In this document: one piece after another, positions 1 through 49,327 of the stretch
Layout: the number at the start of each line of letters is the position of its first letter
Numbering within the stretch: position 1 is the first letter of the stretch
DNA from: Clostridia bacterium
Lineage (GTDB): Bacteria; CBDUZB01; JAGLHV01
DNA: 49,327 nt
Direction of reading: 5' to 3'
Assembly: GCA_030637025.1 (NCBI GenBank)
Contig: DAOVVV010000020.1
Span: 1-49,327 of the forward strand
Notes under the pieces: generated by a model
What the model saw: the letters and a program-made list of their open reading frames with translations, nothing else
The model's database searches: none
What the model was told of the DNA's origin: nothing
Position numbers and translations under genes: made by a program

Positions 1-430
1 CCCTCTAAATCTTGTTTGATTATTGGTTCTTTTGGTGAAAAGGAAGTTGTTCGAATAACGGAATTTAGAGATTATATTGAATTAATTATTACAGGAAAAA
101 AAGAAAATGGTGATACTATTAGTTTTATTGCCAATATTACACCGGAATACCTCAATGAAAAAGTATTAGTTAATATTTTCGAGAAAATGAAGGAATTAGG
201 GGGATTATCGGACTTAAAAGTAGCAATAGCCGGTAAAAGAAACAGTATTAAAAAAATTAAAAAGATTTGGGAAACAAATAATTTTCCGGTTCCTGATAAT
301 AAGATTTTATTGACACATTCAACTACAAACGGAGAAGCTGTACTTTCATCTCTTATAATTATAGTTGTCAAAGACGATATTAGATTAATGCACAAAAAGG
401 GACGACATTTAGATTGGGATAGTCTTATAA
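1..430 (+). other. Degenerate copy of the C-terminal CheD/YfiH-like deamidase domain (giant protein)
   Basis: EVVRITEFRDYIELIITGKK..FIANITPEY..GLSDLKVAIAG aligns with EIVSVPELYDCTGIAIAGRK..IAAHIRPGY..GLSDLKLALVG at ~27010-27195. Cys is replaced by Tyr and His by Asn. Confidence 0.6.
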
Positions 431-3400
431 TAAAAGGAGTTCAGGATAGCCGGCAAGAAATAACGGAGAGAATAACAACAAAGAAAATACAAGATGTGAA
501 CGAATTGGATGAAACCAAAAATAAATTGTCAATCTTTTTGGAAAACATAGATAATCTTAATGAAAATCAAAGATTAATCTTGGAAGCAGCTATTAGTAAT
601 GGTTTTGTTTGTTTTAATACGGATAAACTTAGACTTAATCAAAGAATACTATCTATGGATATATCTACATTCAATAGGGCTATAAAAAAGCTTGAAAACT
701 TAGAATTGCTTACAATTCCGACCAAAGGACGTTATATTTTAAGCAATAAATTAATAAATGATTTGCGGGAATCTCAAATATTCAATGATGAAGTGTACAA
801 AAAATGGATGGATATTGTAAAGATGGAAGAGGTATTTAACGAATTTGTCTATCCTGAAGGGATAGGGGATAGAAGTAGTCGTAAGGAAGGGAATGTATTA
901 ACAAGTAAAGACAGGGAGGCAGTACTTGCAATTTTAAAAAGTTTTAAAAAGGATACTATTTATAACGTTTTTGGTGCAGAGGAATTAAGAAAAAAATACA
1001 GTTTTTTAAAAGATGAGTATACTAAAGACCGCTTTCAACATTTATTAATCATTCTGGAAAAAGCTGGAGTCTTTGATTGTCCTGTTTGGGGACGCTATTT
1101 GTTTAGTAAAGATTTTGTAGAGAAGCAGAAAGAAAAAGGACTTATAGATGATGTTTTTTATAATAAATATATGGTAATTTTAAAACGAGAGGAATTACTT
1201 AATCAATTTTATTATGAAAACAATATTGGGGAGAGAACCAAGGGAGAAAAATTAGCTAACCAGGATAGAGAATTTGCGATAACCCTTGTAAATATAGTAA
1301 ATGAATTAGAAGGACCTTTTAATTCAGAAAAATTGGTGGGTTTATTTATTGAAAAAGGTAAGAAATATGCTGATAAGAAAAGTATTAATATATTTCTGAG
1401 TAATTTGGTAAATGCAGGTCTTTTAGACAGGCCTGTGTCTAATAGGTATTTATTTAGCAAAAAATTTATTGGTCTGCTATTTAAGGAAGATTTTATTGAT
1501 AGAGATACAAGGAATAAGTGGAATAATTTGTTGGAGAGAGAAAAGAAATATAAAAGCTTAGGAAAAAACAGAAAAGATGGGTGGACGGGTTCAACATTAA
1601 GAGTTCTTGATGTTATCATTGATAAGGATTTAAAGCGGTTTACAAAGGAAGATATTTCGGAAGAAATTTCTGATATGCCGGTGAGGACAGTAAAGAAATC
1701 TTTAGGTATACTGAGCGGAATGGAAATTATTGAGTATCAAAAGGAGGGGGAGTACAGGGGGTATTATGCTGTTAGTCACATAATAGCAAATGTTAAAGAA
1801 ATGCCGATTAAACCTATAGAAATTATTGCAATGATTGAAAAAGAGGCTGATTTGGAAGAGGATTTTAAGGCAGCAAAAGACCTGTATGAGAGGGCCATCG
1901 AGGGGTATTCCCAGATTAAAGAAGACGGGTTAGCTATGGAATCAATCAAACGCTGTTCGAAAAAGATCGAAGATAAAGGGGTTGCTATTATTAAAAACGA
2001 ATTACCTGAAAATTCCACAGCCCTTATTTTATTCTTTATAATTCAGGGATTAAGCCGGGAGGATATCATAAACGATGGAAGGATTAGTCAAATTTCTTTG
2101 AGAAAAAATACCAAAATGCTTATTAACGATGAGTGGATAAAATATGAACAAAGTAAAAGAGTTCTGCCAACGAATAAAGCACTAGAGCTTATTTATGGTT
2201 CGGAGTTTATTTCAATTGTTCTTGAAAAATCACCTTATTCAGCTTTAGAAATTGAAAGAGCAAAAGAAATACTTAAAGAAAAAGATTATAAAATCAACGA
2301 AGATAATATTAAAAGGGCAATAATATTGTTTAGAGAAAATATCGATATTAAACCGATTTATATGAAAATTTCGGCAAAAACATTGCAGGAAAGGATAAAA
2401 GCAATAAATGCAGGAGAAGAGAAAGGAATAGATATTCCTAATTATTATATTACTTATCCCGCAGAAAATATATCCTTCATGATAGATAGTTATATAAAAA
2501 ATAATAAAGCTGCTAGTTTGCGTATTATCTACGAATCTCTTCCTTTAATAAAATCACCAAAAAATTTATTAAACTTATTAAGTGATTTTGTAAATTTACC
2601 GACTAGAGAGAAAAAAAGTATGATGGCTAAGAATAAATTATTAAATGCGTTTAAATTCTTTCCGGATGAAATAAAAAATAATTTTAAAAAAATAGAAACG
2701 GATGAGTATAGTAATAAAATAGTTGTAGAAGGATTTATTGAAACTATTTATAAATCTCCGAAACATTTTAAAATACTTATAATTTTAGATAAAGTAAAAC
2801 CTGTTTTAAAAGAAGAAGCAATCGAACAACTTAACGAAAAATCTGAAATTATAAAGGAAGTGTTTCTTGTAAATTTAGGAGAGAGGATATCTATAGAAGA
2901 TGCTTTATCCGGATTAGAAAGCAATCTATTCGATGCCTTTATTAAAAAGGATGATGGTGAAATTATATTAGTAACTGTTGCTGAAGACAGGTTAACAGAA
3001 GCTGTAAGTGATGAAAAAGGTGAAGTAGCATTATTATCTTATGCCGGTATATTGATATTGGTGTTAAGTATAGGGGTTTTATCTGTATTATCTCCTTTGT
3101 GGATTATGGGGATTTTGTTAATCGGTATTATTATGGGAGGTATGGCTATTTATCATAGTCCACCGTGGGGTAAATCAGGCAGAAAAAGAGCCTTTCCCAT
3201 TATTCAAAATCTGTTAATAACCCTTCTTGTATTAGCCCTGCTTCCCCGGAAAAAAATAAGCCCGCAGGTTTTAGACGATATTACTGCTTATAGTTCCCTT
3301 TTAGAAATATCAAATGTTGACTGGGATGTGCTTATAGGAACAGATAGATTTAAAGATGTTGTGCCGAGAGTATTATGTAGTTTAAGTTCGGATGTTCCGG

Positions 3401-6400
3401 CGATAAAATTTATTGCCGGCCAAAAAATAGAAGAATTAATGGATGATGAGAAACAAAGGAGTTTAGTATTGAGTATAGCCGGGGATTTGGATTTAGCCGG
3501 GGATCAGGGACTTCCCAACATTATTGAAATTATAAAAACCCTGGATAATTTGAAAAAGGAAATGGAAAAATCAGCTAAAGATTATCTTATTGCCCGAAGA
3601 GATGTTAAAATTATACCTGAGTCTGGGATGGGGTTACTTTTAGCAGCTGATGTTTTCATTCAGAAGGAAATAAGCAGTATTGCTGAGGCAGAGAGCAGAC
3701 AAATCCCTGTTAAGTATGTAGAAAACGAGGGCAAAAGAAAAAAAATAGCTATAAAATCATTTGTTAAAATAATCGGTAAACTTATTATTTCAAGCATAGG
3801 ATTTATTATTTTAATAAACTTATTTTCCCGATTTATAGAAGGATGGCTGTATATAGTAGCAGTCATACTAATAGGCATAATTGGAGGTAAATTTGTAGCG
3901 AAATGGGCTTTTAATCGTCCGTTAATGGAATGGAGACAAATAGTTAACGCCTTAAAACCGAAAGATTTAGAATTTCTTCTTGGGGATAAGAATGCCAAAT
4001 TTTATCTTAAAATAGAGTCTTTTGGTCAGGATTTAATTACTAAAACAGAAGTATTGGCAGAAAAGTTAAAAAAATTAGGGGTTGATGTAGAAATCTTAAG
4101 ATATGACGACAAAAAATATCTTTCTTTTTCCGAATACTGTAATAAGATTATAGTTGTAGAATTATTCAGGAGAAAAAAATCCATTTCTGATGGGTATAAA
4201 TTTAAAAAAAGTGATATAGCAGTTCGTTATTTTAAAGGCGAAATACCCGAAAAGATGCCTATGGAGATAATTCAATGCTATTTAGATGAATTTGAACAAA
4301 TAGTGGGTAATCTGGTTGAATACAAGAAAGAAGTCGTTGAGATTGAAAATATATTGTCGGGTGAATTTAATGACGAGGAATTAATTGTTTGTACCGATAA
4401 AATATTAAGGGAGATTTTTGATTATATAAGAAACCCGGAAGAAGATATTATACCTATTTCTGAAAGTAAAAAAAAGCTTGTGCAGGTTTTGGTAAAGAAT
4501 TGCAATTATAATGAAAAAGATGCCCGGAGATTAAGAGATGCATTGGTATCCAGTAAAACTTATTTGCAAATATTAAAGAGTAATAATGAAGAAAAAATAG
4601 ATATGATAACCGGTAATTTATTGGATATTCTTGCGTATTCAAAGAATACATTGGATAATATAGGAGTTAAGAAAGATCTTTTGTTTAATGTAGAGAGATT
4701 ATTTTTTAGCGCAATAGATATAGAACTGTTAAAGAGAGAGGGATATGATAATAAAGAAATAAGAAGTAATTTTTTTAGCGGAAATAGTACAGGCAACTTT
4801 GTGTATTTACCCAGGAGGGATGGAAAATATATTAATTTTACTTTTTTTATTCCCAAAAATTGGAGAAAGATATTTAATTTATCCGATGGAAGTAGGAAAG
4901 TAGTACAAGAAATTTATAATGGGGAAAAATTATACATTCCGATTACCGAAGATTCATGGAGAGAGTTGGGGAGGGAAATAGACCATGTTAATTCGCTATT
5001 TGAAAAATATTTAAGAGCAAGAGGAACTGTTTCGGGAGAGATTTTAGCTATATCTAAAAGACTAAGAATCCAACCCCAATATTCAGATGATTTAATTGAC
5101 AGAATTTGTGCTATGAGGGTGGTAAAGAAGGCTTTAGGGAGATTTCCGGGGGTTAAATTGAGTAATAAATTTATGGAAAGATTTATTGAAGAAATAAGAG
5201 TCCCTTCTTTTCCTACGGATTATAGAGAGCTGGAAGTTTTATTTTTATATTTTGTTAAGGAATATAAAGGCTGGGAAGAAAAGGGATTGGAACCGTTTGA
5301 GATAGAATCGATGCTGCTTGAAATTTCTGTAGATGAGGCAAAAATGTTAGAAAATACCGGTATGAATATGGAAGATATAAAAGTTTTAGTGATGAAAGAT
5401 AAGGCAAAAATCAGAAAGGAAATTGAAAACAAAAGTATAAGTAGTTCTATAGAAAAAAGTGAGAAATCTACAGTTAAGAAATTGTTTTCTGACATATTCA
5501 TTGTTCTTTTCTGGTATTTTGTTCACCTGTATGCTATTTTTTACATAGCTTCCTTCTTGAACATATCTATTAATAACCAAACGATAATATCTGCATTAAT
5601 ACTTGCATGTATAACGATGTATGTAGACTCAATAATATCAAAAAAACTTAATTCGGGGGAAACAAGGCAAGATCGAAAATTGAAAAAAAATATAAAAGCT
5701 TTAATTGAAAATAAAAAGAATCAAATTTATTTAACAACGGATTTTCCCGGGGACAGTAATGATGTAAAAGAGCTTATAAATAAACTAAATGAGGTTAATA
5801 AAAAAAATGTAGAGTTTTTAGCGCCCATGGAAAAAATTTCCGAGGTTATCGGTGATATAGAAATAATAAACTTAGTTCCTGAATTAGATATGACGTACTT
5901 TGATGATGGGGTGCATTCAGATTTTATTAATCAGGATGAAATAGGGGATTCCGAAAAAATGAAAAAGGAAGTAATTATTGTTTCTATGGAAACATTTCGG
6001 GAAATTGTGGAGGAAATAGAAAAGGATTATGAATCCGGCAAGGCAAAAAACCCAGTGGAAAAAGTATTAAGTATGTTATTAGCAATAATTATTTTAGGAA
6101 CATTAATGTCTCATGTGGGATTAAGATTTATCGGAAAGGCTGCAGCGGAGCCGGATGTTCTCAATACTGCTTTTACTTCAGGTGTATCCATTTCCGGGAT
6201 TGGTTTACTTCCTTTTATTATCGCAGGTTTGTTGGTAAGTATGATATTTCTAAAATGGATGATAAAAGCAATGGGTAAGAGGGCTGAACCAATGATGAGC
6301 AACTTAATTGAACGCCTTATCAAAAGAAGTCCGCTTTTAGTTCTTCCGATTTTAATGACAATGCCATCCAATGTTATCCTAGAACAAATCTACAGTAAGA

Positions 6401-9400
6401 GACCCGAAGTAAAAAGCGAAGGGGTAGCAAAAATATTAAAATATTTCTTAAAAGATAAAACAGAGAATGAAGGATGGGTAAGTTTTGCCGATATAAGTAA
6501 GGAAACAGGTCTTTCGGCTGATACATTTTATAATAGATTTTTAAGAGATTTAGGCCCATATATAGAAGCGGATAATTCCGGAGACAGAGTACTTTATAAA
6601 GTAAAAGAATCTTATAGAGAAACGTTAGAGAAAGCATTGGATGAATTTGAAGAAAGTATATCGTATTCTAAAGGAAAATTTACATGGGAAGAAGTAAAGA
6701 AAAAATTGGATAAATTATCGATATCCAGTCCGGAATTTGCAAAAGTGTTGAACGAAATTGCTGAGCGAAAAAGAGAATTTATAATAGAAGAATTAGTAAA
6801 AAAATTAGGGGTGTCAAAAAAATTTGTACAAAATGCGCTTAATGTTTTAGCGAAAGGAGAAATTATATTATACCGCGGAGTACCCTATGGAAGAAGATAT
6901 TATAAAATGAATCCTATAAAGTCGGAAAATTTAGAAGAGTCAAATCTTCCTAATTTAATTATAGATAAGATAACTAAATCTCCTTTTCAGTTTGTGTTAG
7001 GTGAAAAGAAAGTGGAAGAATTTAGTTCCGAGACAGTTAAAGAAAACATTAAAAATTTTAATCTTGAAAATCCGGCTCAATTTGTATTTTTAATGCGCAT
7101 AGTTGATTTTGAAGGTGAGAAATTCTTTGTAAAAAATTTGGGCATAGAAGATTTTACTTACCAATTAATTTCAGATACAATTAATGATTTATTAAATTTA
7201 AAAATTTTAGTTATTGATGATTATAAAAATAATGAAAAAATATTGATGTTTAATCCTGATGTGGAGGAAATAAAAGAAGAGTTTAAAGAAAGATTAGATG
7301 AATATTCAGGTTTGGCTGTTCCTTCAGATGAGATATTGGAAAATTTGGAAAATTTATCAATTACTTCGAAATTGAAAGCAAATATTCTAGCAGCAACTGC
7401 TTATAGTGACAGGCGGCATGATATTTCATTAGGAAATATTAATTTATGGTTTGGTAAAAAAGACAAAGCTTTTCTGAAAAAGTTAAACGATAAGGGAATA
7501 ATAGTATTGGTAGATAGTATTGGAAAAAACAAAATTTATATTTTAAATCCAAATAAAGAATTAGATGATTTTAGTGGAAAAATACTTAAATTTTTATCAA
7601 AACAAAAAATAAAACCGGATATAGATAAAAAAGTTGTTTATTCCAAATCGCAGAAATATTTTGAATTATATAAATATGGGGAAATAAATGATTTTGTAGA
7701 AGATTCAAGTTTTCCTGGTTATATATGGAAGAGGATGAATAACAGGGTTTTAGGAATTCTCATATTGGCTGATATGTTAAAAAAGCCTGTAGAGAAAGCG
7801 ACAAGAGATGATTTTAAAAATAACGGATTTAAGGGCCTTATTAAAGAACATTATAACAATTCTACTTCTACAGCAGTAGATGAATTTTATGCTCTATGTA
7901 AGAAATTTAACGTTGCTGTAGCAGAGGATAGTTATGATAGAGAGAATTATCAGAAATTAAGAGAAACTCTGGATAATATGTCTGATGAATATGGATCGGT
8001 TTCAAGAAATTATGTTTATGCGGAAGAAATTGAAAATAAAGCATATTTAGAAAAAAATCCCAGAAAAGCAATAAAGCTATATGAAAGGGCTATAGAAAAA
8101 TATTCCCAGTTTGGAGAGGGAGAACCTGGTTATGAATTAGCTCAAAAAGCCATAGAACGTTGTTTAAAAAAGATAGAAGATAGAATGATAGCTGTTGGTT
8201 TGCCTTATTATATCGCTGAAAAGATAGAGAAAGAAGCGGATTTGGAACAGGATTTTATGGTAGCAAGAGATTTGTATGAGGCTGCTATAAAGGAATATTC
8301 CCGGATTAAAAAGGGAAAACCTGGTTATGAATTAGCTCAAAAAGCTGTTGACCGTTGTTTAAAGAAGATAAAAGATAGAGGAATAGCTGCTGATTTACCT
8401 TATTATATCGCTGGAAAGATAGAGAAAGGAGCGGATTTAGAAGAGGATTTTATGGTAGCAAGGGATTTGTATAAGGCTGCTATAAAGGAATATTCCCGGA
8501 TTAAAAAGGGAGAACCTGATTATGAGTTAGCTCAAGAAGCCATTGAAAGTTGTTTAAAAAAGATAGAAGATAGAATGATAGCTGCTGATTTACCTTATTA
8601 TATCGCTGGAGAGATAGAGAAAGGAGCGGATTTGGAAGAGGATTTTATGGTAGCAAGAGATTTGTATAAGGCTGCTATAAAGGAATATTCCCGGATTAAA
8701 AAGGGAGAACCTGATTATAAATTAGCTCAAGAAGCCGTTGAAAGTTGTTTTAAAAAGATAGAAGATAGAGGGATTGCTATTGTTAAAAAGGAAGCTTCAT
8801 CTCTTATTTTGTCCTTGATAAGTCAAGGATTGCAACGGGAAGATATAATAAATAAGAAGCATAAGGGTATTATGATTACTAAATATGATTGGAATTGGTT
8901 AACCAAAGAGCTTTTAAAATATGGATTTATAAAATATGAACAGAATAGAAAATTTGTGCTAACCGAAAAAGCGTACAATCTATTAAATATTTCAATTACC
9001 GAAAAATTACCTTATACGGAAGCAGAAATTGAATCCGCAAAAAAAATACTTAAAGAAAACGAATTTGAAATAGATAGAATGTCCATTGAAAAAACAGTAA
9101 TATTGCTTAGAGAGAATATTGATATAAAGCCGGAGTATATAAAATTTTCATTGGAAACGTTGCAGGAAAAAATAAAAGCATTAAAGATAGGAAGAGAAAA
9201 AGGAATAGATGTTCCTGATTATGTGCTTAAATATCCGGCAGAAAATATAGCCACAGTGGTAGATACCTTTATAAAAAATGATGAAACTATAGCTTTTTCA
9301 ACTATTAATACCTCTTTAACTACAGCAAAATCAACAAAAAATTTATTAAAATTAATAGATGATTTTGTGAATTCGGTTGGTAAGGGCAAAAAAAATATAA

Positions 9401-12400
9401 TAGGTAATAAATTGTTAACTGCATTTAGATTGTTTCCGGATAAAATGAAAGAGAATTTTAAAGAAATTGAAACGAATAAATCGATTAATAAAAGCGTAAC
9501 AATAAAATTTATTGAAAGTCTTTATAAATATCCGAAATGTTTTGAAATACTTATTATTTTAGATGAAATAAAACCTATTTTAAAAGAAAAAGCAATTGAA
9601 CAACTTAACGAAAAACATGAAATTATAAAAGAATTATTTGTTATAAATTCAGGAAAATGGATTTCTATAGAAGATTCTTTATATGGGATAGAAAAAGATC
9701 GATTTGATTTATTTATACGAAATGATAACGGTGAAATTATATTATTAGAAAAGAAACCTGATAATAAAAAAGCCGAGCTTAAACAAAAACAAGGTGCTCA
9801 GGCACAAATTATGCCATTGAGTATATTAGTTGTTTTTCCGTTATTGATCTTTATTGCTGTGGTTGTTGTAGCATTCATTACACCTGTTGCAGCAACAGGA
9901 TTGGAATATAGCTCATTAATTAATTCGGTAATTTTTAATTCTTTACCCGCTGGTTTTATTTTTACTGTCCTGGGAGTGACGGGAATAATATGGTTTTATA
10001 TGTCCAAAAAAATAAATAAAGAGGATAAGCAATTTGATGGGATTGAAAAAGTTAATGAATTATTGCAAAAAAGAGCAGGTTATGACCAGGATGAATTAAA
10101 AACTATAGGCATTGATCCGGAATTATTTAAGATTATTTATGATTATAATTTTAATCAGAGATTTGATGTCCAATTTGCCGGCTTTGAAGAAATAAAAAAG
10201 GTAGGGGGCAAGACATGGTTTATAAACAGGGAAAATAAAACAATATTATTAAATACTAACTATGTAATGGAAAGCGAGTCGGCTTTTTATAATCATTTAA
10301 GAAAACTTCTCCTTCCCTGGGTGTTAGCTCATATCAATGGACACTTAATTAAATTCTCTTCCTATTTTGGCTTCCTTAGTAAACCTATCGCCTATCTGTC
10401 CTGGATAATATCTCCTGTTTCAAAATTGATAAAAAAGATTATTAATTGGTACAGATTAAAAGCATTTCCAATTAAAGTTGAAATCGGTTTTGGTAAAAAA
10501 GGCATATTTTTGTTAGAAAATGCAGATAGAAATAAGAGAGAAAGATGGAAAGGATTTGAGATGGGAGAGGATGGGATTAATAATGTAAGGGAGAAGATTA
10601 AAAAAGGGGGAATAAAAAATTTAGAAGTAGTTAAGGTAAAGAGACCGGAAACAGGTAACATTATGGGAGGAACAGAATATATAGAACTATCCAAATTGAA
10701 TTTAATTTCTGCACTTAAAGATAAACTTAAACCTAATTCAATAGCTGGATTTTATTTTAATTATCCTGTTCCTTTTATAAATGATAGAATTATTGATACC
10801 AAAGTAGCAGAGGAATTATATAAGTATCTTGTTGTAGGTGGTGAAGTTGTAGTTGTTACTGAGAAGGAATCTTATATAAAGGAAATACGAGAAGCGTTTT
10901 CGAGAATTCCAGGATTTGATAATTATTTCATAGAAAATGGTTATCAAGAAGGATCTCCTCATCGTTATTTTAAAGACAGCAAAGGGTGGGAATATTCTCC
11001 AAAACCAGAAAGTGAATATTGGGAATCTTGGGGTGATAATCGTTTTGGAAATGTTTATTATTTGAGATTTACAAAACGAGATATTCCTGATTTTAAAAAG
11101 ACAAAATTAATAGCTCAATTTAATAACGAGGAAGAAGTTTTTGAAAGGGTTAAAGAGTCGGATGAAAATACTCTTTGGATTGTCTCTGATTTCAATGGGT
11201 TAAGAGTAAAAAATATTCGCAGAGAAATAGATAATAAGGGATTAAAAAATATAGTGGTTTATACTGGGGCTCCATGGAGTGTGATTGATGAAATTAAACT
11301 AAATGATATTTCAGAAATATATTTGGATAATACTACTTCCATATTTGAAGATGAATATAGACTAGAAACTAGAACTTATTTAATAAAACCTGCTCTTGCT
11401 CAAACGATATCTGATTTGCTAATAACTGGTGGAAAAATAATTGTTAATGCTTTAGATAAAGAATATTCTGACCAAATCGAAAAAATCTTTTCGGAAATTG
11501 AAGATTTGAAAATAGAGACAGTTGTAGAAAAAGAAGGTAAATATTTTCTTAGTTATATAAAAATAAAGGAAGAATCAAAAAAAGTAAAAACTCCCAAATT
11601 TATTTCCGGGCTTGCATCATTATTTATGTTATTAGGCATTATACTCCCTCCGGAGAAAAAACAAGTTGAAAAAATTAAGCTGGATACATATTTGAAGAAT
11701 GCTTCCTCTGATAAATTAGAAATGCTGGAGTTGATTGCCCGAATAGCAGGAGGGTATAAGCGAGGGATGCTGTATCGAAATTCTTTATATAGTAAGGCTA
11801 GTGATTTTACGAGAGCAATAACTTTACTAGATGAGCTTATTCTTCTTGAGGTGTTAATCGTTCCCCATGGATCAAAGATGCAGTATAAATTTAATCCTGA
11901 GATGAAGGAATATTTTGCAGATAAGGTAAATCAGCTATTTTTTCAGGATAGAGTTGATAAGTTAATAAGAGAGACAGATATAGCTGAGCCGGAGAGTGTA
12001 TTTAGAGCGGTAATGGCGGTAATGGAGAAAGTTGAAAATGTAAAAAAAGTTTATAAAGCGTTAAATTATATTTTTGAAAATTATAAGTTTAAAAAGGGAG
12101 AAGGATTTAAAACAATTCTTATAAATAGAAAAACCGGAAAAGAGCTTTCATCTGCACAAATTCATTCTCTGATTTCACCGGAAAAAAACAATTATCCATT
12201 TAACAAATTAAGTGAAAATTCTCCACTAAGACAACTTTTAATGCATATTCTTAACAAAACAGGTATTTTAGGCGATTTAGGCGGTTTACCGGTACGAATG
12301 TCAGCATTGCCTGAAAGTGGAGATTATACCATTTCTGCGATCTCCCCGGACGGGGAACGAGGTGTAGACGAATGGGTAAAAAATAATTTTAGAGTAGAAG

Positions 12401-15400
12401 GGATATATGAACCCGGAAGGAATGTATTTGATAAATTAGTTCTCAAGAGGGTAGGGAATGAGGAAGGAACAACAGTTTATTCGCATAAATCATTGGATTT
12501 TGAAATAGTAGTTTTAAAGGGCAATCCTCAAAAAGTAGAAGAGATAAAAGAAAATTATAATTTAGCAAAAACAGAAATCACTTCTTTAATTCCTGCATTT
12601 AAATTAATTGAAAATCCGAAGATAATGATTGAAAAAGTAAATGGACAAGGATATGTAGAATACGATTTTGCAGTTGTACGGGAAAAAACTAAAACTTGCC
12701 GTAATATAAATGAGGCCAATTTTAAAGAACTTGTTGAATTGATTTTTAGTATGTGGAAAAAAAGAATCTTTTTCCCGGGGAAAATTTTTATTCAAAACTT
12801 CGGTATTAATAAAGAGGGAAGCATTGTTTTAAAGGATTTGGGGGTTGTAAAGCCGGATTCAATTTATAAAGATAATTTTATTTTATATTTGCGCGGTTTG
12901 GATGTAATTAATAATTTTAATCCATTGAACGCTTTTAGTAGAGATAAAAAATTAGTAAAAGAAAACATATTATCATGGATAAAGTGCTATTTAAGGTTAT
13001 TTATATATAATTCTTTCTTTGTAAAAATATGGGTTAAAATTGAAATAGAAAATGTAAAGGAATATTTAGATGATTTTTTAAAAAAGCATTCAATTAAAAA
13101 AGATGAAAAAGGCCGTTTAGGGAATTTATTATTTATTCCTGCCTCTTTAGCGTTTCTGATAAGTATAGCCGCATTTGTTATGGGATTTAGTACACCTACT
13201 GCCGTAACAGGATTACTATTTGGAGAGGTGTTTGAAATTTTTGGTTTGTTAACGATGATCACTTTGTTTGCCGGTAAAGTAGAGTTTATTCCTGGGGATT
13301 TAACCAAAACGAACTTATCCGATGATAAGGTGACTGTATTATTGGAAAATAAATATAATCTTGATAAAAACCAAAAATTGATTTTGAAGGCAGTTATCAG
13401 CAACGGTTTTGTTCGGTTTAATAGCGATATACTTAGACTTAACCAAAGAATATCATCTATGCCGGATAGTACTATGAATATGAAAATAAGACAGCTTAAG
13501 GAGATAGGATTGATAATGATACCGACAAAAGACCGTTATATTTTAAGCAGAAGCTTAATCGATGATTTGATAGAATTCCGATTAATATCTGATGAATTGT
13601 ACAAAGAATGGATAGATGTTGTAAATATAGAAGAGGTGTTTAACAAATTTGTCTATCCTGAAGGGATAAGGGATAAAAGTAATCGCATAGAAGGAGATCC
13701 ATTAACCGGTCAGGATAGGGATTTAATGCTTTTAATTTTAGAGCCTGTTAAAAAAAATGGTGTTTTTGGTCCGGAGGAATTAAGGAACAAATATAGTTTT
13801 TTAAAGAAAAAATATGATATATACCAATTTCAGCATATAATTAGTCTTTTGACGGAAAGCAACGTGTTGTATAGTTCCGTAAGGGCGCGTTATTTATTAA
13901 GCAGTGATTTCGTAGAAGCGTTGAATGAAAAAGGTCTTATAGATAAGGAGATTTATGATAAACATATAATAATTTTAAAACAGGAGAAATTGTTTAATCA
14001 GTTTTCCTATGAAAATGACCTTGGGCAGAAAACAAAAGGAAATAGATTAGCTGATGAAGACAGAAAATTTACAATAAGTCTCATGGAAGTAATCTCTGAG
14101 ATAGAGGGTCCCTTTGACTCAGAAAAACTGGTTGCATTATTTATCAAAAAAGGTAGTAAATATGCTGACAAAAAACCTTTGAATATATTGCTGAGTAATT
14201 TAGTAAATGCCGGTATTTTAGATAGGCCGGTGTCTAACAGGTATTTGTTTAGCAGAAAATTTATCAATTCCTTATTTGAGGCTAATTTTATTGATGAATT
14301 TATAAAAGACAAATGGGATAATTTATTGGTTCGGGAAAATGAATATAAAAGGTTAGGAAAAAATAGAGAAGAAGGATGGACGAGTTCTGTGTTAAAAGTT
14401 CTTGATGTTATTGTTAATAAAAATTTAGAGCAGTTTAAATTATCAGATATTTCAAAAGAATTGCCTGATATGCCAATGAGGACACTAAGAAAATCTTTGG
14501 GTGTACTTGGCGGGATGAAAATTATTAAATATGAACTTAATGTAGGTTATTCTGTTAATGAAATAATAGAAAATATTCAAAACAGGGTAATTGTTGTTGA
14601 AATGGAAAATAAAGCGGATTTGGAACAGGATTTTAGAGAAGGCGTGGAAAAAAATGAGAAGAAAGGAATTGAGCTGGTTAGAAAGAAAGTGCCAGGTTAT
14701 GATGAGAGTAAGGTCTTATTTTATCTGCTTGAGGGATTAACCCAAGAGGAAATAAAATTAAAAGGTTTTTCTTCAGCGGGCTTGATTAGAATAAATAAAG
14801 TGCTTACAGAAGCAGGATGGTTAAGAAGAGGTGAAAAGCGCATGTTAAAACCTACTGATGCTGCAAAGGAGCTTGTTGGTCAATCATCAGAAGATATTAT
14901 AGTGGGATCAGAGATAGAACAAATACTTATTAATATAGGATTAGTGACTACGAATGAAGACAATATTAAAAAAGTAGAAATATTATTAGAAAATAATTTA
15001 CCGGTAAGGGCAGCTATCATTGAAAATAAATCATTAAAAACACTGCAAGAAAGAATTGAAGTAATTAAAAGAATTAGACTCAAAAATGGAAAGACAGCAA
15101 ATTACCAGACGCTCATATATTATCCAGCTAAAAAAATAGAATTAATAGAGGAAATTATTAGAAGGGCTGACAAAAAGAAGATAGATGTTTCTTTTAAAGA
15201 GATTAAAGACTTGATATTAGTTAGGGGAGAAAAAGGTTTTCTGGAGGACTTAAATAAGTTTGTTAATTCAACAGCAATTAATGGAAAGAAAAAACCGGTG
15301 GATTCAGAAATTAAAGCTGAAAGGGAAAGAATAGGCAATGAATTATTAAAAGCAGCATTAATATGGCCGAAAAAATTTTGTGAACTTTTTGAAGAAATTG

Positions 15401-18400
15401 AAAAAAAGAAACTTGTTGAAGAAAAAACAGAAGAATTTGTTAAGATTCTTTACAAATCTCCTAAATGTTTTGAAATACTTTTAATTTTAGAAAAGGTTAT
15501 GCCTGTTTCCAAAGAAGAAGCAATAATAAAACTTAAAGAAAAAGGGGAAGCCATAAAAGAAGTATTTCTTGTAAATTCAGGAAAAGGGATCTCTTTCGAA
15601 GATGCTTTACCCGGAATAGAGAACGATTTATTTGATGCATTTATAAGAAATGATAACGGGGAGATTGTATTATTGGGAAAGGTAGGAAATAAAAGGAAAA
15701 AAGATGATAAGAGATTCATATCTGCCCTTGGCTATAATCTAAAATCGTTAATGGAAGCTACGTTAGAGATAACAGATGCGGTATTAAATCCACAGAATAT
15801 GATGAATATGTTTCTTGGGGAGAAGAAAGAAGGAGAAGGAAAAAGAGAATACGAATTTGATGTATCAGACATATCAAAAGACAGAAGTGACAAAATAATA
15901 GCAAAGATACCGAAAGAATTTTTAGCGCAGACAGGAACAAAAGAAGTACAAGTAAAAGGAACCACCAGAGAAGATTTGGTAAGTACCGAAAAAATGTGGG
16001 CGATGGCCGGATTAGCGAAACATCCTGATAAAAAGGATACATTAGTATTGTATATACATCAGGAATATTTAAAAGCGTTAGAAGCGTTAACCGATAAGAA
16101 GAAAGAAGAGATGTTTGCTGCACTTGCCAGGCATGAGGTCTGGGAGTATCAGTTGGTAAATATGTACGGTATACCGCAGGAAATAGCCCATCTGATAGTC
16201 ATATCTAACAAAGACATAAATGAATGGAATAAAGCCTTAAAACAAGCCGGTCTGGAAGAATACGAGGCAGATAAAGTTGAGCAAATCATTAAAAATATAA
16301 TACAAGCCAACGAAAACCTACAAGATTTAATAAAAGAAATAAAAGCAGATAAAAAGAATCAGCAGGAATTAGAAAAGATAACAAGAACTGTTCTTAAAAA
16401 TAGAACCGACGCAAATAAAAAAAGAAATGGAACAACTGACCGTCTTAAAAGGTTAGAGGGAATTTTGAGAAATGAAGCAAAAGAGCAACTCCCAAAGGAT
16501 AAAGAAGAACTTTTAAATATGATAAGTGATTTAAGAAGGGCACAGTATAATTATAATCTTCCTTTTGGAGTTAAAAGGATTATAAATATAAGTAAAAATA
16601 GAAAAATGTTGGTTCAAAAACTTGAAGATGGAGAATTGGATGATTTGCTCGATTATTTTAAAGAGAAAGAAAAAGCGTATAAAAAATTAATACTTAAAGA
16701 AAAACAAAAATTAGAAGTTTTTGTAAAGGCTTTGGAAGAAGGCAAAGAATATCTAACGCCAAATGAACTGGCTGATAAACTCGAACGAAGTGAAAAAAAT
16801 ATATCAGCAGCACTTTCTTTTCTTATTGATAAAGGGTGGATTAAAAGGGGGGGAAAACATAAATTTGATGCAAATCCCAGATATAAGCTATTACATTTAA
16901 ATGCGACAAAATTTTTTATTAATACAGATACTGAACTGGAAGAAATAAAATTAAAAATTAAGAAAAGAAAATATTATTGGGAAAATCTTACTGTTCATGA
17001 AAAAGCATTTTTGGTGTTTTTAAAGGAAATAACAGAATTGCAAGATAATAAAGAACTTAGTCCTAAATATATTGCTGAAAAGATTGATATGGAAGCAAGT
17101 AATTTACCAAATAAGATGAACCCATTTTTGGAAAAGCAGCTTATAGGACGCAAAAAACACGGCGTTTACTTTTTACCGGAAGAAATACAAGATTTAATAT
17201 TTGAATATGAAAAAGAAATAATTGAAAATTACAAAAAATTATCTAAGGAAGATAAAGGAAAATTTAAAAAAATAATTGTGAAAACAAAAAATAAATTGGT
17301 TAAAGCCAAAGGTTTTATTTCCTTATTGGACGGTAGAGTTGATAGAGAGATGCAAAAAATTATTCAACAGGGATTGATTTTAATGCCTAAAAACGGCAGT
17401 TATTTAATGCCAGCGTGTTTGCTTTCTTATATAGAAAAAGAAGAATTGATGCTCAATGGAGTGAACGGGGAGGATACGATATCTGATTTGCAAAGAGAAA
17501 TTGAGCTCGTAGTTTTAGATTTAGATGGTACTATAGCTGAAAATCACAAACCGCTTTCAAAAGCAGTAATTAATATTCTGGAGAACTTGCTTAAAAAAGG
17601 AAAGCATGTCGCTATTATTACGGAAGATCTTGACGATTATGAATTAGAAACCAGAGTTATTTCTTTGATCTCCAGTAAATTAAAACATCAACTGAGTATA
17701 TTTACCAGTGGAGGTGCGAAAGGTTTTGGTTTTGATAGTAATGGGAATAAATACTATTACGAGGAATATAATCGTTATGGATTGATAGATGATAAGTTTC
17801 GTCAGAAGATACTTGATTTATTGGATAATAATTTTTCCGGTCAATACCAAGTTGACAAAAAATCTAAATATGTAAGTCCGGATTGCCGGATAGATCTGTC
17901 TAATATTTCTGATAGAGATGAAAAAATTAGAAAGATAGAAGCACTTCTTTCTGCGGCAAATATATCTGCCAAAGTATATAAAGTAGGCAAAAATTCTATG
18001 AAGATTATTTTACAACATAAAGATGATGCCGCCAGGTATATTTTAGAAAAAAAACGCATTGATGAATCTAAAGTGTTAATTATTGGAGATCGTGCTCTTA
18101 GAAATCTGGTGGATAGAAAACTTCTCAGTTCTTTTCCTCGTGCGGTAAGCATAAATGTCGGTAGCTATTCTAATACCATCCATAAATTTAATCCCAATAT
18201 AATTCAATTAACAGATGAAAAGATAAGTGGAACAAAAAGAGTTTTATCAGGATTGGCCGAAAAAGGATATGTGGATTTAACAGGGGTAAATTCTATTAAA
18301 ACTGTAAATTTAAAGAATAGGCATAAAGGAGAAAAAGGCATTAATAATCTGAAAGGGGTAACAATTTTTAGTGCAGCGATATTTGCATATGTTATATTCG

Positions 18401-21400
18401 GTTCGTTTGTAGGATTAATTGGCACAGCTGCTGCGGAGCAGGGAGTTGTCAGTACTGCCGCTGTTTCTGGATTGTCACTTTATGGAATGGGATTACCGGT
18501 AATTTTTATGGGATTGGCGGGTGCTGGGTTGGGTTTAATAGTAGTGCCTGAAATATTCAAAATAGGGGAAATACTAAAAAAGTATCGAAACAAAGATATG
18601 AAGGAAGAAGAAATTGAAGGCAGAAGGCCGTTTAGTAAAGAAACAATAGTTTCTAAGGAACTTAAAACAATAAGCAAAGAAGGAATTAAATGGGCTAGTA
18701 TAGAAAATTTATGCCAGCATTTTGTGGAACATTTAGGAGATTGGAGAAATAATGAGTTAGTTATCGATCTTTCTCATCATTTAGTGATAGAAGCAATAAG
18801 AAAATATGAATCAATAGCAAATAAGTTTTTTATATCTAAGGAAACGGAATATTATCGTGCCAAAGAGGGGAGATATTTAGCCATCAATCCACTGCTAAAT
18901 GCAGCAATGATTTTTGTTGATAACGGTAATAGTTGTTACGAAATAATAACTATTTATCCTATTAATTTTGAAAAGGATGCTGTAAGAATTAAGAAGAAGT
19001 CTTTAAAATGTGAAGATGCATTTAAAAATAATTTTTTATCAAATAAAGTATCTTTTGTAAAAATAACGAATAATCTCAAATATCCTGATTATATTAACCG
19101 GGTTGTGTTTAATTTATTAATTAGAAAATCTTGGGAATTATTTTTGAAAGTAGAAAAAAATCATCAATTAAGGAAAACTAATAAAAAAGCCAAAAAACTT
19201 GAAGAGCGATTTAATTTGTATAAAAAATTTACTAAAGATTTTGTGCGATTAGTACGGTCGGAAGATGTACTGAATGTTCTTGAATCTAAAGGGTTTTTTT
19301 TAGTGGAAAATGACTATCCTATAATTTGGGGCAGTCATTTTATACAGTTAAAAACAGAGGGAAGAAATAAATATGTATTGTTTTTAGAAAAAATTCTACG
19401 CAAAAGGGGACTTATAGCTCATGCAGAAAGTCTTAGATTGTTGCGAAAATCCGGAGAAAAAAAGGCAAAATCCGATGTTATAAATGATAAGCAAGCAGAA
19501 GTTACCATTGATAGTTTAGTTTTTGGAGTGGCTGGAATTATGTTAGCAATAGGTTTATTTGTTTTGAAAATGATGGGGATAGATACAGGAATAACAGGTG
19601 TGGAAGAGATATTTGCGGTAGCGGCGGTGCCTTTTGGGATATTAGCGGTAGGGATGATAGTAAATGAAAAGTCTTATACGAATTTAGAAAGAGTGATAGA
19701 TGTTGATTCTTTAGAGGGTCCTGTTTATAAAGGGGCTTATCTTAAAAAAGAGGATATTTTTAATGGAACAAAGACAGTTTATTATTTTTATAAAGGTCGT
19801 GAAGGGAGAAATGAAGGGATAAAACCAGAGGTTATCTTCTGGATGAGTAAAAGCGATAATTCTTTAAATATTGTAAATATTGAAAAGGAAAAAGTAATGT
19901 GGGGATTTAGTAAAAAATTCATCAAGGATATGTTTGTTATATATCCGGATATTGAAATTATTAGATGGGGCCCTATTATTTCATGTAATGGGTTTGTGTC
20001 TGCTTTGAGTTTGGGATTGTTTGATTATGAAGATTTAGATGGATTTAAAGGAGATGTACTTTCTTTTCTAATCTTGGAGACAAAAATAAAGGATAAAGAC
20101 ATTTATATAAAAGATTTTCTTGATAGTCATAATAAAGTGCGATTGGATCTGGCAGTAGTGGATGAAGTTTTTAAATCAAAGAATGTAAATAAAATTAATG
20201 CAGTTATAATGAAATACAGAGAAAAACTTGAAAAGAATAAAAAGAAAGAAACTATAGGAGAGATTTATCCTGAGGGTTCTGTATATGCTCCAAGATTTAA
20301 GTTTTCGGATTATGAGAAAGGTCCAGATGCTGATAAATTTGAAGACACTAAAGATAAAGGGCTAACAAAAGTTATCGAAATTTTACAGAATTGGAATCCG
20401 AATGTTAAAATTGATGGGGTAGAGATAAAAAAGATTGAAGGGATCCATAAAGAGATAGAATTATTTAAAACAATTTTAGAAGAAGATCCGGAATATGAAG
20501 TGTGGGCGGCTTTTGAAAACAATGTTGTTATAGGTTTTATTATAGCAAATATCAAAAAAGGCGAAATTTTTCATATCCGTGTTAATTATAAAAATAAAGG
20601 AATAGACCGGGCACTGCTTCGAAAAATTTTATTGAAATTTGCAAAGCAGGGTATAAAAAATGTAACAAGTACACCGATGCTTGATGATTCATTAAAAGAT
20701 TGGCATCATTTATTGAAAACAGAAGAATTTATTAAAAAAGAAGGAGAGCACTATAAAATCAATTTTGAGCTTACTCTAGAGAATGTGGCTATTATTTCCG
20801 GTTATGCGAAAGCAGACACAGAAAAAAAATCTTCTTTATCCGAATCTGAAGGCGCTAATGTGAATACATTGGGATATTTAAGTATGGTAGGTGTTGCAGG
20901 TTTGGCTTTTATTATAACTTTGTTTGTACTGCAAATGATGGGTATAGAAATCGGGATAACAGGCATGGAAGGGATATTTGCGGCAGCAGCGGTGCCTTTT
21001 GTTATCCTGGCAGTGGGAATGGCAACAAGAAAATCTGTAAATAAAAGCAAAACAATGTCAGAGGTTCTTAAAGATATTGAACTGCCGTATAGGGCTTTGA
21101 CTGCTCAAGAAAAAGAAATGGTAGTAGAGGAGATTCGACAGTGGTTAGAAGAAATAAACATGAAAGAAATACTTAATGAATATGGTGCTAAAGATTATTT
21201 TTTTGGTCTAATTGGTAGTATGTCAAATAATGAAATATCTATTATTAATACTTTGGATGTGGGCAAAAGTTCAGATGTAGATATAAAATTGATAGTAAAA
21301 GTGCCTCAAGGAAAGAAAATAAGCATTTATGAATATCTGGCGAACAAATTAGGGGCAGATTTTCATTATTTTGATGGTAGTAGCAATAAACCTGTGGAAG

Positions 21401-24400
21401 GATGGTATCTTCAATTTTACAAGGATGAAAATAAATCGGAAGAAGCAAAAAATTTGGAGAATCGTTTGCATAAATTTAAACTTGAATTAGGGGAATTATG
21501 GATAACGGGAATAGAATTTGGTGATAAGATCTCTGAGAGGTGGACTGCATTAAATATTTATGATTTAGAGGAAGATATGGTTTTAGTTGCAGGTTCGGAG
21601 AAAACGATAGAAGAAAGTAAACAGAGTTTTATAAATTATTTTCTTAAATTTGGGAATACAGAGAATTTCAATAAATGGAGGGAGCATTTTAAGAAACTAA
21701 GGGAAGATTCTATTAGAAAACACCTGGAGTCACTGAAAGCATATCGACCTTATAATGAAAGAGTAGTTATAGAGCAATTAATTGTTAAAATTAGAGCTTT
21801 TAGTTTTTTAGATTATTTTTTAAAAAATATGGGAGTCGAGATTGTCAATGAAGAAATAAGAACTAAATTAAGAGAAATAGAAAAGCAATTAGGAGAAAAA
21901 AAATTTGGAAGTAAATGCCCCGAAGAAATAGTAATTTATATTTTACAAACTTATTATAAAGAAAAAAATATTGATGAAATATTAAGAATGATTATAAAAA
22001 AGGAAAAAGAATTTGGTGAGAGGGAAGAAGAAATAAAGGGGCTGTTTTTAAAAAATAATTTGGAAGAATTGACTAAAAAATATCGGAAATTATCAGGGAC
22101 ATTTAAAAGACCTCAAGAAGAGATAGAAGGGAAAATAAATAACAATATTTTTGGTATAGAAGCGGCAGAAATTTCTATCTCTAACTTTTTGGTTGCATAT
22201 AATGAAATAATAGAAACGAATCTGGATGTTAAAAAAGGGAGAGTTTTTAATTCCGAATTTTTATCGGATAAAAAAATAATGGAAGCCACGGCTTATGTTT
22301 TTGATTTAGGAGGAACATTGGCTTTTGAGAAAGAGGATGTTCCTTCCGATAAGTTAATAGAGTTATTAGCGGAATTATTAAACCAAGGGAAGAATGTAGC
22401 CATTATTACCTCGAAGCGAGAGATAGTGTTTAAAGAATGGATAGAAAATAAACTATTGCCGCTTGTGACTAAAGATAAAAGATCTTTATTTAGGGTGTAT
22501 GGTGATAGATTGACAAAGACATATCAGGCCGGTGAAGATGGAAAATTGGAAGTTATTTCAACTATACCCTTTCCTTATCCTGATAATATGAATAGAATAG
22601 CAAGTGAAGCACGAGAAGTTGTTAAAAAGATGGAGGGTGGTTATTCAATTGAGGTAAAGAAAAAAGATACATATATAGAGGTATCTGCCAATAGTGAGTT
22701 GCCAGATCATATAAGAAAAGAACTTGACCAAAAACTTGTCTCGGCTCTCAAAAAAGCCGATTTGTTGCTTCCTGAAATAATGATTGATTCGAGAAGTAAA
22801 AAGGGATTCTATATCCTAAGCAAAAGAGCTATTAAAGGAGAGTTGATAAAAAAATATTTGACCGAATTCAATGTGGATTCTGATAAAACATTTTATATTG
22901 AAGATGAGGTTGACTTGTCAGTTGCGGAAACAGGTGTGAATTATCTTAATGTTGGCATTGTAGAAAAGAATATTCCTGATAATGTTTATAATCTCCAGGG
23001 AGGGCCGAAATCGGTAGAAGTTTTTTTAAATATAATTATAGAGCAATTGAAACGTACTGGAGAAAAGAAGACAGACAAAAAGGCGAAATCCGGTATTATA
23101 AACAATAAGCAATTGCAAACAGAAGTAATAGAAATTTTACAGAATTGGAAGCCGAATATTAAAATTGATGGGGTAGAGATAAAAAAGATTGAAGGACATA
23201 ATATAGAAGAAAAAGAATTGCTTGAAATATTTATAGGGGAAGATAAAGGATCTGAAATGTGGGGAGCTTTTAAAGATGATATGATTTTGGGTTTTATTAC
23301 CGTGAATATTAAAGAAGGTAAAATTTTTTATATTCGCACGGAAGAAAATTATCGAGATAAAGGAATAGCCCGGGCACTGCTTCGTGAGATTTTATTGGAA
23401 TTTGCAAAGAAAGGCATAAAAAAGGTAACAAGTACATCAATACTTGATGATTCATTTCAGGATTGGTATCATTTATTGAAAACAGACGAATTTATTAAAA
23501 AAGAATGGGAATTTTATAAAGTCGATTTTGAGCTTACTCCAGAGAATGCGGCTATTATTTCCGGTTTGGTGAAACCAGACACAGAAAAAAAATATTCTCT
23601 ATCGGAATCTGAAGGCGCTAATGTGAATACATTACAACATTTAAGGATGGTAGGTGTTGCAGGTTTGGCTTTTATTATAACTTTGTTTGTATTGCAAATT
23701 ATGGGTATAGAAACCGGAATAACAGGTGTGGAAGGGATATTTGCAGGGATGATACCTTTTGTTATAATACCTGTGGGTATGATGGTTAATAGAAATGAAC
23801 AACAAAAAGAAAAAAACCTGTCCGAAATGCCTCGAAAAAGCAAATCAGATTTGGGCAAAGCCATAGAAGATATGCATAAGCGAAATTTTTTGGATATGAA
23901 GTTGGTTAAAAAAATAAAAAAGAATCCTAACCAAATGGTTTCTTTTATGGAACTAAAAATTCCTGCTGTCGTTGCTTTTGTCTTGCCGAATATTATCGGT
24001 GCAAATAGAAAATACGATGTAGGAATCTTGCTGTCGAATAATGAATGGGCAAGAGAATTATTTTGCGGTAACGAAGCGATAGAGGCTGCAAAAATGGATT
24101 TGAAACGATCGATTAGAACTATAAAAAAGGCGAAAGGGAATGTGGTGAAGATGCGTGGGCTATCGCATTTGGGCAATTATATCCAGAAAAAGGAAGCAGA
24201 AGAAATTTCTAAAGTAATTAAATTGCCTGGAAAAGGTAACATAATTGTCGAACTTGGTGCAGCTCAAGGGTGGCTAAGTTATCAGTTTAGTAGAAGGCAT
24301 AAGAATAACACATACATTGCAATCGAAAAAGATGAAGAAACTGTGAGCTTGACAAATGATATGAGGAAACAAAATAACATTGATTACAGGCTGGGTGATG

Positions 24401-27400
24401 CGACAAACTTAGAATTTAATGATAAGAGTATAGATATATTAATGGATAAACAGTTAATAGATAGGGGGTTATTGAATAGGAGCGGCATATTTAGTTTTAC
24501 AGTATTCAATCATTTACAAGAAGCCTCAAGGATACTTAAAAAAGATGGCCTGTATTATAAAATTGTTGATCCTGAAGACGGTGAATTATTTAAAAAATGT
24601 ATGCCGGCATTTGGATTTGAATTGTTAGAGGAAAAAAAAGTAAAGGGTATATTAATTACAGAATCTCAGAAGCAAGAAGGGCCCAATGCTTATTTTAGTG
24701 TCCTTAAAATGAAAAAAGTAAGTACACCTTATATAATAACTTTTGCTAAAAACACATTATTTGCTATTGCGGTTACCGGGGGTAAGGGCAATGCGTGTGA
24801 ACAAAAGGGAAAAGAATTAACTATTGCAGAGGTTCCGTTAGAAAAAGTACCATATGTATATATAAAAACCATTGAAAATTCTTTAAATATAGTAAAGAAT
24901 ATAATTATTAGTGAATATAAAAAAAAGGGAGAATTTAAAGAGATAATGCCGGCGTTTTCTAAATATGGCATAGATTGGAAAGAACTAAAAGACGAATTGG
25001 ATTCTGTATCAAAGTCCGGTTCTATTATTAGCAAAATTTTTAAGAAAAAAGATAAAAAGAATCAAAATGAAATTGTATGGAAATACTTAGCTCCGATAGC
25101 TGTGTATTTATTTAAGGAAGCTTTTGACGAAGACGATATAAATAATCTGCCTGAAGAAGCTTTACAATATATATATGATCAATTTAATGAGAAAACAATA
25201 AGAACGATGGATAAAAAATCCGATGTCCGCCACTCTTCTTTTGATGAAGTAAAAAAAGGAAAAATTTTTGCTCAAGGCCGTAAATTTGTTATTAGTAAAA
25301 TTTCTGAATTGCTGAAAAAAGGAAAATATTTCCCAAAAGATAAAATTTCCTCTAAAGACCAAATTTTGCTTGCAAATGTAATTGATGAATTGGTTAAAGA
25401 AGGATTGGTAGAGGCAAACACCAAAGAAGTTATACGCTTTTATGATACTCCCGGATTTATTGGGGATAATGAAAAAGAGGGCATAGGCCTTGGTTTGGAA
25501 ATTTTCAAATTGGAGAATAAAAGAGAAAAAGAAGCTGTGCTTAAAGCCACTGTTTTTGAAGAAATACTTCATGACAGCTATAAAATCGAAGAATTATCAG
25601 CTATAGAGAATAATCTGGCTGAAGAGATTATTGTTGCCGGTATTCTTATTAAACAATTCATTGAAGATGAAAACAAGGATGTCGGAGAGAGGATACTTGA
25701 CCTGAAAGGTTATCTTGATGGCCTGGATAAATTAGGCAAGGATAAAAATCGAATAGAAGCATTTAAAAAATTAACAGAAAAAATAAAAGAAATCCCGGAT
25801 GAGAAAGAACGATTTTCTCTTATCCTGGATTTTTTAATTAAATGGGATAAAAATTTTACGCAATTGCGAAATATAAACCACAGTGACAAAAATAAAATTA
25901 TTGTCATTGTGGGTAATAATGTATATGTAAAGAGACTTTCTTTAAAGCAAAAACTGGGCGAAATGATAGAAATTTACACAGAAATCTCTCATTCTACCGG
26001 TTTTAAAGAAAAAGGAAATTTTGTTCCAACGGATAGTTCAATAATAGTTCATTTATTATCCGAATTAGGAAAGATGGGATTTAAGTTTAAACCGGGTGCT
26101 AAATTCGTAGATTTGGGTTCCGGTGATGGAAGAGTATTATTTACAGCTTGTTTGTTTGGTTTTGATGCAACCGGTATTGAATATGATTCGGAATTGGTTG
26201 AGATTAATAAAAAAATTGAAAAAATACTTATCGAGCGGAAAATTATTTCACCTTTGAACAAACCAAGAATTATTCAGGGAGATTTATTAAATGAGAATTT
26301 ATCCGATTATGATGTATTATATTATTTTGCGGGAGGAACCGAGGACGTTCAATCGCTTAAAAACAAACTTATTGATGAAGTAAAACCAGGGGCAATGATT
26401 ATAACATTTGTGGAATCTGAAAGAGAAAATCTGTCTCCCCATTTTAAATTAATTGCTTCTTTTGCACCTATGATTAAGGTGTATATCAGACCCGAGGCCA
26501 GGAGTAAAAACGGAATAACAGGCAAGGAAGGGATATTTGCGGCAGCGGCGGTGCTTTTTGCCATGTTCCCGGCAGGGATGATGGTAAATCAAAAGTCTGA
26601 TGAAGAAAGAAAAAATGGTAATTTAGCTAAAAAAGATATTGGTCCTTTCAATGCGTTGGAAGTTTTACAAGAAAAGGCAGAGGATATGGATGGGTCGTTT
26701 TATAAAAATAAAAAGGGAATGTGGAATAATTTAATTTTAATATCTATGGTGGCACTCATTGGTTGTATATTTCTAATAGGTGCTTATTTTTTTGAAATAA
26801 TGCATATAATATTTATCTCGCTTTTTGTGTTTTTTATATTAAAGAGTAAATGGCAAGCAAGAAAAAAAATTTCTATTTTAAGATATTTGAATATTAAGGC
26901 TAACGGCAAGTTAGTTCCTGCGGGTAATTTAAAAGTTATATCATTGAAAGGAAATAAGGTTTACAAAATAATTAAATCTCAAACACTGATAGTATCTCTT
27001 AATAAGGATGAAATCGTTTCTGTTCCGGAGCTATATGATTGTACAGGTATAGCAATAGCGGGTAGAAAAGGAGGAAAAATTGTTAACATCGCTGCACATA
27101 TTAGGCCTGGATATGTTGAATACGTATGGCCTAATATTATTGAAAGTATACGCAATATCGGCCTATCTGATTTGAAATTAGCTTTGGTGGGGGAACAGAA
27201 TGATATTCGAAAAATAGAGCAAAGTTTACCGCAAAATACCAAAATAGTATTAAAGCATATAAGAAAAAATAATGATATTAAAAGTCCGGTTACTTTAATA
27301 ATCAAAAAAAATCGTATTGAAATTTTAAATGAAATTAATATTGTTATTGACAAAACAAAATTTTATTCAAGAAACATAAAAGAGTTAATCGGAAATTATG

Positions 27401-27513
27401 TTTTAAAAGATAGGAAAAACAAATCTTTAGTAATTAATAATTTGTTTTTAGGGATAGCAGGTTTGGTTTTAATGATTTTTTTAGTTGTTTTAAAAATCAT
27501 GGGAAAATTTTAA
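1..27513 (+). CDS. Giant multidomain membrane-anchored protein (>9165 aa, probably 5'-truncated by the window), putative polyprotein
   Basis: Single ORF 16..27513. Bases 1-15 (CCC TCT AAA TCT TGT) are in frame with no stop, and the first residues fall mid-domain (homologous to the domain at ~27000), so TTG at 16 is unlikely to be the real start. About a dozen hydrophobic segments or hairpins separate soluble domains. Confidence 0.93.
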   Translation, partial: PSKSCLIIGSFGEKEVVRITEFRDYIELIITGKKENGDTISFIANITPEYLNEKVLVNIFEKMKELGGLSDLKVAIAGKRNSIKKIKKIWETNNFPVPDNKILLTHSTTNGEAVLSSLIIIVVKDDIRLMHKKGRHLDWDSLIIKGVQDSRQEITERITTKKIQDVNELDETKNKLSIFLENIDNLNENQRLILEAAISNGFVCFNTDKLRLNQRILSMDISTFNRAIKKLENLELLTIPTKGRYILSNKLINDLRESQIFNDEVYKKWMDIVKMEEVFNEFVYPEGIGDRSSRKEGNVLTSKDREAVLAILKSFKKDTIYNVFGAEELRKKYSFLKDEYTKDRFQHLLIILEKAGVFDCPVWGRYLFSKDFVEKQKEKGLIDDVFYNKYMVILKREELLNQFYYENNIGERTKGEKLANQDREFAITLVNIVNELEGPFNSEKLVGLFIEKGKKYADKKSINIFLSNLVNAGLLDRPVSNRYLFSKKFIGLLFKEDFIDRDTRNKWNNLLEREKKYKSLGKNRKDGWTGSTLRVLDVIIDKDLKRFTKEDISEEISDMPVRTVKKSLGILSGMEIIEYQKEGEYRGYYAVSHIIANVKEMPIKPIEIIAMIEKEADLEEDFKAAKDLYERAIEGYSQIKEDGLAMESIKRCSKKIEDKGVAIIKNELPENSTALILFFIIQGLSREDIINDGRISQISLRKNTKMLINDEWIKYEQSKRVLPTNKALELIYGSEFISIVLEKSPYSALEIERAKEILKEKDYKINEDNIKRAIILFRENIDIKPIYMKISAKTLQERIKAINAGEEKGIDIPNYYITYPAENISFMIDSYIKNNKAASLRIIYESLPLIKSPKNLLNLLSDFVNLPTREKKSMMAKNKLLNAFKFFPDEIKNNFKKIETDEYSNKIVVEGFIETIYKSPKHFKILIILDKVKPVLKEEAIEQLNEKSEIIKEVFLVNLGERISIEDALSGLESNLFDAFIKKDDGEIILVTVAEDRLTEAVSDEKGEVALLSYAGILILVLSIGVLSVLSPLWIMGILLIGIIMGGMAIYHSPPWGKSGRKRAFPIIQNLLITLLVLALLPRKKISPQVLDDITAYSSLLEISNVDWDVLIGTDRFKDVVPRVLCSLSSDVPAIKFIAGQKIEELMDDEKQRSLVLSIAGDLDLAGDQGLPNIIEIIKTLDNLKKEMEKSAKDYLIARRDVKIIPESGMGLLLAADVFIQKEISSIAEAESRQIPVKYVENEGKRKKIAIKSFVKIIGKLIISSIGFIILINLFSRFIEGWLYIVAVILIGIIGGKFVAKWAFNRPLMEWRQIVNALKPKDLEFLLGDKNAKFYLKIESFGQDLITKTEVLAEKLKKLGVDVEILRYDDKKYLSFSEYCNKIIVVELFRRKKSISDGYKFKKSDIAVRYFKGEIPEKMPMEIIQCYLDEFEQIVGNLVEYKKEVVEIENILSGEFNDEELIVCTDKILREIFDYIRNPEEDIIPISESKKKLVQVLVKNCNYNEKDARRLRDALVSSKTYLQILKSNNEEKIDMITGNLLDILAYSKNTLDNIGVKKDLLFNVERLFFSAIDIELLKREGYDNKEIRSNFFSGNSTGNFVYLPRRDGKYINFTFFIPKNWRKIFNLSDGSRKVVQEIYNGEKLYIPITEDSWRELGREIDHVNSLFEKYLRARGTVSGEILAISKRLRIQPQYSDDLIDRICAMRVVKKALGRFPGVKLSNKFMERFIEEIRVPSFPTDYRELEVLFLYFVKEYKGWEEKGLEPFEIESMLLEISVDEAKMLENTGMNMEDIKVLVMKDKAKIRKEIENKSISSSIEKSEKSTVKKLFSDIFIVLFWYFVHLYAIFYIASFLNISINNQTIISALILACITMYVDSIISKKLNSGETRQDRKLKKNIKALIENKKNQIYLTTDFPGDSNDVKELINKLNEVNKKNVEFLAPMEKISEVIGDIEIINLVPELDMTYFDDGVHSDFINQDEIGDSEKMKKEVIIVSMETFREIVEEIEKDYESGKAKNPVEKVLSMLLAIIILGTLMSHVGLRFIGKAAAEPDVLNTAFTSGVSISGIGLLPFIIAGLLVSMIFLKWMIKAMGKRAEPMMSNLIERLIKRSPLLVLPILMTMPSNVILEQIYSKRPEVKSEGVAKILKYFLKDKTENEGWVSFADISKETGLSADTFYNRFLRDLGPYIEADNSGDRVLYKVKESYRETLEKALDEFEESISYSKGKFTWEEVKKKLDKLSISSPEFAKVLNEIAERKREFIIEELVKKLGVSKKFVQNALNVLAKGEIILYRGVPYGRRYYKMNPIKSENLEESNLPNLIIDKITKSPFQFVLGEKKVEEFSSETVKENIKNFNLENPAQFVFLMRIVDFEGEKFFVKNLGIEDFTYQLISDTINDLLNLKILVIDDYKNNEKILMFNPDVEEIKEEFKERLDEYSGLAVPSDEILENLENLSITSKLKANILAATAYSDRRHDISLGNINLWFGKKDKAFLKKLNDKGIIVLVDSIGKNKIYILNPNKELDDFSGKILKFLSKQKIKPDIDKKVVYSKSQKYFELYKYGEINDFVEDSSFPGYIWKRMNNRVLGILILADMLKKPVEKATRDDFKNNGFKGLIKEHYNNSTSTAVDEFYALCKKFNVAVAEDSYDRENYQKLRETLDNMSDEYGSVSRNYVYAEEIENKAYLEKNPRKAIKLYERAIEKYSQFGEGEPGYELAQKAIERCLKKIEDRMIAVGLPYYIAEKIEKEADLEQDFMVARDLYEAAIKEYSRIKKGKPGYELAQKAVDRCLKKIKDRGIAADLPYYIAGKIEKGADLEEDFMVARDLYKAAIKEYSRIKKGEPDYELAQEAIESCLKKIEDRMIAADLPYYIAGEIEKGADLEEDFMVARDLYKAAIKEYSRIKKGEPDYKLAQEAVESCFKKIEDRGIAIVKKEASSLILSLISQGLQREDIINKKHKGIMITKYDWNWLTKELLKYGFIKYEQNRKFVLTEKAYNLLNISITEKLPYTEAEIESAKKILKENEFEIDRMSIEKTVILLRENIDIKPEYIKFSLETLQEKIKALKIGREKGIDVPDYVLKYPAENIATVVDTFIKNDETIAFSTINTSLTTAKSTKNLLKLIDDFVNSVGKGKKNIIGNKLLTAFRLFPDKMKENFKEIETNKSINKSVTIKFIESLYKYPKCFEILIILDEIKPILKEKAIEQLNEKHEIIKELFVINSGKWISIEDSLYGIEKDRFDLFIRNDNGEIILLEKKPDNKKAELKQKQGAQAQIMPLSILVVFPLLIFIAVVVVAFITPVAATGLEYSSLINSVIFNSLPAGFIFTVLGVTGIIWFYMSKKINKEDKQFDGIEKVNELLQKRAGYDQDELKTIGIDPELFKIIYDYNFNQRFDVQFAGFEEIKKVGGKTWFINRENKTILLNTNYVMESESAFYNHLRKLLLPWVLAHINGHLIKFSSYFGFLSKPIAYLSWIISPVSKLIKKIINWYRLKAFPIKVEIGFGKKGIFLLENADRNKRERWKGFEMGEDGINNVREKIKKGGIKNLEVVKVKRPETGNIMGGTEYIELSKLNLISALKDKLKPNSIAGFYFNYPVPFINDRIIDTKVAEELYKYLVVGGEVVVVTEKESYIKEIREAFSRIPGFDNYFIENGYQEGSPHRYFKDSKGWEYSPKPESEYWESWGDNRFGNVYYLRFTKRDIPDFKKTKLIAQFNNEEEVFERVKESDENTLWIVSDFNGLRVKNIRREIDNKGLKNIVVYTGAPWSVIDEIKLNDISEIYLDNTTSIFEDEYRLETRTYLIKPALAQTISDLLITGGKIIVNALDKEYSDQIEKIFSEIEDLKIETVVEKEGKYFLSYIKIKEESKKVKTPKFISGLASLFMLLGIILPPEKKQVEKIKLDTYLKNASSDKLEMLELIARIAGGYKRGMLYRNSLYSKASDFTRAITLLDELILLEVLIVPHGSKMQYKFNPEMKEYFADKVNQLFFQDRVDKLIRETDIAEPESVFRAVMAVMEKVENVKKVYKALNYIFENYKFKKGEGFKTILINRKTGKELSSAQIHSLISPEKNNYPFNKLSENSPLRQLLMHILNKTGILGDLGGLPVRMSALPESGDYTISAISPDGERGVDEWVKNNFRVEGIYEPGRNVFDKLVLKRVGNEEGTTVYSHKSLDFEIVVLKGNPQKVEEIKENYNLAKTEITSLIPAFKLIENPKIMIEKVNGQGYVEYDFAVVREKTKTCRNINEANFKELVELIFSMWKKRIFFPGKIFIQNFGINKEGSIVLKDLGVVKPDSIYKDNFILYLRGLDVINNFNPLNAFSRDKKLVKENILSWIKCYLRLFIYNSFFVKIWVKIEIENVKEYLDDFLKKHSIKKDEKGRLGNLLFIPASLAFLISIAAFVMGFSTPTAVTGLLFGEVFEIFGLLTMITLFAGKVEFIPGDLTKTNLSDDKVTVLLENKYNLDKNQKLILKAVISNGFVRFNSDILRLNQRISSMPDSTMNMKIRQLKEIGLIMIPTKDRYILSRSLIDDLIEFRLISDELYKEWIDVVNIEEVFNKFVYPEGIRDKSNRIEGDPLTGQDRDLMLLILEPVKKNGVFGPEELRNKYSFLKKKYDIYQFQHIISLLTESNVLYSSVRARYLLSSDFVEALNEKGLIDKEIYDKHIIILKQEKLFNQFSYENDLGQKTKGNRLADEDRKFTISLMEVISEIEGPFDSEKLVALFIKKGSKYADKKPLNILLSNLVNAGILDRPVSNRYLFSRKFINSLFEANFIDEFIKDKWDNLLVRENEYKRLGKNREEGWTSSVLKVLDVIVNKNLEQFKLSDISKELPDMPMRTLRKSLGVLGGMKIIKYELNVGYSVNEIIENIQNRVIVVEMENKADLEQDFREGVEKNEKKGIELVRKKVPGYDESKVLFYLLEGLTQEEIKLKGFSSAGLIRINKVLTEAGWLRRGEKRMLKPTDAAKELVGQSSEDIIVGSEIEQILINIGLVTTNEDNIKKVEILLENNLPVRAAIIENKSLKTLQERIEVIKRIRLKNGKTANYQTLIYYPAKKIELIEEIIRRADKKKIDVSFKEIKDLILVRGEKGFLEDLNKFVNSTAINGKKKPVDSEIKAERERIGNELLKAALIWPKKFCELFEEIEKKKLVEEKTEEFVKILYKSPKCFEILLILEKVMPVSKEEAIIKLKEKGEAIKEVFLVNSGKGISFEDALPGIENDLFDAFIRNDNGEIVLLGKVGNKRKKDDKRFISALGYNLKSLMEATLEITDAVLNPQNMMNMFLGEKKEGEGKREYEFDVSDISKDRSDKIIAKIPKEFLAQTGTKEVQVKGTTREDLVSTEKMWAMAGLAKHPDKKDTLVLYIHQEYLKALEALTDKKKEEMFAALARHEVWEYQLVNMYGIPQEIAHLIVISNKDINEWNKALKQAGLEEYEADKVEQIIKNIIQANENLQDLIKEIKADKKNQQELEKITRTVLKNRTDANKKRNGTTDRLKRLEGILRNEAKEQLPKDKEELLNMISDLRRAQYNYNLPFGVKRIINISKNRKMLVQKLEDGELDDLLDYFKEKEKAYKKLILKEKQKLEVFVKALEEGKEYLTPNELADKLERSEKNISAALSFLIDKGWIKRGGKHKFDANPRYKLLHLNATKFFINTDTELEEIKLKIKKRKYYWENLTVHEKAFLVFLKEITELQDNKELSPKYIAEKIDMEASNLPNKMNPFLEKQLIGRKKHGVYFLPEEIQDLIFEYEKEIIENYKKLSKEDKGKFKKIIVKTKNKLVKAKGFISLLDGRVDREMQKIIQQGLILMPKNGSYLMPACLLSYIEKEELMLNGVNGEDTISDLQREIELVVLDLDGTIAENHKPLSKAVINILENLLKKGKHVAIITEDLDDYELETRVISLISSKLKHQLSIFTSGGAKGFGFDSNGNKYYYEEYNRYGLIDDKFRQKILDLLDNNFSGQYQVDKKSKYVSPDCRIDLSNISDRDEKIRKIEALLSAANISAKVYKVGKNSMKIILQHKDDAARYILEKKRIDESKVLIIGDRALRNLVDRKLLSSFPRAVSINVGSYSNTIHKFNPNIIQLTDEKISGTKRVLSGLAEKGYVDLTGVNSIKTVNLKNRHKGEKGINNLKGVTIFSAAIFAYVIFGSFVGLIGTAAAEQGVVSTAAVSGLSLYGMGLPVIFMGLAGAGLGLIVVPEIFKIGEILKKYRNKDMKEEEIEGRRPFSKETIVSKELKTISKEGIKWASIENLCQHFVEHLGDWRNNELVIDLSHHLVIEAIRKYESIANKFFISKETEYYRAKEGRYLAINPLLNAAMIFVDNGNSCYEIITIYPINFEKDAVRIKKKSLKCEDAFKNNFLSNKVSFVKITNNLKYPDYINRVVFNLLIRKSWELFLKVEKNHQLRKTNKKAKKLEERFNLYKKFTKDFVRLVRSEDVLNVLESKGFFLVENDYPIIWGSHFIQLKTEGRNKYVLFLEKILRKRGLIAHAESLRLLRKSGEKKAKSDVINDKQAEVTIDSLVFGVAGIMLAIGLFVLKMMGIDTGITGVEEIFAVAAVPFGILAVGMIVNEKSYTNLERVIDVDSLEGPVYKGAYLKKEDIFNGTKTVYYFYKGREGRNEGIKPEVIFWMSKSDNSLNIVNIEKEKVMWGFSKKFIKDMFVIYPDIEIIRWGPIISCNGFVSALSLGLFDYEDLDGFKGDVLSFLILETKIKDKDIYIKDFLDSHNKVRLDLAVVDEVFKSKNVNKINAVIMKYREKLEKNKKKETIGEIYPEGSVYAPRFKFSDYEKGPDADKFEDTKDKGLTKVIEILQNWNPNVKIDGVEIKKIEGIHKEIELFKTILEEDPEYEVWAAFENNVVIGFIIANIKKGEIFHIRVNYKNKGIDRALLRKILLKFAKQGIKNVTSTPMLDDSLKDWHHLLKTEEFIKKEGEHYKINFELTLENVAIISGYAKADTEKKSSLSESEGANVNTLGYLSMVGVAGLAFIITLFVLQMMGIEIGITGMEGIFAAAAVPFVILAVGMATRKSVNKSKTMSEVLKDIELPYRALTAQEKEMVVEEIRQWLEEINMKEILNEYGAKDYFFGLIGSMSNNEISIINTLDVGKSSDVDIKLIVKVPQGKKISIYEYLANKLGADFHYFDGSSNKPVEGWYLQFYKDENKSEEAKNLENRLHKFKLELGELWITGIEFGDKISERWTALNIYDLEEDMVLVAGSEKTIEESKQSFINYFLKFGNTENFNKWREHFKKLREDSIRKHLESLKAYRPYNERVVIEQLIVKIRAFSFLDYFLKNMGVEIVNEEIRTKLREIEKQLGEKKFGSKCPEEIVIYILQTYYKEKNIDEILRMIIKKEKEFGEREEEIKGLFLKNNLEELTKKYRKLSGTFKRPQEEIEGKINNNIFGIEAAEISISNFLVAYNEIIETNLDVKKGRVFNSEFLSDKKIMEATAYVFDLGGTLAFEKEDVPSDKLIELLAELLNQGKNVAIITSKREIVFKEWIENKLLPLVTKDKRSLFRVYGDRLTKTYQAGEDGKLEVISTIPFPYPDNMNRIASEAREVVKKMEGGYSIEVKKKDTYIEVSANSELPDHIRKELDQKLVSALKKADLLLPEIMIDSRSKKGFYILSKRAIKGELIKKYLTEFNVDSDKTFYIEDEVDLSVAETGVNYLNVGIVEKNIPDNVYNLQGGPKSVEVFLNIIIEQLKRTGEKKTDKKAKSGIINNKQLQTEVIEILQNWKPNIKIDGVEIKKIEGHNIEEKELLEIFIGEDKGSEMWGAFKDDMILGFITVNIKEGKIFYIRTEENYRDKGIARALLREILLEFAKKGIKKVTSTSILDDSFQDWYHLLKTDEFIKKEWEFYKVDFELTPENAAIISGLVKPDTEKKYSLSESEGANVNTLQHLRMVGVAGLAFIITLFVLQIMGIETGITGVEGIFAGMIPFVIIPVGMMVNRNEQQKEKNLSEMPRKSKSDLGKAIEDMHKRNFLDMKLVKKIKKNPNQMVSFMELKIPAVVAFVLPNIIGANRKYDVGILLSNNEWARELFCGNEAIEAAKMDLKRSIRTIKKAKGNVVKMRGLSHLGNYIQKKEAEEISKVIKLPGKGNIIVELGAAQGWLSYQFSRRHKNNTYIAIEKDEETVSLTNDMRKQNNIDYRLGDATNLEFNDKSIDILMDKQLIDRGLLNRSGIFSFTVFNHLQEASRILKKDGLYYKIVDPEDGELFKKCMPAFGFELLEEKKVKGILITESQKQEGPNAYFSVLKMKKVSTPYIITFAKNTLFAIAVTGGKGNACEQKGKELTIAEVPLEKVPYVYIKTIENSLNIVKNIIISEYKKKGEFKEIMPAFSKYGIDWKELKDELDSVSKSGSIISKIFKKKDKKNQNEIVWKYLAPIAVYLFKEAFDEDDINNLPEEALQYIYDQFNEKTIRTMDKKSDVRHSSFDEVKKGKIFAQGRKFVISKISELLKKGKYFPKDKISSKDQILLANVIDELVKEGLVEANTKEVIRFYDTPGFIGDNEKEGIGLGLEIFKLENKREKEAVLKATVFEEILHDSYKIEELSAIENNLAEEIIVAGILIKQFIEDENKDVGERILDLKGYLDGLDKLGKDKNRIEAFKKLTEKIKEIPDEKERFSLILDFLIKWDKNFTQLRNINHSDKNKIIVIVGNNVYVKRLSLKQKLGEMIEIYTEISHSTGFKEKGNFVPTDSSIIVHLLSELGKMGFKFKPGAKFVDLGSGDGRVLFTACLFGFDATGIEYDSELVEINKKIEKILIERKIISPLNKPRIIQGDLLNENLSDYDVLYYFAGGTEDVQSLKNKLIDEVKPGAMIITFVESERENLSPHFKLIASFAPMIKVYIRPEARSKNGITGKEGIFAAAAVLFAMFPAGMMVNQKSDEERKNGNLAKKDIGPFNALEVLQEKAEDMDGSFYKNKKGMWNNLILISMVALIGCIFLIGAYFFEIMHIIFISLFVFFILKSKWQARKKISILRYLNIKANGKLVPAGNLKVISLKGNKVYKIIKSQTLIVSLNKDEIVSVPELYDCTGIAIAGRKGGKIVNIAAHIRPGYVEYVWPNIIESIRNIGLSDLKLALVGEQNDIRKIEQSLPQNTKIVLKHIRKNNDIKSPVTLIIKKNRIEILNEINIVIDKTKFYSRNIKELIGNYVLKDRKNKSLVINNLFLGIAGLVLMIFLVVLKIMGKF
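535..2975 (+). repeat. Internal block A copy 1: tandem winged-HTH array + helical repeat + 'D.GEIIL' end module
   Basis: Clear DNA and protein similarity to 13340-15675 (e.g. LVNAG.LDRPVSNRYLFS in both). The second half is also similar to ~8800-9750. Confidence 0.9.
8005..8780 (+). repeat. 195-bp (65-aa) tandem helical repeat, three near-identical copies plus one diverged upstream copy (TPR/MIT-like)
   Basis: CCTTATTATATCGCT recurs at 8203, 8398 and 8593 (period 195). Unit is LPYYIA.KIEK.ADLE.DFMVARDLY.AAIKEYSRIKKG.P.Y.LAQ.A...C.KKI.DR. Dispersed copies lie at ~1830-1990 and ~14600 (partial). Confidence 0.95.
10471..11570 (+). other. TrmB-like (tRNA m7G46) SAM methyltransferase domain followed by a degenerate second copy
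   Basis: IKVEIGFGKKG (motif I), FYFNYPVPF (cf. NFPDPW), LVVGGEVVVVTEKESY (cf. L..GG.L...TD...Y). The second copy has ISEIYLDN..LITGGKIIVNALDKEY but no motif I. Confidence 0.7.
12440..12900 (+). other. Protein-kinase-like domain, probably a pseudokinase
   Basis: RVGNEEGTTVY..VVLK..VVREK..IFFPGKIFIQNFGINKEGSIVLKDLG follows the order Gly-loop, Lys, catalytic loop, DFG-like. The catalytic Asp is missing. Confidence 0.55.
13340..15675 (+). repeat. Internal block A copy 2 (winged-HTH array module)
   Basis: Paralogous to 535-2975. Confidence 0.9.
15850..16260 (+). other. Zincin-like metallopeptidase module with HExxE..H
   Basis: LVLYIH..ALARHEVWE (16132-16146)..EIAH (His at 16189). Confidence 0.5.
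17500..18270 (+). other. HAD-superfamily (IIB/PMM-like) phosphatase domain, motifs largely intact
   Basis: VVLDLDGT (DxDGT at 17518), VAIIT, K in QHKDDA, IIGD..D. Confidence 0.85.
18690..18970 (+). other. Putative RNase toxin-like domain (HFxxH, colicin D/BECR-like pattern)
   Basis: W.S.ENL.QHFVEH..DW...Y...A.KF followed by short beta strands ending in IITIYP. This resembles the LxxHFxKH..Y..A..F pattern of polymorphic-toxin RNases. Confidence 0.45.
20365..21025 (+). repeat. GNAT acetyltransferase domain + TM cassette, copy 1
   Basis: VIGFI...IFHIRV..YKNKGIDRALL (motif A). High DNA similarity to 23120-23790. Confidence 0.85.
21100..21700 (+). other. Pol-beta-type minimal nucleotidyltransferase domain
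   Basis: GLIGS (GS at 21214-21219)...SSDVDIKLIV (DxD at 21274-21282). Confidence 0.7.
22290..23040 (+). other. Second HAD-IIB domain, partly degenerate
   Basis: YVFDLGGT (second Asp replaced by Gly), VAIITS, K in IKG, YIEDE..D. Confidence 0.75.
23120..23790 (+). repeat. GNAT domain + TM cassette, copy 2
   Basis: YRDKGIARALL. Paralogous to 20365-21025. Confidence 0.85.
24235..24720 (+). other. Class I SAM-dependent methyltransferase domain
   Basis: IVELGAAQG, YIAIEKD, GDATNLEFNDKSIDI, RILKKDG. Confidence 0.85.
26010..26490 (+). other. DOT1-like/protein-lysine class I methyltransferase domain
   Basis: FVPT..KFVDLGSGDGRV..ATGIEYD..IQGDL..YDVLYYF..VKPGA. Confidence 0.8.
26980..27340 (+). other. 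CheD/YfiH/CNF1-fold Cys-His deamidase-like domain
   Basis: LYDCTGIAI (Cys at 27040)...AAHI (His at 27097), with spacing typical of this dyad. Confidence 0.55.
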
Positions 27514-27572
27514 TTTGATACCCAAATCTTAATAAGATAACAGAAAGTTTAAAAGGGGACGGTTCAGTTTTA

Positions 27573-27977
27573 TTATTCTTCGTAATCAATAGGTTCGATA
27601 TGTATTCGTTGGCGGGGTAAATTCTCTTCTACTTTTCGGCGGATATATTTTTTAATTAATTTCCTGAAGGGAGGGGTAAGCAGAGCAAAGCCGAAGCAAT
27701 CAGTAAGCAACCCGGGAGTGATCAGTAATACCCCGGCAATAAAAATCAAAAGCCCATCAAAAAGCGTTCCTGCAGGTAATTGACCACGTGCAATTTCTTT
27801 TCTAATTCGAGTAACTACTCTCAGACCCTGATATTTAGCTAAAGATGCCCCGATTATACCGGTAATAACAACAATTAAAATAGTATTAAGAGTGCCGATA
27901 TACTGTCCGATTCTGATTAAAATAACCAGTTCCACCAGGGGAATAACCGTAAAAAGAAGGAGTAAATATATAAACAT
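27573..27977 (-). CDS. fxsA: FxsA family membrane protein
   Basis: P..E..ILI.IG..IG...T, QG, G..P...L.DG......AG.LL.TPG..TD..G..LL.P..R signature. Confidence 0.93.
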   Translation of the reverse strand: MFIYLLLLFTVIPLVELVILIRIGQYIGTLNTILIVVITGIIGASLAKYQGLRVVTRIRKEIARGQLPAGTLFDGLLIFIAGVLLITPGLLTDCFGFALLTPPFRKLIKKYIRRKVEENLPRQRIHIEPIDYEE

Positions 27978-28065
27978 AGTTTTTATCCTTAATAATTAAA
28001 ATAGAAAGCTTTTGTTTGGATTATAACATAGGTAATAAGGGAAATCAAATAAAAAGATTTTTTTA

Positions 28066-28117
28066 TTGACATATATTGACTTGTTTATTATAATCAAGAC
28101 TATTCTAACTTAGAATA
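28066..28117 (+). promoter_or_regulatory. Consensus sigma70 promoter with downstream palindromic operator
   Basis: TTGACA (28066)-N17-TATAAT (28089). Perfect inverted repeat TATTCTAA-C-TTAGAATA at 28101-28117 overlaps the expected +1, probably a PadR autoregulatory site. Confidence 0.8.
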
Positions 28118-28152
28118 TATATATACAGTTTGATTTCTGAGAGGAAGAGATT

Positions 28153-28683
28153 ATGTTAAGGAACAGACTGGTTGTGCTGGGGTTTTTAGCTGAAGGGCCT
28201 ATGCACGGCTATCAAATTGACCGGCAAATAAAGCAACGCTCGATGGGCATGATTGCTCATCTATCTACCGCTTCTATTTATAATGTTCTCAATAGATTGG
28301 CAAAAAAAGGTTGTATTTCGGTAAGAAAAGAAAAAATCGGCAAAATGCCGGAGCGTAATGCTTACCGGATTACGGCAAAAGGGAGGAAGGAATTAACTGT
28401 TTTAATTCAAGATGGTTTATCAAAACAGAGGAAACACGCTGCTGTTGCTTTTATCCTCTCAGTAGTTTTTATTACCAATATTTCTCCCAGGGAAGCGTTG
28501 GTATCTTTGGAAAAAAGAAAGGCACAAATAGAGTTTATGCTAAGCAAAGTTAAAGAAAAACAGCAAATTTCCGGGGCATTTAACAGGTTATATGTTATTG
28601 ATATTTCCTTAAAGCATTTGAAAATAGAATGGGAAGGGACTAAATCTTTAATTAAGAAAATTAAAACTATTAAAAAATGGTAA
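28153..28683 (+). CDS. PadR family transcriptional regulator
   Basis: LG.L..GPMHGY.I...SIY..L.RL...G.I.......P.R..Y.IT..G; RBS GAGGA upstream. Confidence 0.93.
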   Translation: MLRNRLVVLGFLAEGPMHGYQIDRQIKQRSMGMIAHLSTASIYNVLNRLAKKGCISVRKEKIGKMPERNAYRITAKGRKELTVLIQDGLSKQRKHAAVAFILSVVFITNISPREALVSLEKRKAQIEFMLSKVKEKQQISGAFNRLYVIDISLKHLKIEWEGTKSLIKKIKTIKKW

Positions 28684-28697
28684 ACAGGAGAACAATT

Positions 28698-30137
28698 ATG
28701 AAATTAAGAGACTTATTTATCTGTTTCTTTTCGATGTTTTTTTTAACGGCAGTAATTAAAGCTGAGGATATGCGTGTTCTTACCCTGGAAGATTGTATTG
28801 AATTGGGTGTAAAAAATAATTTCCAGATAAAAAAATCTAATTATGACCTTTTTTCTGCCCGGGAAGCAATCAAACAGGTTAAATCACAATATGAACCGCA
28901 AATAAACTGTCGGTTAGGGAGAACAGAGGTTAAAAACCAGGGAATGGAGGCAATGAGTGTTGAGAAAATAGAAAAAGATATGTTAAGCATCGGGTTGAAT
29001 AAAAAGTTTTATTCTTCTGGTGGTTTGTTGAGCCTTACCTGGGAGAATGAAAAGAGTGATAATAATTATACCTCCGGTAATTTTTCCGGATTAGCCAATC
29101 CGTCCTATGATTCCGATATGACTCTGGCTTATTCTCAACCTCTAATAAGCAATTTTGCCGGCAATAACGATAAAAAATATATCCAAATATCAAAATTTGG
29201 TGAGGGTATTGCTGAATTGTCCCTGAGAGCACAAAAAAATATTTTGTTAAATAGAATAGAAAATGCATATTTTGACCTTAATTTTTCCAGGAGAAACATT
29301 AAAATACAAAAAGTATTTTTAAAACGCAGTAAAAAGTTACTTTCCATTAATAAGAAAAAAATGAAAGATGGGCTGTTGGAGGAAGTCGATATAATTGCTA
29401 CCGAAGCTTCGGTAACTTTACGGGAGGCGGCAATTCTATTGGCTAAGGATTCTGTGCAAAATGCAAAGGATAAACTGAAGAATATAATTGGATTACCACA
29501 GGAAAATAATTATTCGTTTGCAACGGAGGATTTTGCTGATTTTAAGCATCAGGAATTGAATAAGGAAGAAGTTATTAAAACGGCGTTATTGGAAAGGCCT
29601 GACCTGAAAATAATTGAAAATAATATAAAAATAAATTTGCTTACTACTAAAATAAAGAGAAATGAGAAGCTGCCGTCATTGGCTCTGGATGGCCAGTATG
29701 GAGTAAGTGGTTACGGAGAGGATTGGAGTGATGATTATAATTCACTGGAACCATCCTGGTATGTAGGCTTAAATTTAGTTTTTTTTCCATTTAATAAACA
29801 AAGCAACAGTTTGATAAATCAAAGTGAGTATGCTTATAAAAAAAATATTACCGAATTGAGTGAGCAAAAATTTGCGATTATAACTGATTGCAGAAGTATT
29901 TGCCGAAGGATAAATACTCAGGCGTTATATGTCCAGGCCGTATATAAATCATTAAAATTACAGAAAAAGAAATTAAAATTAGAGGAAATAAAATTCAACC
30001 AGGGGCGTTCTTCCATTCAATGGATTTTGAACTTTCAGGATGATTTAAATCGTTCTGAAATTGAATATTATCAGGCATTGACTGATTATTATAAAGCAAA
30101 AGCCGATTTAAAAGTAATTACAGGAGTAAATAAATGA
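28698..30137 (+). CDS. TolC family outer-membrane efflux protein
   Basis: Signal peptide, LTLEDCI..G..NN, YSQPL, AL..RPDL, F.QG.S. ATG at 28698 follows AGGAG; the alternative start is 28677. Confidence 0.9.
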   Translation: MKLRDLFICFFSMFFLTAVIKAEDMRVLTLEDCIELGVKNNFQIKKSNYDLFSAREAIKQVKSQYEPQINCRLGRTEVKNQGMEAMSVEKIEKDMLSIGLNKKFYSSGGLLSLTWENEKSDNNYTSGNFSGLANPSYDSDMTLAYSQPLISNFAGNNDKKYIQISKFGEGIAELSLRAQKNILLNRIENAYFDLNFSRRNIKIQKVFLKRSKKLLSINKKKMKDGLLEEVDIIATEASVTLREAAILLAKDSVQNAKDKLKNIIGLPQENNYSFATEDFADFKHQELNKEEVIKTALLERPDLKIIENNIKINLLTTKIKRNEKLPSLALDGQYGVSGYGEDWSDDYNSLEPSWYVGLNLVFFPFNKQSNSLINQSEYAYKKNITELSEQKFAIITDCRSICRRINTQALYVQAVYKSLKLQKKKLKLEEIKFNQGRSSIQWILNFQDDLNRSEIEYYQALTDYYKAKADLKVITGVNK

Positions 30138-33100
30138 GTTTAGCTTCTTTTTCCATTAAACAAAAGGTGTTGGTTAACTTGCTTACCCTTATAGCTATTA
30201 TTGTGGGAACTATATGCACTTTTCGGATGCAACGGGAAGATTTTCCGGAAGTTAAGATTGATTATGTTTTTGTTTTAACTGTATATCCGGGGGCCTCTTC
30301 ACTGGAAGTAGAAAAACTAATTACTATTCCCATAGAAGATGCCTTAAAAGATATTGACGGGATAGATACTTTTAGTTCCGGTTCTCAAGAAGGAGTATCC
30401 TCTATCTTTATAGAATTAGAACCGGATTTATCCAATAGGGACAGGGTTATTACTGAAATAGCCAGAGAGGCAGATAAGGTTGTTCTTCCTGATGATGCGG
30501 AAGAACCCGATGTTGAAGAATTGGTGCTGGAGCATCCATTGATAGAGGTGTCTTTTACCGGAGAGAATGTTTCTGAAGACGAGTTGCGAGGGTATGCCAA
30601 AAATTTTGAGGATATAATAAAAAATATAAAAGGGATAGGTTCTGTTGATAGAGTGGGTTGGCGGGATAAGGAGATATCCATAGAGGTTGATCCGGCAAAT
30701 CTTGAAAAATATTATATTTCTTTAGCTCAGGTGATACGCAGTATCAGAAATCAGAATGTTAATCTCCCCGGTGGAAAACTTACTGCCGGAACAAAAGAAT
30801 TAATTCTTCGTACGGTAGGAGAAATAGAGGAGGCGGATGAATTCGGAGATATAATTATTCGTACAAATACCGATGGTAAATATTTGAGGGTAAAGGATGT
30901 AGCCAGGATAAGGGAAACATTTGAAGAACAGGAGACACTATACAAAACTAACGGAAAAATATCCATAAACCTGATTCCTAAAAGAAAAAAAAGCGGGGAT
31001 ACAATAAAATTGGTGGACGAAATAAGAAAAGAAGCCGAAGAATACCGTAAAGTTTTACCGGAAAATGTATCCATAGATTTTGTGAATGATATAGCTTTTT
31101 ATGTGAAACGGCGTTTAAATGTGCTTACTTCTAACGGAATGATTGGATTGGTATTATTAGTACTTACCTTGCTTTTATTTCTCAATGTACGTGTTGCCCT
31201 GGTTACGGCAATGGGCATTCCTTTTGCTTTTTTAACTGCTATTATTTTTATGTCTTTTTTTGGTGTGACCTTAAATTTGCTTACTATGTTTGGCCTTATT
31301 TTGGTTTTGGGAATGATTGTCGACGATGCTATTGTTGTTTCGGAGAATGTGTATCGTTATATGGAAGCCGGCATGCCTCCCAAAGAGGCGGCGATAAGGG
31401 GGTCTGCTGAAGTTGCTGCTCCGGTAACCACTACCATTCTTACTACTACGGCTGCCTTTTTACCTCTAATGTTTATTTCCGGTATAATGGGTAAATTTTT
31501 GCGTGTTTTTCCGATGGGGGTTATTTTCTGTCTTGCTGCTTCACTTTTTGAAGCATTGATAATTTTACCCTCGCATTTAGCCGAATGGGTAAAGCCGTTA
31601 AAAAGCAAAGAAGAATTAGGGGTAGCTAATGGATATTTGGGAGAAAAAAAACATAGATCATGGTTAGTAAAGGTACTATTTTTTCCTATTACTGTTTTGT
31701 TGGCTTTGAAACATTATTTATTTTCCCATGAAAGAAAGGGCAGTGAATCAGGATGGTTCCAAAAAATACTTACTGCCTATACAAAAATACTTCATTTTAG
31801 TGTGAACAGTCGTTATAAAATGTGCTTGGGTGCGTTAATTATACTTGTTGGAGCGATAATTTTTTCGATAAAAGTAATGCCCTTTAAACTTTTTCCCGGT
31901 GTTATTGAAATTTTTTATGTAAGAATAGAAACGCCTGAAGGGACTTCCCTGCAGGAAACTAATAGAGCAATTTCTAAGATAGAACAGTTTATTTTACAGT
32001 TACCCAAAGAAGAACTGGAAAATGTTACAACCACAGTCGGTTTTGTCGGAGAGATAGGAGGCGGGCCATTTGATAAAAATGGAAGTAAATATGCTCAGTG
32101 TGTAGTATATTTAACCCCACAGCAGAATAGAACACGGGATGCAGATAGCATTATCACTGCTTTAAGAAAAGAAGTAGAGGGAAAAAAGATACCCGATTTA
32201 GTTAATTTAACCTTTGAAAAGTTAAGAGAAGGTCCTCCGGTAGGTAAACCGGTATCTATCCAAATACGCGGTGATGATTATTCCGTTCTTACGGAGATAT
32301 CGGGAAAAATGGAAACATTTATGAAAACAATAGACGGGGTAGAAGACATTAAGGACGATTATGAATTGGATAAAGAAGAAATACAAATATATATTGATAA
32401 AAAAGAATCAGCAAGGCTAGGATTAAGTGTCCTTCAAATTGCCGGGACAATCAGGTTTGCTTTTGAAGGTGGGGTGGCTACCACGATGAGAAGAGAAGAC
32501 GAAGATATTGAGGTAATTGTCAGGCTTCCGCAGAAATATAAAAATGATATAAAAACATTGGAAAATTTAAGTATACCCAATAGGGAAGATAGGTTGATTA
32601 AATTAAATAAGGTTGCTTATTTTAAAAAACATCAGGGAATAAGAAAATTAAACCATGAAGATGGAAGACGGACAGTAACTATTACGGCTAATATAGATGA
32701 AAATAAAACAACTGCCATTGCTGCTAATATAAAAATAATTAATAAATTTAATAATATCCCACAGGAATATCCGGGATATAATCTAAAAACCGGTGGTGAA
32801 TGGGAGGACACTACAGAATCAATCCAATCAATGTTTCGGGCATTTGGGATTGCCTTTATGCTTATTTATCTGATTTTAGCCGTTCAATTCCGTTCCTATA
32901 TCCAGCCGTTGATAATAATGTTATCGGTTCCCTTTGGAATAGTCGGAGTTATTGCAGCTCTTTTTTTGCATGGTCAGCCGGTGAGTATTATGTCCATGTT
33001 TGGTGTTATTGGTTTAACCGGGGTAGTGGTTAATGATTCATTGATTTTAGTGGATTTTATCAATAAACTTAAAGAAAAAGGGGCGGAAGTGACGACGGCG

Positions 33101-33343
33101 GTATTAGAAGCCGGACGGACCAGATTAAGACCGATTTTACTAACCTCAATAACGACTATTATTGCCTTATTGCCTCTTATTTATGGTATTGGAGGGGAGG
33201 AACCATTTTTAGTGCCGGCAGCAATTGCAATGGCTTATGGTTTGTTAGCCGCTACCTTTTTAACCTTAATAATAGTGCCCTGTGTGTATCTAATCACTGA
33301 AGATGTTACCCGTTTAGTAAATGGCAGGAATAAAAACAACTAA
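30134..33343 (+). CDS. RND efflux permease (AcrB/AcrD/AcrF family)
   Basis: YPGAS..EVE..IT.PIE, GMIVDDAIVVSEN, GVVVNDS, RLRPILLTS. Overlaps the TolC stop codon. Confidence 0.96.
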   Translation: MSLASFSIKQKVLVNLLTLIAIIVGTICTFRMQREDFPEVKIDYVFVLTVYPGASSLEVEKLITIPIEDALKDIDGIDTFSSGSQEGVSSIFIELEPDLSNRDRVITEIAREADKVVLPDDAEEPDVEELVLEHPLIEVSFTGENVSEDELRGYAKNFEDIIKNIKGIGSVDRVGWRDKEISIEVDPANLEKYYISLAQVIRSIRNQNVNLPGGKLTAGTKELILRTVGEIEEADEFGDIIIRTNTDGKYLRVKDVARIRETFEEQETLYKTNGKISINLIPKRKKSGDTIKLVDEIRKEAEEYRKVLPENVSIDFVNDIAFYVKRRLNVLTSNGMIGLVLLVLTLLLFLNVRVALVTAMGIPFAFLTAIIFMSFFGVTLNLLTMFGLILVLGMIVDDAIVVSENVYRYMEAGMPPKEAAIRGSAEVAAPVTTTILTTTAAFLPLMFISGIMGKFLRVFPMGVIFCLAASLFEALIILPSHLAEWVKPLKSKEELGVANGYLGEKKHRSWLVKVLFFPITVLLALKHYLFSHERKGSESGWFQKILTAYTKILHFSVNSRYKMCLGALIILVGAIIFSIKVMPFKLFPGVIEIFYVRIETPEGTSLQETNRAISKIEQFILQLPKEELENVTTTVGFVGEIGGGPFDKNGSKYAQCVVYLTPQQNRTRDADSIITALRKEVEGKKIPDLVNLTFEKLREGPPVGKPVSIQIRGDDYSVLTEISGKMETFMKTIDGVEDIKDDYELDKEEIQIYIDKKESARLGLSVLQIAGTIRFAFEGGVATTMRREDEDIEVIVRLPQKYKNDIKTLENLSIPNREDRLIKLNKVAYFKKHQGIRKLNHEDGRRTVTITANIDENKTTAIAANIKIINKFNNIPQEYPGYNLKTGGEWEDTTESIQSMFRAFGIAFMLIYLILAVQFRSYIQPLIIMLSVPFGIVGVIAALFLHGQPVSIMSMFGVIGLTGVVVNDSLILVDFINKLKEKGAEVTTAVLEAGRTRLRPILLTSITTIIALLPLIYGIGGEEPFLVPAAIAMAYGLLAATFLTLIIVPCVYLITEDVTRLVNGRNKNN

Positions 33344-33397
33344 AAAGGGGATTTTTTCTATACAGATTATGTCATAACTCTGATTTTTAAAGTAATT

Positions 33398-33680
33398 GTA
33401 GGGGCGACATTTATGACGCCCGTCAAAAAGAGTATTTATTAGCTCAATCCTTTGATTATCCTCAGCACAACTTCATTGAGTACCAATATTAATTATGACA
33501 CAGTGTATTATTAATAGTTACAGGAATTTTATCCATTTCCTTACTCCAAAGTTTATTTTCTACTACATCGTCTTTTTTGTAGGGTACGGATCCTTCGGCT
33601 CCGCTCAGAACAAGTTCATCTGTCCCGGAAAAAACAGGTTTAGTATTGTCTTTTTTGTAGGGGACGGATTTATCCGTCCC
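33398..33680. repeat. Cluster of GTAG-type REP palindromes
   Basis: GTAGGGGCGACATTTATGACGCCC (33398-33421), AGCTCAAT..ATTGAGT (33441-33481), GTAGGGTACGG..CTGTCCC (33579-33626), GTAGGGGACGGATTTATCCGTCCC (33657-33680). Confidence 0.8.
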
Positions 33681-33831
33681 GAAGAAAACGTCACTTTCCT
33701 TTACAATAACAATTTAATTGACTTTATATCTAAGTTCTATTAAAATCACCTTATGGAAAAAACCCAGGCAAAACACAACATATTTCTATTAATTAAAAAA
33801 TACGAAATAATTATTTATAAAGGAAAATTTC

Positions 33832-34095
33832 GTGAATAAACAAAAAGCAAAACAACAAATTCAAAAGCTTGCGACTTTTCCGATACCAAACACAAGTCAA
33901 GGCAAGCAAGAAAAAATTGCCAAGAAATCGCAAACAATGCTTGATCTTAATAAAGAATTACAAACAATTTCTGCCAATACCGATAAACATAATTCGCTAA
34001 AACGGGAAATTGAAAAGCTTGACTGTAAAATTGACGAGGCAATTTATAAACTTTATGGACTTACTGATGAAGATATTAGAATAATTGAACAATAA
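33832..34095 (+). pseudogene. Internally deleted type IIG restriction-modification gene (N-terminal ~13 aa fused to C-terminal ~74 aa)
   Basis: MNKQKAKQQIQKL resembles type IIG N-termini, and L.TFPIP...ID..IYKLYGLT.EDI.IIE is the characteristic type IIG C-terminus. No nuclease or methyltransferase motifs remain. Confidence 0.7.
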
Positions 34096-34360
34096 TATTG
34101 TTTATGTTCGAAATAAAAAGAATGCAAGATTAAGGTTAAAAACTTTACGTGAGATAAAATTAAAAACATGTTTCTATTGATGATTCTATTAAATTTTTAG
34201 AAATCCTCAATAAGAAAACAATAAACGACAAAGACTTTGTTCAAATAGTTGTCCATAACCAATTTCTTAAACCTAAAATTAAATTTGAAGATTTTAAACG
34301 GTTGACCAATGAAGATTTAACAAACTTACTATCAAAACTTATGAGGTAAAAAAACTGGGA

Positions 34361-35248
34361 ATGATAAGAAATAATCTTGAGTCTATAATTAGATTTATAC
34401 AAACATTTAACAAAAATCATACCTCAGTAGCTCGAAAAGTAATTGGTGCAAGTTCATACATTAAGGAATTTTCACAAAAAACAGCAAAGATTGCTGAATC
34501 AATGCAACAATTTAATTTATGGGTAGAGCAAAATAAATTTATTTTTGAAAACACAGAAAAATTTTGGACAGATTTTAAGAAGGAATGCAAAATAACCGAG
34601 AAAAAAGCAGTTGATGTGCTTCAGAAATATAAATGGTTCGTTACGCCGAGCTTTGATATAAGCTTTGTTTTTAAAATAATACAATTGGATAAAAAAAAAG
34701 GTCGGCATGATAAAACAGTAAACAAACTCTTTATTGATTATTTTTCATCAAATAATTGGCAAAAGTTAGAAGTAATGGTTGACAATTGGAGGAATAAACC
34801 TCTTTTTAAAAAGAGAAGTATAATTTTAAGGGATTGTATTAAAGTATTAAAACAATTACGGGGTAAAAAGATTAATGAATCAAATGTTATTTTACCCACA
34901 TTAATTGCTCAGATCGATGGGATATTGACAGATTACCTGGTGTCGAAAAACATTAAATGGGATGTAGCTTACGATGATTATGTTCAGCATGGAAAAGTCA
35001 CAAAAATTGGTAGAAAAAGTCAATTTAAAAGAAATACGTCAAAGGTTTTAACAACACAATTTGATGATATTGCAAATGACTTTTTTTTGAATATTCTGTT
35101 TCAACACTCAAATAAAGGATACCCATTAAAAAGACCTTTTAATTTTAATAGACACAAGATTATCCATGGAGGAAGCGTGAAATATGGCAGGAAGGTTTAT
35201 TTAATACGGGCATTTTTAATTTTAGACTTTTTGGCTTACTTGAAATAG
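34361..35248 (+). CDS. Hypothetical protein with C-terminal HEPN-like RxxxxH motif
   Basis: ILP.LIAQIDGIL...FNRHKIIHG (35150-35170)...AFLILDFL. Confidence 0.65.
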   Translation: MIRNNLESIIRFIQTFNKNHTSVARKVIGASSYIKEFSQKTAKIAESMQQFNLWVEQNKFIFENTEKFWTDFKKECKITEKKAVDVLQKYKWFVTPSFDISFVFKIIQLDKKKGRHDKTVNKLFIDYFSSNNWQKLEVMVDNWRNKPLFKKRSIILRDCIKVLKQLRGKKINESNVILPTLIAQIDGILTDYLVSKNIKWDVAYDDYVQHGKVTKIGRKSQFKRNTSKVLTTQFDDIANDFFLNILFQHSNKGYPLKRPFNFNRHKIIHGGSVKYGRKVYLIRAFLILDFLAYLK

Positions 35249-35341
35249 AAAAAATAGTCAATCTATTGACCAAAAAATTTATAAGTTTTATGGACTAACA
35301 GGGGAAGAAATTAAAATTATTAAAAGTGAGCAAAAATAATT

Positions 35342-36505
35342 ATGGATAATCCCACTCAAAACGAACATATTGAACAACTATGGCAAGACTTAAAAGAAGG
35401 TGAGTCGTGGCATATAGAATTTAAAGATTATAATTTCGAGAAATTGTCAGAAGATAAATGTGTTGATGAATGGAAAAGAGACTTATCACATGAATTTGCT
35501 GCAATAGGTTCAAGAGGAGGAAGGATATATATAGGTATTGCGAATAATGGAGAAGTAAATGGGATTAAAGGTTCTCATCAAATTTGGCAAGAAAAATTAT
35601 TTGAAAGGTGCTTAGGAAATATAAAACCAAAAATCATTTGGAAATCTTATCTATTTAATGTCCCAAGTTCTAAATTGGATCTTATTAAAATTGAAATAAC
35701 AAAAGGAGAGCCTATTTATTATGTTCAAGGCAAACCTTATATTAGAGAGGGAACGAAATCACACCCTGCAGAACCAGAAGAAGTAAAAGAAAGATTTAAA
35801 GAATATTTTTCGAAAGATATACCCGTTGGTAAAGTTGGTAAAGATGAACAGAATGAAGAAAAATCTCAGATTATTTCTTGGATATTTCATACTATTTTGG
35901 ATATTCTCATTATCACAAATCTTTATCAAGAAAAACAGGTTAATCCACAATTAGATGTTTTGAAATATGAAGTTGAAAAAACAAGAAATGACATTGAAAA
36001 TAATTTGAGTAATATAAAGAAAATATTTGGTGAGGAATCGGATTATTGGAAAAAGTTAGAGTTAATATCTTCTGAAATATTGTCTGCCATGAATATCCAA
36101 TTTATGATAGATGGTGGCAAGAGCTGGAATAAGTGGTTAGAACATATTAAAAAAATCAATCAAATAACAAGTGAACTTTTGGATTTATTAAAAACGGATA
36201 TAAATATTGAAATTAAAGATTTAGAACAACAAAAAGTTTTTGTAAAAGAAAAGTTATTGAGATGGTTAGATTCAATTGATGATTACCATCTTAATAATTT
36301 TGTTTATGATGGCTCGGATTATTCTCGTTTATTACTAAGGTTATATTTTTTACAGTTAGTGAAGTTAGGGGAAATTGAAGTGCAAGAATACAGAAATGTG
36401 GCCGAAAAAATTGAGAAGTTAAGTTGGGCAAGAACTAATGTGGGTTATCAAAATATTATTGAATCTATTCCCGTATTAAAGGAAGAAATTAAAAAATTAA
36501 AATGA
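35342..36505 (+). CDS. Schlafen/AlbA_2 domain protein with unknown helical C-terminal domain
   Basis: GESWHIEFKD...FAAIGSRGGRIYIGIANNGEV.GI...YIREG. Confidence 0.85.
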   Translation: MDNPTQNEHIEQLWQDLKEGESWHIEFKDYNFEKLSEDKCVDEWKRDLSHEFAAIGSRGGRIYIGIANNGEVNGIKGSHQIWQEKLFERCLGNIKPKIIWKSYLFNVPSSKLDLIKIEITKGEPIYYVQGKPYIREGTKSHPAEPEEVKERFKEYFSKDIPVGKVGKDEQNEEKSQIISWIFHTILDILIITNLYQEKQVNPQLDVLKYEVEKTRNDIENNLSNIKKIFGEESDYWKKLELISSEILSAMNIQFMIDGGKSWNKWLEHIKKINQITSELLDLLKTDINIEIKDLEQQKVFVKEKLLRWLDSIDDYHLNNFVYDGSDYSRLLLRLYFLQLVKLGEIEVQEYRNVAEKIEKLSWARTNVGYQNIIESIPVLKEEIKKLK

Positions 36506-37332
36506 AGAAATCAGAACAATTGAGCGAAAATAAAAGAAGCGATCAAAAATCAGTAAATATAAAATTATTGCCTGCAGATTTTTGGATTTATTCAAACCCA
36601 ATTATTCTTATGATGAATTTTAAAGGTGGAAAAAGAGCAGAAGCGGGACAATGGTCGCTTGAAATACAAAAAATGTTGCGAGGCATTGTTGAAAGCGTTA
36701 TTGGTTTGGAAAATTTGATGAATCAATTGGCTAGTAACAAAAAAATTTATCTTGAAAATCAAGAAATTCTTATTTCTGATGAGAAAAAATATTGGCTTAT
36801 GATTTATTTAGTTGATAATGCGATTTTGAGAATTTATGCTTGTTTGGACAAAATTGCCCAAATGTGCCGTTGTTATTTCGAGCATAAAGAAAATGGGGGG
36901 GCGTTGGAAGCTATAAGAAAATGTGGTTGTACAGAAACAATGAACGAGGATAATTGTAATTTTGGCAGTTTAATAACTTACCTTAATTCCGGTAAAAATA
37001 AAAATCAGAGAAAATTAGAAATCGTAGAAACGCTTAATAAAATTAACAACAATAAAAGTATATCAATTTTGCGAGCATATCGAAACACCTTTTCACATAA
37101 AAAACATGCTATTGATCAAACTGCTGGGATTGATCCCAAAGTTTGTTCAGAGTATAAACCGGACGGAACAGTAGAAACGCAATTTAGTTTTGGCGAACAA
37201 TTACCTTCGTTAAATTGGTTTAGAGTTGAGCTTGTTAATGCAAACAATGCCATAATTAAAGGTTTAGCAATAATTCAAAACATAATTTTTCCAAGAGATT
37301 TTAATATTACAATTTCTAAAAAATCAAAGTAG
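36502..37332 (+). CDS. HEPN domain protein (Cthe_2314-like)
   Basis: DNAILRIYACLDKIAQ...RAYRNTFSH (RxxxxH at 37081-37098). ATGA overlap with the upstream gene. Confidence 0.75.
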   Translation: MKKSEQLSENKRSDQKSVNIKLLPADFWIYSNPIILMMNFKGGKRAEAGQWSLEIQKMLRGIVESVIGLENLMNQLASNKKIYLENQEILISDEKKYWLMIYLVDNAILRIYACLDKIAQMCRCYFEHKENGGALEAIRKCGCTETMNEDNCNFGSLITYLNSGKNKNQRKLEIVETLNKINNNKSISILRAYRNTFSHKKHAIDQTAGIDPKVCSEYKPDGTVETQFSFGEQLPSLNWFRVELVNANNAIIKGLAIIQNIIFPRDFNITISKKSK

Positions 37333-37521
37333 TTGGGACGGCAGCTTCCTAATTTTCTAAAGTTACGAAGGTCAAGTAATCTACGAGTGATAGTTGCTGG
37401 CACGTCTGTCTACCGAAACTTTGTGCAGGCGGAAAAAATTACGGTGGCGAAAAAGAACAATCGGAAATCGGTAAACTTTATCGGTTTATACTTGAATCGT
37501 AAAAAAAGTAAGAAGATATAA

Positions 37522-37645
37522 AATACAGACAAGTACACTCGTTTGAAAGCGAGAAATTAAAAAGCTTGACCGTGAAATTGACGAGGCAACTTATAAACTC
37601 TATGGACTTACAAATGAAGAAATTAAAACAATTGAAAAGTCATAA
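37522..37645 (+). repeat. Second, frameshifted copy of the type IIG R-M gene 3' end
   Basis: AAAAGCTTGAC.GT.AAATTGACGAGGCAA.TTATAAACT.TATGGACTTAC...TGAAGA matches 33976-34095. Confidence 0.85.
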
Positions 37646-37646
37646 T

Positions 37647-38501
37647 GTGTTAGATCAAAATGATTTAAAGAACATATTTTTAGAGAATGCACCTGAACGC
37701 TATAATCGTGAAGCACTCGATGTGCTTTTTCATCGCACGATAAATGACCACATTGATAGTACCGAAGCCCTTTTTCTTACAAGAGTTAACGACTTTAAGA
37801 AAAATATTAATAAAGGAAAAAAAAGTTGGCTTTCACTTTTTGCCGAAATCCATTCCCGTTATATGCTCGCAGAAAGCATAAAGAAAAATGGCGGGAAAGT
37901 ACTGTTTTCAAAAAAAGACGAAAACGATTTGCATATTCAAAAAAATAAAGGTAATGTTTCTGTGGAAGTAAAAGCAATAATGCCTTCGGATTTTCAGCTT
38001 GATTATGATAATTTCTTGAAAGAAGTAAGGAATATTCCCTCTGGCAAGATTGTTTCTATTAGGGTTAAAAACAGCAATAATGATAGAAACGAGATTTTTA
38101 ACAATATCAAGAACAAATTGCAAAATCTGAATGATGATTATTCCAATGATGATTTTGAGATCAAGTTTATCAACGACTCGCGGGATCAAAACAAAACAGC
38201 TTTTATTGGACCACCATTATGTTTATGGATAAAGCAAGAAGACTTAATAAAAGTGATAAAGCAAAAACTGAGGGACAAACCAAAGCAAATTAAAAAAGCA
38301 AACATTATTTTTTTTTACTCTTTCCATAATATGTTTGATTCTGAGGATTTTTGCGAAGCGATAAAAACAATTTCTACAGAACTTCAAACTATTGATAATA
38401 AAAAAATTTTATTTTTTACGCCATGGAATCGTGGGCGTCTGATTGCTATTATAAAAGAAAATGAAGAGTGGATTATAAAAAATATTGAAGATATTGTTTA
38501 A
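37647..38501 (+). CDS. PD-(D/E)XK-like nuclease-fold hypothetical protein
   Basis: FAEI..(E), NDLHI (D), VEVK (ExK). GTG at 37647 sits right after the R-M remnant stop. The ORF-track start at 37566 lies inside the repeat. Confidence 0.55.
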   Translation: MLDQNDLKNIFLENAPERYNREALDVLFHRTINDHIDSTEALFLTRVNDFKKNINKGKKSWLSLFAEIHSRYMLAESIKKNGGKVLFSKKDENDLHIQKNKGNVSVEVKAIMPSDFQLDYDNFLKEVRNIPSGKIVSIRVKNSNNDRNEIFNNIKNKLQNLNDDYSNDDFEIKFINDSRDQNKTAFIGPPLCLWIKQEDLIKVIKQKLRDKPKQIKKANIIFFYSFHNMFDSEDFCEAIKTISTELQTIDNKKILFFTPWNRGRLIAIIKENEEWIIKNIEDIV

Positions 38502-38584
38502 ATTTTAGATGGCGGTGCGCTATCTTCATTGGCACGAAAAATTGCGGCGTAAAAAGCGAAGGAGGGAGAAAAACATTTTAAACT

Positions 38585-39073
38585 ATGATACAACTTCCAG
38601 ATACTAAAATATTTATTGGCTCAATGAACGATATTGCTCAAACAAACGACCGAGATTGGGCTTTTGTACATGCGACACAATCGATCCATTATAAAATCTT
38701 TGGTTGGAATAGGACAACAAACAAGCCCAACAAAAGTCATCCTAACTATATCTTTTATGAAAAAGGTAATAGGCTTTCGTTAAACTGGGTTGATGGTGCC
38801 GCTCATCTTTATAATTGGAGCGGAGTTGAAACATTTAATAAAATTCTTGATTTTATAGAAAAATGGAGCGATCAAAGAAAAATTTTAATTCATTGTGATC
38901 AAGGGCAGTCAAGAGCACCTACGGTTGGTTTGCTTTATTTAGCTAAAAGGCTTAAAATTATTCCTAATGATTGTTTTATATCTGCTAAAAATGAGTTTAT
39001 AAAACTATACTTGAATTATTCGCCGAGCGGGATAGGTAATTATGTGGATAATAAATGGGAAGAAATTAGTTGA
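38585..39073 (+). CDS. Dual-specificity/tyrosine phosphatase family protein
   Basis: ILIHCDQGQSRA (HCX5R P-loop) with upstream WVD general acid; GGAGG upstream. Confidence 0.9.
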   Translation: MIQLPDTKIFIGSMNDIAQTNDRDWAFVHATQSIHYKIFGWNRTTNKPNKSHPNYIFYEKGNRLSLNWVDGAAHLYNWSGVETFNKILDFIEKWSDQRKILIHCDQGQSRAPTVGLLYLAKRLKIIPNDCFISAKNEFIKLYLNYSPSGIGNYVDNKWEEIS

Positions 39074-39199
39074 AAAGGTATTGCTAATTATTTAAGGGTA
39101 GTACGTTAATGAAGTTTGTACAGCTTATTTTATCTTTGACCAAAAAACAGGGAAAAAATATTTGTTTTTTATTTTTCTTGTGCTATAATTAAATATGTT

Positions 39200-39835
39200 G
39201 TAGGGGTGGCATGAACTTGTACTGAGCTTGTCGAATGTATGATGCTCGAAATGAACGGGTTGGATGAATCCAACCCCTACAAAAAAACGTTAAAGGGATG
39301 ACATTTATGACTCCCGAGATTTTGCCCAAAAGAAAAGACATACGTTTAAAGAATTATGATTATAAAAAGAATGGATACTATTTTGTTACCATTTGCACTC
39401 ACAACAAAAAACCACTCTGTTACCAATATGAGAACATCATTTCGCGTATTTTATATCTTTTACCTGTTCGTTTTCCTGGATTAGAGATAGATTATCAGGT
39501 TATCATGCCGACGCATATTCATGCAATTTTAATATTTGATGGAGTAAAGGTAGCTTTGGGAGAAGTTATTAGGACATTTAAAGCTTTAGTAAGTAAAGAA
39601 AGTAATAGAAAAAGAATTTGGCAAAGGGGTTATTATGAACATGTAATTCGAGGCGAAAGAGCTTTATTGAAGATTCGAGAGTATATTCAGAATAATCCAT
39701 TGATTGAAGATATCAATTTTAAGCAATTTTATTTGAACGGGTTGGATGAATCCAACCCCTACAAAAAACCAGACAAGATTTAAAGTGGTAGGGGTGGTAT
39801 GAACTTGTTCTGAGCTTTTTGAATGTATAACACCC
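39200..39835 (+). mobile_element. RAYT locus: REP-flanked Y1 HUH transposase
   Basis: REPs at 39200-39247, 39257-39280, 39739-39762 and 39788-39835 surround the transposase. Confidence 0.85.
39298..39783 (+). CDS. REP-associated tyrosine transposase (RAYT, IS200/IS605 TnpA family)
   Basis: R.IRL..YDY...G.YFVTICT, IMP.HIH (HUH), WQR.YYEHVIR, YI.NNP. Confidence 0.92.
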   Translation: MTFMTPEILPKRKDIRLKNYDYKKNGYYFVTICTHNKKPLCYQYENIISRILYLLPVRFPGLEIDYQVIMPTHIHAILIFDGVKVALGEVIRTFKALVSKESNRKRIWQRGYYEHVIRGERALLKIREYIQNNPLIEDINFKQFYLNGLDESNPYKKPDKI

Positions 39836-40017
39836 AAAAACACCCAAACAAAAAAAGCGAAGAAAAAAACAGTTGTTTTTTTACTTTCTTGTGCTATAAT
39901 TGGATGTATTGTAATTAATTTCAAGGTATTACTGGTAAAATAATTTATGGTTTTAAAATATGTGTGTGGATATTTTTAGATAATAAAAAAATAAAGAAAA
40001 AGATCAAGGAGGGGTGA

Positions 40018-42489
40018 ATGAAATTGAAAAAAGGGTTGAGTAGCATTTTGTTCTGTATTTGTTTTTTAGCTTTGGTGTCTCTTTTAGGTAAAGGGCTGAT
40101 TGGTTTTGTTTATGCGGAAAGTAATCAATCAAATCAGGTAAGAATTGATTGGAGCGAGTTTAAAAAACTATTAAAAATTGATGCCGACGAGATTAAACTG
40201 AGCTGGGATGAATTTAAAAGACTTATAGCTCAGACCGGAAGTGAAATAAAAGTGGAATATAACATCCAGAATGGTATGGTGGTCTTACAGCGTGAGCAAT
40301 TTAAAAAATTATTACAACAAATGAAACCGCCGTATACAAAGCCCTTGCAGCCTCCTGCTGATTATTTAATTACTAAAGCGGAATATTCCGGGATTATGGG
40401 AAAGAAAAGTACGACTTTTAAAGTTCGCTTCTTTTTAGAGATATTTAAAAAAGAAAGAAAAGCCTATCCCAAGATTCGTCTCCTGCCGCAGAAAGTAGCC
40501 TTAAAAGAAATTAAATTAAATGATAAACCGGCTCTGGTGATGAATGAAGGTGGTTGGTATGTGCTTACCACCCCTAAATCCGGACAGCATATAATTGATC
40601 TGGAATTTTCCGTTAAATCAGCTCTGGATAAGGGGCCTGATGTATTGAATCTTAATATTCCTCAAACTGCTATTACTTTGTTTAATCTGACTATACCGCT
40701 CAAAGAAGTTAAAGTAGAAGTTCCTCAGGCCAAGCAAATAACTATATCCAGGGTTGCCGCTCAGACCAAAGTTAAGGCGATACTTTCTACCACCAGTTAT
40801 GTCAATGTTAAGTTGCACCGGACCATTGTCGTAGAGAAAAAGAAAGGACCGGCTAAACTTTATGCGGAAACAATGAACCTGTTTTCTTTGGAAGATGATG
40901 CCTTACGGGTAAATACCCGGTTTAAATTGAATATTTTACAAAATACAATAGCTAAAGTTAAAGTATCTGTTCCCCATGGTTATAGTGTTCTTTATGTAAA
41001 AAATCAAAATTGGCAGGAAATTCGGGATTGGAGTACAAAAAAAGTAAAAGAAAAAGAAATTCTTACTGTGCCTTTTGAAAGTGAAAAAGAAGGAACGGTT
41101 GTTTTTAATGTAGTATCGGAGAAAATATTTACCGATGAGCAAAGTGAGCTTGAATTTAACGGGTTTGAGGTTTTGGATGCAATCAGGGAGACAGGTTATA
41201 TTGGGGCGGAAAAAAAGAGCACTGCTGAGGCGGAAATTGTTAAAGTAGATAATATCGATCGGGTTGATATTCAGGAATTACCTTATGATTTAATTAATAT
41301 GTCGGCAAAGCCTCTTATTTTTGGTTTTCGTTATTTAAGGCATCCTTTCCTTTTGTCTTTGAAAGTTATTAAACACGAAGAACTTCCTACGGTAAATACA
41401 GTAATTGATAATGCCAGCGTAATGTCGGTATTGTTAGAAGAAGGAAAGGTTATTACCAGGGTGGTTTATACGATGCGTAATACCTGGAAGCAGTTTCTCC
41501 AGTTAAAATTACCGGCGGAAGCGGAAATATGGAGCCTTTATGTTAACGGGAAAAGAGAACTTCCTTCCAAGACGAAAGAAGGGAAATTTATGATTCCTTT
41601 AATCCGTTCCAGAATAGAGGGGGAGAATATAACTTCTTTTGATGTGGAAATACTTTATTATCATAAAAATAAAAAATTTTGTATTGCCGGGTCAAAAAAA
41701 CTGCAATTTCCTATAGTAGACGTAGTAATGAGTAAAATGTTATGGTCTTGTTATTTTCCGATAGATTATAGCTTTCTTCATTTTGGCGGTGATGTAGAAA
41801 AAGAAAAACTTGCCAGTGGTATTCGTCCGCTGATAGGTAATAAGCGGGTGTTTACCTATAGATCGGTTAATGGTTATAACGAGGCATTGGAAGATTGGAA
41901 GAGGCAGGGGGGTAGACAACAGCGTAGTAGTAGCGGGAGACTTAAAAAAACACAGCAATTGTTACAAAGCGAATTCAGGATAAATAGCGATAATAACGGA
42001 TTTCTTAACCAACTGTCCCAGGAGATTAATTTTGCCGAAAATATTAAAAAAGAACAACAGCAGGGTGTTATTGCCCGGGGAGGGGGTGGTGTAGCCCTTT
42101 TAAAAATAGAAATGCCTACTTCCGGTCAAATTTACCGCTTTGCCAAAACCCTGATAGAAGGGGAGGAGCTATATTTAAGTTTTCAATATGTAAGAGGATG
42201 GGTGGGTATGGTTTTTAAATTTTTATTTCTTTTTCTTTTTGGTTATATCATTTATTTTATGCGTGTGGTGATTAGAAACAGATATATAAGAATTAAAAAT
42301 TGGTTTGCCTTGTATAAAGATTTCTGGGATAAACTTAAAACTCCTCAGGGAACACGAGTTTTACTTTGTATAGGAGCAGTGGCTTTTTTATTTATTTCGC
42401 GATTTCTTTTTGTGGTCTTTGTTTTGCTTTTTTTGGTTGCCTGGATAAAACCGGAGTGGATTTTCGGTAAAAAAGATCAAACTCCTTAA
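40018..42489 (+). CDS. Large exported beta-rich protein with C-terminal TM helices, function unknown (paralog 1)
   Basis: Signal peptide ending VYA, GGAGG RBS, C-terminal hydrophobic segments, end-to-end similarity with 42952-45894. Confidence 0.85.
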   Translation: MKLKKGLSSILFCICFLALVSLLGKGLIGFVYAESNQSNQVRIDWSEFKKLLKIDADEIKLSWDEFKRLIAQTGSEIKVEYNIQNGMVVLQREQFKKLLQQMKPPYTKPLQPPADYLITKAEYSGIMGKKSTTFKVRFFLEIFKKERKAYPKIRLLPQKVALKEIKLNDKPALVMNEGGWYVLTTPKSGQHIIDLEFSVKSALDKGPDVLNLNIPQTAITLFNLTIPLKEVKVEVPQAKQITISRVAAQTKVKAILSTTSYVNVKLHRTIVVEKKKGPAKLYAETMNLFSLEDDALRVNTRFKLNILQNTIAKVKVSVPHGYSVLYVKNQNWQEIRDWSTKKVKEKEILTVPFESEKEGTVVFNVVSEKIFTDEQSELEFNGFEVLDAIRETGYIGAEKKSTAEAEIVKVDNIDRVDIQELPYDLINMSAKPLIFGFRYLRHPFLLSLKVIKHEELPTVNTVIDNASVMSVLLEEGKVITRVVYTMRNTWKQFLQLKLPAEAEIWSLYVNGKRELPSKTKEGKFMIPLIRSRIEGENITSFDVEILYYHKNKKFCIAGSKKLQFPIVDVVMSKMLWSCYFPIDYSFLHFGGDVEKEKLASGIRPLIGNKRVFTYRSVNGYNEALEDWKRQGGRQQRSSSGRLKKTQQLLQSEFRINSDNNGFLNQLSQEINFAENIKKEQQQGVIARGGGGVALLKIEMPTSGQIYRFAKTLIEGEELYLSFQYVRGWVGMVFKFLFLFLFGYIIYFMRVVIRNRYIRIKNWFALYKDFWDKLKTPQGTRVLLCIGAVAFLFISRFLFVVFVLLFLVAWIKPEWIFGKKDQTP

Positions 42490-42618
42490 TCAATGTTATT
42501 AAATATAAAATTTACTAAATCGTTCAAAAATATTTTGTCTTTATTTTATTTAAATCAACGAGACTTAGAGCTTTTCAGGGAGTCGAAGGGTCTCGGGTCT
42601 AATTTCCGCAGCTTGCTG

Positions 42619-42822
42619 TGTCATTTTCGCGGGCAGACTGTGTTACAATTGTTTTTTTATGTCATCTTCGGGCTTGACCCGGAGATCCAGTAAAATATTA
42701 TCGTCGGAAAATGGATTCCCGATAAAAGATTTCGGGAATGACAAAGCCAAAAACGGCAATTGTGATACATTCTGGAAAACGGTAATTTACAGGAATAGAC
42801 TTTTGCTTTCGCAGGAGTGACA
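42619..42822. repeat. GTCAT..ATCCA / TGGAT..ATGAC palindromic REP-like repeats
   Basis: GTCATCTTCGGGCTTGACCCGGAGATCCAG (42661-42690), TGGATTCCCGATAAAAGATTTCGGGAATGAC (42712-42742), degenerate copies near 42620 and 42796-42822. Confidence 0.7.
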
Positions 42823-42951
42823 TTGATTGATATCCCGCAACTTATTGTGGGGAGGTTCATTTTTTTTAATAGGAATAGGTAAAAAATATCTAAAAAATCG
42901 TTCAAAAAGGACGTTACAGCAAATTGTAACGTCGTAAGGAGGTCTAACAGG

Positions 42952-45894
42952 GTGAAACGAGAAAAAATCAAGAAATATATTCGTATAGGATGTAGTTGTT
43001 TGTGTTTAATAACTGTTTTGTTCAGTGTCGTATTGGCAGAAAACAATGAAGAAAAAAAATCAAATAGTATTCTTTTGGATTGGGAGGAATTTCGTAAGAT
43101 TTTAAAATTGGATAGTGATGAGGTTAAGCTTTCTTGGGATGAATATAGGAGTCTTTTGGCTCAAACCGGTTTTAAAGCAAAAGATAAATACCGAATAGAA
43201 GGTGGACAGGTTATTTTAAGTAGAAAACAATTTAAAACCTTGTTGGAACAAATGCAGCCGCCTAAAAAAAGTGAACTCATTCCTCCGGGTGATTATTTAA
43301 TAAGTAAAGGGGTTTATAAGGGAGTAGTGGGTAAAAAAAGCACTCAATTTGAAGCACGGCTGGATTTAGAAATTTTTAAAAAGCAAAAAAACACTTATTC
43401 TAAAATACCATTATTCAGAGAAGAATTAGCCATAGAAGATGTTCGGATTAATCAAAAACCTGCTTCCATTATTACTCAGAACGGATGGCATTATTTAAGT
43501 ACGGAAAAAACCGGAAAACAGCTGGTAGTAGTAAAATTTTCAGTTAAATCTTCTATGGATAAAGGAACTCCCGGATTAGGTTTTAATATTCCTTCTACAT
43601 CGATAACTAAGGTTGTTTTAAATATTCCTAAAAGAAATATAGAGGTAAATATTACCAATGCCCATGAAATAAAAATTACCCAAAAAGATAAGTACACTAA
43701 AGTAGAGGGGTATCTTATTCCTGCTTCGTATATGCATATTTCCTGGAAAAAGAAATTAGAGGAAAAATTCCGTGGTCCGGCAAAAATTTATGCTGAACTT
43801 TTTAATCTTCTTTCCATTGAAGCGGATGCCATCAGAGTGGTTTCACAGGTAAAGCTGAATATCGTTCAGAATAAAATTAGCGGAATAACTTTAGTAGTTC
43901 CTTCCGGTTATCAAATTTTGGAGGTAACCGGCCAGGGAAAGAATATGTGGAGCGTAAGAGAAGAAAAGGGAGAGCAATTTCTGGAGGTTCCTTTTGAATA
44001 TCCGGCTGAAGGTCAGAAGTATTTAACTATCAAGGCGGAAAAAATATTGCCGGAAGAAACAATGGTTGCTGATTTTACCGGATTTAAAGTGCTCAAGGTA
44101 AAAAGAGAATTTGGTTTTATTGCCGGTGAAATAAAAAGTGATGCCGAAGCCAAGGTACAGGAGTTTGAAGGTTTAGATAGAATTGATTTTGGGAAAATAC
44201 CGGCACAACTTAGCGGGCTTTCTTCCCGTCCCGTACTTTTTGCCTTTAAATATATTCGTCATCCCTATAATATTGTGGTTGATATTACTAAATACGAAAA
44301 AGAAGAGGCTTTGAGTGTTATTATCGATAAGGCAAATGGAATAACCCTTTTTAAAGAAGAGGGAAAACTGGTGCATTTATTAACCTTTTCTATGCGTAAC
44401 CTGTGGAATCAGTTTTTAAAGCTGGATTTACCGCAAGACGCCAGTATCTGGAGCGTATATGTAGACGGAAAAAGAGAGAAGGCATCTAAAGACAGCAGCG
44501 GTAAGATTTTAATTCCTTTAGTGCGTTCTCAAAGAGAAAACAGGGATAGCGGTTTAAGGCCTTTTAAGGTAGAGCTTATTTATACCCAGCCGGCTGGGAA
44601 ATTCTTTATTTTAGGCAGTAAAAAAAGTATTTTTCCGGCGACGGATGTGTTGATCAATAGTTTAGAATGGAATTTTTACCTGCCGGTAAATTATAAGTAT
44701 GTTTATTTTGGGGGAAATTTAGAAAAGGAAAAGATTATTAAACAGCGGAAGCCTTTATGGCGTACAATGTCTAAGACGGTCTTAGGGGGGATAGCAGAGA
44801 CTTCTGTTTCTGGGACGTATGCACCGTTAGAAAAGAAAAAGCTAAAGGAAATTCATAAATATGGCGAAAAGAGTAAGGATGAAAAAGAATTAACACTGCG
44901 AGAACAGAGAAAACCTGTATGTTCGGATAAATTAATCAGGTCTTTAGAGGGTAAAGAGGCCGAAGAAGAAGTCGGTGATTTTTATACTGATGATTCAAGA
45001 GAAGATATAGCAGGGGAATCTTTTTCCAGCCCGTCTTTGCAGATATCTGCATCTATGGAAAGGAGTAGGGATGTTTCTTTAGGATTAGCCGGATTGCTTT
45101 CGGTACGGATGAATATTCCCCTTTCTGGAAAAAATTATCTTTTTTCTAAAAAGATTGTAGAGCAAGAGGATCTTTTACATTTAAATTTAGTTTATGTTAA
45201 CGAATGGATTATTAACGGACTTATTATTATTCTTGCTTTAATATTTTTGTGTATTCTTCTTAAGAAAAGAAATATTTTTTTCAAGCCTTTTATTGCTTTA
45301 GCAAAAAGTCTGGCTAAAATTTTTCCCCGGGTAAAAAAATATGGGCAGCCTAAATGGTTACCCGTGGTTATTTTAGTTGTCCTGCTAATAACCAAACTTC
45401 TGGATAAATTATTTTATCTATATAATTATTTCCCCATGCTTCCTGTATTACTAATCCTTATTTTTGTTCTATCGTTAATAGGTTTGTTTAAAAAACAATT
45501 AATTACCGTTATAAAATTTTTATGCCGTCCATTAGTTTCTTTATTAATAATTTCCGCCTGGATTTTCTTTCTGATGGGTAGTCGTTTGTTTTTTGCCTAT
45601 TTTCCTTTGTCTATACTGCTTATCATCGGGTTTATTACATCAATAATAAGATTACTTATTGGTTTTTCCAGGGAGAGGAAAACTTATTCTAAATCTGCCT
45701 TATTAATAAGTTTTATATTCTTTATCCTTTGCATAGTTGTGCGTTCGTTTGTACCGTATTCTCCTTTGTCTAACTTATTTTTTATTGGATTTATAATATC
45801 AACAATATTTTTAATAATTAGTTTTTTTAGAAAAAGAAAAGCGATAAAAGAAGTAAAAGATAAAATAATAAATGAAGAAAGAGAAGAAAAATAA
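42952..45894 (+). CDS. Large exported beta-rich protein with multi-TM C-terminus (paralog 2)
   Basis: GTG start after AAGGAGG, signal peptide ending VLA. Shares DW.EF.K.LK.D.DE.KLSWDE...L.AQTG, PP.DYLI.K..Y.G, MRN.W.QFL.L.LP and YFGG with paralog 1. Confidence 0.85.
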   Translation: MKREKIKKYIRIGCSCLCLITVLFSVVLAENNEEKKSNSILLDWEEFRKILKLDSDEVKLSWDEYRSLLAQTGFKAKDKYRIEGGQVILSRKQFKTLLEQMQPPKKSELIPPGDYLISKGVYKGVVGKKSTQFEARLDLEIFKKQKNTYSKIPLFREELAIEDVRINQKPASIITQNGWHYLSTEKTGKQLVVVKFSVKSSMDKGTPGLGFNIPSTSITKVVLNIPKRNIEVNITNAHEIKITQKDKYTKVEGYLIPASYMHISWKKKLEEKFRGPAKIYAELFNLLSIEADAIRVVSQVKLNIVQNKISGITLVVPSGYQILEVTGQGKNMWSVREEKGEQFLEVPFEYPAEGQKYLTIKAEKILPEETMVADFTGFKVLKVKREFGFIAGEIKSDAEAKVQEFEGLDRIDFGKIPAQLSGLSSRPVLFAFKYIRHPYNIVVDITKYEKEEALSVIIDKANGITLFKEEGKLVHLLTFSMRNLWNQFLKLDLPQDASIWSVYVDGKREKASKDSSGKILIPLVRSQRENRDSGLRPFKVELIYTQPAGKFFILGSKKSIFPATDVLINSLEWNFYLPVNYKYVYFGGNLEKEKIIKQRKPLWRTMSKTVLGGIAETSVSGTYAPLEKKKLKEIHKYGEKSKDEKELTLREQRKPVCSDKLIRSLEGKEAEEEVGDFYTDDSREDIAGESFSSPSLQISASMERSRDVSLGLAGLLSVRMNIPLSGKNYLFSKKIVEQEDLLHLNLVYVNEWIINGLIIILALIFLCILLKKRNIFFKPFIALAKSLAKIFPRVKKYGQPKWLPVVILVVLLITKLLDKLFYLYNYFPMLPVLLILIFVLSLIGLFKKQLITVIKFLCRPLVSLLIISAWIFFLMGSRLFFAYFPLSILLIIGFITSIIRLLIGFSRERKTYSKSALLISFIFFILCIVVRSFVPYSPLSNLFFIGFIISTIFLIISFFRKRKAIKEVKDKIINEEREEK

Positions 45895-45895
45895 A

Positions 45896-48220
45896 ATGGA
45901 AAGAAAAATGTTAAAATTGCGATTTTTTTCTTTGATTGTGTTTTTTCTGTTTTGTGGGTATTCTGCTGGTTATAGTAAAACTCAGATTTCCGTAGAAGCT
46001 ATTAAAAACAATCGGGTTTCAGAAGTCGAAGAGGCAATAGGGAAAGGGGCAGATGTTAATGCAAGGGATTTTTACGGTCATACTGCATTAATAAGGGCGG
46101 CTGAATATGATTCTTTAGAGGCGGCTATGTTATTGATAGAAAAAGGGGCAGATATCAATGTAAAGAATACTTATGACCGTACACCATTAATGTGTGCAGC
46201 TATGAATAATTCTTTAAAAGTGGCCAGGTTATTGATAGAGAAGGGAGCAAAAGTTAATATAAGGAATAAAAATTACTATACAGCATTGTTGTTTGCAGTT
46301 AATAAAAATTATTTACAAGTAGCAAGGTTACTCATAGAAAAATGGGCAGATGTCAACTTAAAGTACTCCTCTAAAGAAACCGTATTGATAGTAGCAGCCA
46401 AGAAAAATTATTTAGAAATAGCACAATTACTGATAGAGGAAGGGGCAGATGTTAATACTAAAAACACAGATGGCAAAACAGCCTTGGATTGCATTGAAGA
46501 AAGAAAAGGTTATAACAAAATGAAAACTTTGCTTAAAAAACACGGAGGGACTAGTTTTTATAAAGTTTTTCAGGAAGGTATTAAAAACAATCAGGTTTCA
46601 GAAGTTAGAAAAGCAATAGAGAAGGGGGTTAATATTAATGTAAGGGATTTTTACGGCCATACTGCATTAATGAAAGCAGCCGGATATGATTCGTTACAAG
46701 TGGCAGAATTACTTATACAAGATGGGGTGAATGTTAATATAAAGGATTATTCTGGTTGGACGGCATTGTTTTTTGCTGCTAGTAAAAATTCCTTAAAAAT
46801 AGCAACATTACTAATAGTCAACGGAGTGGATGTTAATGTAAAAAGTCGTTATAGCAAAACAACTTTGATGTTTGTCGATGAAAATAATTCTTTGGAAGTA
46901 GCAAAGTCACCAGAGAAAGGGGTAAATATCAACACGGAAAAATGGAGAAGTCAGACAACAGCATTGATGGTGGCAGCCAAGAAAAATTCTTTGGAAGTAG
47001 CAAAGTTACTGATAGAAAAAGGAGCAAATTTAGAGGTAAAAGACAAAGGTAACTGGACAGCATTAATGTGGGCAGCTAAAAATAATTCTTTAAAAATAGC
47101 AAAATTACTCATTGAAAAAGGTGTAAATATTAATGCACGAGACAACTATAGTAAAACAGCTTTAGACTATGTTGAAATGGGAAAGGATTATAACAAAATG
47201 AGAACTTTGCTTAAAAAACACGGAGGAACTAGTTTTGCTATTTTTTATGAAGCTATTAAAAACAATCGAGTTTCAGAGGTTAAAGTTGCAATAGATAAAG
47301 GAACAACGGTTACTTCCACAGCATTAATTATAGTGGCGGAAAATAATTCTTTGAAAGCAGCAAAGTTGCTAATAGGGAAAAAAACAGATATTAATGCAAA
47401 AGATAATGGTGGTCGGACAGCATTAATAGTGGCAGCTGAAAACAACTCTTTAGAGGTAGCAGAATTACTGATACAAAATGGGGCTAATGTTAATATAAGG
47501 GATAATTTTTACCAGACAGCATTAATGAAAGCGGCTGAAAATAATTCTTTAAAAGTAGCAGAATTACTGATACAAAATGGGGCGAATGTTAATACAGGTA
47601 ATGCTATCCAAACAGCATTAACAAAAGCGGCTGAAAATAATTCTTTAAAAGTAGCAGAATTACTCATAAAGAAAGGAGCGAATGTTAATATGATGAGTAA
47701 TGGGGAGGGTTCTTCTGGTTGGACAGCATTAATGAGAGCAGCTATAAATAATTCTTTAGAAGTAGCAAAATTACTCATAGAGAAAGGAGCGGATGTTAAT
47801 GCAGAAAATTGTGAGAAGAAAACAGTGCTAATGTTTGCAGCTGACAATAATTCTTTAAAAGTAGCAAAATTGCTAATAGCAAAAGGAGCGGATATTAATG
47901 CAGTAAATTATGATGAATATTGTGAAGGAAGTTTGGAGGGCAAAACAGCGTTAATGTTTGCTGCTGACAAAAATTCCTTAAAAGTAGCAAAATTACTAAT
48001 AGCGAAAGGAGCGGATATTAATGCAGTAAGTGAGAGGGGAAAAACAGTATTAATGTTTGCTGCTGAGAAAAACTCCTTAAAAGTAGCAAAATTATTACTA
48101 AAGAAAGGTGCAAATGTCAATACATTGGATATGGGTTATCGTAAGACAGCATTAAAATATGCAGAAGTTGAAAAACATTCTAAAATGATAACTTTACTTA
48201 AAAAATACGGAGCAAAATAA
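45896..48220 (+). CDS. Secreted ankyrin-repeat protein
   Basis: Roughly 20 TAL..AA..NSL.VA.LLI.KGA.VN units and an N-terminal signal peptide. Start is 45872, 45896 or 45908. Confidence 0.95.
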   Translation: MERKMLKLRFFSLIVFFLFCGYSAGYSKTQISVEAIKNNRVSEVEEAIGKGADVNARDFYGHTALIRAAEYDSLEAAMLLIEKGADINVKNTYDRTPLMCAAMNNSLKVARLLIEKGAKVNIRNKNYYTALLFAVNKNYLQVARLLIEKWADVNLKYSSKETVLIVAAKKNYLEIAQLLIEEGADVNTKNTDGKTALDCIEERKGYNKMKTLLKKHGGTSFYKVFQEGIKNNQVSEVRKAIEKGVNINVRDFYGHTALMKAAGYDSLQVAELLIQDGVNVNIKDYSGWTALFFAASKNSLKIATLLIVNGVDVNVKSRYSKTTLMFVDENNSLEVAKSPEKGVNINTEKWRSQTTALMVAAKKNSLEVAKLLIEKGANLEVKDKGNWTALMWAAKNNSLKIAKLLIEKGVNINARDNYSKTALDYVEMGKDYNKMRTLLKKHGGTSFAIFYEAIKNNRVSEVKVAIDKGTTVTSTALIIVAENNSLKAAKLLIGKKTDINAKDNGGRTALIVAAENNSLEVAELLIQNGANVNIRDNFYQTALMKAAENNSLKVAELLIQNGANVNTGNAIQTALTKAAENNSLKVAELLIKKGANVNMMSNGEGSSGWTALMRAAINNSLEVAKLLIEKGADVNAENCEKKTVLMFAADNNSLKVAKLLIAKGADINAVNYDEYCEGSLEGKTALMFAADKNSLKVAKLLIAKGADINAVSERGKTVLMFAAEKNSLKVAKLLLKKGANVNTLDMGYRKTALKYAEVEKHSKMITLLKKYGAK

Positions 48221-48258
48221 TTTTAGATTTTATTATGATTTCACAAATTTTTATTAAA

Positions 48259-48275
48259 TGGTGGAGGTGGCGGGA
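48259..48275 (-). ncRNA. ssrA: 3' terminal exon fragment of tmRNA
   Basis: Minus strand TCCCGCCACCTCCACCA gives the T-stem 3' strand, an acceptor strand with U at the G3.U alanyl position, discriminator A and CCA. The rest of the gene is not in the window. Confidence 0.75.
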
Positions 48276-48363
48276 CACATATTCTACTTGTTTCCAAATA
48301 GTGTGGACTATTTCTTCATCCCAGTCTGCCTAAGGCAGATTAAGGGAGACCGGCGTATTATAG
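48276..48363 (-). ncRNA. 3' half of a group I intron (P3'-P8-J8/7-P7'-P9.0-P9-omegaG)
   Basis: Minus strand: CTATAATACGCCGG, TCTCCC..GGGATGA (P8), AGAAATAGTCC (S element), CTATTTG-GAAA-CAAGTAG (P9 with GNRA loop), and ACA/TGT (P9.0) before a terminal G abutting the exon. Confidence 0.8.
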
Positions 48364-48578
48364 AAAGCATAAATCTATTGTTGTTTAAACGATATTATCT
48401 TCCATTCCCTTCGATTTGAAAGGGCTATTAATTCCTCAAGATTGCCTTTCCACTTCCGGTAGAACAACCAATCTCTTGACGATATTTTTATGAAAATATA
48501 TTTTTTAAAAAGAGTTTAAAAGAAGGACAATTTCCTGCGATTAAATAATCTAAAAGATTATTTCTAACCTGTTTTTTC

Positions 48579-48633
48579 TTGACATAAGTTACCAGATGTT
48601 ATATTATTATTATAGATTCATCTGGTAACTTAT
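48579..48633 (+). promoter_or_regulatory. sigma70 promoter overlapped by a 15-bp perfect inverted repeat operator
   Basis: TTGACA (48579)-N17-TATTAT (48602). ATAAGTTACCAGATG (48584-48598) pairs with CATCTGGTAACTTAT (48619-48633). Confidence 0.8.
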
Positions 48634-48721
48634 ATCGACAGTTGTTGGGATATTATTTTTTTTGGGTTACCAGTGGAATTGTATATGTTGTTGTTTTCTA
48701 TAGTAACTATTGGGGATTCAT

Positions 48722-49024
48722 ATGGAAATATTAAATAGTGTTCTTAAAGAAGAACTAAATCGGTTAAAAAAACTGAATGGACAGTATCTCAAACAAATAT
48801 CTAATCTTCCAAGAGGGAGTTTAATAAGAAAAAAAATAAAAGGTCATATATATTATTATCTCAGCTATTGGCACCAAAATAAAAGCGCTTTTAAATATGT
48901 AGGTAAATTATCTATAAAAGAACGTGAAAACCTGTTAGACAAAATAGATGAACGGAAAAAATATGAAAAGCTTAACAGACGAGTTAAAAAAGACATTAAA
49001 AAGCTTGAAAAAATGGTAAAATGA
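48722..49024 (+). CDS. Small basic putative antitoxin/DNA-binding protein (LP.GSL..K.I.G..YYYL..KYVG type)
   Basis: Motif seen in small genes paired with GSU2403-type nucleotidyltransferases. ATGA coupling to the next gene. ATG at 48722 is preferred over TTG at 48710. Confidence 0.65.
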   Translation: MEILNSVLKEELNRLKKLNGQYLKQISNLPRGSLIRKKIKGHIYYYLSYWHQNKSAFKYVGKLSIKERENLLDKIDERKKYEKLNRRVKKDIKKLEKMVK

Positions 49025-49327
49025 CAAAACAAAATAATTTATTTTTTGCTACTCTTAAAGCCCTGCATAAGTCAGGTGACAATCACGCTTCCTGAACCTG
49101 CTGCTTATGTACTTCATAAATTCATAATACAGGAAAAACGAAAAAATAAGGAAAAGCAAAAGAGAGATTTATCAGCTGCAAAAAAGATAGGGGAGTTTTT
49201 ATTACGAAATAAGACTCAACGGAAAAAGCTTTTAGAAATATTTTTTTCGTTGCCTAAAAAATGGCAAGCAAAAATAATAAGAAATGTAAAGGCTAATTCT
49301 CAGCCGATTTTTGATTTTTTGTCAAAA
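49021..49327 (+). pseudogene. GSU2403-like nucleotidyltransferase-fold gene with deleted core and frameshift
   Basis: MTKQNNLFFATLKALHKSG stops at 49093. Another frame from 49076 reads VTITLPEPAAYVLHKFII..KR....K.KRD, the family C-terminal motif. The GS/DxD core is absent. Confidence 0.65.

Follow-up and report, generated by a model that had tools for sequence, protein, structure and literature searches.

A giant open reading frame alternating enzyme modules with membrane hairpins: a candidate cytoplasmic-face platform in a poorly known bacterial lineage

Giant genes encoding proteins with many transmembrane (TM) helices are poorly understood in uncultured bacteria, and whether their large domains lie inside or outside the cell is disputed in two preprints. 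As far as their available text goes, extracellular roles are favoured for many giant proteins by both West-Roberts 2023 (10.1101/2023.11.21.568195) and Nielsen & Lui (10.64898/2026.06.07.730766). The window analysed here, a stretch of 49,327 nucleotides, opens with a gene of this kind and raises the same question, namely on which side of the membrane its modules would work and for whose benefit. A sequence-only reading had described enzymes and winged-helix domains and proposed a multi-effector gene for manipulating a host or prey cell. We favour, at a probability of roughly 0.55, the explanation that these are the 3' 27.5 kb of a giant gene whose product is a multi-pass protein of the inner membrane, the modules of which would form a membrane-tethered platform on the cytoplasmic face.

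The first 27,513 positions of the forward strand form one frame of 9,170 codons, interrupted by no stop before the closing codon at 27511-27513. With this base composition (31% G+C over these 27.5 kb), chance alone would give about 859 stops, and the remaining five frames carry 263-1114 stops each. The frame is already open at the first base of the contig, so that the 5' end of the gene is missing, and no continuation of the frame was found downstream of the stop. Scans of the window for Rfam families and tRNAs found none. In a sister species of the same genus (genome G003), three collinear blocks with 46-84% identity lie within an open frame of at least 11,769 amino acids (aa), itself open at both ends. 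Moreover, per-run contigs from four sequencing runs of one study cover 30 of 30 bins of nt 1-20000, in pieces of up to 7.3 kb at ≥95% likeness and with even depth. None of the runs listed is of RNA. The region is a genuine coding frame, conserved in the sister species. Its features are collected in Table 1.

Table 1. Features of the giant open reading frame (ORF), in window coordinates
Feature	Position	Strand	Basis
Giant ORF, 3' part, 9,170 codons	1..27513	+	0 stops vs ~859 expected; collinear blocks in G003
CheD-like module copy 1, cut by contig edge	1..450	+	33.6% identical to aa 8992-9111
About four winged-helix-like units, ~120 aa each	553..1800	+	internal repeat, aa 204-397 similar to aa 323-514
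Module X copy 1: MIT/TPR-like helices, winged helix, ARM/HEAT-like helices	1813..2973	+	repeat comparison, model
Hydrophobic cluster 1: 48-aa stretch plus third segment, span number uncertain	3016..3249	+	hydrophobicity scan
TM hairpin 2	3757..3912	+	hydrophobicity scan
TM hairpin 3	5482..5640	+	hydrophobicity scan
TM hairpin 4, AAAEP stretch in loop	6052..6273	+	48% identical to hairpin 7
Weak HTH/MarR-like region	6274..7950	+	MarR_2 E 0.0013, several HTH families, all sub-cut-off
Tandem 65-aa helical repeats, 195-nt unit, 3.5 copies, 90% matches	7951..8790	+	repeat analysis
Module X copy 2	8593..9747	+	self-comparison
TM hairpin 5	9793..9999	+	hydrophobicity scan
Methyltransf_4 (TrmB-family) SAM methyltransferase domain	10468..10950 (aa 3490-3650)	+	Pfam 2.8e-18, 66.4 bits vs cut-off 24
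Unpaired weak hydrophobic segment, K/R on either side	11590..11655	+	hydrophobicity scan
Kinase-like region, lead only	12118..13116 (aa 4040-4372)	+	nearest named ESM Atlas clusters OspG kinase, WaaY, Pkinase, 0.90-0.91
TM hairpin 6	13117..13272	+	hydrophobicity scan
Second winged-helix-like array and module X copy 3	13297..15675	+	self-comparison
Winged HTH (HTH_24 / MarR / DnaD_N)	16744..16845 (aa 5582-5615)	+	HTH_24 1.1e-5, 25.3 bits vs cut-off 21.9
HAD-IIB phosphatase-like domain, DLDGT motif	17506..18147	+	Hydrolase_3 (PF08282) 1.9e-7, 31.5 bits vs cut-off 20.9, aa 5837-5874
TM hairpin 7	18355..18558	+	hydrophobicity scan
Orphan segment, RNase-like in the sequence-only reading	18559..19494	+	PBECR3/EndoU clusters only, 0.79-0.80
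TM hairpin 8, loop GIDTGITGVE	19495..19668	+	hydrophobicity scan, self-comparison
GNAT acetyltransferase copy 1	20464..20664 (aa 6822-6888)	+	Acetyltransf_1 3.5e-4, 21.3 bits vs cut-off 20.7
TM hairpin 9	20860..21030	+	hydrophobicity scan, self-comparison
GS-x18-DVD motif, possible Pol-beta-type nucleotidyltransferase	21214..21282 (aa 7072-7094)	+	motif only
Second HAD-like stretch, DLGGT, weak	22300..22443 (aa 7434-7481)	+	Trehalose_PPase E 0.017, HAD_2 E 0.024, both sub-cut-off
GNAT acetyltransferase copy 2	23206..23430 (aa 7736-7810)	+	Acetyltransf_1 1.2e-11, 45.3 bits (half); 5.6e-7, 30.3 bits (segment); cut-off 20.7
TM hairpin 10	23638..23790	+	hydrophobicity scan, self-comparison
Class I SAM methyltransferase, Methyltransf_31/11/25	24232..24558 (aa 8078-8186)	+	3.6e-11, 43.4 bits vs cut-off 27
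Third methyltransferase-like domain, weak	26071..26406 (aa 8691-8802)	+	DOT1 E 0.0016, Methyltransf_23 E 0.0036, both sub-cut-off
Half hairpin of loop plus second helix, followed by TM hairpin 11	26530..26853	+	hydrophobicity scan, self-comparison
CheD-like module copy 2	26893..27420	+	AF2 model; Foldseek; VIA-align to CheD
C-terminal TM segment, first helix only, and stop codon	27421..27513	+	hydrophobicity scan

The ORF is built of cassettes in which a soluble module precedes a TM helical hairpin, and these cassettes have been multiplied by internal duplication. TM segments and topology were called by crude means, a Kyte-Doolittle scan and charge counts, and about 26 hydrophobic segments were found in the 9,170 aa, comprising 11 pairs, 3 unpaired segments and 1 at the C-terminus. 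Identity among hairpins 8-10 and the half hairpin is 41-61%, reaching 91% over 54 nt, and a cassette of GNAT plus hairpin is duplicated with 65% identity. A supermodule composed of the CheD-like module, winged-helix units and module X recurs.

The soluble modules were searched with Pfam at E ≤ 0.01 on the ORF halves and at E ≤ 0.5 on 19 segments, applying the curated cut-offs. The view that the cargo consists of enzymes and winged-helix-like arrays rather than adhesin repeats was borne out, with no Ig, cadherin, RTX, NRPS or PKS domain detected at either threshold. Three kinds of methyltransferase had been proposed, and two of them exceed their Pfam cut-offs, whereas the third matches below cut-off and aligns with the RNA methyltransferase of PDB 5BXY at E 0.0067 in a PDB sequence search. 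The NCBIfam TrmB model scores the Methyltransf_4 domain at 34.4 bits, under its cut-off of 112.65. Both of the two GNAT domains were recovered above the Acetyltransf_1 cut-off. The two HAD domains fared unequally: the first, which carries the DxDxT motif as DLDGT, passes the Hydrolase_3 cut-off and matches NCBIfam HAD-IIB over aa 5836-6049 (E 4.3e-6, under that model's cut-off), while the second stays below cut-off. The cargo includes predicted cofactor-dependent enzymes for SAM, acetyl-CoA and phosphoester chemistry, with three SAM-methyltransferase-like, two GNAT and one or two HAD domains. The rest of the soluble part comprises the two CheD-fold modules, helical repeats, winged-helix-like arrays and several orphan segments.

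The kinase-like, nucleotidyltransferase and RNase-like identities, also named in the sequence-only reading, we treat as leads that come from cluster neighbours or a motif, with no Pfam match. The kinase-like region matched no Pfam family either in the window copy or in its G003 ortholog, nor did the nucleotidyltransferase segment or its relative P0002, a 706-aa protein 53% identical to aa 7011-7420 and the one relative returned by a word- and length-limited homologous-protein search. For the orphan segment, the PBECR3/EndoU cluster match has a recognition score under the level that most real proteins reach, and no homologue of its first 167 aa (aa 6209-6375) was found among near-length proteins in a word-limited search. 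The proposed zincin-like domain found no support, given that the 9,170 aa contain no HExxH motif and the Pfam scans returned no peptidase family. Likewise, none of the 19 segments matched a glycosyl transferase or hydrolase, peptidase or NUDIX model at E ≤ 0.5, and no dockerin domain was found in the window. The NCBIfam scan gave sub-cut-off matches only, PDB sequence searches of the ORF halves gave 0 and 4 weak matches, and Pfam scans of P0002, P0003, P0004, the G003 kinase-like ortholog and two window segments yielded no informative family. Most of the ORF sequence is without family assignment.

The deamidase-like module that had been proposed was upheld at the level of predicted fold, its activity being putative. 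An AlphaFold model of aa 8965-9140 (mean pLDDT 68.6, pTM 0.69) aligns with the glutamine deamidase CheD (PDB 2F9Z chain C, 2f9z_C) at Z 12.2, with an rmsd of 2.8 Å over 126 of 154 residues in VIA-align, followed by hits in the range Z 9.3-6.8, including NTAN1 (9.3), YlmD/YfiH (8.5-8.1), BLF1 (7.5) and CNF1 (6.9). Foldseek returned 12 chains at E 7.9e-6 to 1e-3, among them NTAN1 (7.9e-6) and CheD (4e-5). Copy 2 has a Cys and a His, 21 residues apart, and both are also present in P0003. Sequence-level similarity to CheD is lacking, however: the CheD Pfam model gave no match at E ≤ 0.5 on the 19 segments, and a profile of the CheD-like modules found no CheD chain among PDB sequences and, against 1.84 billion representative proteins, three matches, none of them CheD. 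Unlike CheD, too, the module sits inside a giant membrane protein with no chemotaxis context, and copy 1 has Tyr and Asn at the positions of the Cys and His of copy 2. The Cys is replaced in most CheD-like copies (both copies in G003 among them) and the His also in some, with both replaced in the copy on contig C17. CheD is a housekeeping cytoplasmic enzyme. That a toxin-like deamidase fold is best matched by a housekeeping protein calls for caution in inferring function from fold class.

As for the many winged-HTH domains reported earlier, one unit passes its Pfam cut-off (HTH_24), while the other MarR and HTH matches are sub-threshold and the remainder are hints at the level of fold. The array at 553..1800 has sub-threshold Pfam matches only, and its model is weak except around aa ~530-590, where the elements follow the order H-E-H-H-E-E; one MarR chain aligns with it at Z 6.2. 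Module X copy 1 is 52% identical to aa 2865-3249 and 35% identical to aa 4864-5225, is modelled with pLDDT 82-91 over aa ~605-735, and aligns with TrmBL2, ScpB, ArsR and MarR chains at Z 6.5-7.7. The model of the entire supermodule (aa 165-1005) is of low confidence (pLDDT 59.2, pTM 0.28); its best Foldseek match is the tandem-winged-helix protein RPC62 (E 1.5e-3), with none at E ≤ 0.001, and its VIA-align scores against ArsR, MarR, TrmBL2 and ScpB (Z 6.2-7.7) fall in the range of 6-8, which is common and provides hints only. A DNA-binding role of the arrays is putative. The tandem helical repeats gave a summed Imm6 match of 32.6 bits in which no single stretch passes, besides TPR_14 and Sel1 matches; an immunity domain was rejected here, the score being a sum of weak matches over the repeats.

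The charge distribution bears on the side at which these modules lie. Lys and Arg account for 3 of 117 residues in the hairpin loops and for 76 of 330 in the flanks, compared with a protein average of 15.9%. Since the loops are K/R-poor and the flanks K/R-rich, the positive-inside rule would place the large modules on the cytoplasmic side of the producer's own membrane, and we consider this placement probable. Three unpaired hydrophobic segments, at aa 1064-1082, 3866-3884 and 8845-8863, could flip the chain; if all three span, then aa 1084-3863, with the Methyltransf_4 domain, would lie opposite the GNAT, HAD and other methyltransferase domains. In the arrangement we favour, each hairpin would bring the chain back to its starting side and expose a short K/R-poor loop to the periplasm, so that the large modules would remain in the producer's cytoplasm, with its supply of SAM, acetyl-CoA and nucleotides. 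The protein may then act as a membrane-tethered platform that concentrates modifying enzymes, together with winged-helix arrays of putative nucleic-acid- or protein-binding function, at the inner membrane. Against this platform count the crude topology method, the large uncharacterised share of the sequence, the Cys missing from most CheD-like copies, the preprints' preference for extracellular roles, and the missing N-terminus of the ORF together with a candidate 5' fragment that starts with a signal-peptide-like segment.

This candidate fragment is a second giant ORF of the same genome, on contig C25, of 7,850 aa and open at its 3' end, which may be the missing 5' part of the window ORF. It carries two SecA_DEAD (SecA-like) domains, a HATPase (PF02518) and an embedded SecY scoring 160 bits, in a genome that also has a canonical SecY (397 bits) and a canonical SecA; no SecA_DEAD domain was detected in the window by the Pfam scans. 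C25's end and the beginning of C43 are joined by no exact overlap, and where a G003 block matches the ends of contigs C46 and C1, there are only short ORFs. An extra divergent SecY with SecA-like domains beside canonical SecY and SecA recalls the accessory Sec system (SecA2/SecY2), in which, unlike here, the components are separate genes rather than fused in one giant ORF. In the text available, neither giant-gene preprint mentions an embedded SecY. A speculative and rather improbable extension of the platform would join the two ORFs into a single gene of 17,000 codons or more, whose SecY-like channel and two SecA-like motors would thread its own two dozen hairpins, yielding a membrane-tethered cytoplasmic-face cortex in which winged-helix arrays stand beside CheD-fold modules and enzymes that modify RNA or protein. 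This cortex might be cut at the loops to give individual anchored proteins. If true, this would be a self-inserting membrane polyprotein that organizes nucleic acids or signalling at the membrane, and not a weapon.

A weapon is nevertheless what had been proposed, in the form of a multi-effector arsenal whose modules would be set free and carried into a host or prey cell for its manipulation. Like MARTX-type and polymorphic toxins, the ORF strings unrelated enzyme modules on one polypeptide, and some of its fold classes recur in them (deamidase, perhaps also kinase and RNase): the CheD-like fold belongs with CNF1-type deamidases, the kinase-like region lies near an OspG cluster (0.91), and the PBECR/EndoU clusters lie near the orphan segment. 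Further support comes from a 782-aa ankyrin-repeat protein and Schlafen/HEPN genes downstream, from the SecA- and SecY-like domains of the C25 ORF, which could serve export, and from the link between giant genes and a predatory or episymbiotic life in Omnitrophota, as drawn in the available preprint text. However, CNF1 and BLF1 rank lower than housekeeping CheD in the same fold list, most CheD-like copies lack the Cys, the kinase and RNase are leads, and the zincin is unsupported. The analysis turned up no secretion signal, no translocation domain and no immunity gene next to the ORF, and the Pfam and NCBIfam scans of the window detected neither RTX, Rhs, LXG or similar trafficking domains nor an autoprocessing protease. 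The nearby export genes form an RND efflux set rather than a protein secretion system, the downstream genes being PadR, OEP, AcrB, an unassigned ORF, Schlafen AlbA_2 and HEPN. In contrast to the toxins, which have such repeats, proteases, dedicated secretion genes and immunity genes, the modules here are set apart by membrane hairpins instead of linkers or processing sites, and the charge bias of the hairpins that bracket them points to the cytoplasmic face. With no delivery or processing domain to set against this topology, the multi-effector proposal was not sustained, and we regard it as unlikely.

Alternatively, the modules might face the periplasm or the cell surface and act on envelope or extracellular substrates, as has been proposed for Omnitrophota giants that combine a signal peptide with TM helices. 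The C25 ORF does start with a hydrophobic signal-peptide-like segment (aa 23-41), Nielsen & Lui interpret their multi-enzyme protein of 147,155 aa as outer-face exposed, and most annotated domains in West-Roberts were predicted to be extracellular, in predictions flagged as unreliable, as far as the available text of both goes. On the other hand, the link between C25 and the window ORF is putative, and the almost K/R-free loops between K/R-rich flanks argue for the opposite orientation. Beyond the cytoplasm, no source of cofactors or ligands is known for SAM- and acetyl-CoA-dependent enzymes or for winged-helix domains, which speaks against their exposure there and leaves an outward orientation quite unlikely.

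It is also conceivable, if decidedly improbable, that the product is a polyprotein whose cleavage, perhaps at the hairpin loops, gives a dozen separate membrane-anchored proteins, the ORF replacing an operon. Modular cassettes are shuffled from one species to another, two loops have runs of small residues after the first helix (AAAEP and AAAEQ) that look signal-peptidase-like, and proteolytic processing of giant proteins is raised in the available part of West-Roberts; but the likeness of these sites was judged by eye and concerns 2 of 11 loops, and no peptidase domain was found in the window.

An artefact, whether an assembly chimera of repeats (the outcome named at the outset as refuting the effector proposal) or a decaying pseudogene, is hardly credible: the contig begins inside the gene, the ORF has internal repeats, related modules are present on other short contigs (C17), breaks occur near nt 8188-8689 and 15996-16244 among the contig pieces listed, and the one run not flagged as a possible assembly source comes from the same study as the other three, but 27.5 kb of AT-rich DNA without any stop, the three blocks collinear with the open frame of the sister species, the sequence over nt 1-20000 reproduced by four per-run assemblies and the motifs kept in the recognizable domains all stand against it.

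The platform we favour resembles proteins known from Omnitrophota, with which the sequence-only reading had compared the gene while rightly leaving the taxon open. The comparison holds for the architecture and fails for the organism. In the available text of Nielsen & Lui 2026, methyltransferase PF08241, HATPase, GNAT PF00583 and HAD co-occur in Omnitrophota proteins of at least 10,000 aa, and 46% TM-only topologies are reported, taken there as anchoring at the cytoplasmic face. The module set of methyltransferase, GNAT, HAD and many TM helices is, thus, already known from Omnitrophota giant proteins. With the giants described in the accessible parts of both preprints ('Archaeovorin' in West-Roberts; class 1/Pfam Module 1 in Nielsen & Lui) the ORF shares a very long single frame with numerous TM helices, a variety of enzyme domains in place of one repeat, the PF08241-type methyltransferase, PF00583 GNAT and HAD, a domain with weak likeness to PDB 5BXY, which is cited in a West-Roberts figure legend, and repeats diverged at the nucleotide level; HATPase PF02518 and SecA_DEAD, likewise named for those giants, lie here on the C25 ORF only, whose continuity with the window ORF is putative. 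It differs from them in having no glycosyl hydrolase or transferase, peptidase, NUDIX (an Archaeovorin category) or dockerin in the window, and the preprint text available makes no mention of CheD-fold modules or of long winged-helix-like arrays. Because the gene is truncated, its assembled 9,170 aa fall under both length thresholds (≥10,000 aa for the Nielsen & Lui catalogue, ≥30,000 aa for 'giant' in West-Roberts).

The host does not appear to belong to Omnitrophota. Among the 80 best relatives of its SecY, none carries an Omnitrophota label, and the set in which the genome is placed consists of 11 Elusimicrobiota-labelled and 3 unlabelled entries. The same architecture would then occur in a different, poorly known lineage outside Omnitrophota, a phylum placement for which SecY is the single marker. 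Relatives of the cargo were found in two of the four species of the genus only, and contig, metagenome and protein searches returned none beyond one sister species. Among these, the genome-contig search with aa 1-1400 gave 68 pattern matches and no relatives (own or near records may be left out of that search), the metagenome-contig searches with aa 6187-7386 and alignment A3 gave no relatives, and a comparison of region 5241-9170 with proteins of 5,043-16,048 aa, which was word- and length-limited and does not show absence, gave none either.

The presence of the cargo in two of four species of the genus points to fast turnover. With regular hairpins, a strong charge bias and enzymes on several segments, the protein offers a clean test case for the topology of giant multi-TM proteins. 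The architecture, including SecA-like domains and the SecY of the companion fragment, would extend beyond Omnitrophota to a cold-seep lineage near Elusimicrobiota-labelled metagenome-assembled genomes.

One forward frame of 9,170 codons runs from 1 to 27513 of the window, which is an entire contig (C43) of a 2.36-Mb genome bin in 77 contigs. Its 5' end is open at the first contig base, its stop lies at 27511-27513, and no continuation of the frame was found in the window sequence downstream. Base composition (31% G+C) predicts about 859 stops in this frame, which has none, while the other five frames hold 263 to 1,114. The first CheD-like unit lacks about 40 N-terminal residues that its paralogues carry, so the gene, as judged from its sequence, certainly continues 5' of the contig edge.

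An earlier sequence-only reading had listed a series of enzyme and DNA-binding folds in this ORF, and the profile searches (see table) bear on each of them. Both GNATs passed the Pfam cut-off, as did two of the three proposed kinds of methyltransferase, the third remaining below it. One HAD was recovered with its motif intact, and the second stayed below cut-off. Of the many winged helix-turn-helix domains, one passed and a few units gained structural backing; the remainder are plausible matches below cut-off. The kinase-like domain keeps the standing of a lead, with cluster neighbours and no Pfam match. The zincin-like domain is lost, given that the entire protein contains no HExxH motif, and Ig, cadherin, RTX, NRPS and PKS modules were indeed absent from Pfam scans of the ORF. 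Overall, these fold guesses, the deamidase especially, were better than chance.

Domains, candidate domains and collinear blocks of the giant ORF (aa, codons of the ORF)
Feature	Position (aa)	Evidence or counterpart
Methyltransf_4	3490-3650	Pfam 66.4 bits, cut-off 24
Methyltransf_31/11/25	8078-8186	43.4 bits, cut-off 27
Third methyltransferase-like	8691-8802	below cut-off: DOT1 E 0.0016; PDB 5BXY RNA methyltransferase E 0.0067
GNAT copy 1	6822-6888	21.3 bits, cut-off 20.7
GNAT copy 2	7736-7810	30.3-45.3 bits, cut-off 20.7
HAD Hydrolase_3	5837-5874	31.5 bits, cut-off 20.9; DLDGT motif
Second HAD-like	7434-7481	below cut-off; motif reads DLGGT
HTH_24	5582-5615	25.3 bits, cut-off 21.9
Further wHTH-like stretches		several MarR/HTH matches, all below cut-off
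Kinase-like candidate	4040-4372	clusters OspG kinase, WaaY, Pkinase at 0.90-0.91; no Pfam match
Nucleotidyltransferase candidate		GS-x18-DVD motif only
RNase-like candidate		PBECR3/EndoU clusters at 0.79-0.80; low recognition score
Collinear block 1	1-2112	G003 aa 6875-8964
Collinear block 2	3334-4386	G003 aa 9471-10724
Collinear block 3	4374-4891	G003 aa 11217-11769

The deamidase-like domain was borne out as a fold. An AlphaFold model of aa 8965-9140, built on 8 sequences (pLDDT 68.6, pTM 0.69, core 80-90), matched CheD (2F9Z chain C) with a Z of 12.2 and an rmsd of 2.8 Å over 126 residues, followed by NTAN1 (Z 9.3), YlmD/YfiH (8.5-8.1), BLF1 (7.5) and CNF1 (6.9). At the sequence level no such link was found, a five-copy profile matching just 3 of 1.84 billion proteins. 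Among the copies aligned, only the C-terminal one keeps both Cys and His; in the others Tyr or Phe replaces the Cys and, in some, Asn replaces the His. Many winged helices, putatively DNA-binding, are plausible because a low-confidence supermodule model (overall pLDDT 59.2, with a confident stretch at aa ~605-735) has as its top Foldseek match RPC62 (E 1.5e-3, above the tool's usual bar), a protein made of tandem winged helices, and because ArsR, MarR, TrmBL2 and ScpB chains align to it with a Z of 6.2-7.7.

A hydrophobicity scan divides the ORF by 11 helix pairs (hairpins), three unpaired segments and one C-terminal segment, leaving soluble segments that range from about 40 to 1,700 residues. 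By its sequence, the gene is the product of growth through cassette duplication: protein identity among hairpins 8, 9, 10 and a half hairpin is 41-61%, with up to 91% over 54 nt in the DNA, a GNAT-plus-hairpin cassette occurs in two copies at 65% identity, and a 65-aa helical unit forms a tandem repeat (195-nt unit, 3.5 copies, 90% matches). A recurrent supermodule is built of a CheD-like unit, roughly four units resembling winged helices, MIT/TPR-like helices, a further winged helix together with ARM-like helices (module X) and, last, a hairpin. One copy spans aa 1-1083, partial copies lie at aa 2651-3333 and at aa 4433-5225, and another full copy is carried by contig C17 of the same bin (L011:1-3609), a 3.6-kb contig that consists wholly of a 1,202-codon open frame with CheD-like unit, winged-helix array, module X and hairpin all present. 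This copy is 80% identical to aa 6890-7498 of an open frame in the same-genus genome G003, the window's own copy being less close (58-69%); the tail of C17 aligns elsewhere in that frame, so modules have been shuffled between species. Hairpins 4 (window 6052-6273) and 7 (18355-18558) are related, with AAAEP and AAAEQ right behind the first helix of each, loops that by eye resemble a signal-peptidase site; two similar hairpins occur in a giant ORF on contig C25.

Lysine and arginine make up 3 of 117 residues (2.6%) in the connecting loops of the 11 hairpins and 76 of 330 (23%) in the 15-residue stretches that flank each hairpin, against a protein average of 15.9%. Under the positive-inside rule, K/R-rich flanks of transmembrane helices mark the cytoplasmic side. 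The loops would therefore be periplasmic and the large modules cytoplasmic, all on one side because the helices are paired, in a topology drawn from hydrophobicity and charge counts. This placement fits the chemistry of the modules, since the cytoplasm is where SAM, acetyl-CoA and nucleotides are found. Each of the three unpaired segments is flanked by K/R at either end; were all of them membrane-spanning, aa 1084-3863, and Methyltransf_4 with it, would be across the membrane from the other enzymes. Because of the charge bias and the lack of delivery features in the window, we favour, with a probability of roughly 0.55, a giant protein that would act as a membrane-tethered platform on the cytoplasmic side of its producer.

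The effector arsenal aimed at a host or prey cell, as originally proposed, is unlikely: the hairpin charge bias would put its modules in the cytoplasm, no trafficking domain, autoprocessing domain or immunity gene was found in the window, and no delivery-related gene stands among the window neighbours of the ORF. Modules that face outward are somewhat more doubtful still, and a polyprotein cleaved into separate products is a slimmer prospect again. An artefactual frame is scarcely credible, given the three blocks (46-84% identity) collinear with the G003 frame, a 35,308-nt contig that is a single open frame of 11,769 codons with both ends open, and the even per-run coverage of nt 1-20000. Of sampled words from nt 1-10000, 96-99% are present in four runs that carry the label cold seep metagenome; a single study produced them, and three may be sources of the assembly. 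Over nt 1-20000, per-run contigs leave none of the 30 bins empty and are even in depth; among the pieces listed, the longest reaches 7.3 kb, none covers the whole stretch, and breaks adjoin internal repeats (nt 8188-8689 and 15996-16244). Neither the collinearity nor these contigs over nt 1-20000 gave any sign of a chimera. Upstream of its window-matching part (L007:10202-19999), the G003 frame encodes a methyltransferase of class I (7.6e-9) alongside an mTERF-like domain (1.1e-7), with no Pfam family in its first 3,400 aa.

The genes directly 3' of the giant gene (28153-33343) encode a PadR regulator, an outer-membrane efflux protein (OEP) and an RND pump of the AcrB type; the downstream ORFs scanned included no recognisable membrane-fusion protein. 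Of the adjoining genes at 35342-37332, one has a Schlafen AlbA_2 domain (1e-12), the other an HEPN domain of the Cthe_2314-like kind (2.9e-5, just below cut-off); they may form a defence pair. Two large ORFs (823 and 980 aa) without a Pfam family precede a 782-aa protein at 45872-48220 that is nearly all ankyrin repeats (Ank_2 6.2e-162, 13 stretches).

The C25 ORF (loci L009 and L010; 7,850 codons, 3513..27062, forward strand, 3' end open) has a signal-peptide-like start and carries SecA_DEAD twice, HATPase_c, a weak match to the SecA wing/scaffold and a full embedded SecY domain (1.8e-44), with hydrophobic segments compatible with a channel. The embedded copy scores 160 bits, against 397 for the canonical SecY on contig C75. 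The same-genus genome G001 likewise has SecY followed by SecA_DEAD, within a 2,429-codon open frame, and each of the five nearest named relatives has a single SecY. This ORF may be the 5' part of the window's giant gene, and the giant protein may carry a SecY/SecA unit of its own. The two ORFs have compatible orientations and common hairpin types (47-49% identity), and one G003 frame carries blocks homologous to both; however, the link from G003 to C25 is a single 200-aa block, G+C differs (0.364 vs 0.31), the ends of C25 and C43 do not overlap, and at least one additional fragment, C17, exists.

For the canonical SecY, identity is 96% with one MAG, 73-74% with three others (two of them labelled Clostridia, the third without a label) and 63-71% with MAGs that bear the label Elusimicrobia or Elusimicrobiota; an Omnitrophota label occurs at none of the 80 best SecY loci. 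A FastTree of 81 SecY rows, a quick placement by a single marker, puts the genome within a set of 11 Elusimicrobiota-labelled and three unlabelled rows. In the genome collection its phylum-level group holds just four genomes of one genus, perhaps because the group is very small or coded in an odd way. Among the genomes searched, the cargo was found only in this bin and G003. The supermodule occurs at eight places in the former and three in the latter, and in neither of the other two genus members, G001 (97% complete) and G002 (89% complete). The methyltransferase segment had a strong match in one of 40 other genomes, and the segment aa 7011-7879 matched G003 only, across its GNAT part. Wider searches of genome contigs, metagenome contigs and proteins returned one 706-aa fragment at 53% identity and nothing else.

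The text of West-Roberts et al. 2023 (10.1101/2023.11.21.568195) describes giant Omnitrophota genes with many transmembrane helices, divergent SecA_DEAD domains and, among others, methyltransferases, GNATs and HADs, and reports Elusimicrobiota as a group in which genes of at least 10,000 aa are frequent. The text of Nielsen & Lui 2026 (10.64898/2026.06.07.730766) defines a 'multi-enzyme' class, with a Pfam co-occurrence module of PF08241, PF02518, PF00583 and HAD and TM-only topologies at 46%. Thus, the composition of the window ORF is already known as a class. A figure legend of the former names PDB 5BXY for an Archaeovorin domain, the structure weakly matched by the third methyltransferase-like stretch. 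The words 'winged' and 'hairpin' are absent from both texts and SecY from that of Nielsen & Lui, whose supplementary domain tables, like those of West-Roberts et al., could hold such cases; the latter text names SecY once, stating that SecYEG is not syntenic with giant genes. Two other papers, in the parts available, report Elusimicrobiota as enriched in huge proteins without characterising them, and literature on SecY/SecA giant proteins, Elusimicrobi giant proteins and cold seep giant genes yielded no closer case. The window ORF encodes a giant multi-enzyme membrane protein in the Omnitrophota style but from a different lineage, and new in it are a lineage-restricted cargo, CheD-fold and winged-helix-like modules and, perhaps, the SecY/SecA unit of its own.

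Follow-up and report, generated by a model that had tools for sequence, protein, structure and literature searches.

Near its end, the window, which is the whole 49,327-nucleotide stretch of DNA analysed here and comprises all of contig C43 of the genome G000, carries the 3′ part of a group I intron joined to the 3′ end of a tmRNA gene (ssrA). This piece of intron and exon is very probably a non-functional, displaced relic, left behind when an intron-form ssrA was converted into a gene of the standard form. G000 is a metagenome bin of 77 contigs that is 97.8% complete, and the phylum-level set for its lineage consists of four genomes, all of one genus, the other three being designated G001, G002 and G003. 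The initial annotation had read the feature as a group I intron in the T-loop of tmRNA. With regard to descent this reading stands, since about 200 nt of the window piece are 82–83% identical to the intact ssrA introns of G002 and G003 (BLAST, E 1e-61 to 1e-63), but the ssrA of G000 itself has no intron. The same annotation had named a full ssrA with no trace of an intron as the observation that would count against it, and the only full ssrA in G000 is of this kind.

The tmRNA 3′ end, TCCCGCCACCTCCACCA, runs from 48275 to 48259 on the minus strand. Its 17-nt exon consists of the last T-loop base, the 3′ strand of the T stem, the 3′ strand of the acceptor stem and CCA. Inspection of the minus strand shows that GCGGGTTCGA is absent directly before this end at 48275, so that the early observation of a tmRNA-type 3′ end without its expected upstream part is borne out. 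The same is true of the group I 3′ domain and of the palindrome in P8, which is AGTCTGCCTAAGGCAGATT. J8/7 with the 3′ strand of P7, P8, the GAAA-capped P9 and the terminal G before the 3′ exon are all present in the window, and GAUGAAGAAAUAGUCC, which covers J8/7 and the P7 3′ strand, agrees with the RF00028 consensus in the covariance-model alignment. Helices are named here according to alignment A1 and to Rfam's alignment of the G003 intron, which is intact, and the coordinates of all features are collected in Table 1.

Table 1. Features of the window (contig C43 of G000), followed by the two complete intron-form genes of related genomes
Feature	Position	Strand	Remarks
geneF, membrane-protein gene	44314–45684	+	No Pfam family; 66% identical to a 473-aa protein of G003
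Ankyrin-repeat protein gene, 782 aa	45872–48220	+	Ankyrin repeats over nearly its whole length (Ank_2, 527 bits); hydrophobic N-terminus; between geneF and the relic
26-nt direct repeat, copy B	48250–48275	-	17-nt tmRNA 3′ exon and 9-nt trailer TTTAATAAA
Well-preserved 3′ part of the intron relic	48276–48370	-	From the alignment with the intact G003 intron
Omega-G (terminal G of the intron)	48276	-	Directly before TCCCGCC
P9, CTATTTG-GAAA-CAAGTAG	48301 to 48284	-	18 nt, GAAA-capped
AGAAATAGTCC, J8/7 and P7 3′ strand	48315 to 48305	-	
J8/7	48311–48318	-	
P7 3′ strand, AGTCC	48305–48309	-	
P8, long	48347 to 48319	-	Contains the palindrome AGTCTGCCTAAGGCAGATT, at 48323–48341 on the plus strand
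P3′ (3′ strand of P3), GCCGGT	48349–48354	-	
Decayed 5′ part of the intron relic	48371–48480	-	From alignment A1
P7.1 hairpin	48407–48424	-	
P4, TCAAG with CTTGA	48475–48479 with 48436–48440	-	TCAAG assigned by eye, upstream of the BLAST homology
AT-rich control region of the cassette	48481–48709		Conserved with G001
Inverted repeat in the control region	Arms 48582–48598 and 48619–48635		
Promoter-like site, TTGACA-17-TATTAT	48579–48607	+	Consensus scan 11/12, strong match; a match is not evidence of function
Weaker promoter-like site, toward the relic	48638–48609	-	Consensus scan 10/12; a match is not evidence of function
104-aa ORF, first cassette gene	48710–49024	+	No family; G001 copy of the same length with few differences
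NTP_transf_8 (PF12281) nucleotidyltransferase pseudogene	49021–49327	+	Continues into C72
Complete intron-form ssrA of G003	L010 83–704		Intron of 277 nt
Complete intron-form ssrA of G002	L011 2121–1500	-	Intron of 276 nt

In a permissive scan of 47800–49327, RF00028 matches positions 48284–48476 on the minus strand with 31.6 bits (E 8e-06), and in this match the P4–P6 block is collapsed to 7 nt against 89 model positions. Because 31.6 bits does not reach the RF00028 gathering score of 50 bits, the family goes unlisted when the window is scanned with Rfam at gathering thresholds, a scan which lists no family at all. ARAGORN reports neither a tRNA nor a tmRNA in the window. The Rfam check proposed in the initial annotation therefore has a divided outcome, in that the tmRNA is found whole in G000 (220.1 bits) while the group I match, for all its E value, stays below threshold. 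The feature in the window is real and more than a chance resemblance, but it is sub-threshold and oddly built.

The single above-threshold tmRNA in G000 is located on another contig, C72, at 240–592 of the minus strand, where it matches RF00023 over model positions 1–374. ARAGORN calls the tmRNA at the same position, with the tag ADQKLALAA. This gene is uninterrupted (...GCGGGTTCGATTCCCGCCACCTCCACCA), with smpB before it and a hairpin with a T-run, the terminator, after it. The splice junction ...GGGTTCGAT|TCCCGCC that had been predicted is correct for G002 and G003, in which the intron splits the T-loop at this point, but not for G000. The last 141 nt of C43 are exactly the first 141 nt of C72. 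The 17-mer of the tmRNA 3′ exon has exactly two copies in G000, one on each of these contigs, and their identity extends over 26 nt (TCCCGCCACCTCCACCATTTAATAAA). The intact ssrA on C72 ends with copy A, so that a 26-nt direct repeat flanks an insert and the intact 220-bit tmRNA is completed by the C72 copy.

The join between C43 and C72 crosses a contig break in the metagenome assembly, and it is matched by contigs from separately assembled sequencing runs. The Logan contig of run X1, 1819 nt long and of even depth, spans 47900–49327 with 0 differences, and holds the ankyrin gene, the relic, the cassette and exon 1 on one contig. It continues for 89 nt past the end of the window to repeat copy A and then into ATCGAACCCGC, which is complementary to the exon-1 T arm. 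The contigs of runs X2–X4 also bridge the relic with 0 differences. In each of the four runs, assembled separately, contigs bridge 47985–48486 or more without a difference. The runs that contain the window sequence are labelled as cold seep metagenomes, with no RNA run listed among the 15, and X1–X4 may include the source sample. Read in the sense of the tmRNA, the locus consists of smpB, the complete ssrA with exon-2 copy A, the terminator hairpin, about 65 nt duplicated from the 3′ end of geneF, a cassette of two genes in the opposite orientation, the 5′-truncated intron, exon-2 copy B and the ankyrin-repeat gene. The intron tail and the original 3′ exon thus sit 1.17 kb downstream of the standard ssrA. 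G001 has ssrA, cassette and relic in matching order on one contig. An assembly artefact, in which a strain with an intact intron and a strain with the cassette were fused into a chimeric contig, is very improbable in view of this arrangement. The 77-contig metagenome bin, the contig break with its k-mer-sized 141-nt overlap and the strain variants within the cassette are what such a fusion might leave, but the separately assembled contigs of four runs bridge the relic with 0 differences, and G001, a different species, shows the same junction of cassette and relic.

Two other members of the genus, G002 and G003, keep an intact intron at exactly this T-loop site, and G001 has the cassette and a shorter relic. 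In both intron-form genes (L010 and L011), the RF00023 match ends at GGGUUCGAUUC and the RF00028 match begins there, with 48.9 and 49.9 bits, respectively, also just below the gathering score. In G003, the 5′ exon ends in ...GGGTTCGAT, and the intron (L010 411–687) starts with TCTAAAGAGTCGAC and ends in ...GTATGTG before TCCCGCC. Its P1 is formed by UCGAU and GUCGA with a U·G pair, and its last base is G. Removing the intron in G002 or G003 rebuilds the 7-nt T-loop and the T stem (GCGGGTTCGAT + TCCCGC). The Rfam alignment of the G003 intron passes through P1, P2, P3, P4, P5, P6 and the 5′ strand of P7 (GCAGAGACU), and onward through a long insert (P7.1/P7.2), P3′, P8, J8/7 and P9. The folding energy of the intron is -99 kcal/mol (z -6.73), a value reached by 0 of 200 shuffles, and the minimum-energy fold reproduces P1, P2, P3, P4, P5, P6, P7.1, P7.2, P8 and P9. 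ARAGORN reports no tmRNA at L010 or L011 and misses both intron-form genes, and in G002 as in G003 both the gene and its intron would probably escape standard annotation. The G001 locus (L012) contains a standard ssrA, the terminator, the cassette with an intact 231-aa gene, the shorter intron piece, another ORF and geneF. The T stem of the G001 tmRNA is GCGAG...CTCGC (L012 189–205) and that of G000, G002 and G003 is GCGGG...CCCGC, a compensatory pair change; a contig of run X4 has GCGGG...CTCGC, with a G·U pair, which is a possible intermediate.

The relic in G000 amounts to two-thirds of a group I intron, counted from the 3′ end, together with the 3′ exon. Its homology to the intact intron begins at 48455 in BLAST and from about P4 onward in alignment A1, in which P1, P2 and the 5′ strand of P3 are absent and most of P7.2 is lost. 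In the decayed 5′ part, P5/P5a is altered, P6 is weakened and P7.2 is reduced to a stub. The 5′ strand of P3 was lost with the truncation, and that of P7 (GCAGAGACTTCC in G003) is removed by a 12-nt deletion between 48421 and 48420, so that P3 and P7 each have their 3′ strand alone and the guanosine-binding site, which is P7, is incomplete. Upstream of 48480 there is neither a 5′ exon nor a guide sequence with which P1 could be made. The fold of the relic is unremarkable (z -1.01), 32 of 200 shuffles being equally good. Having no 5′ splice site, guide sequence or guanosine-binding helix, the relic cannot splice, as follows from the established mechanism of group I introns. When the intact G003 intron is compared with the whole of G000 by BLAST, only the relic and the exon flanks are found, other hits having an E value of 0.59. 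The absence of any other copy of the 5′ part from the 97.8%-complete genome rules out a split intron whose 5′ half would be encoded at another locus. Capture from the intron of another phylum is likewise ruled out, as among the 12 introns compared the 5′ part of the relic matched only the two of its own genus, with 74–75% identity over 80 nt.

The two parts of the relic differ sharply in their state of preservation. Over its 95 nt, the 3′ part differs from the G003 intron at 1 position and from the G002 intron by 2 mismatches and 1 gap, whereas the 5′ part, compared with G003 over 110 nt, shows 76 matches, 33 mismatches and 24 gap columns. For comparison, exon 1 has 3 differences in 336 nt between G000 and G003, and the intact introns of G002 and G003 differ by 8 mismatches and 1 gap in 277 nt, while between G000 and G002 the identity is 80.6% in smpB DNA and 83% in the ankyrin flank. 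Since long-dead sequence should not stay so well kept, the 95-nt part must be either young or still constrained. The relic of G001 is damaged in a different manner. It kept the P7 5′ strand that G000 lost, and it lost P7.1 and everything from P3′ on. Decay of the relic is thus independent in the two species. Both relics share a common 5′ junction and a common P7.2 deletion, which indicates that the rearranged allele is old.

The insert between the repeats is 1.14 kb long and contains the terminator, some 65 nt similar to the geneF 3′ end, a deleted nucleotidyltransferase gene and the 104-aa ORF. The nucleotidyltransferase pseudogene has an internal deletion of about 0.4 kb near 49077/49078, and its reading frames are broken in G000; the intact gene of G001, which encodes 231 aa, matches PF12281 with 70.4 bits. 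The G001 insert is larger, with an additional 188-aa ORF that belongs to no family. The G001 copy of the 104-aa ORF has no match in Pfam, NCBIfam or PADLOC, and none of the three G001 cassette proteins has a match in NCBIfam. The sole PADLOC match, of the 188-aa ORF to HerA, scores 14.9 bits and was disregarded. No integrase family is matched in Pfam by the ORFs of the G000 or the G001 insert. To judge from the promoter-like site on the minus strand, the relic might conceivably be transcribed. The Logan contigs of X2–X4 diverge from the window at 49077/49078 and carry four single-base variants between 48985 and 49137, which suggests co-occurring strains with an undeleted nucleotidyltransferase gene. 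Such strain variation in the cassette probably explains the contig break at the end of the window.

Members of the genus differ in the DNA that follows ssrA, as the ankyrin gene indicates, which has a similar counterpart in the same place in G002 and none in G003 or G001. geneF adjoins ssrA in G003 and G001, while in the window the ankyrin gene separates geneF from the relic. The C-terminal half of the geneF protein is very hydrophobic, and a weaker, paralogous match (47%) is located 3 kb upstream at 41395–41832 on the plus strand. About 65 nt of the 3′ end of geneF are duplicated on C72, beside ssrA copy A. Logan contigs show joints of 85 and 123 nt that go back within the ankyrin gene, between 47900 and 48026, and the number of ankyrin repeats in the assembly may be uncertain, the repeat units being near-identical.

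The arrangement is best understood as the outcome of recombination at the T arm. Inserted DNA with a spare, intronless gene end has joined exon 1 seamlessly at the T-loop, so that ribosome rescue no longer needs splicing, and the original intron tail and 3′ exon have been pushed 1.17 kb downstream. The incoming DNA would have carried a truncated intron, exon 2, the terminator, the geneF end and the cassette. Its insertion was probably by homologous, Campbell-type recombination or by homology-anchored illegitimate recombination, rather than by a site-specific integrase. This mode is favoured because the duplicate extends into the terminator and geneF, an integrase is absent and the relic starts inside the intron. 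After this old rearrangement, shared by the two species, G000 and G001 would have lost different parts. More recently, the incoming, already-rearranged allele may have recombined with a resident intron that was intact and until then functional. The sharp change near 48370 suggests such a recent recombination, with continued selection the less likely cause. This history is drawn from four genomes.

Among the alternatives to a displaced relic, a genomic island inserted by a tyrosine integrase at the ssrA T-loop, with the 26-nt repeats as attL and attR and later shrinkage to 1.14 kb, deserves the most consideration and is nevertheless unlikely. In its favour are the foreign cargo between direct repeats of a gene 3′ end, the restoration of the gene on one side, and the description of tmRNA genes as frequent island sites in PMC11915505. 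However, neither the G000 nor the G001 insert has an integrase, and at copy A the duplication does not stop with the gene but takes in the terminator and some 65 nt of the geneF end, which is typical of homologous recombination. Furthermore, the repeat starts exactly at the boundary between intron and exon, so that the usual 7-nt T-loop crossover site would be missing in an intron-form target. It is more doubtful still that the 95-nt 3′ domain and exon-2 copy B are under selection, whether as an RNA made from the divergent promoter or as a retained recombination target. The single difference in 95 nt, against a divergence of about 17–20% in the neighbouring flank and smpB DNA, and the promoter-like site at 48638–48609 on the minus strand would fit such a role. 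Yet G001 has deleted the whole 3′ part, the fold of the relic does not stand out from its shuffles, and G000 contains no partner 5′ half. In addition, tmRNA and intron sequences are 97–99% conserved across the genus, so that a recently orphaned piece would look identical in any case. If the 3′ domain were under selection, its RNA would carry the 3′ strand of the tmRNA acceptor and T stem, or the recombination target would let intron-form and standard-form ssrA alleles interconvert, and the near-identity to the living intron would not simply reflect youth.

The least credible of the readings, and scarcely to be entertained, is that an active group I intron still interrupts the G000 tmRNA in its T-loop, possibly a very long one that starts after exon 1 on C72 and ends with the omega-G, at 48276. 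It can appeal to exon 1 ending in U, to the G at the end of the relic directly before TCCCGCC, and to the congeners, which have exactly such an intron. Against it, exon 1 already has its own exon 2, CCA and terminator hairpin, and it is not followed by a guide sequence of the GAGTCGAC type seen in the congeners. P3 and P7 have lost their 5′ strands, the RF00028 match is sub-threshold with a collapsed P4–P6 block, and the cassette genes lie on the opposite strand.

Introns of this kind occur well beyond the genus. A pattern combining J8/7 and the tmRNA 3′ exon, searched on contigs of one genome per species, finds 13 genome loci, six in Neobacillus/Bacillus, two each in Omnitrophota and Elusimicrobiota, one in Poribacteria and the two of the congeners. 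Twelve of the 13 have GGGTTCGAT 253–654 nt upstream, followed by a GTCG guide, and are therefore intact forms; at the remaining one, L025, an exon-1 T arm is lacking within 1500 nt and there seems to be an ORF. Of the 12 intact introns, the ten below 320 nt in length, which come from this genus, Omnitrophota, Poribacteria and Neobacillus/Bacillus, were aligned, and the two long ones were excluded. Pairing was counted in the six helices that are in register, P1, P2, P3, P4, P5 and P7, and P8 and P9 were left out of the count because the Bacillus-type rows are one base out of register there. Pairs are formed in 96.7% of 300 cells, and 13 of the 30 pairs vary on both sides. None of 500 shuffles matches the observed two-sided changes, and slid partners give 27–41%. 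A scan of metagenomes with a 27-mer of the relic finds 0 loci, and with a degenerate pattern 15 loci. Of these, 11 are intact, with exon 1 and a guide-type start 260–657 nt upstream, one (L047) is doubtful, and three have upstream sequence of only 284–517 nt. No second clear relic is found among the 28 related loci from genomes and metagenomes. The introns at L022 and L028, and at the metagenome loci L040–L043, L045–L046, L048 and L050–L051, are about 640–657 nt long rather than about 260–280 nt. The starts and ends of the long introns resemble those of the short ones, so that one peripheral element would contain a conserved insert of about 380 nt.

The first group I intron in a tmRNA T-loop was reportedly that of Clostridium botulinum. 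The rarity that the initial annotation ascribed to such introns is an outdated view, since 883 unique intron-form tmRNA sequences from 21 phyla are described in PMC11915505, which gives T-loop position 7 as the main site, rules for a U at -1 and for the omega-G, and a mean length of 293 nt. The family found here is this known intron form of ssrA. As in PMC11915505, the congener introns are inserted after the sixth T-loop base (GGGTTCGAT|...G|TCCCGCC), a site that, judged from the description there, would be its ‘position 7’. The U at -1 is paired with G in P1, the intron ends in G, extra hairpins of the IA type are present between P7 and P3′ (the P7.1 region), and the length of 277 nt is close to that mean. 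The congener introns also share a conserved core with those of Neobacillus/Bacillus, Omnitrophota, Elusimicrobiota and Poribacteria. In one supplementary file of PMC11915505, whose database may still include both records, the accession prefixes of G003 and G002 do not occur. Unlike the intron-form genes, the intron in the window lies outside the gene and is truncated, 1.17 kb downstream of a standard-form ssrA.

The locus also resembles the tRNA and tmRNA 3′ fragments displaced by genomic islands (Islander/TIGER), in which an incoming 3′ end replaces the old one and the old end is left as a direct repeat, and the cargo here, too, includes an accessory two-gene module. It differs from them in having no integrase and an insert of only 1.14 kb, and in a duplication that reaches the terminator and the neighbouring gene. 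A further difference is that the displaced fragment includes a piece of intron, so that the working gene lost its intron in the same event. A full-text search outside the subscription journals, with papers judged by title and beginning of the abstract, listed no paper on an intron remnant attached to a displaced tmRNA gene fragment.

The relic does not represent a new kind of system, and what is known of tmRNA introns is unchanged by it. For annotation it is a trap, in that a tmRNA 3′ end beside a good group I 3′ domain mimics an intron-form ssrA, while the real gene is elsewhere and intact. Within one genus, it documents intron turnover, two genomes having the canonical T-loop intron and two having the standard gene with an intron fossil. 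It also points to one route by which a tmRNA intron is lost, the recombination at the T arm of DNA that carries a spare intronless gene end. If the mosaic of an old 5′ part and a young 3′ part is upheld, such alleles would spread between related species by recombination.
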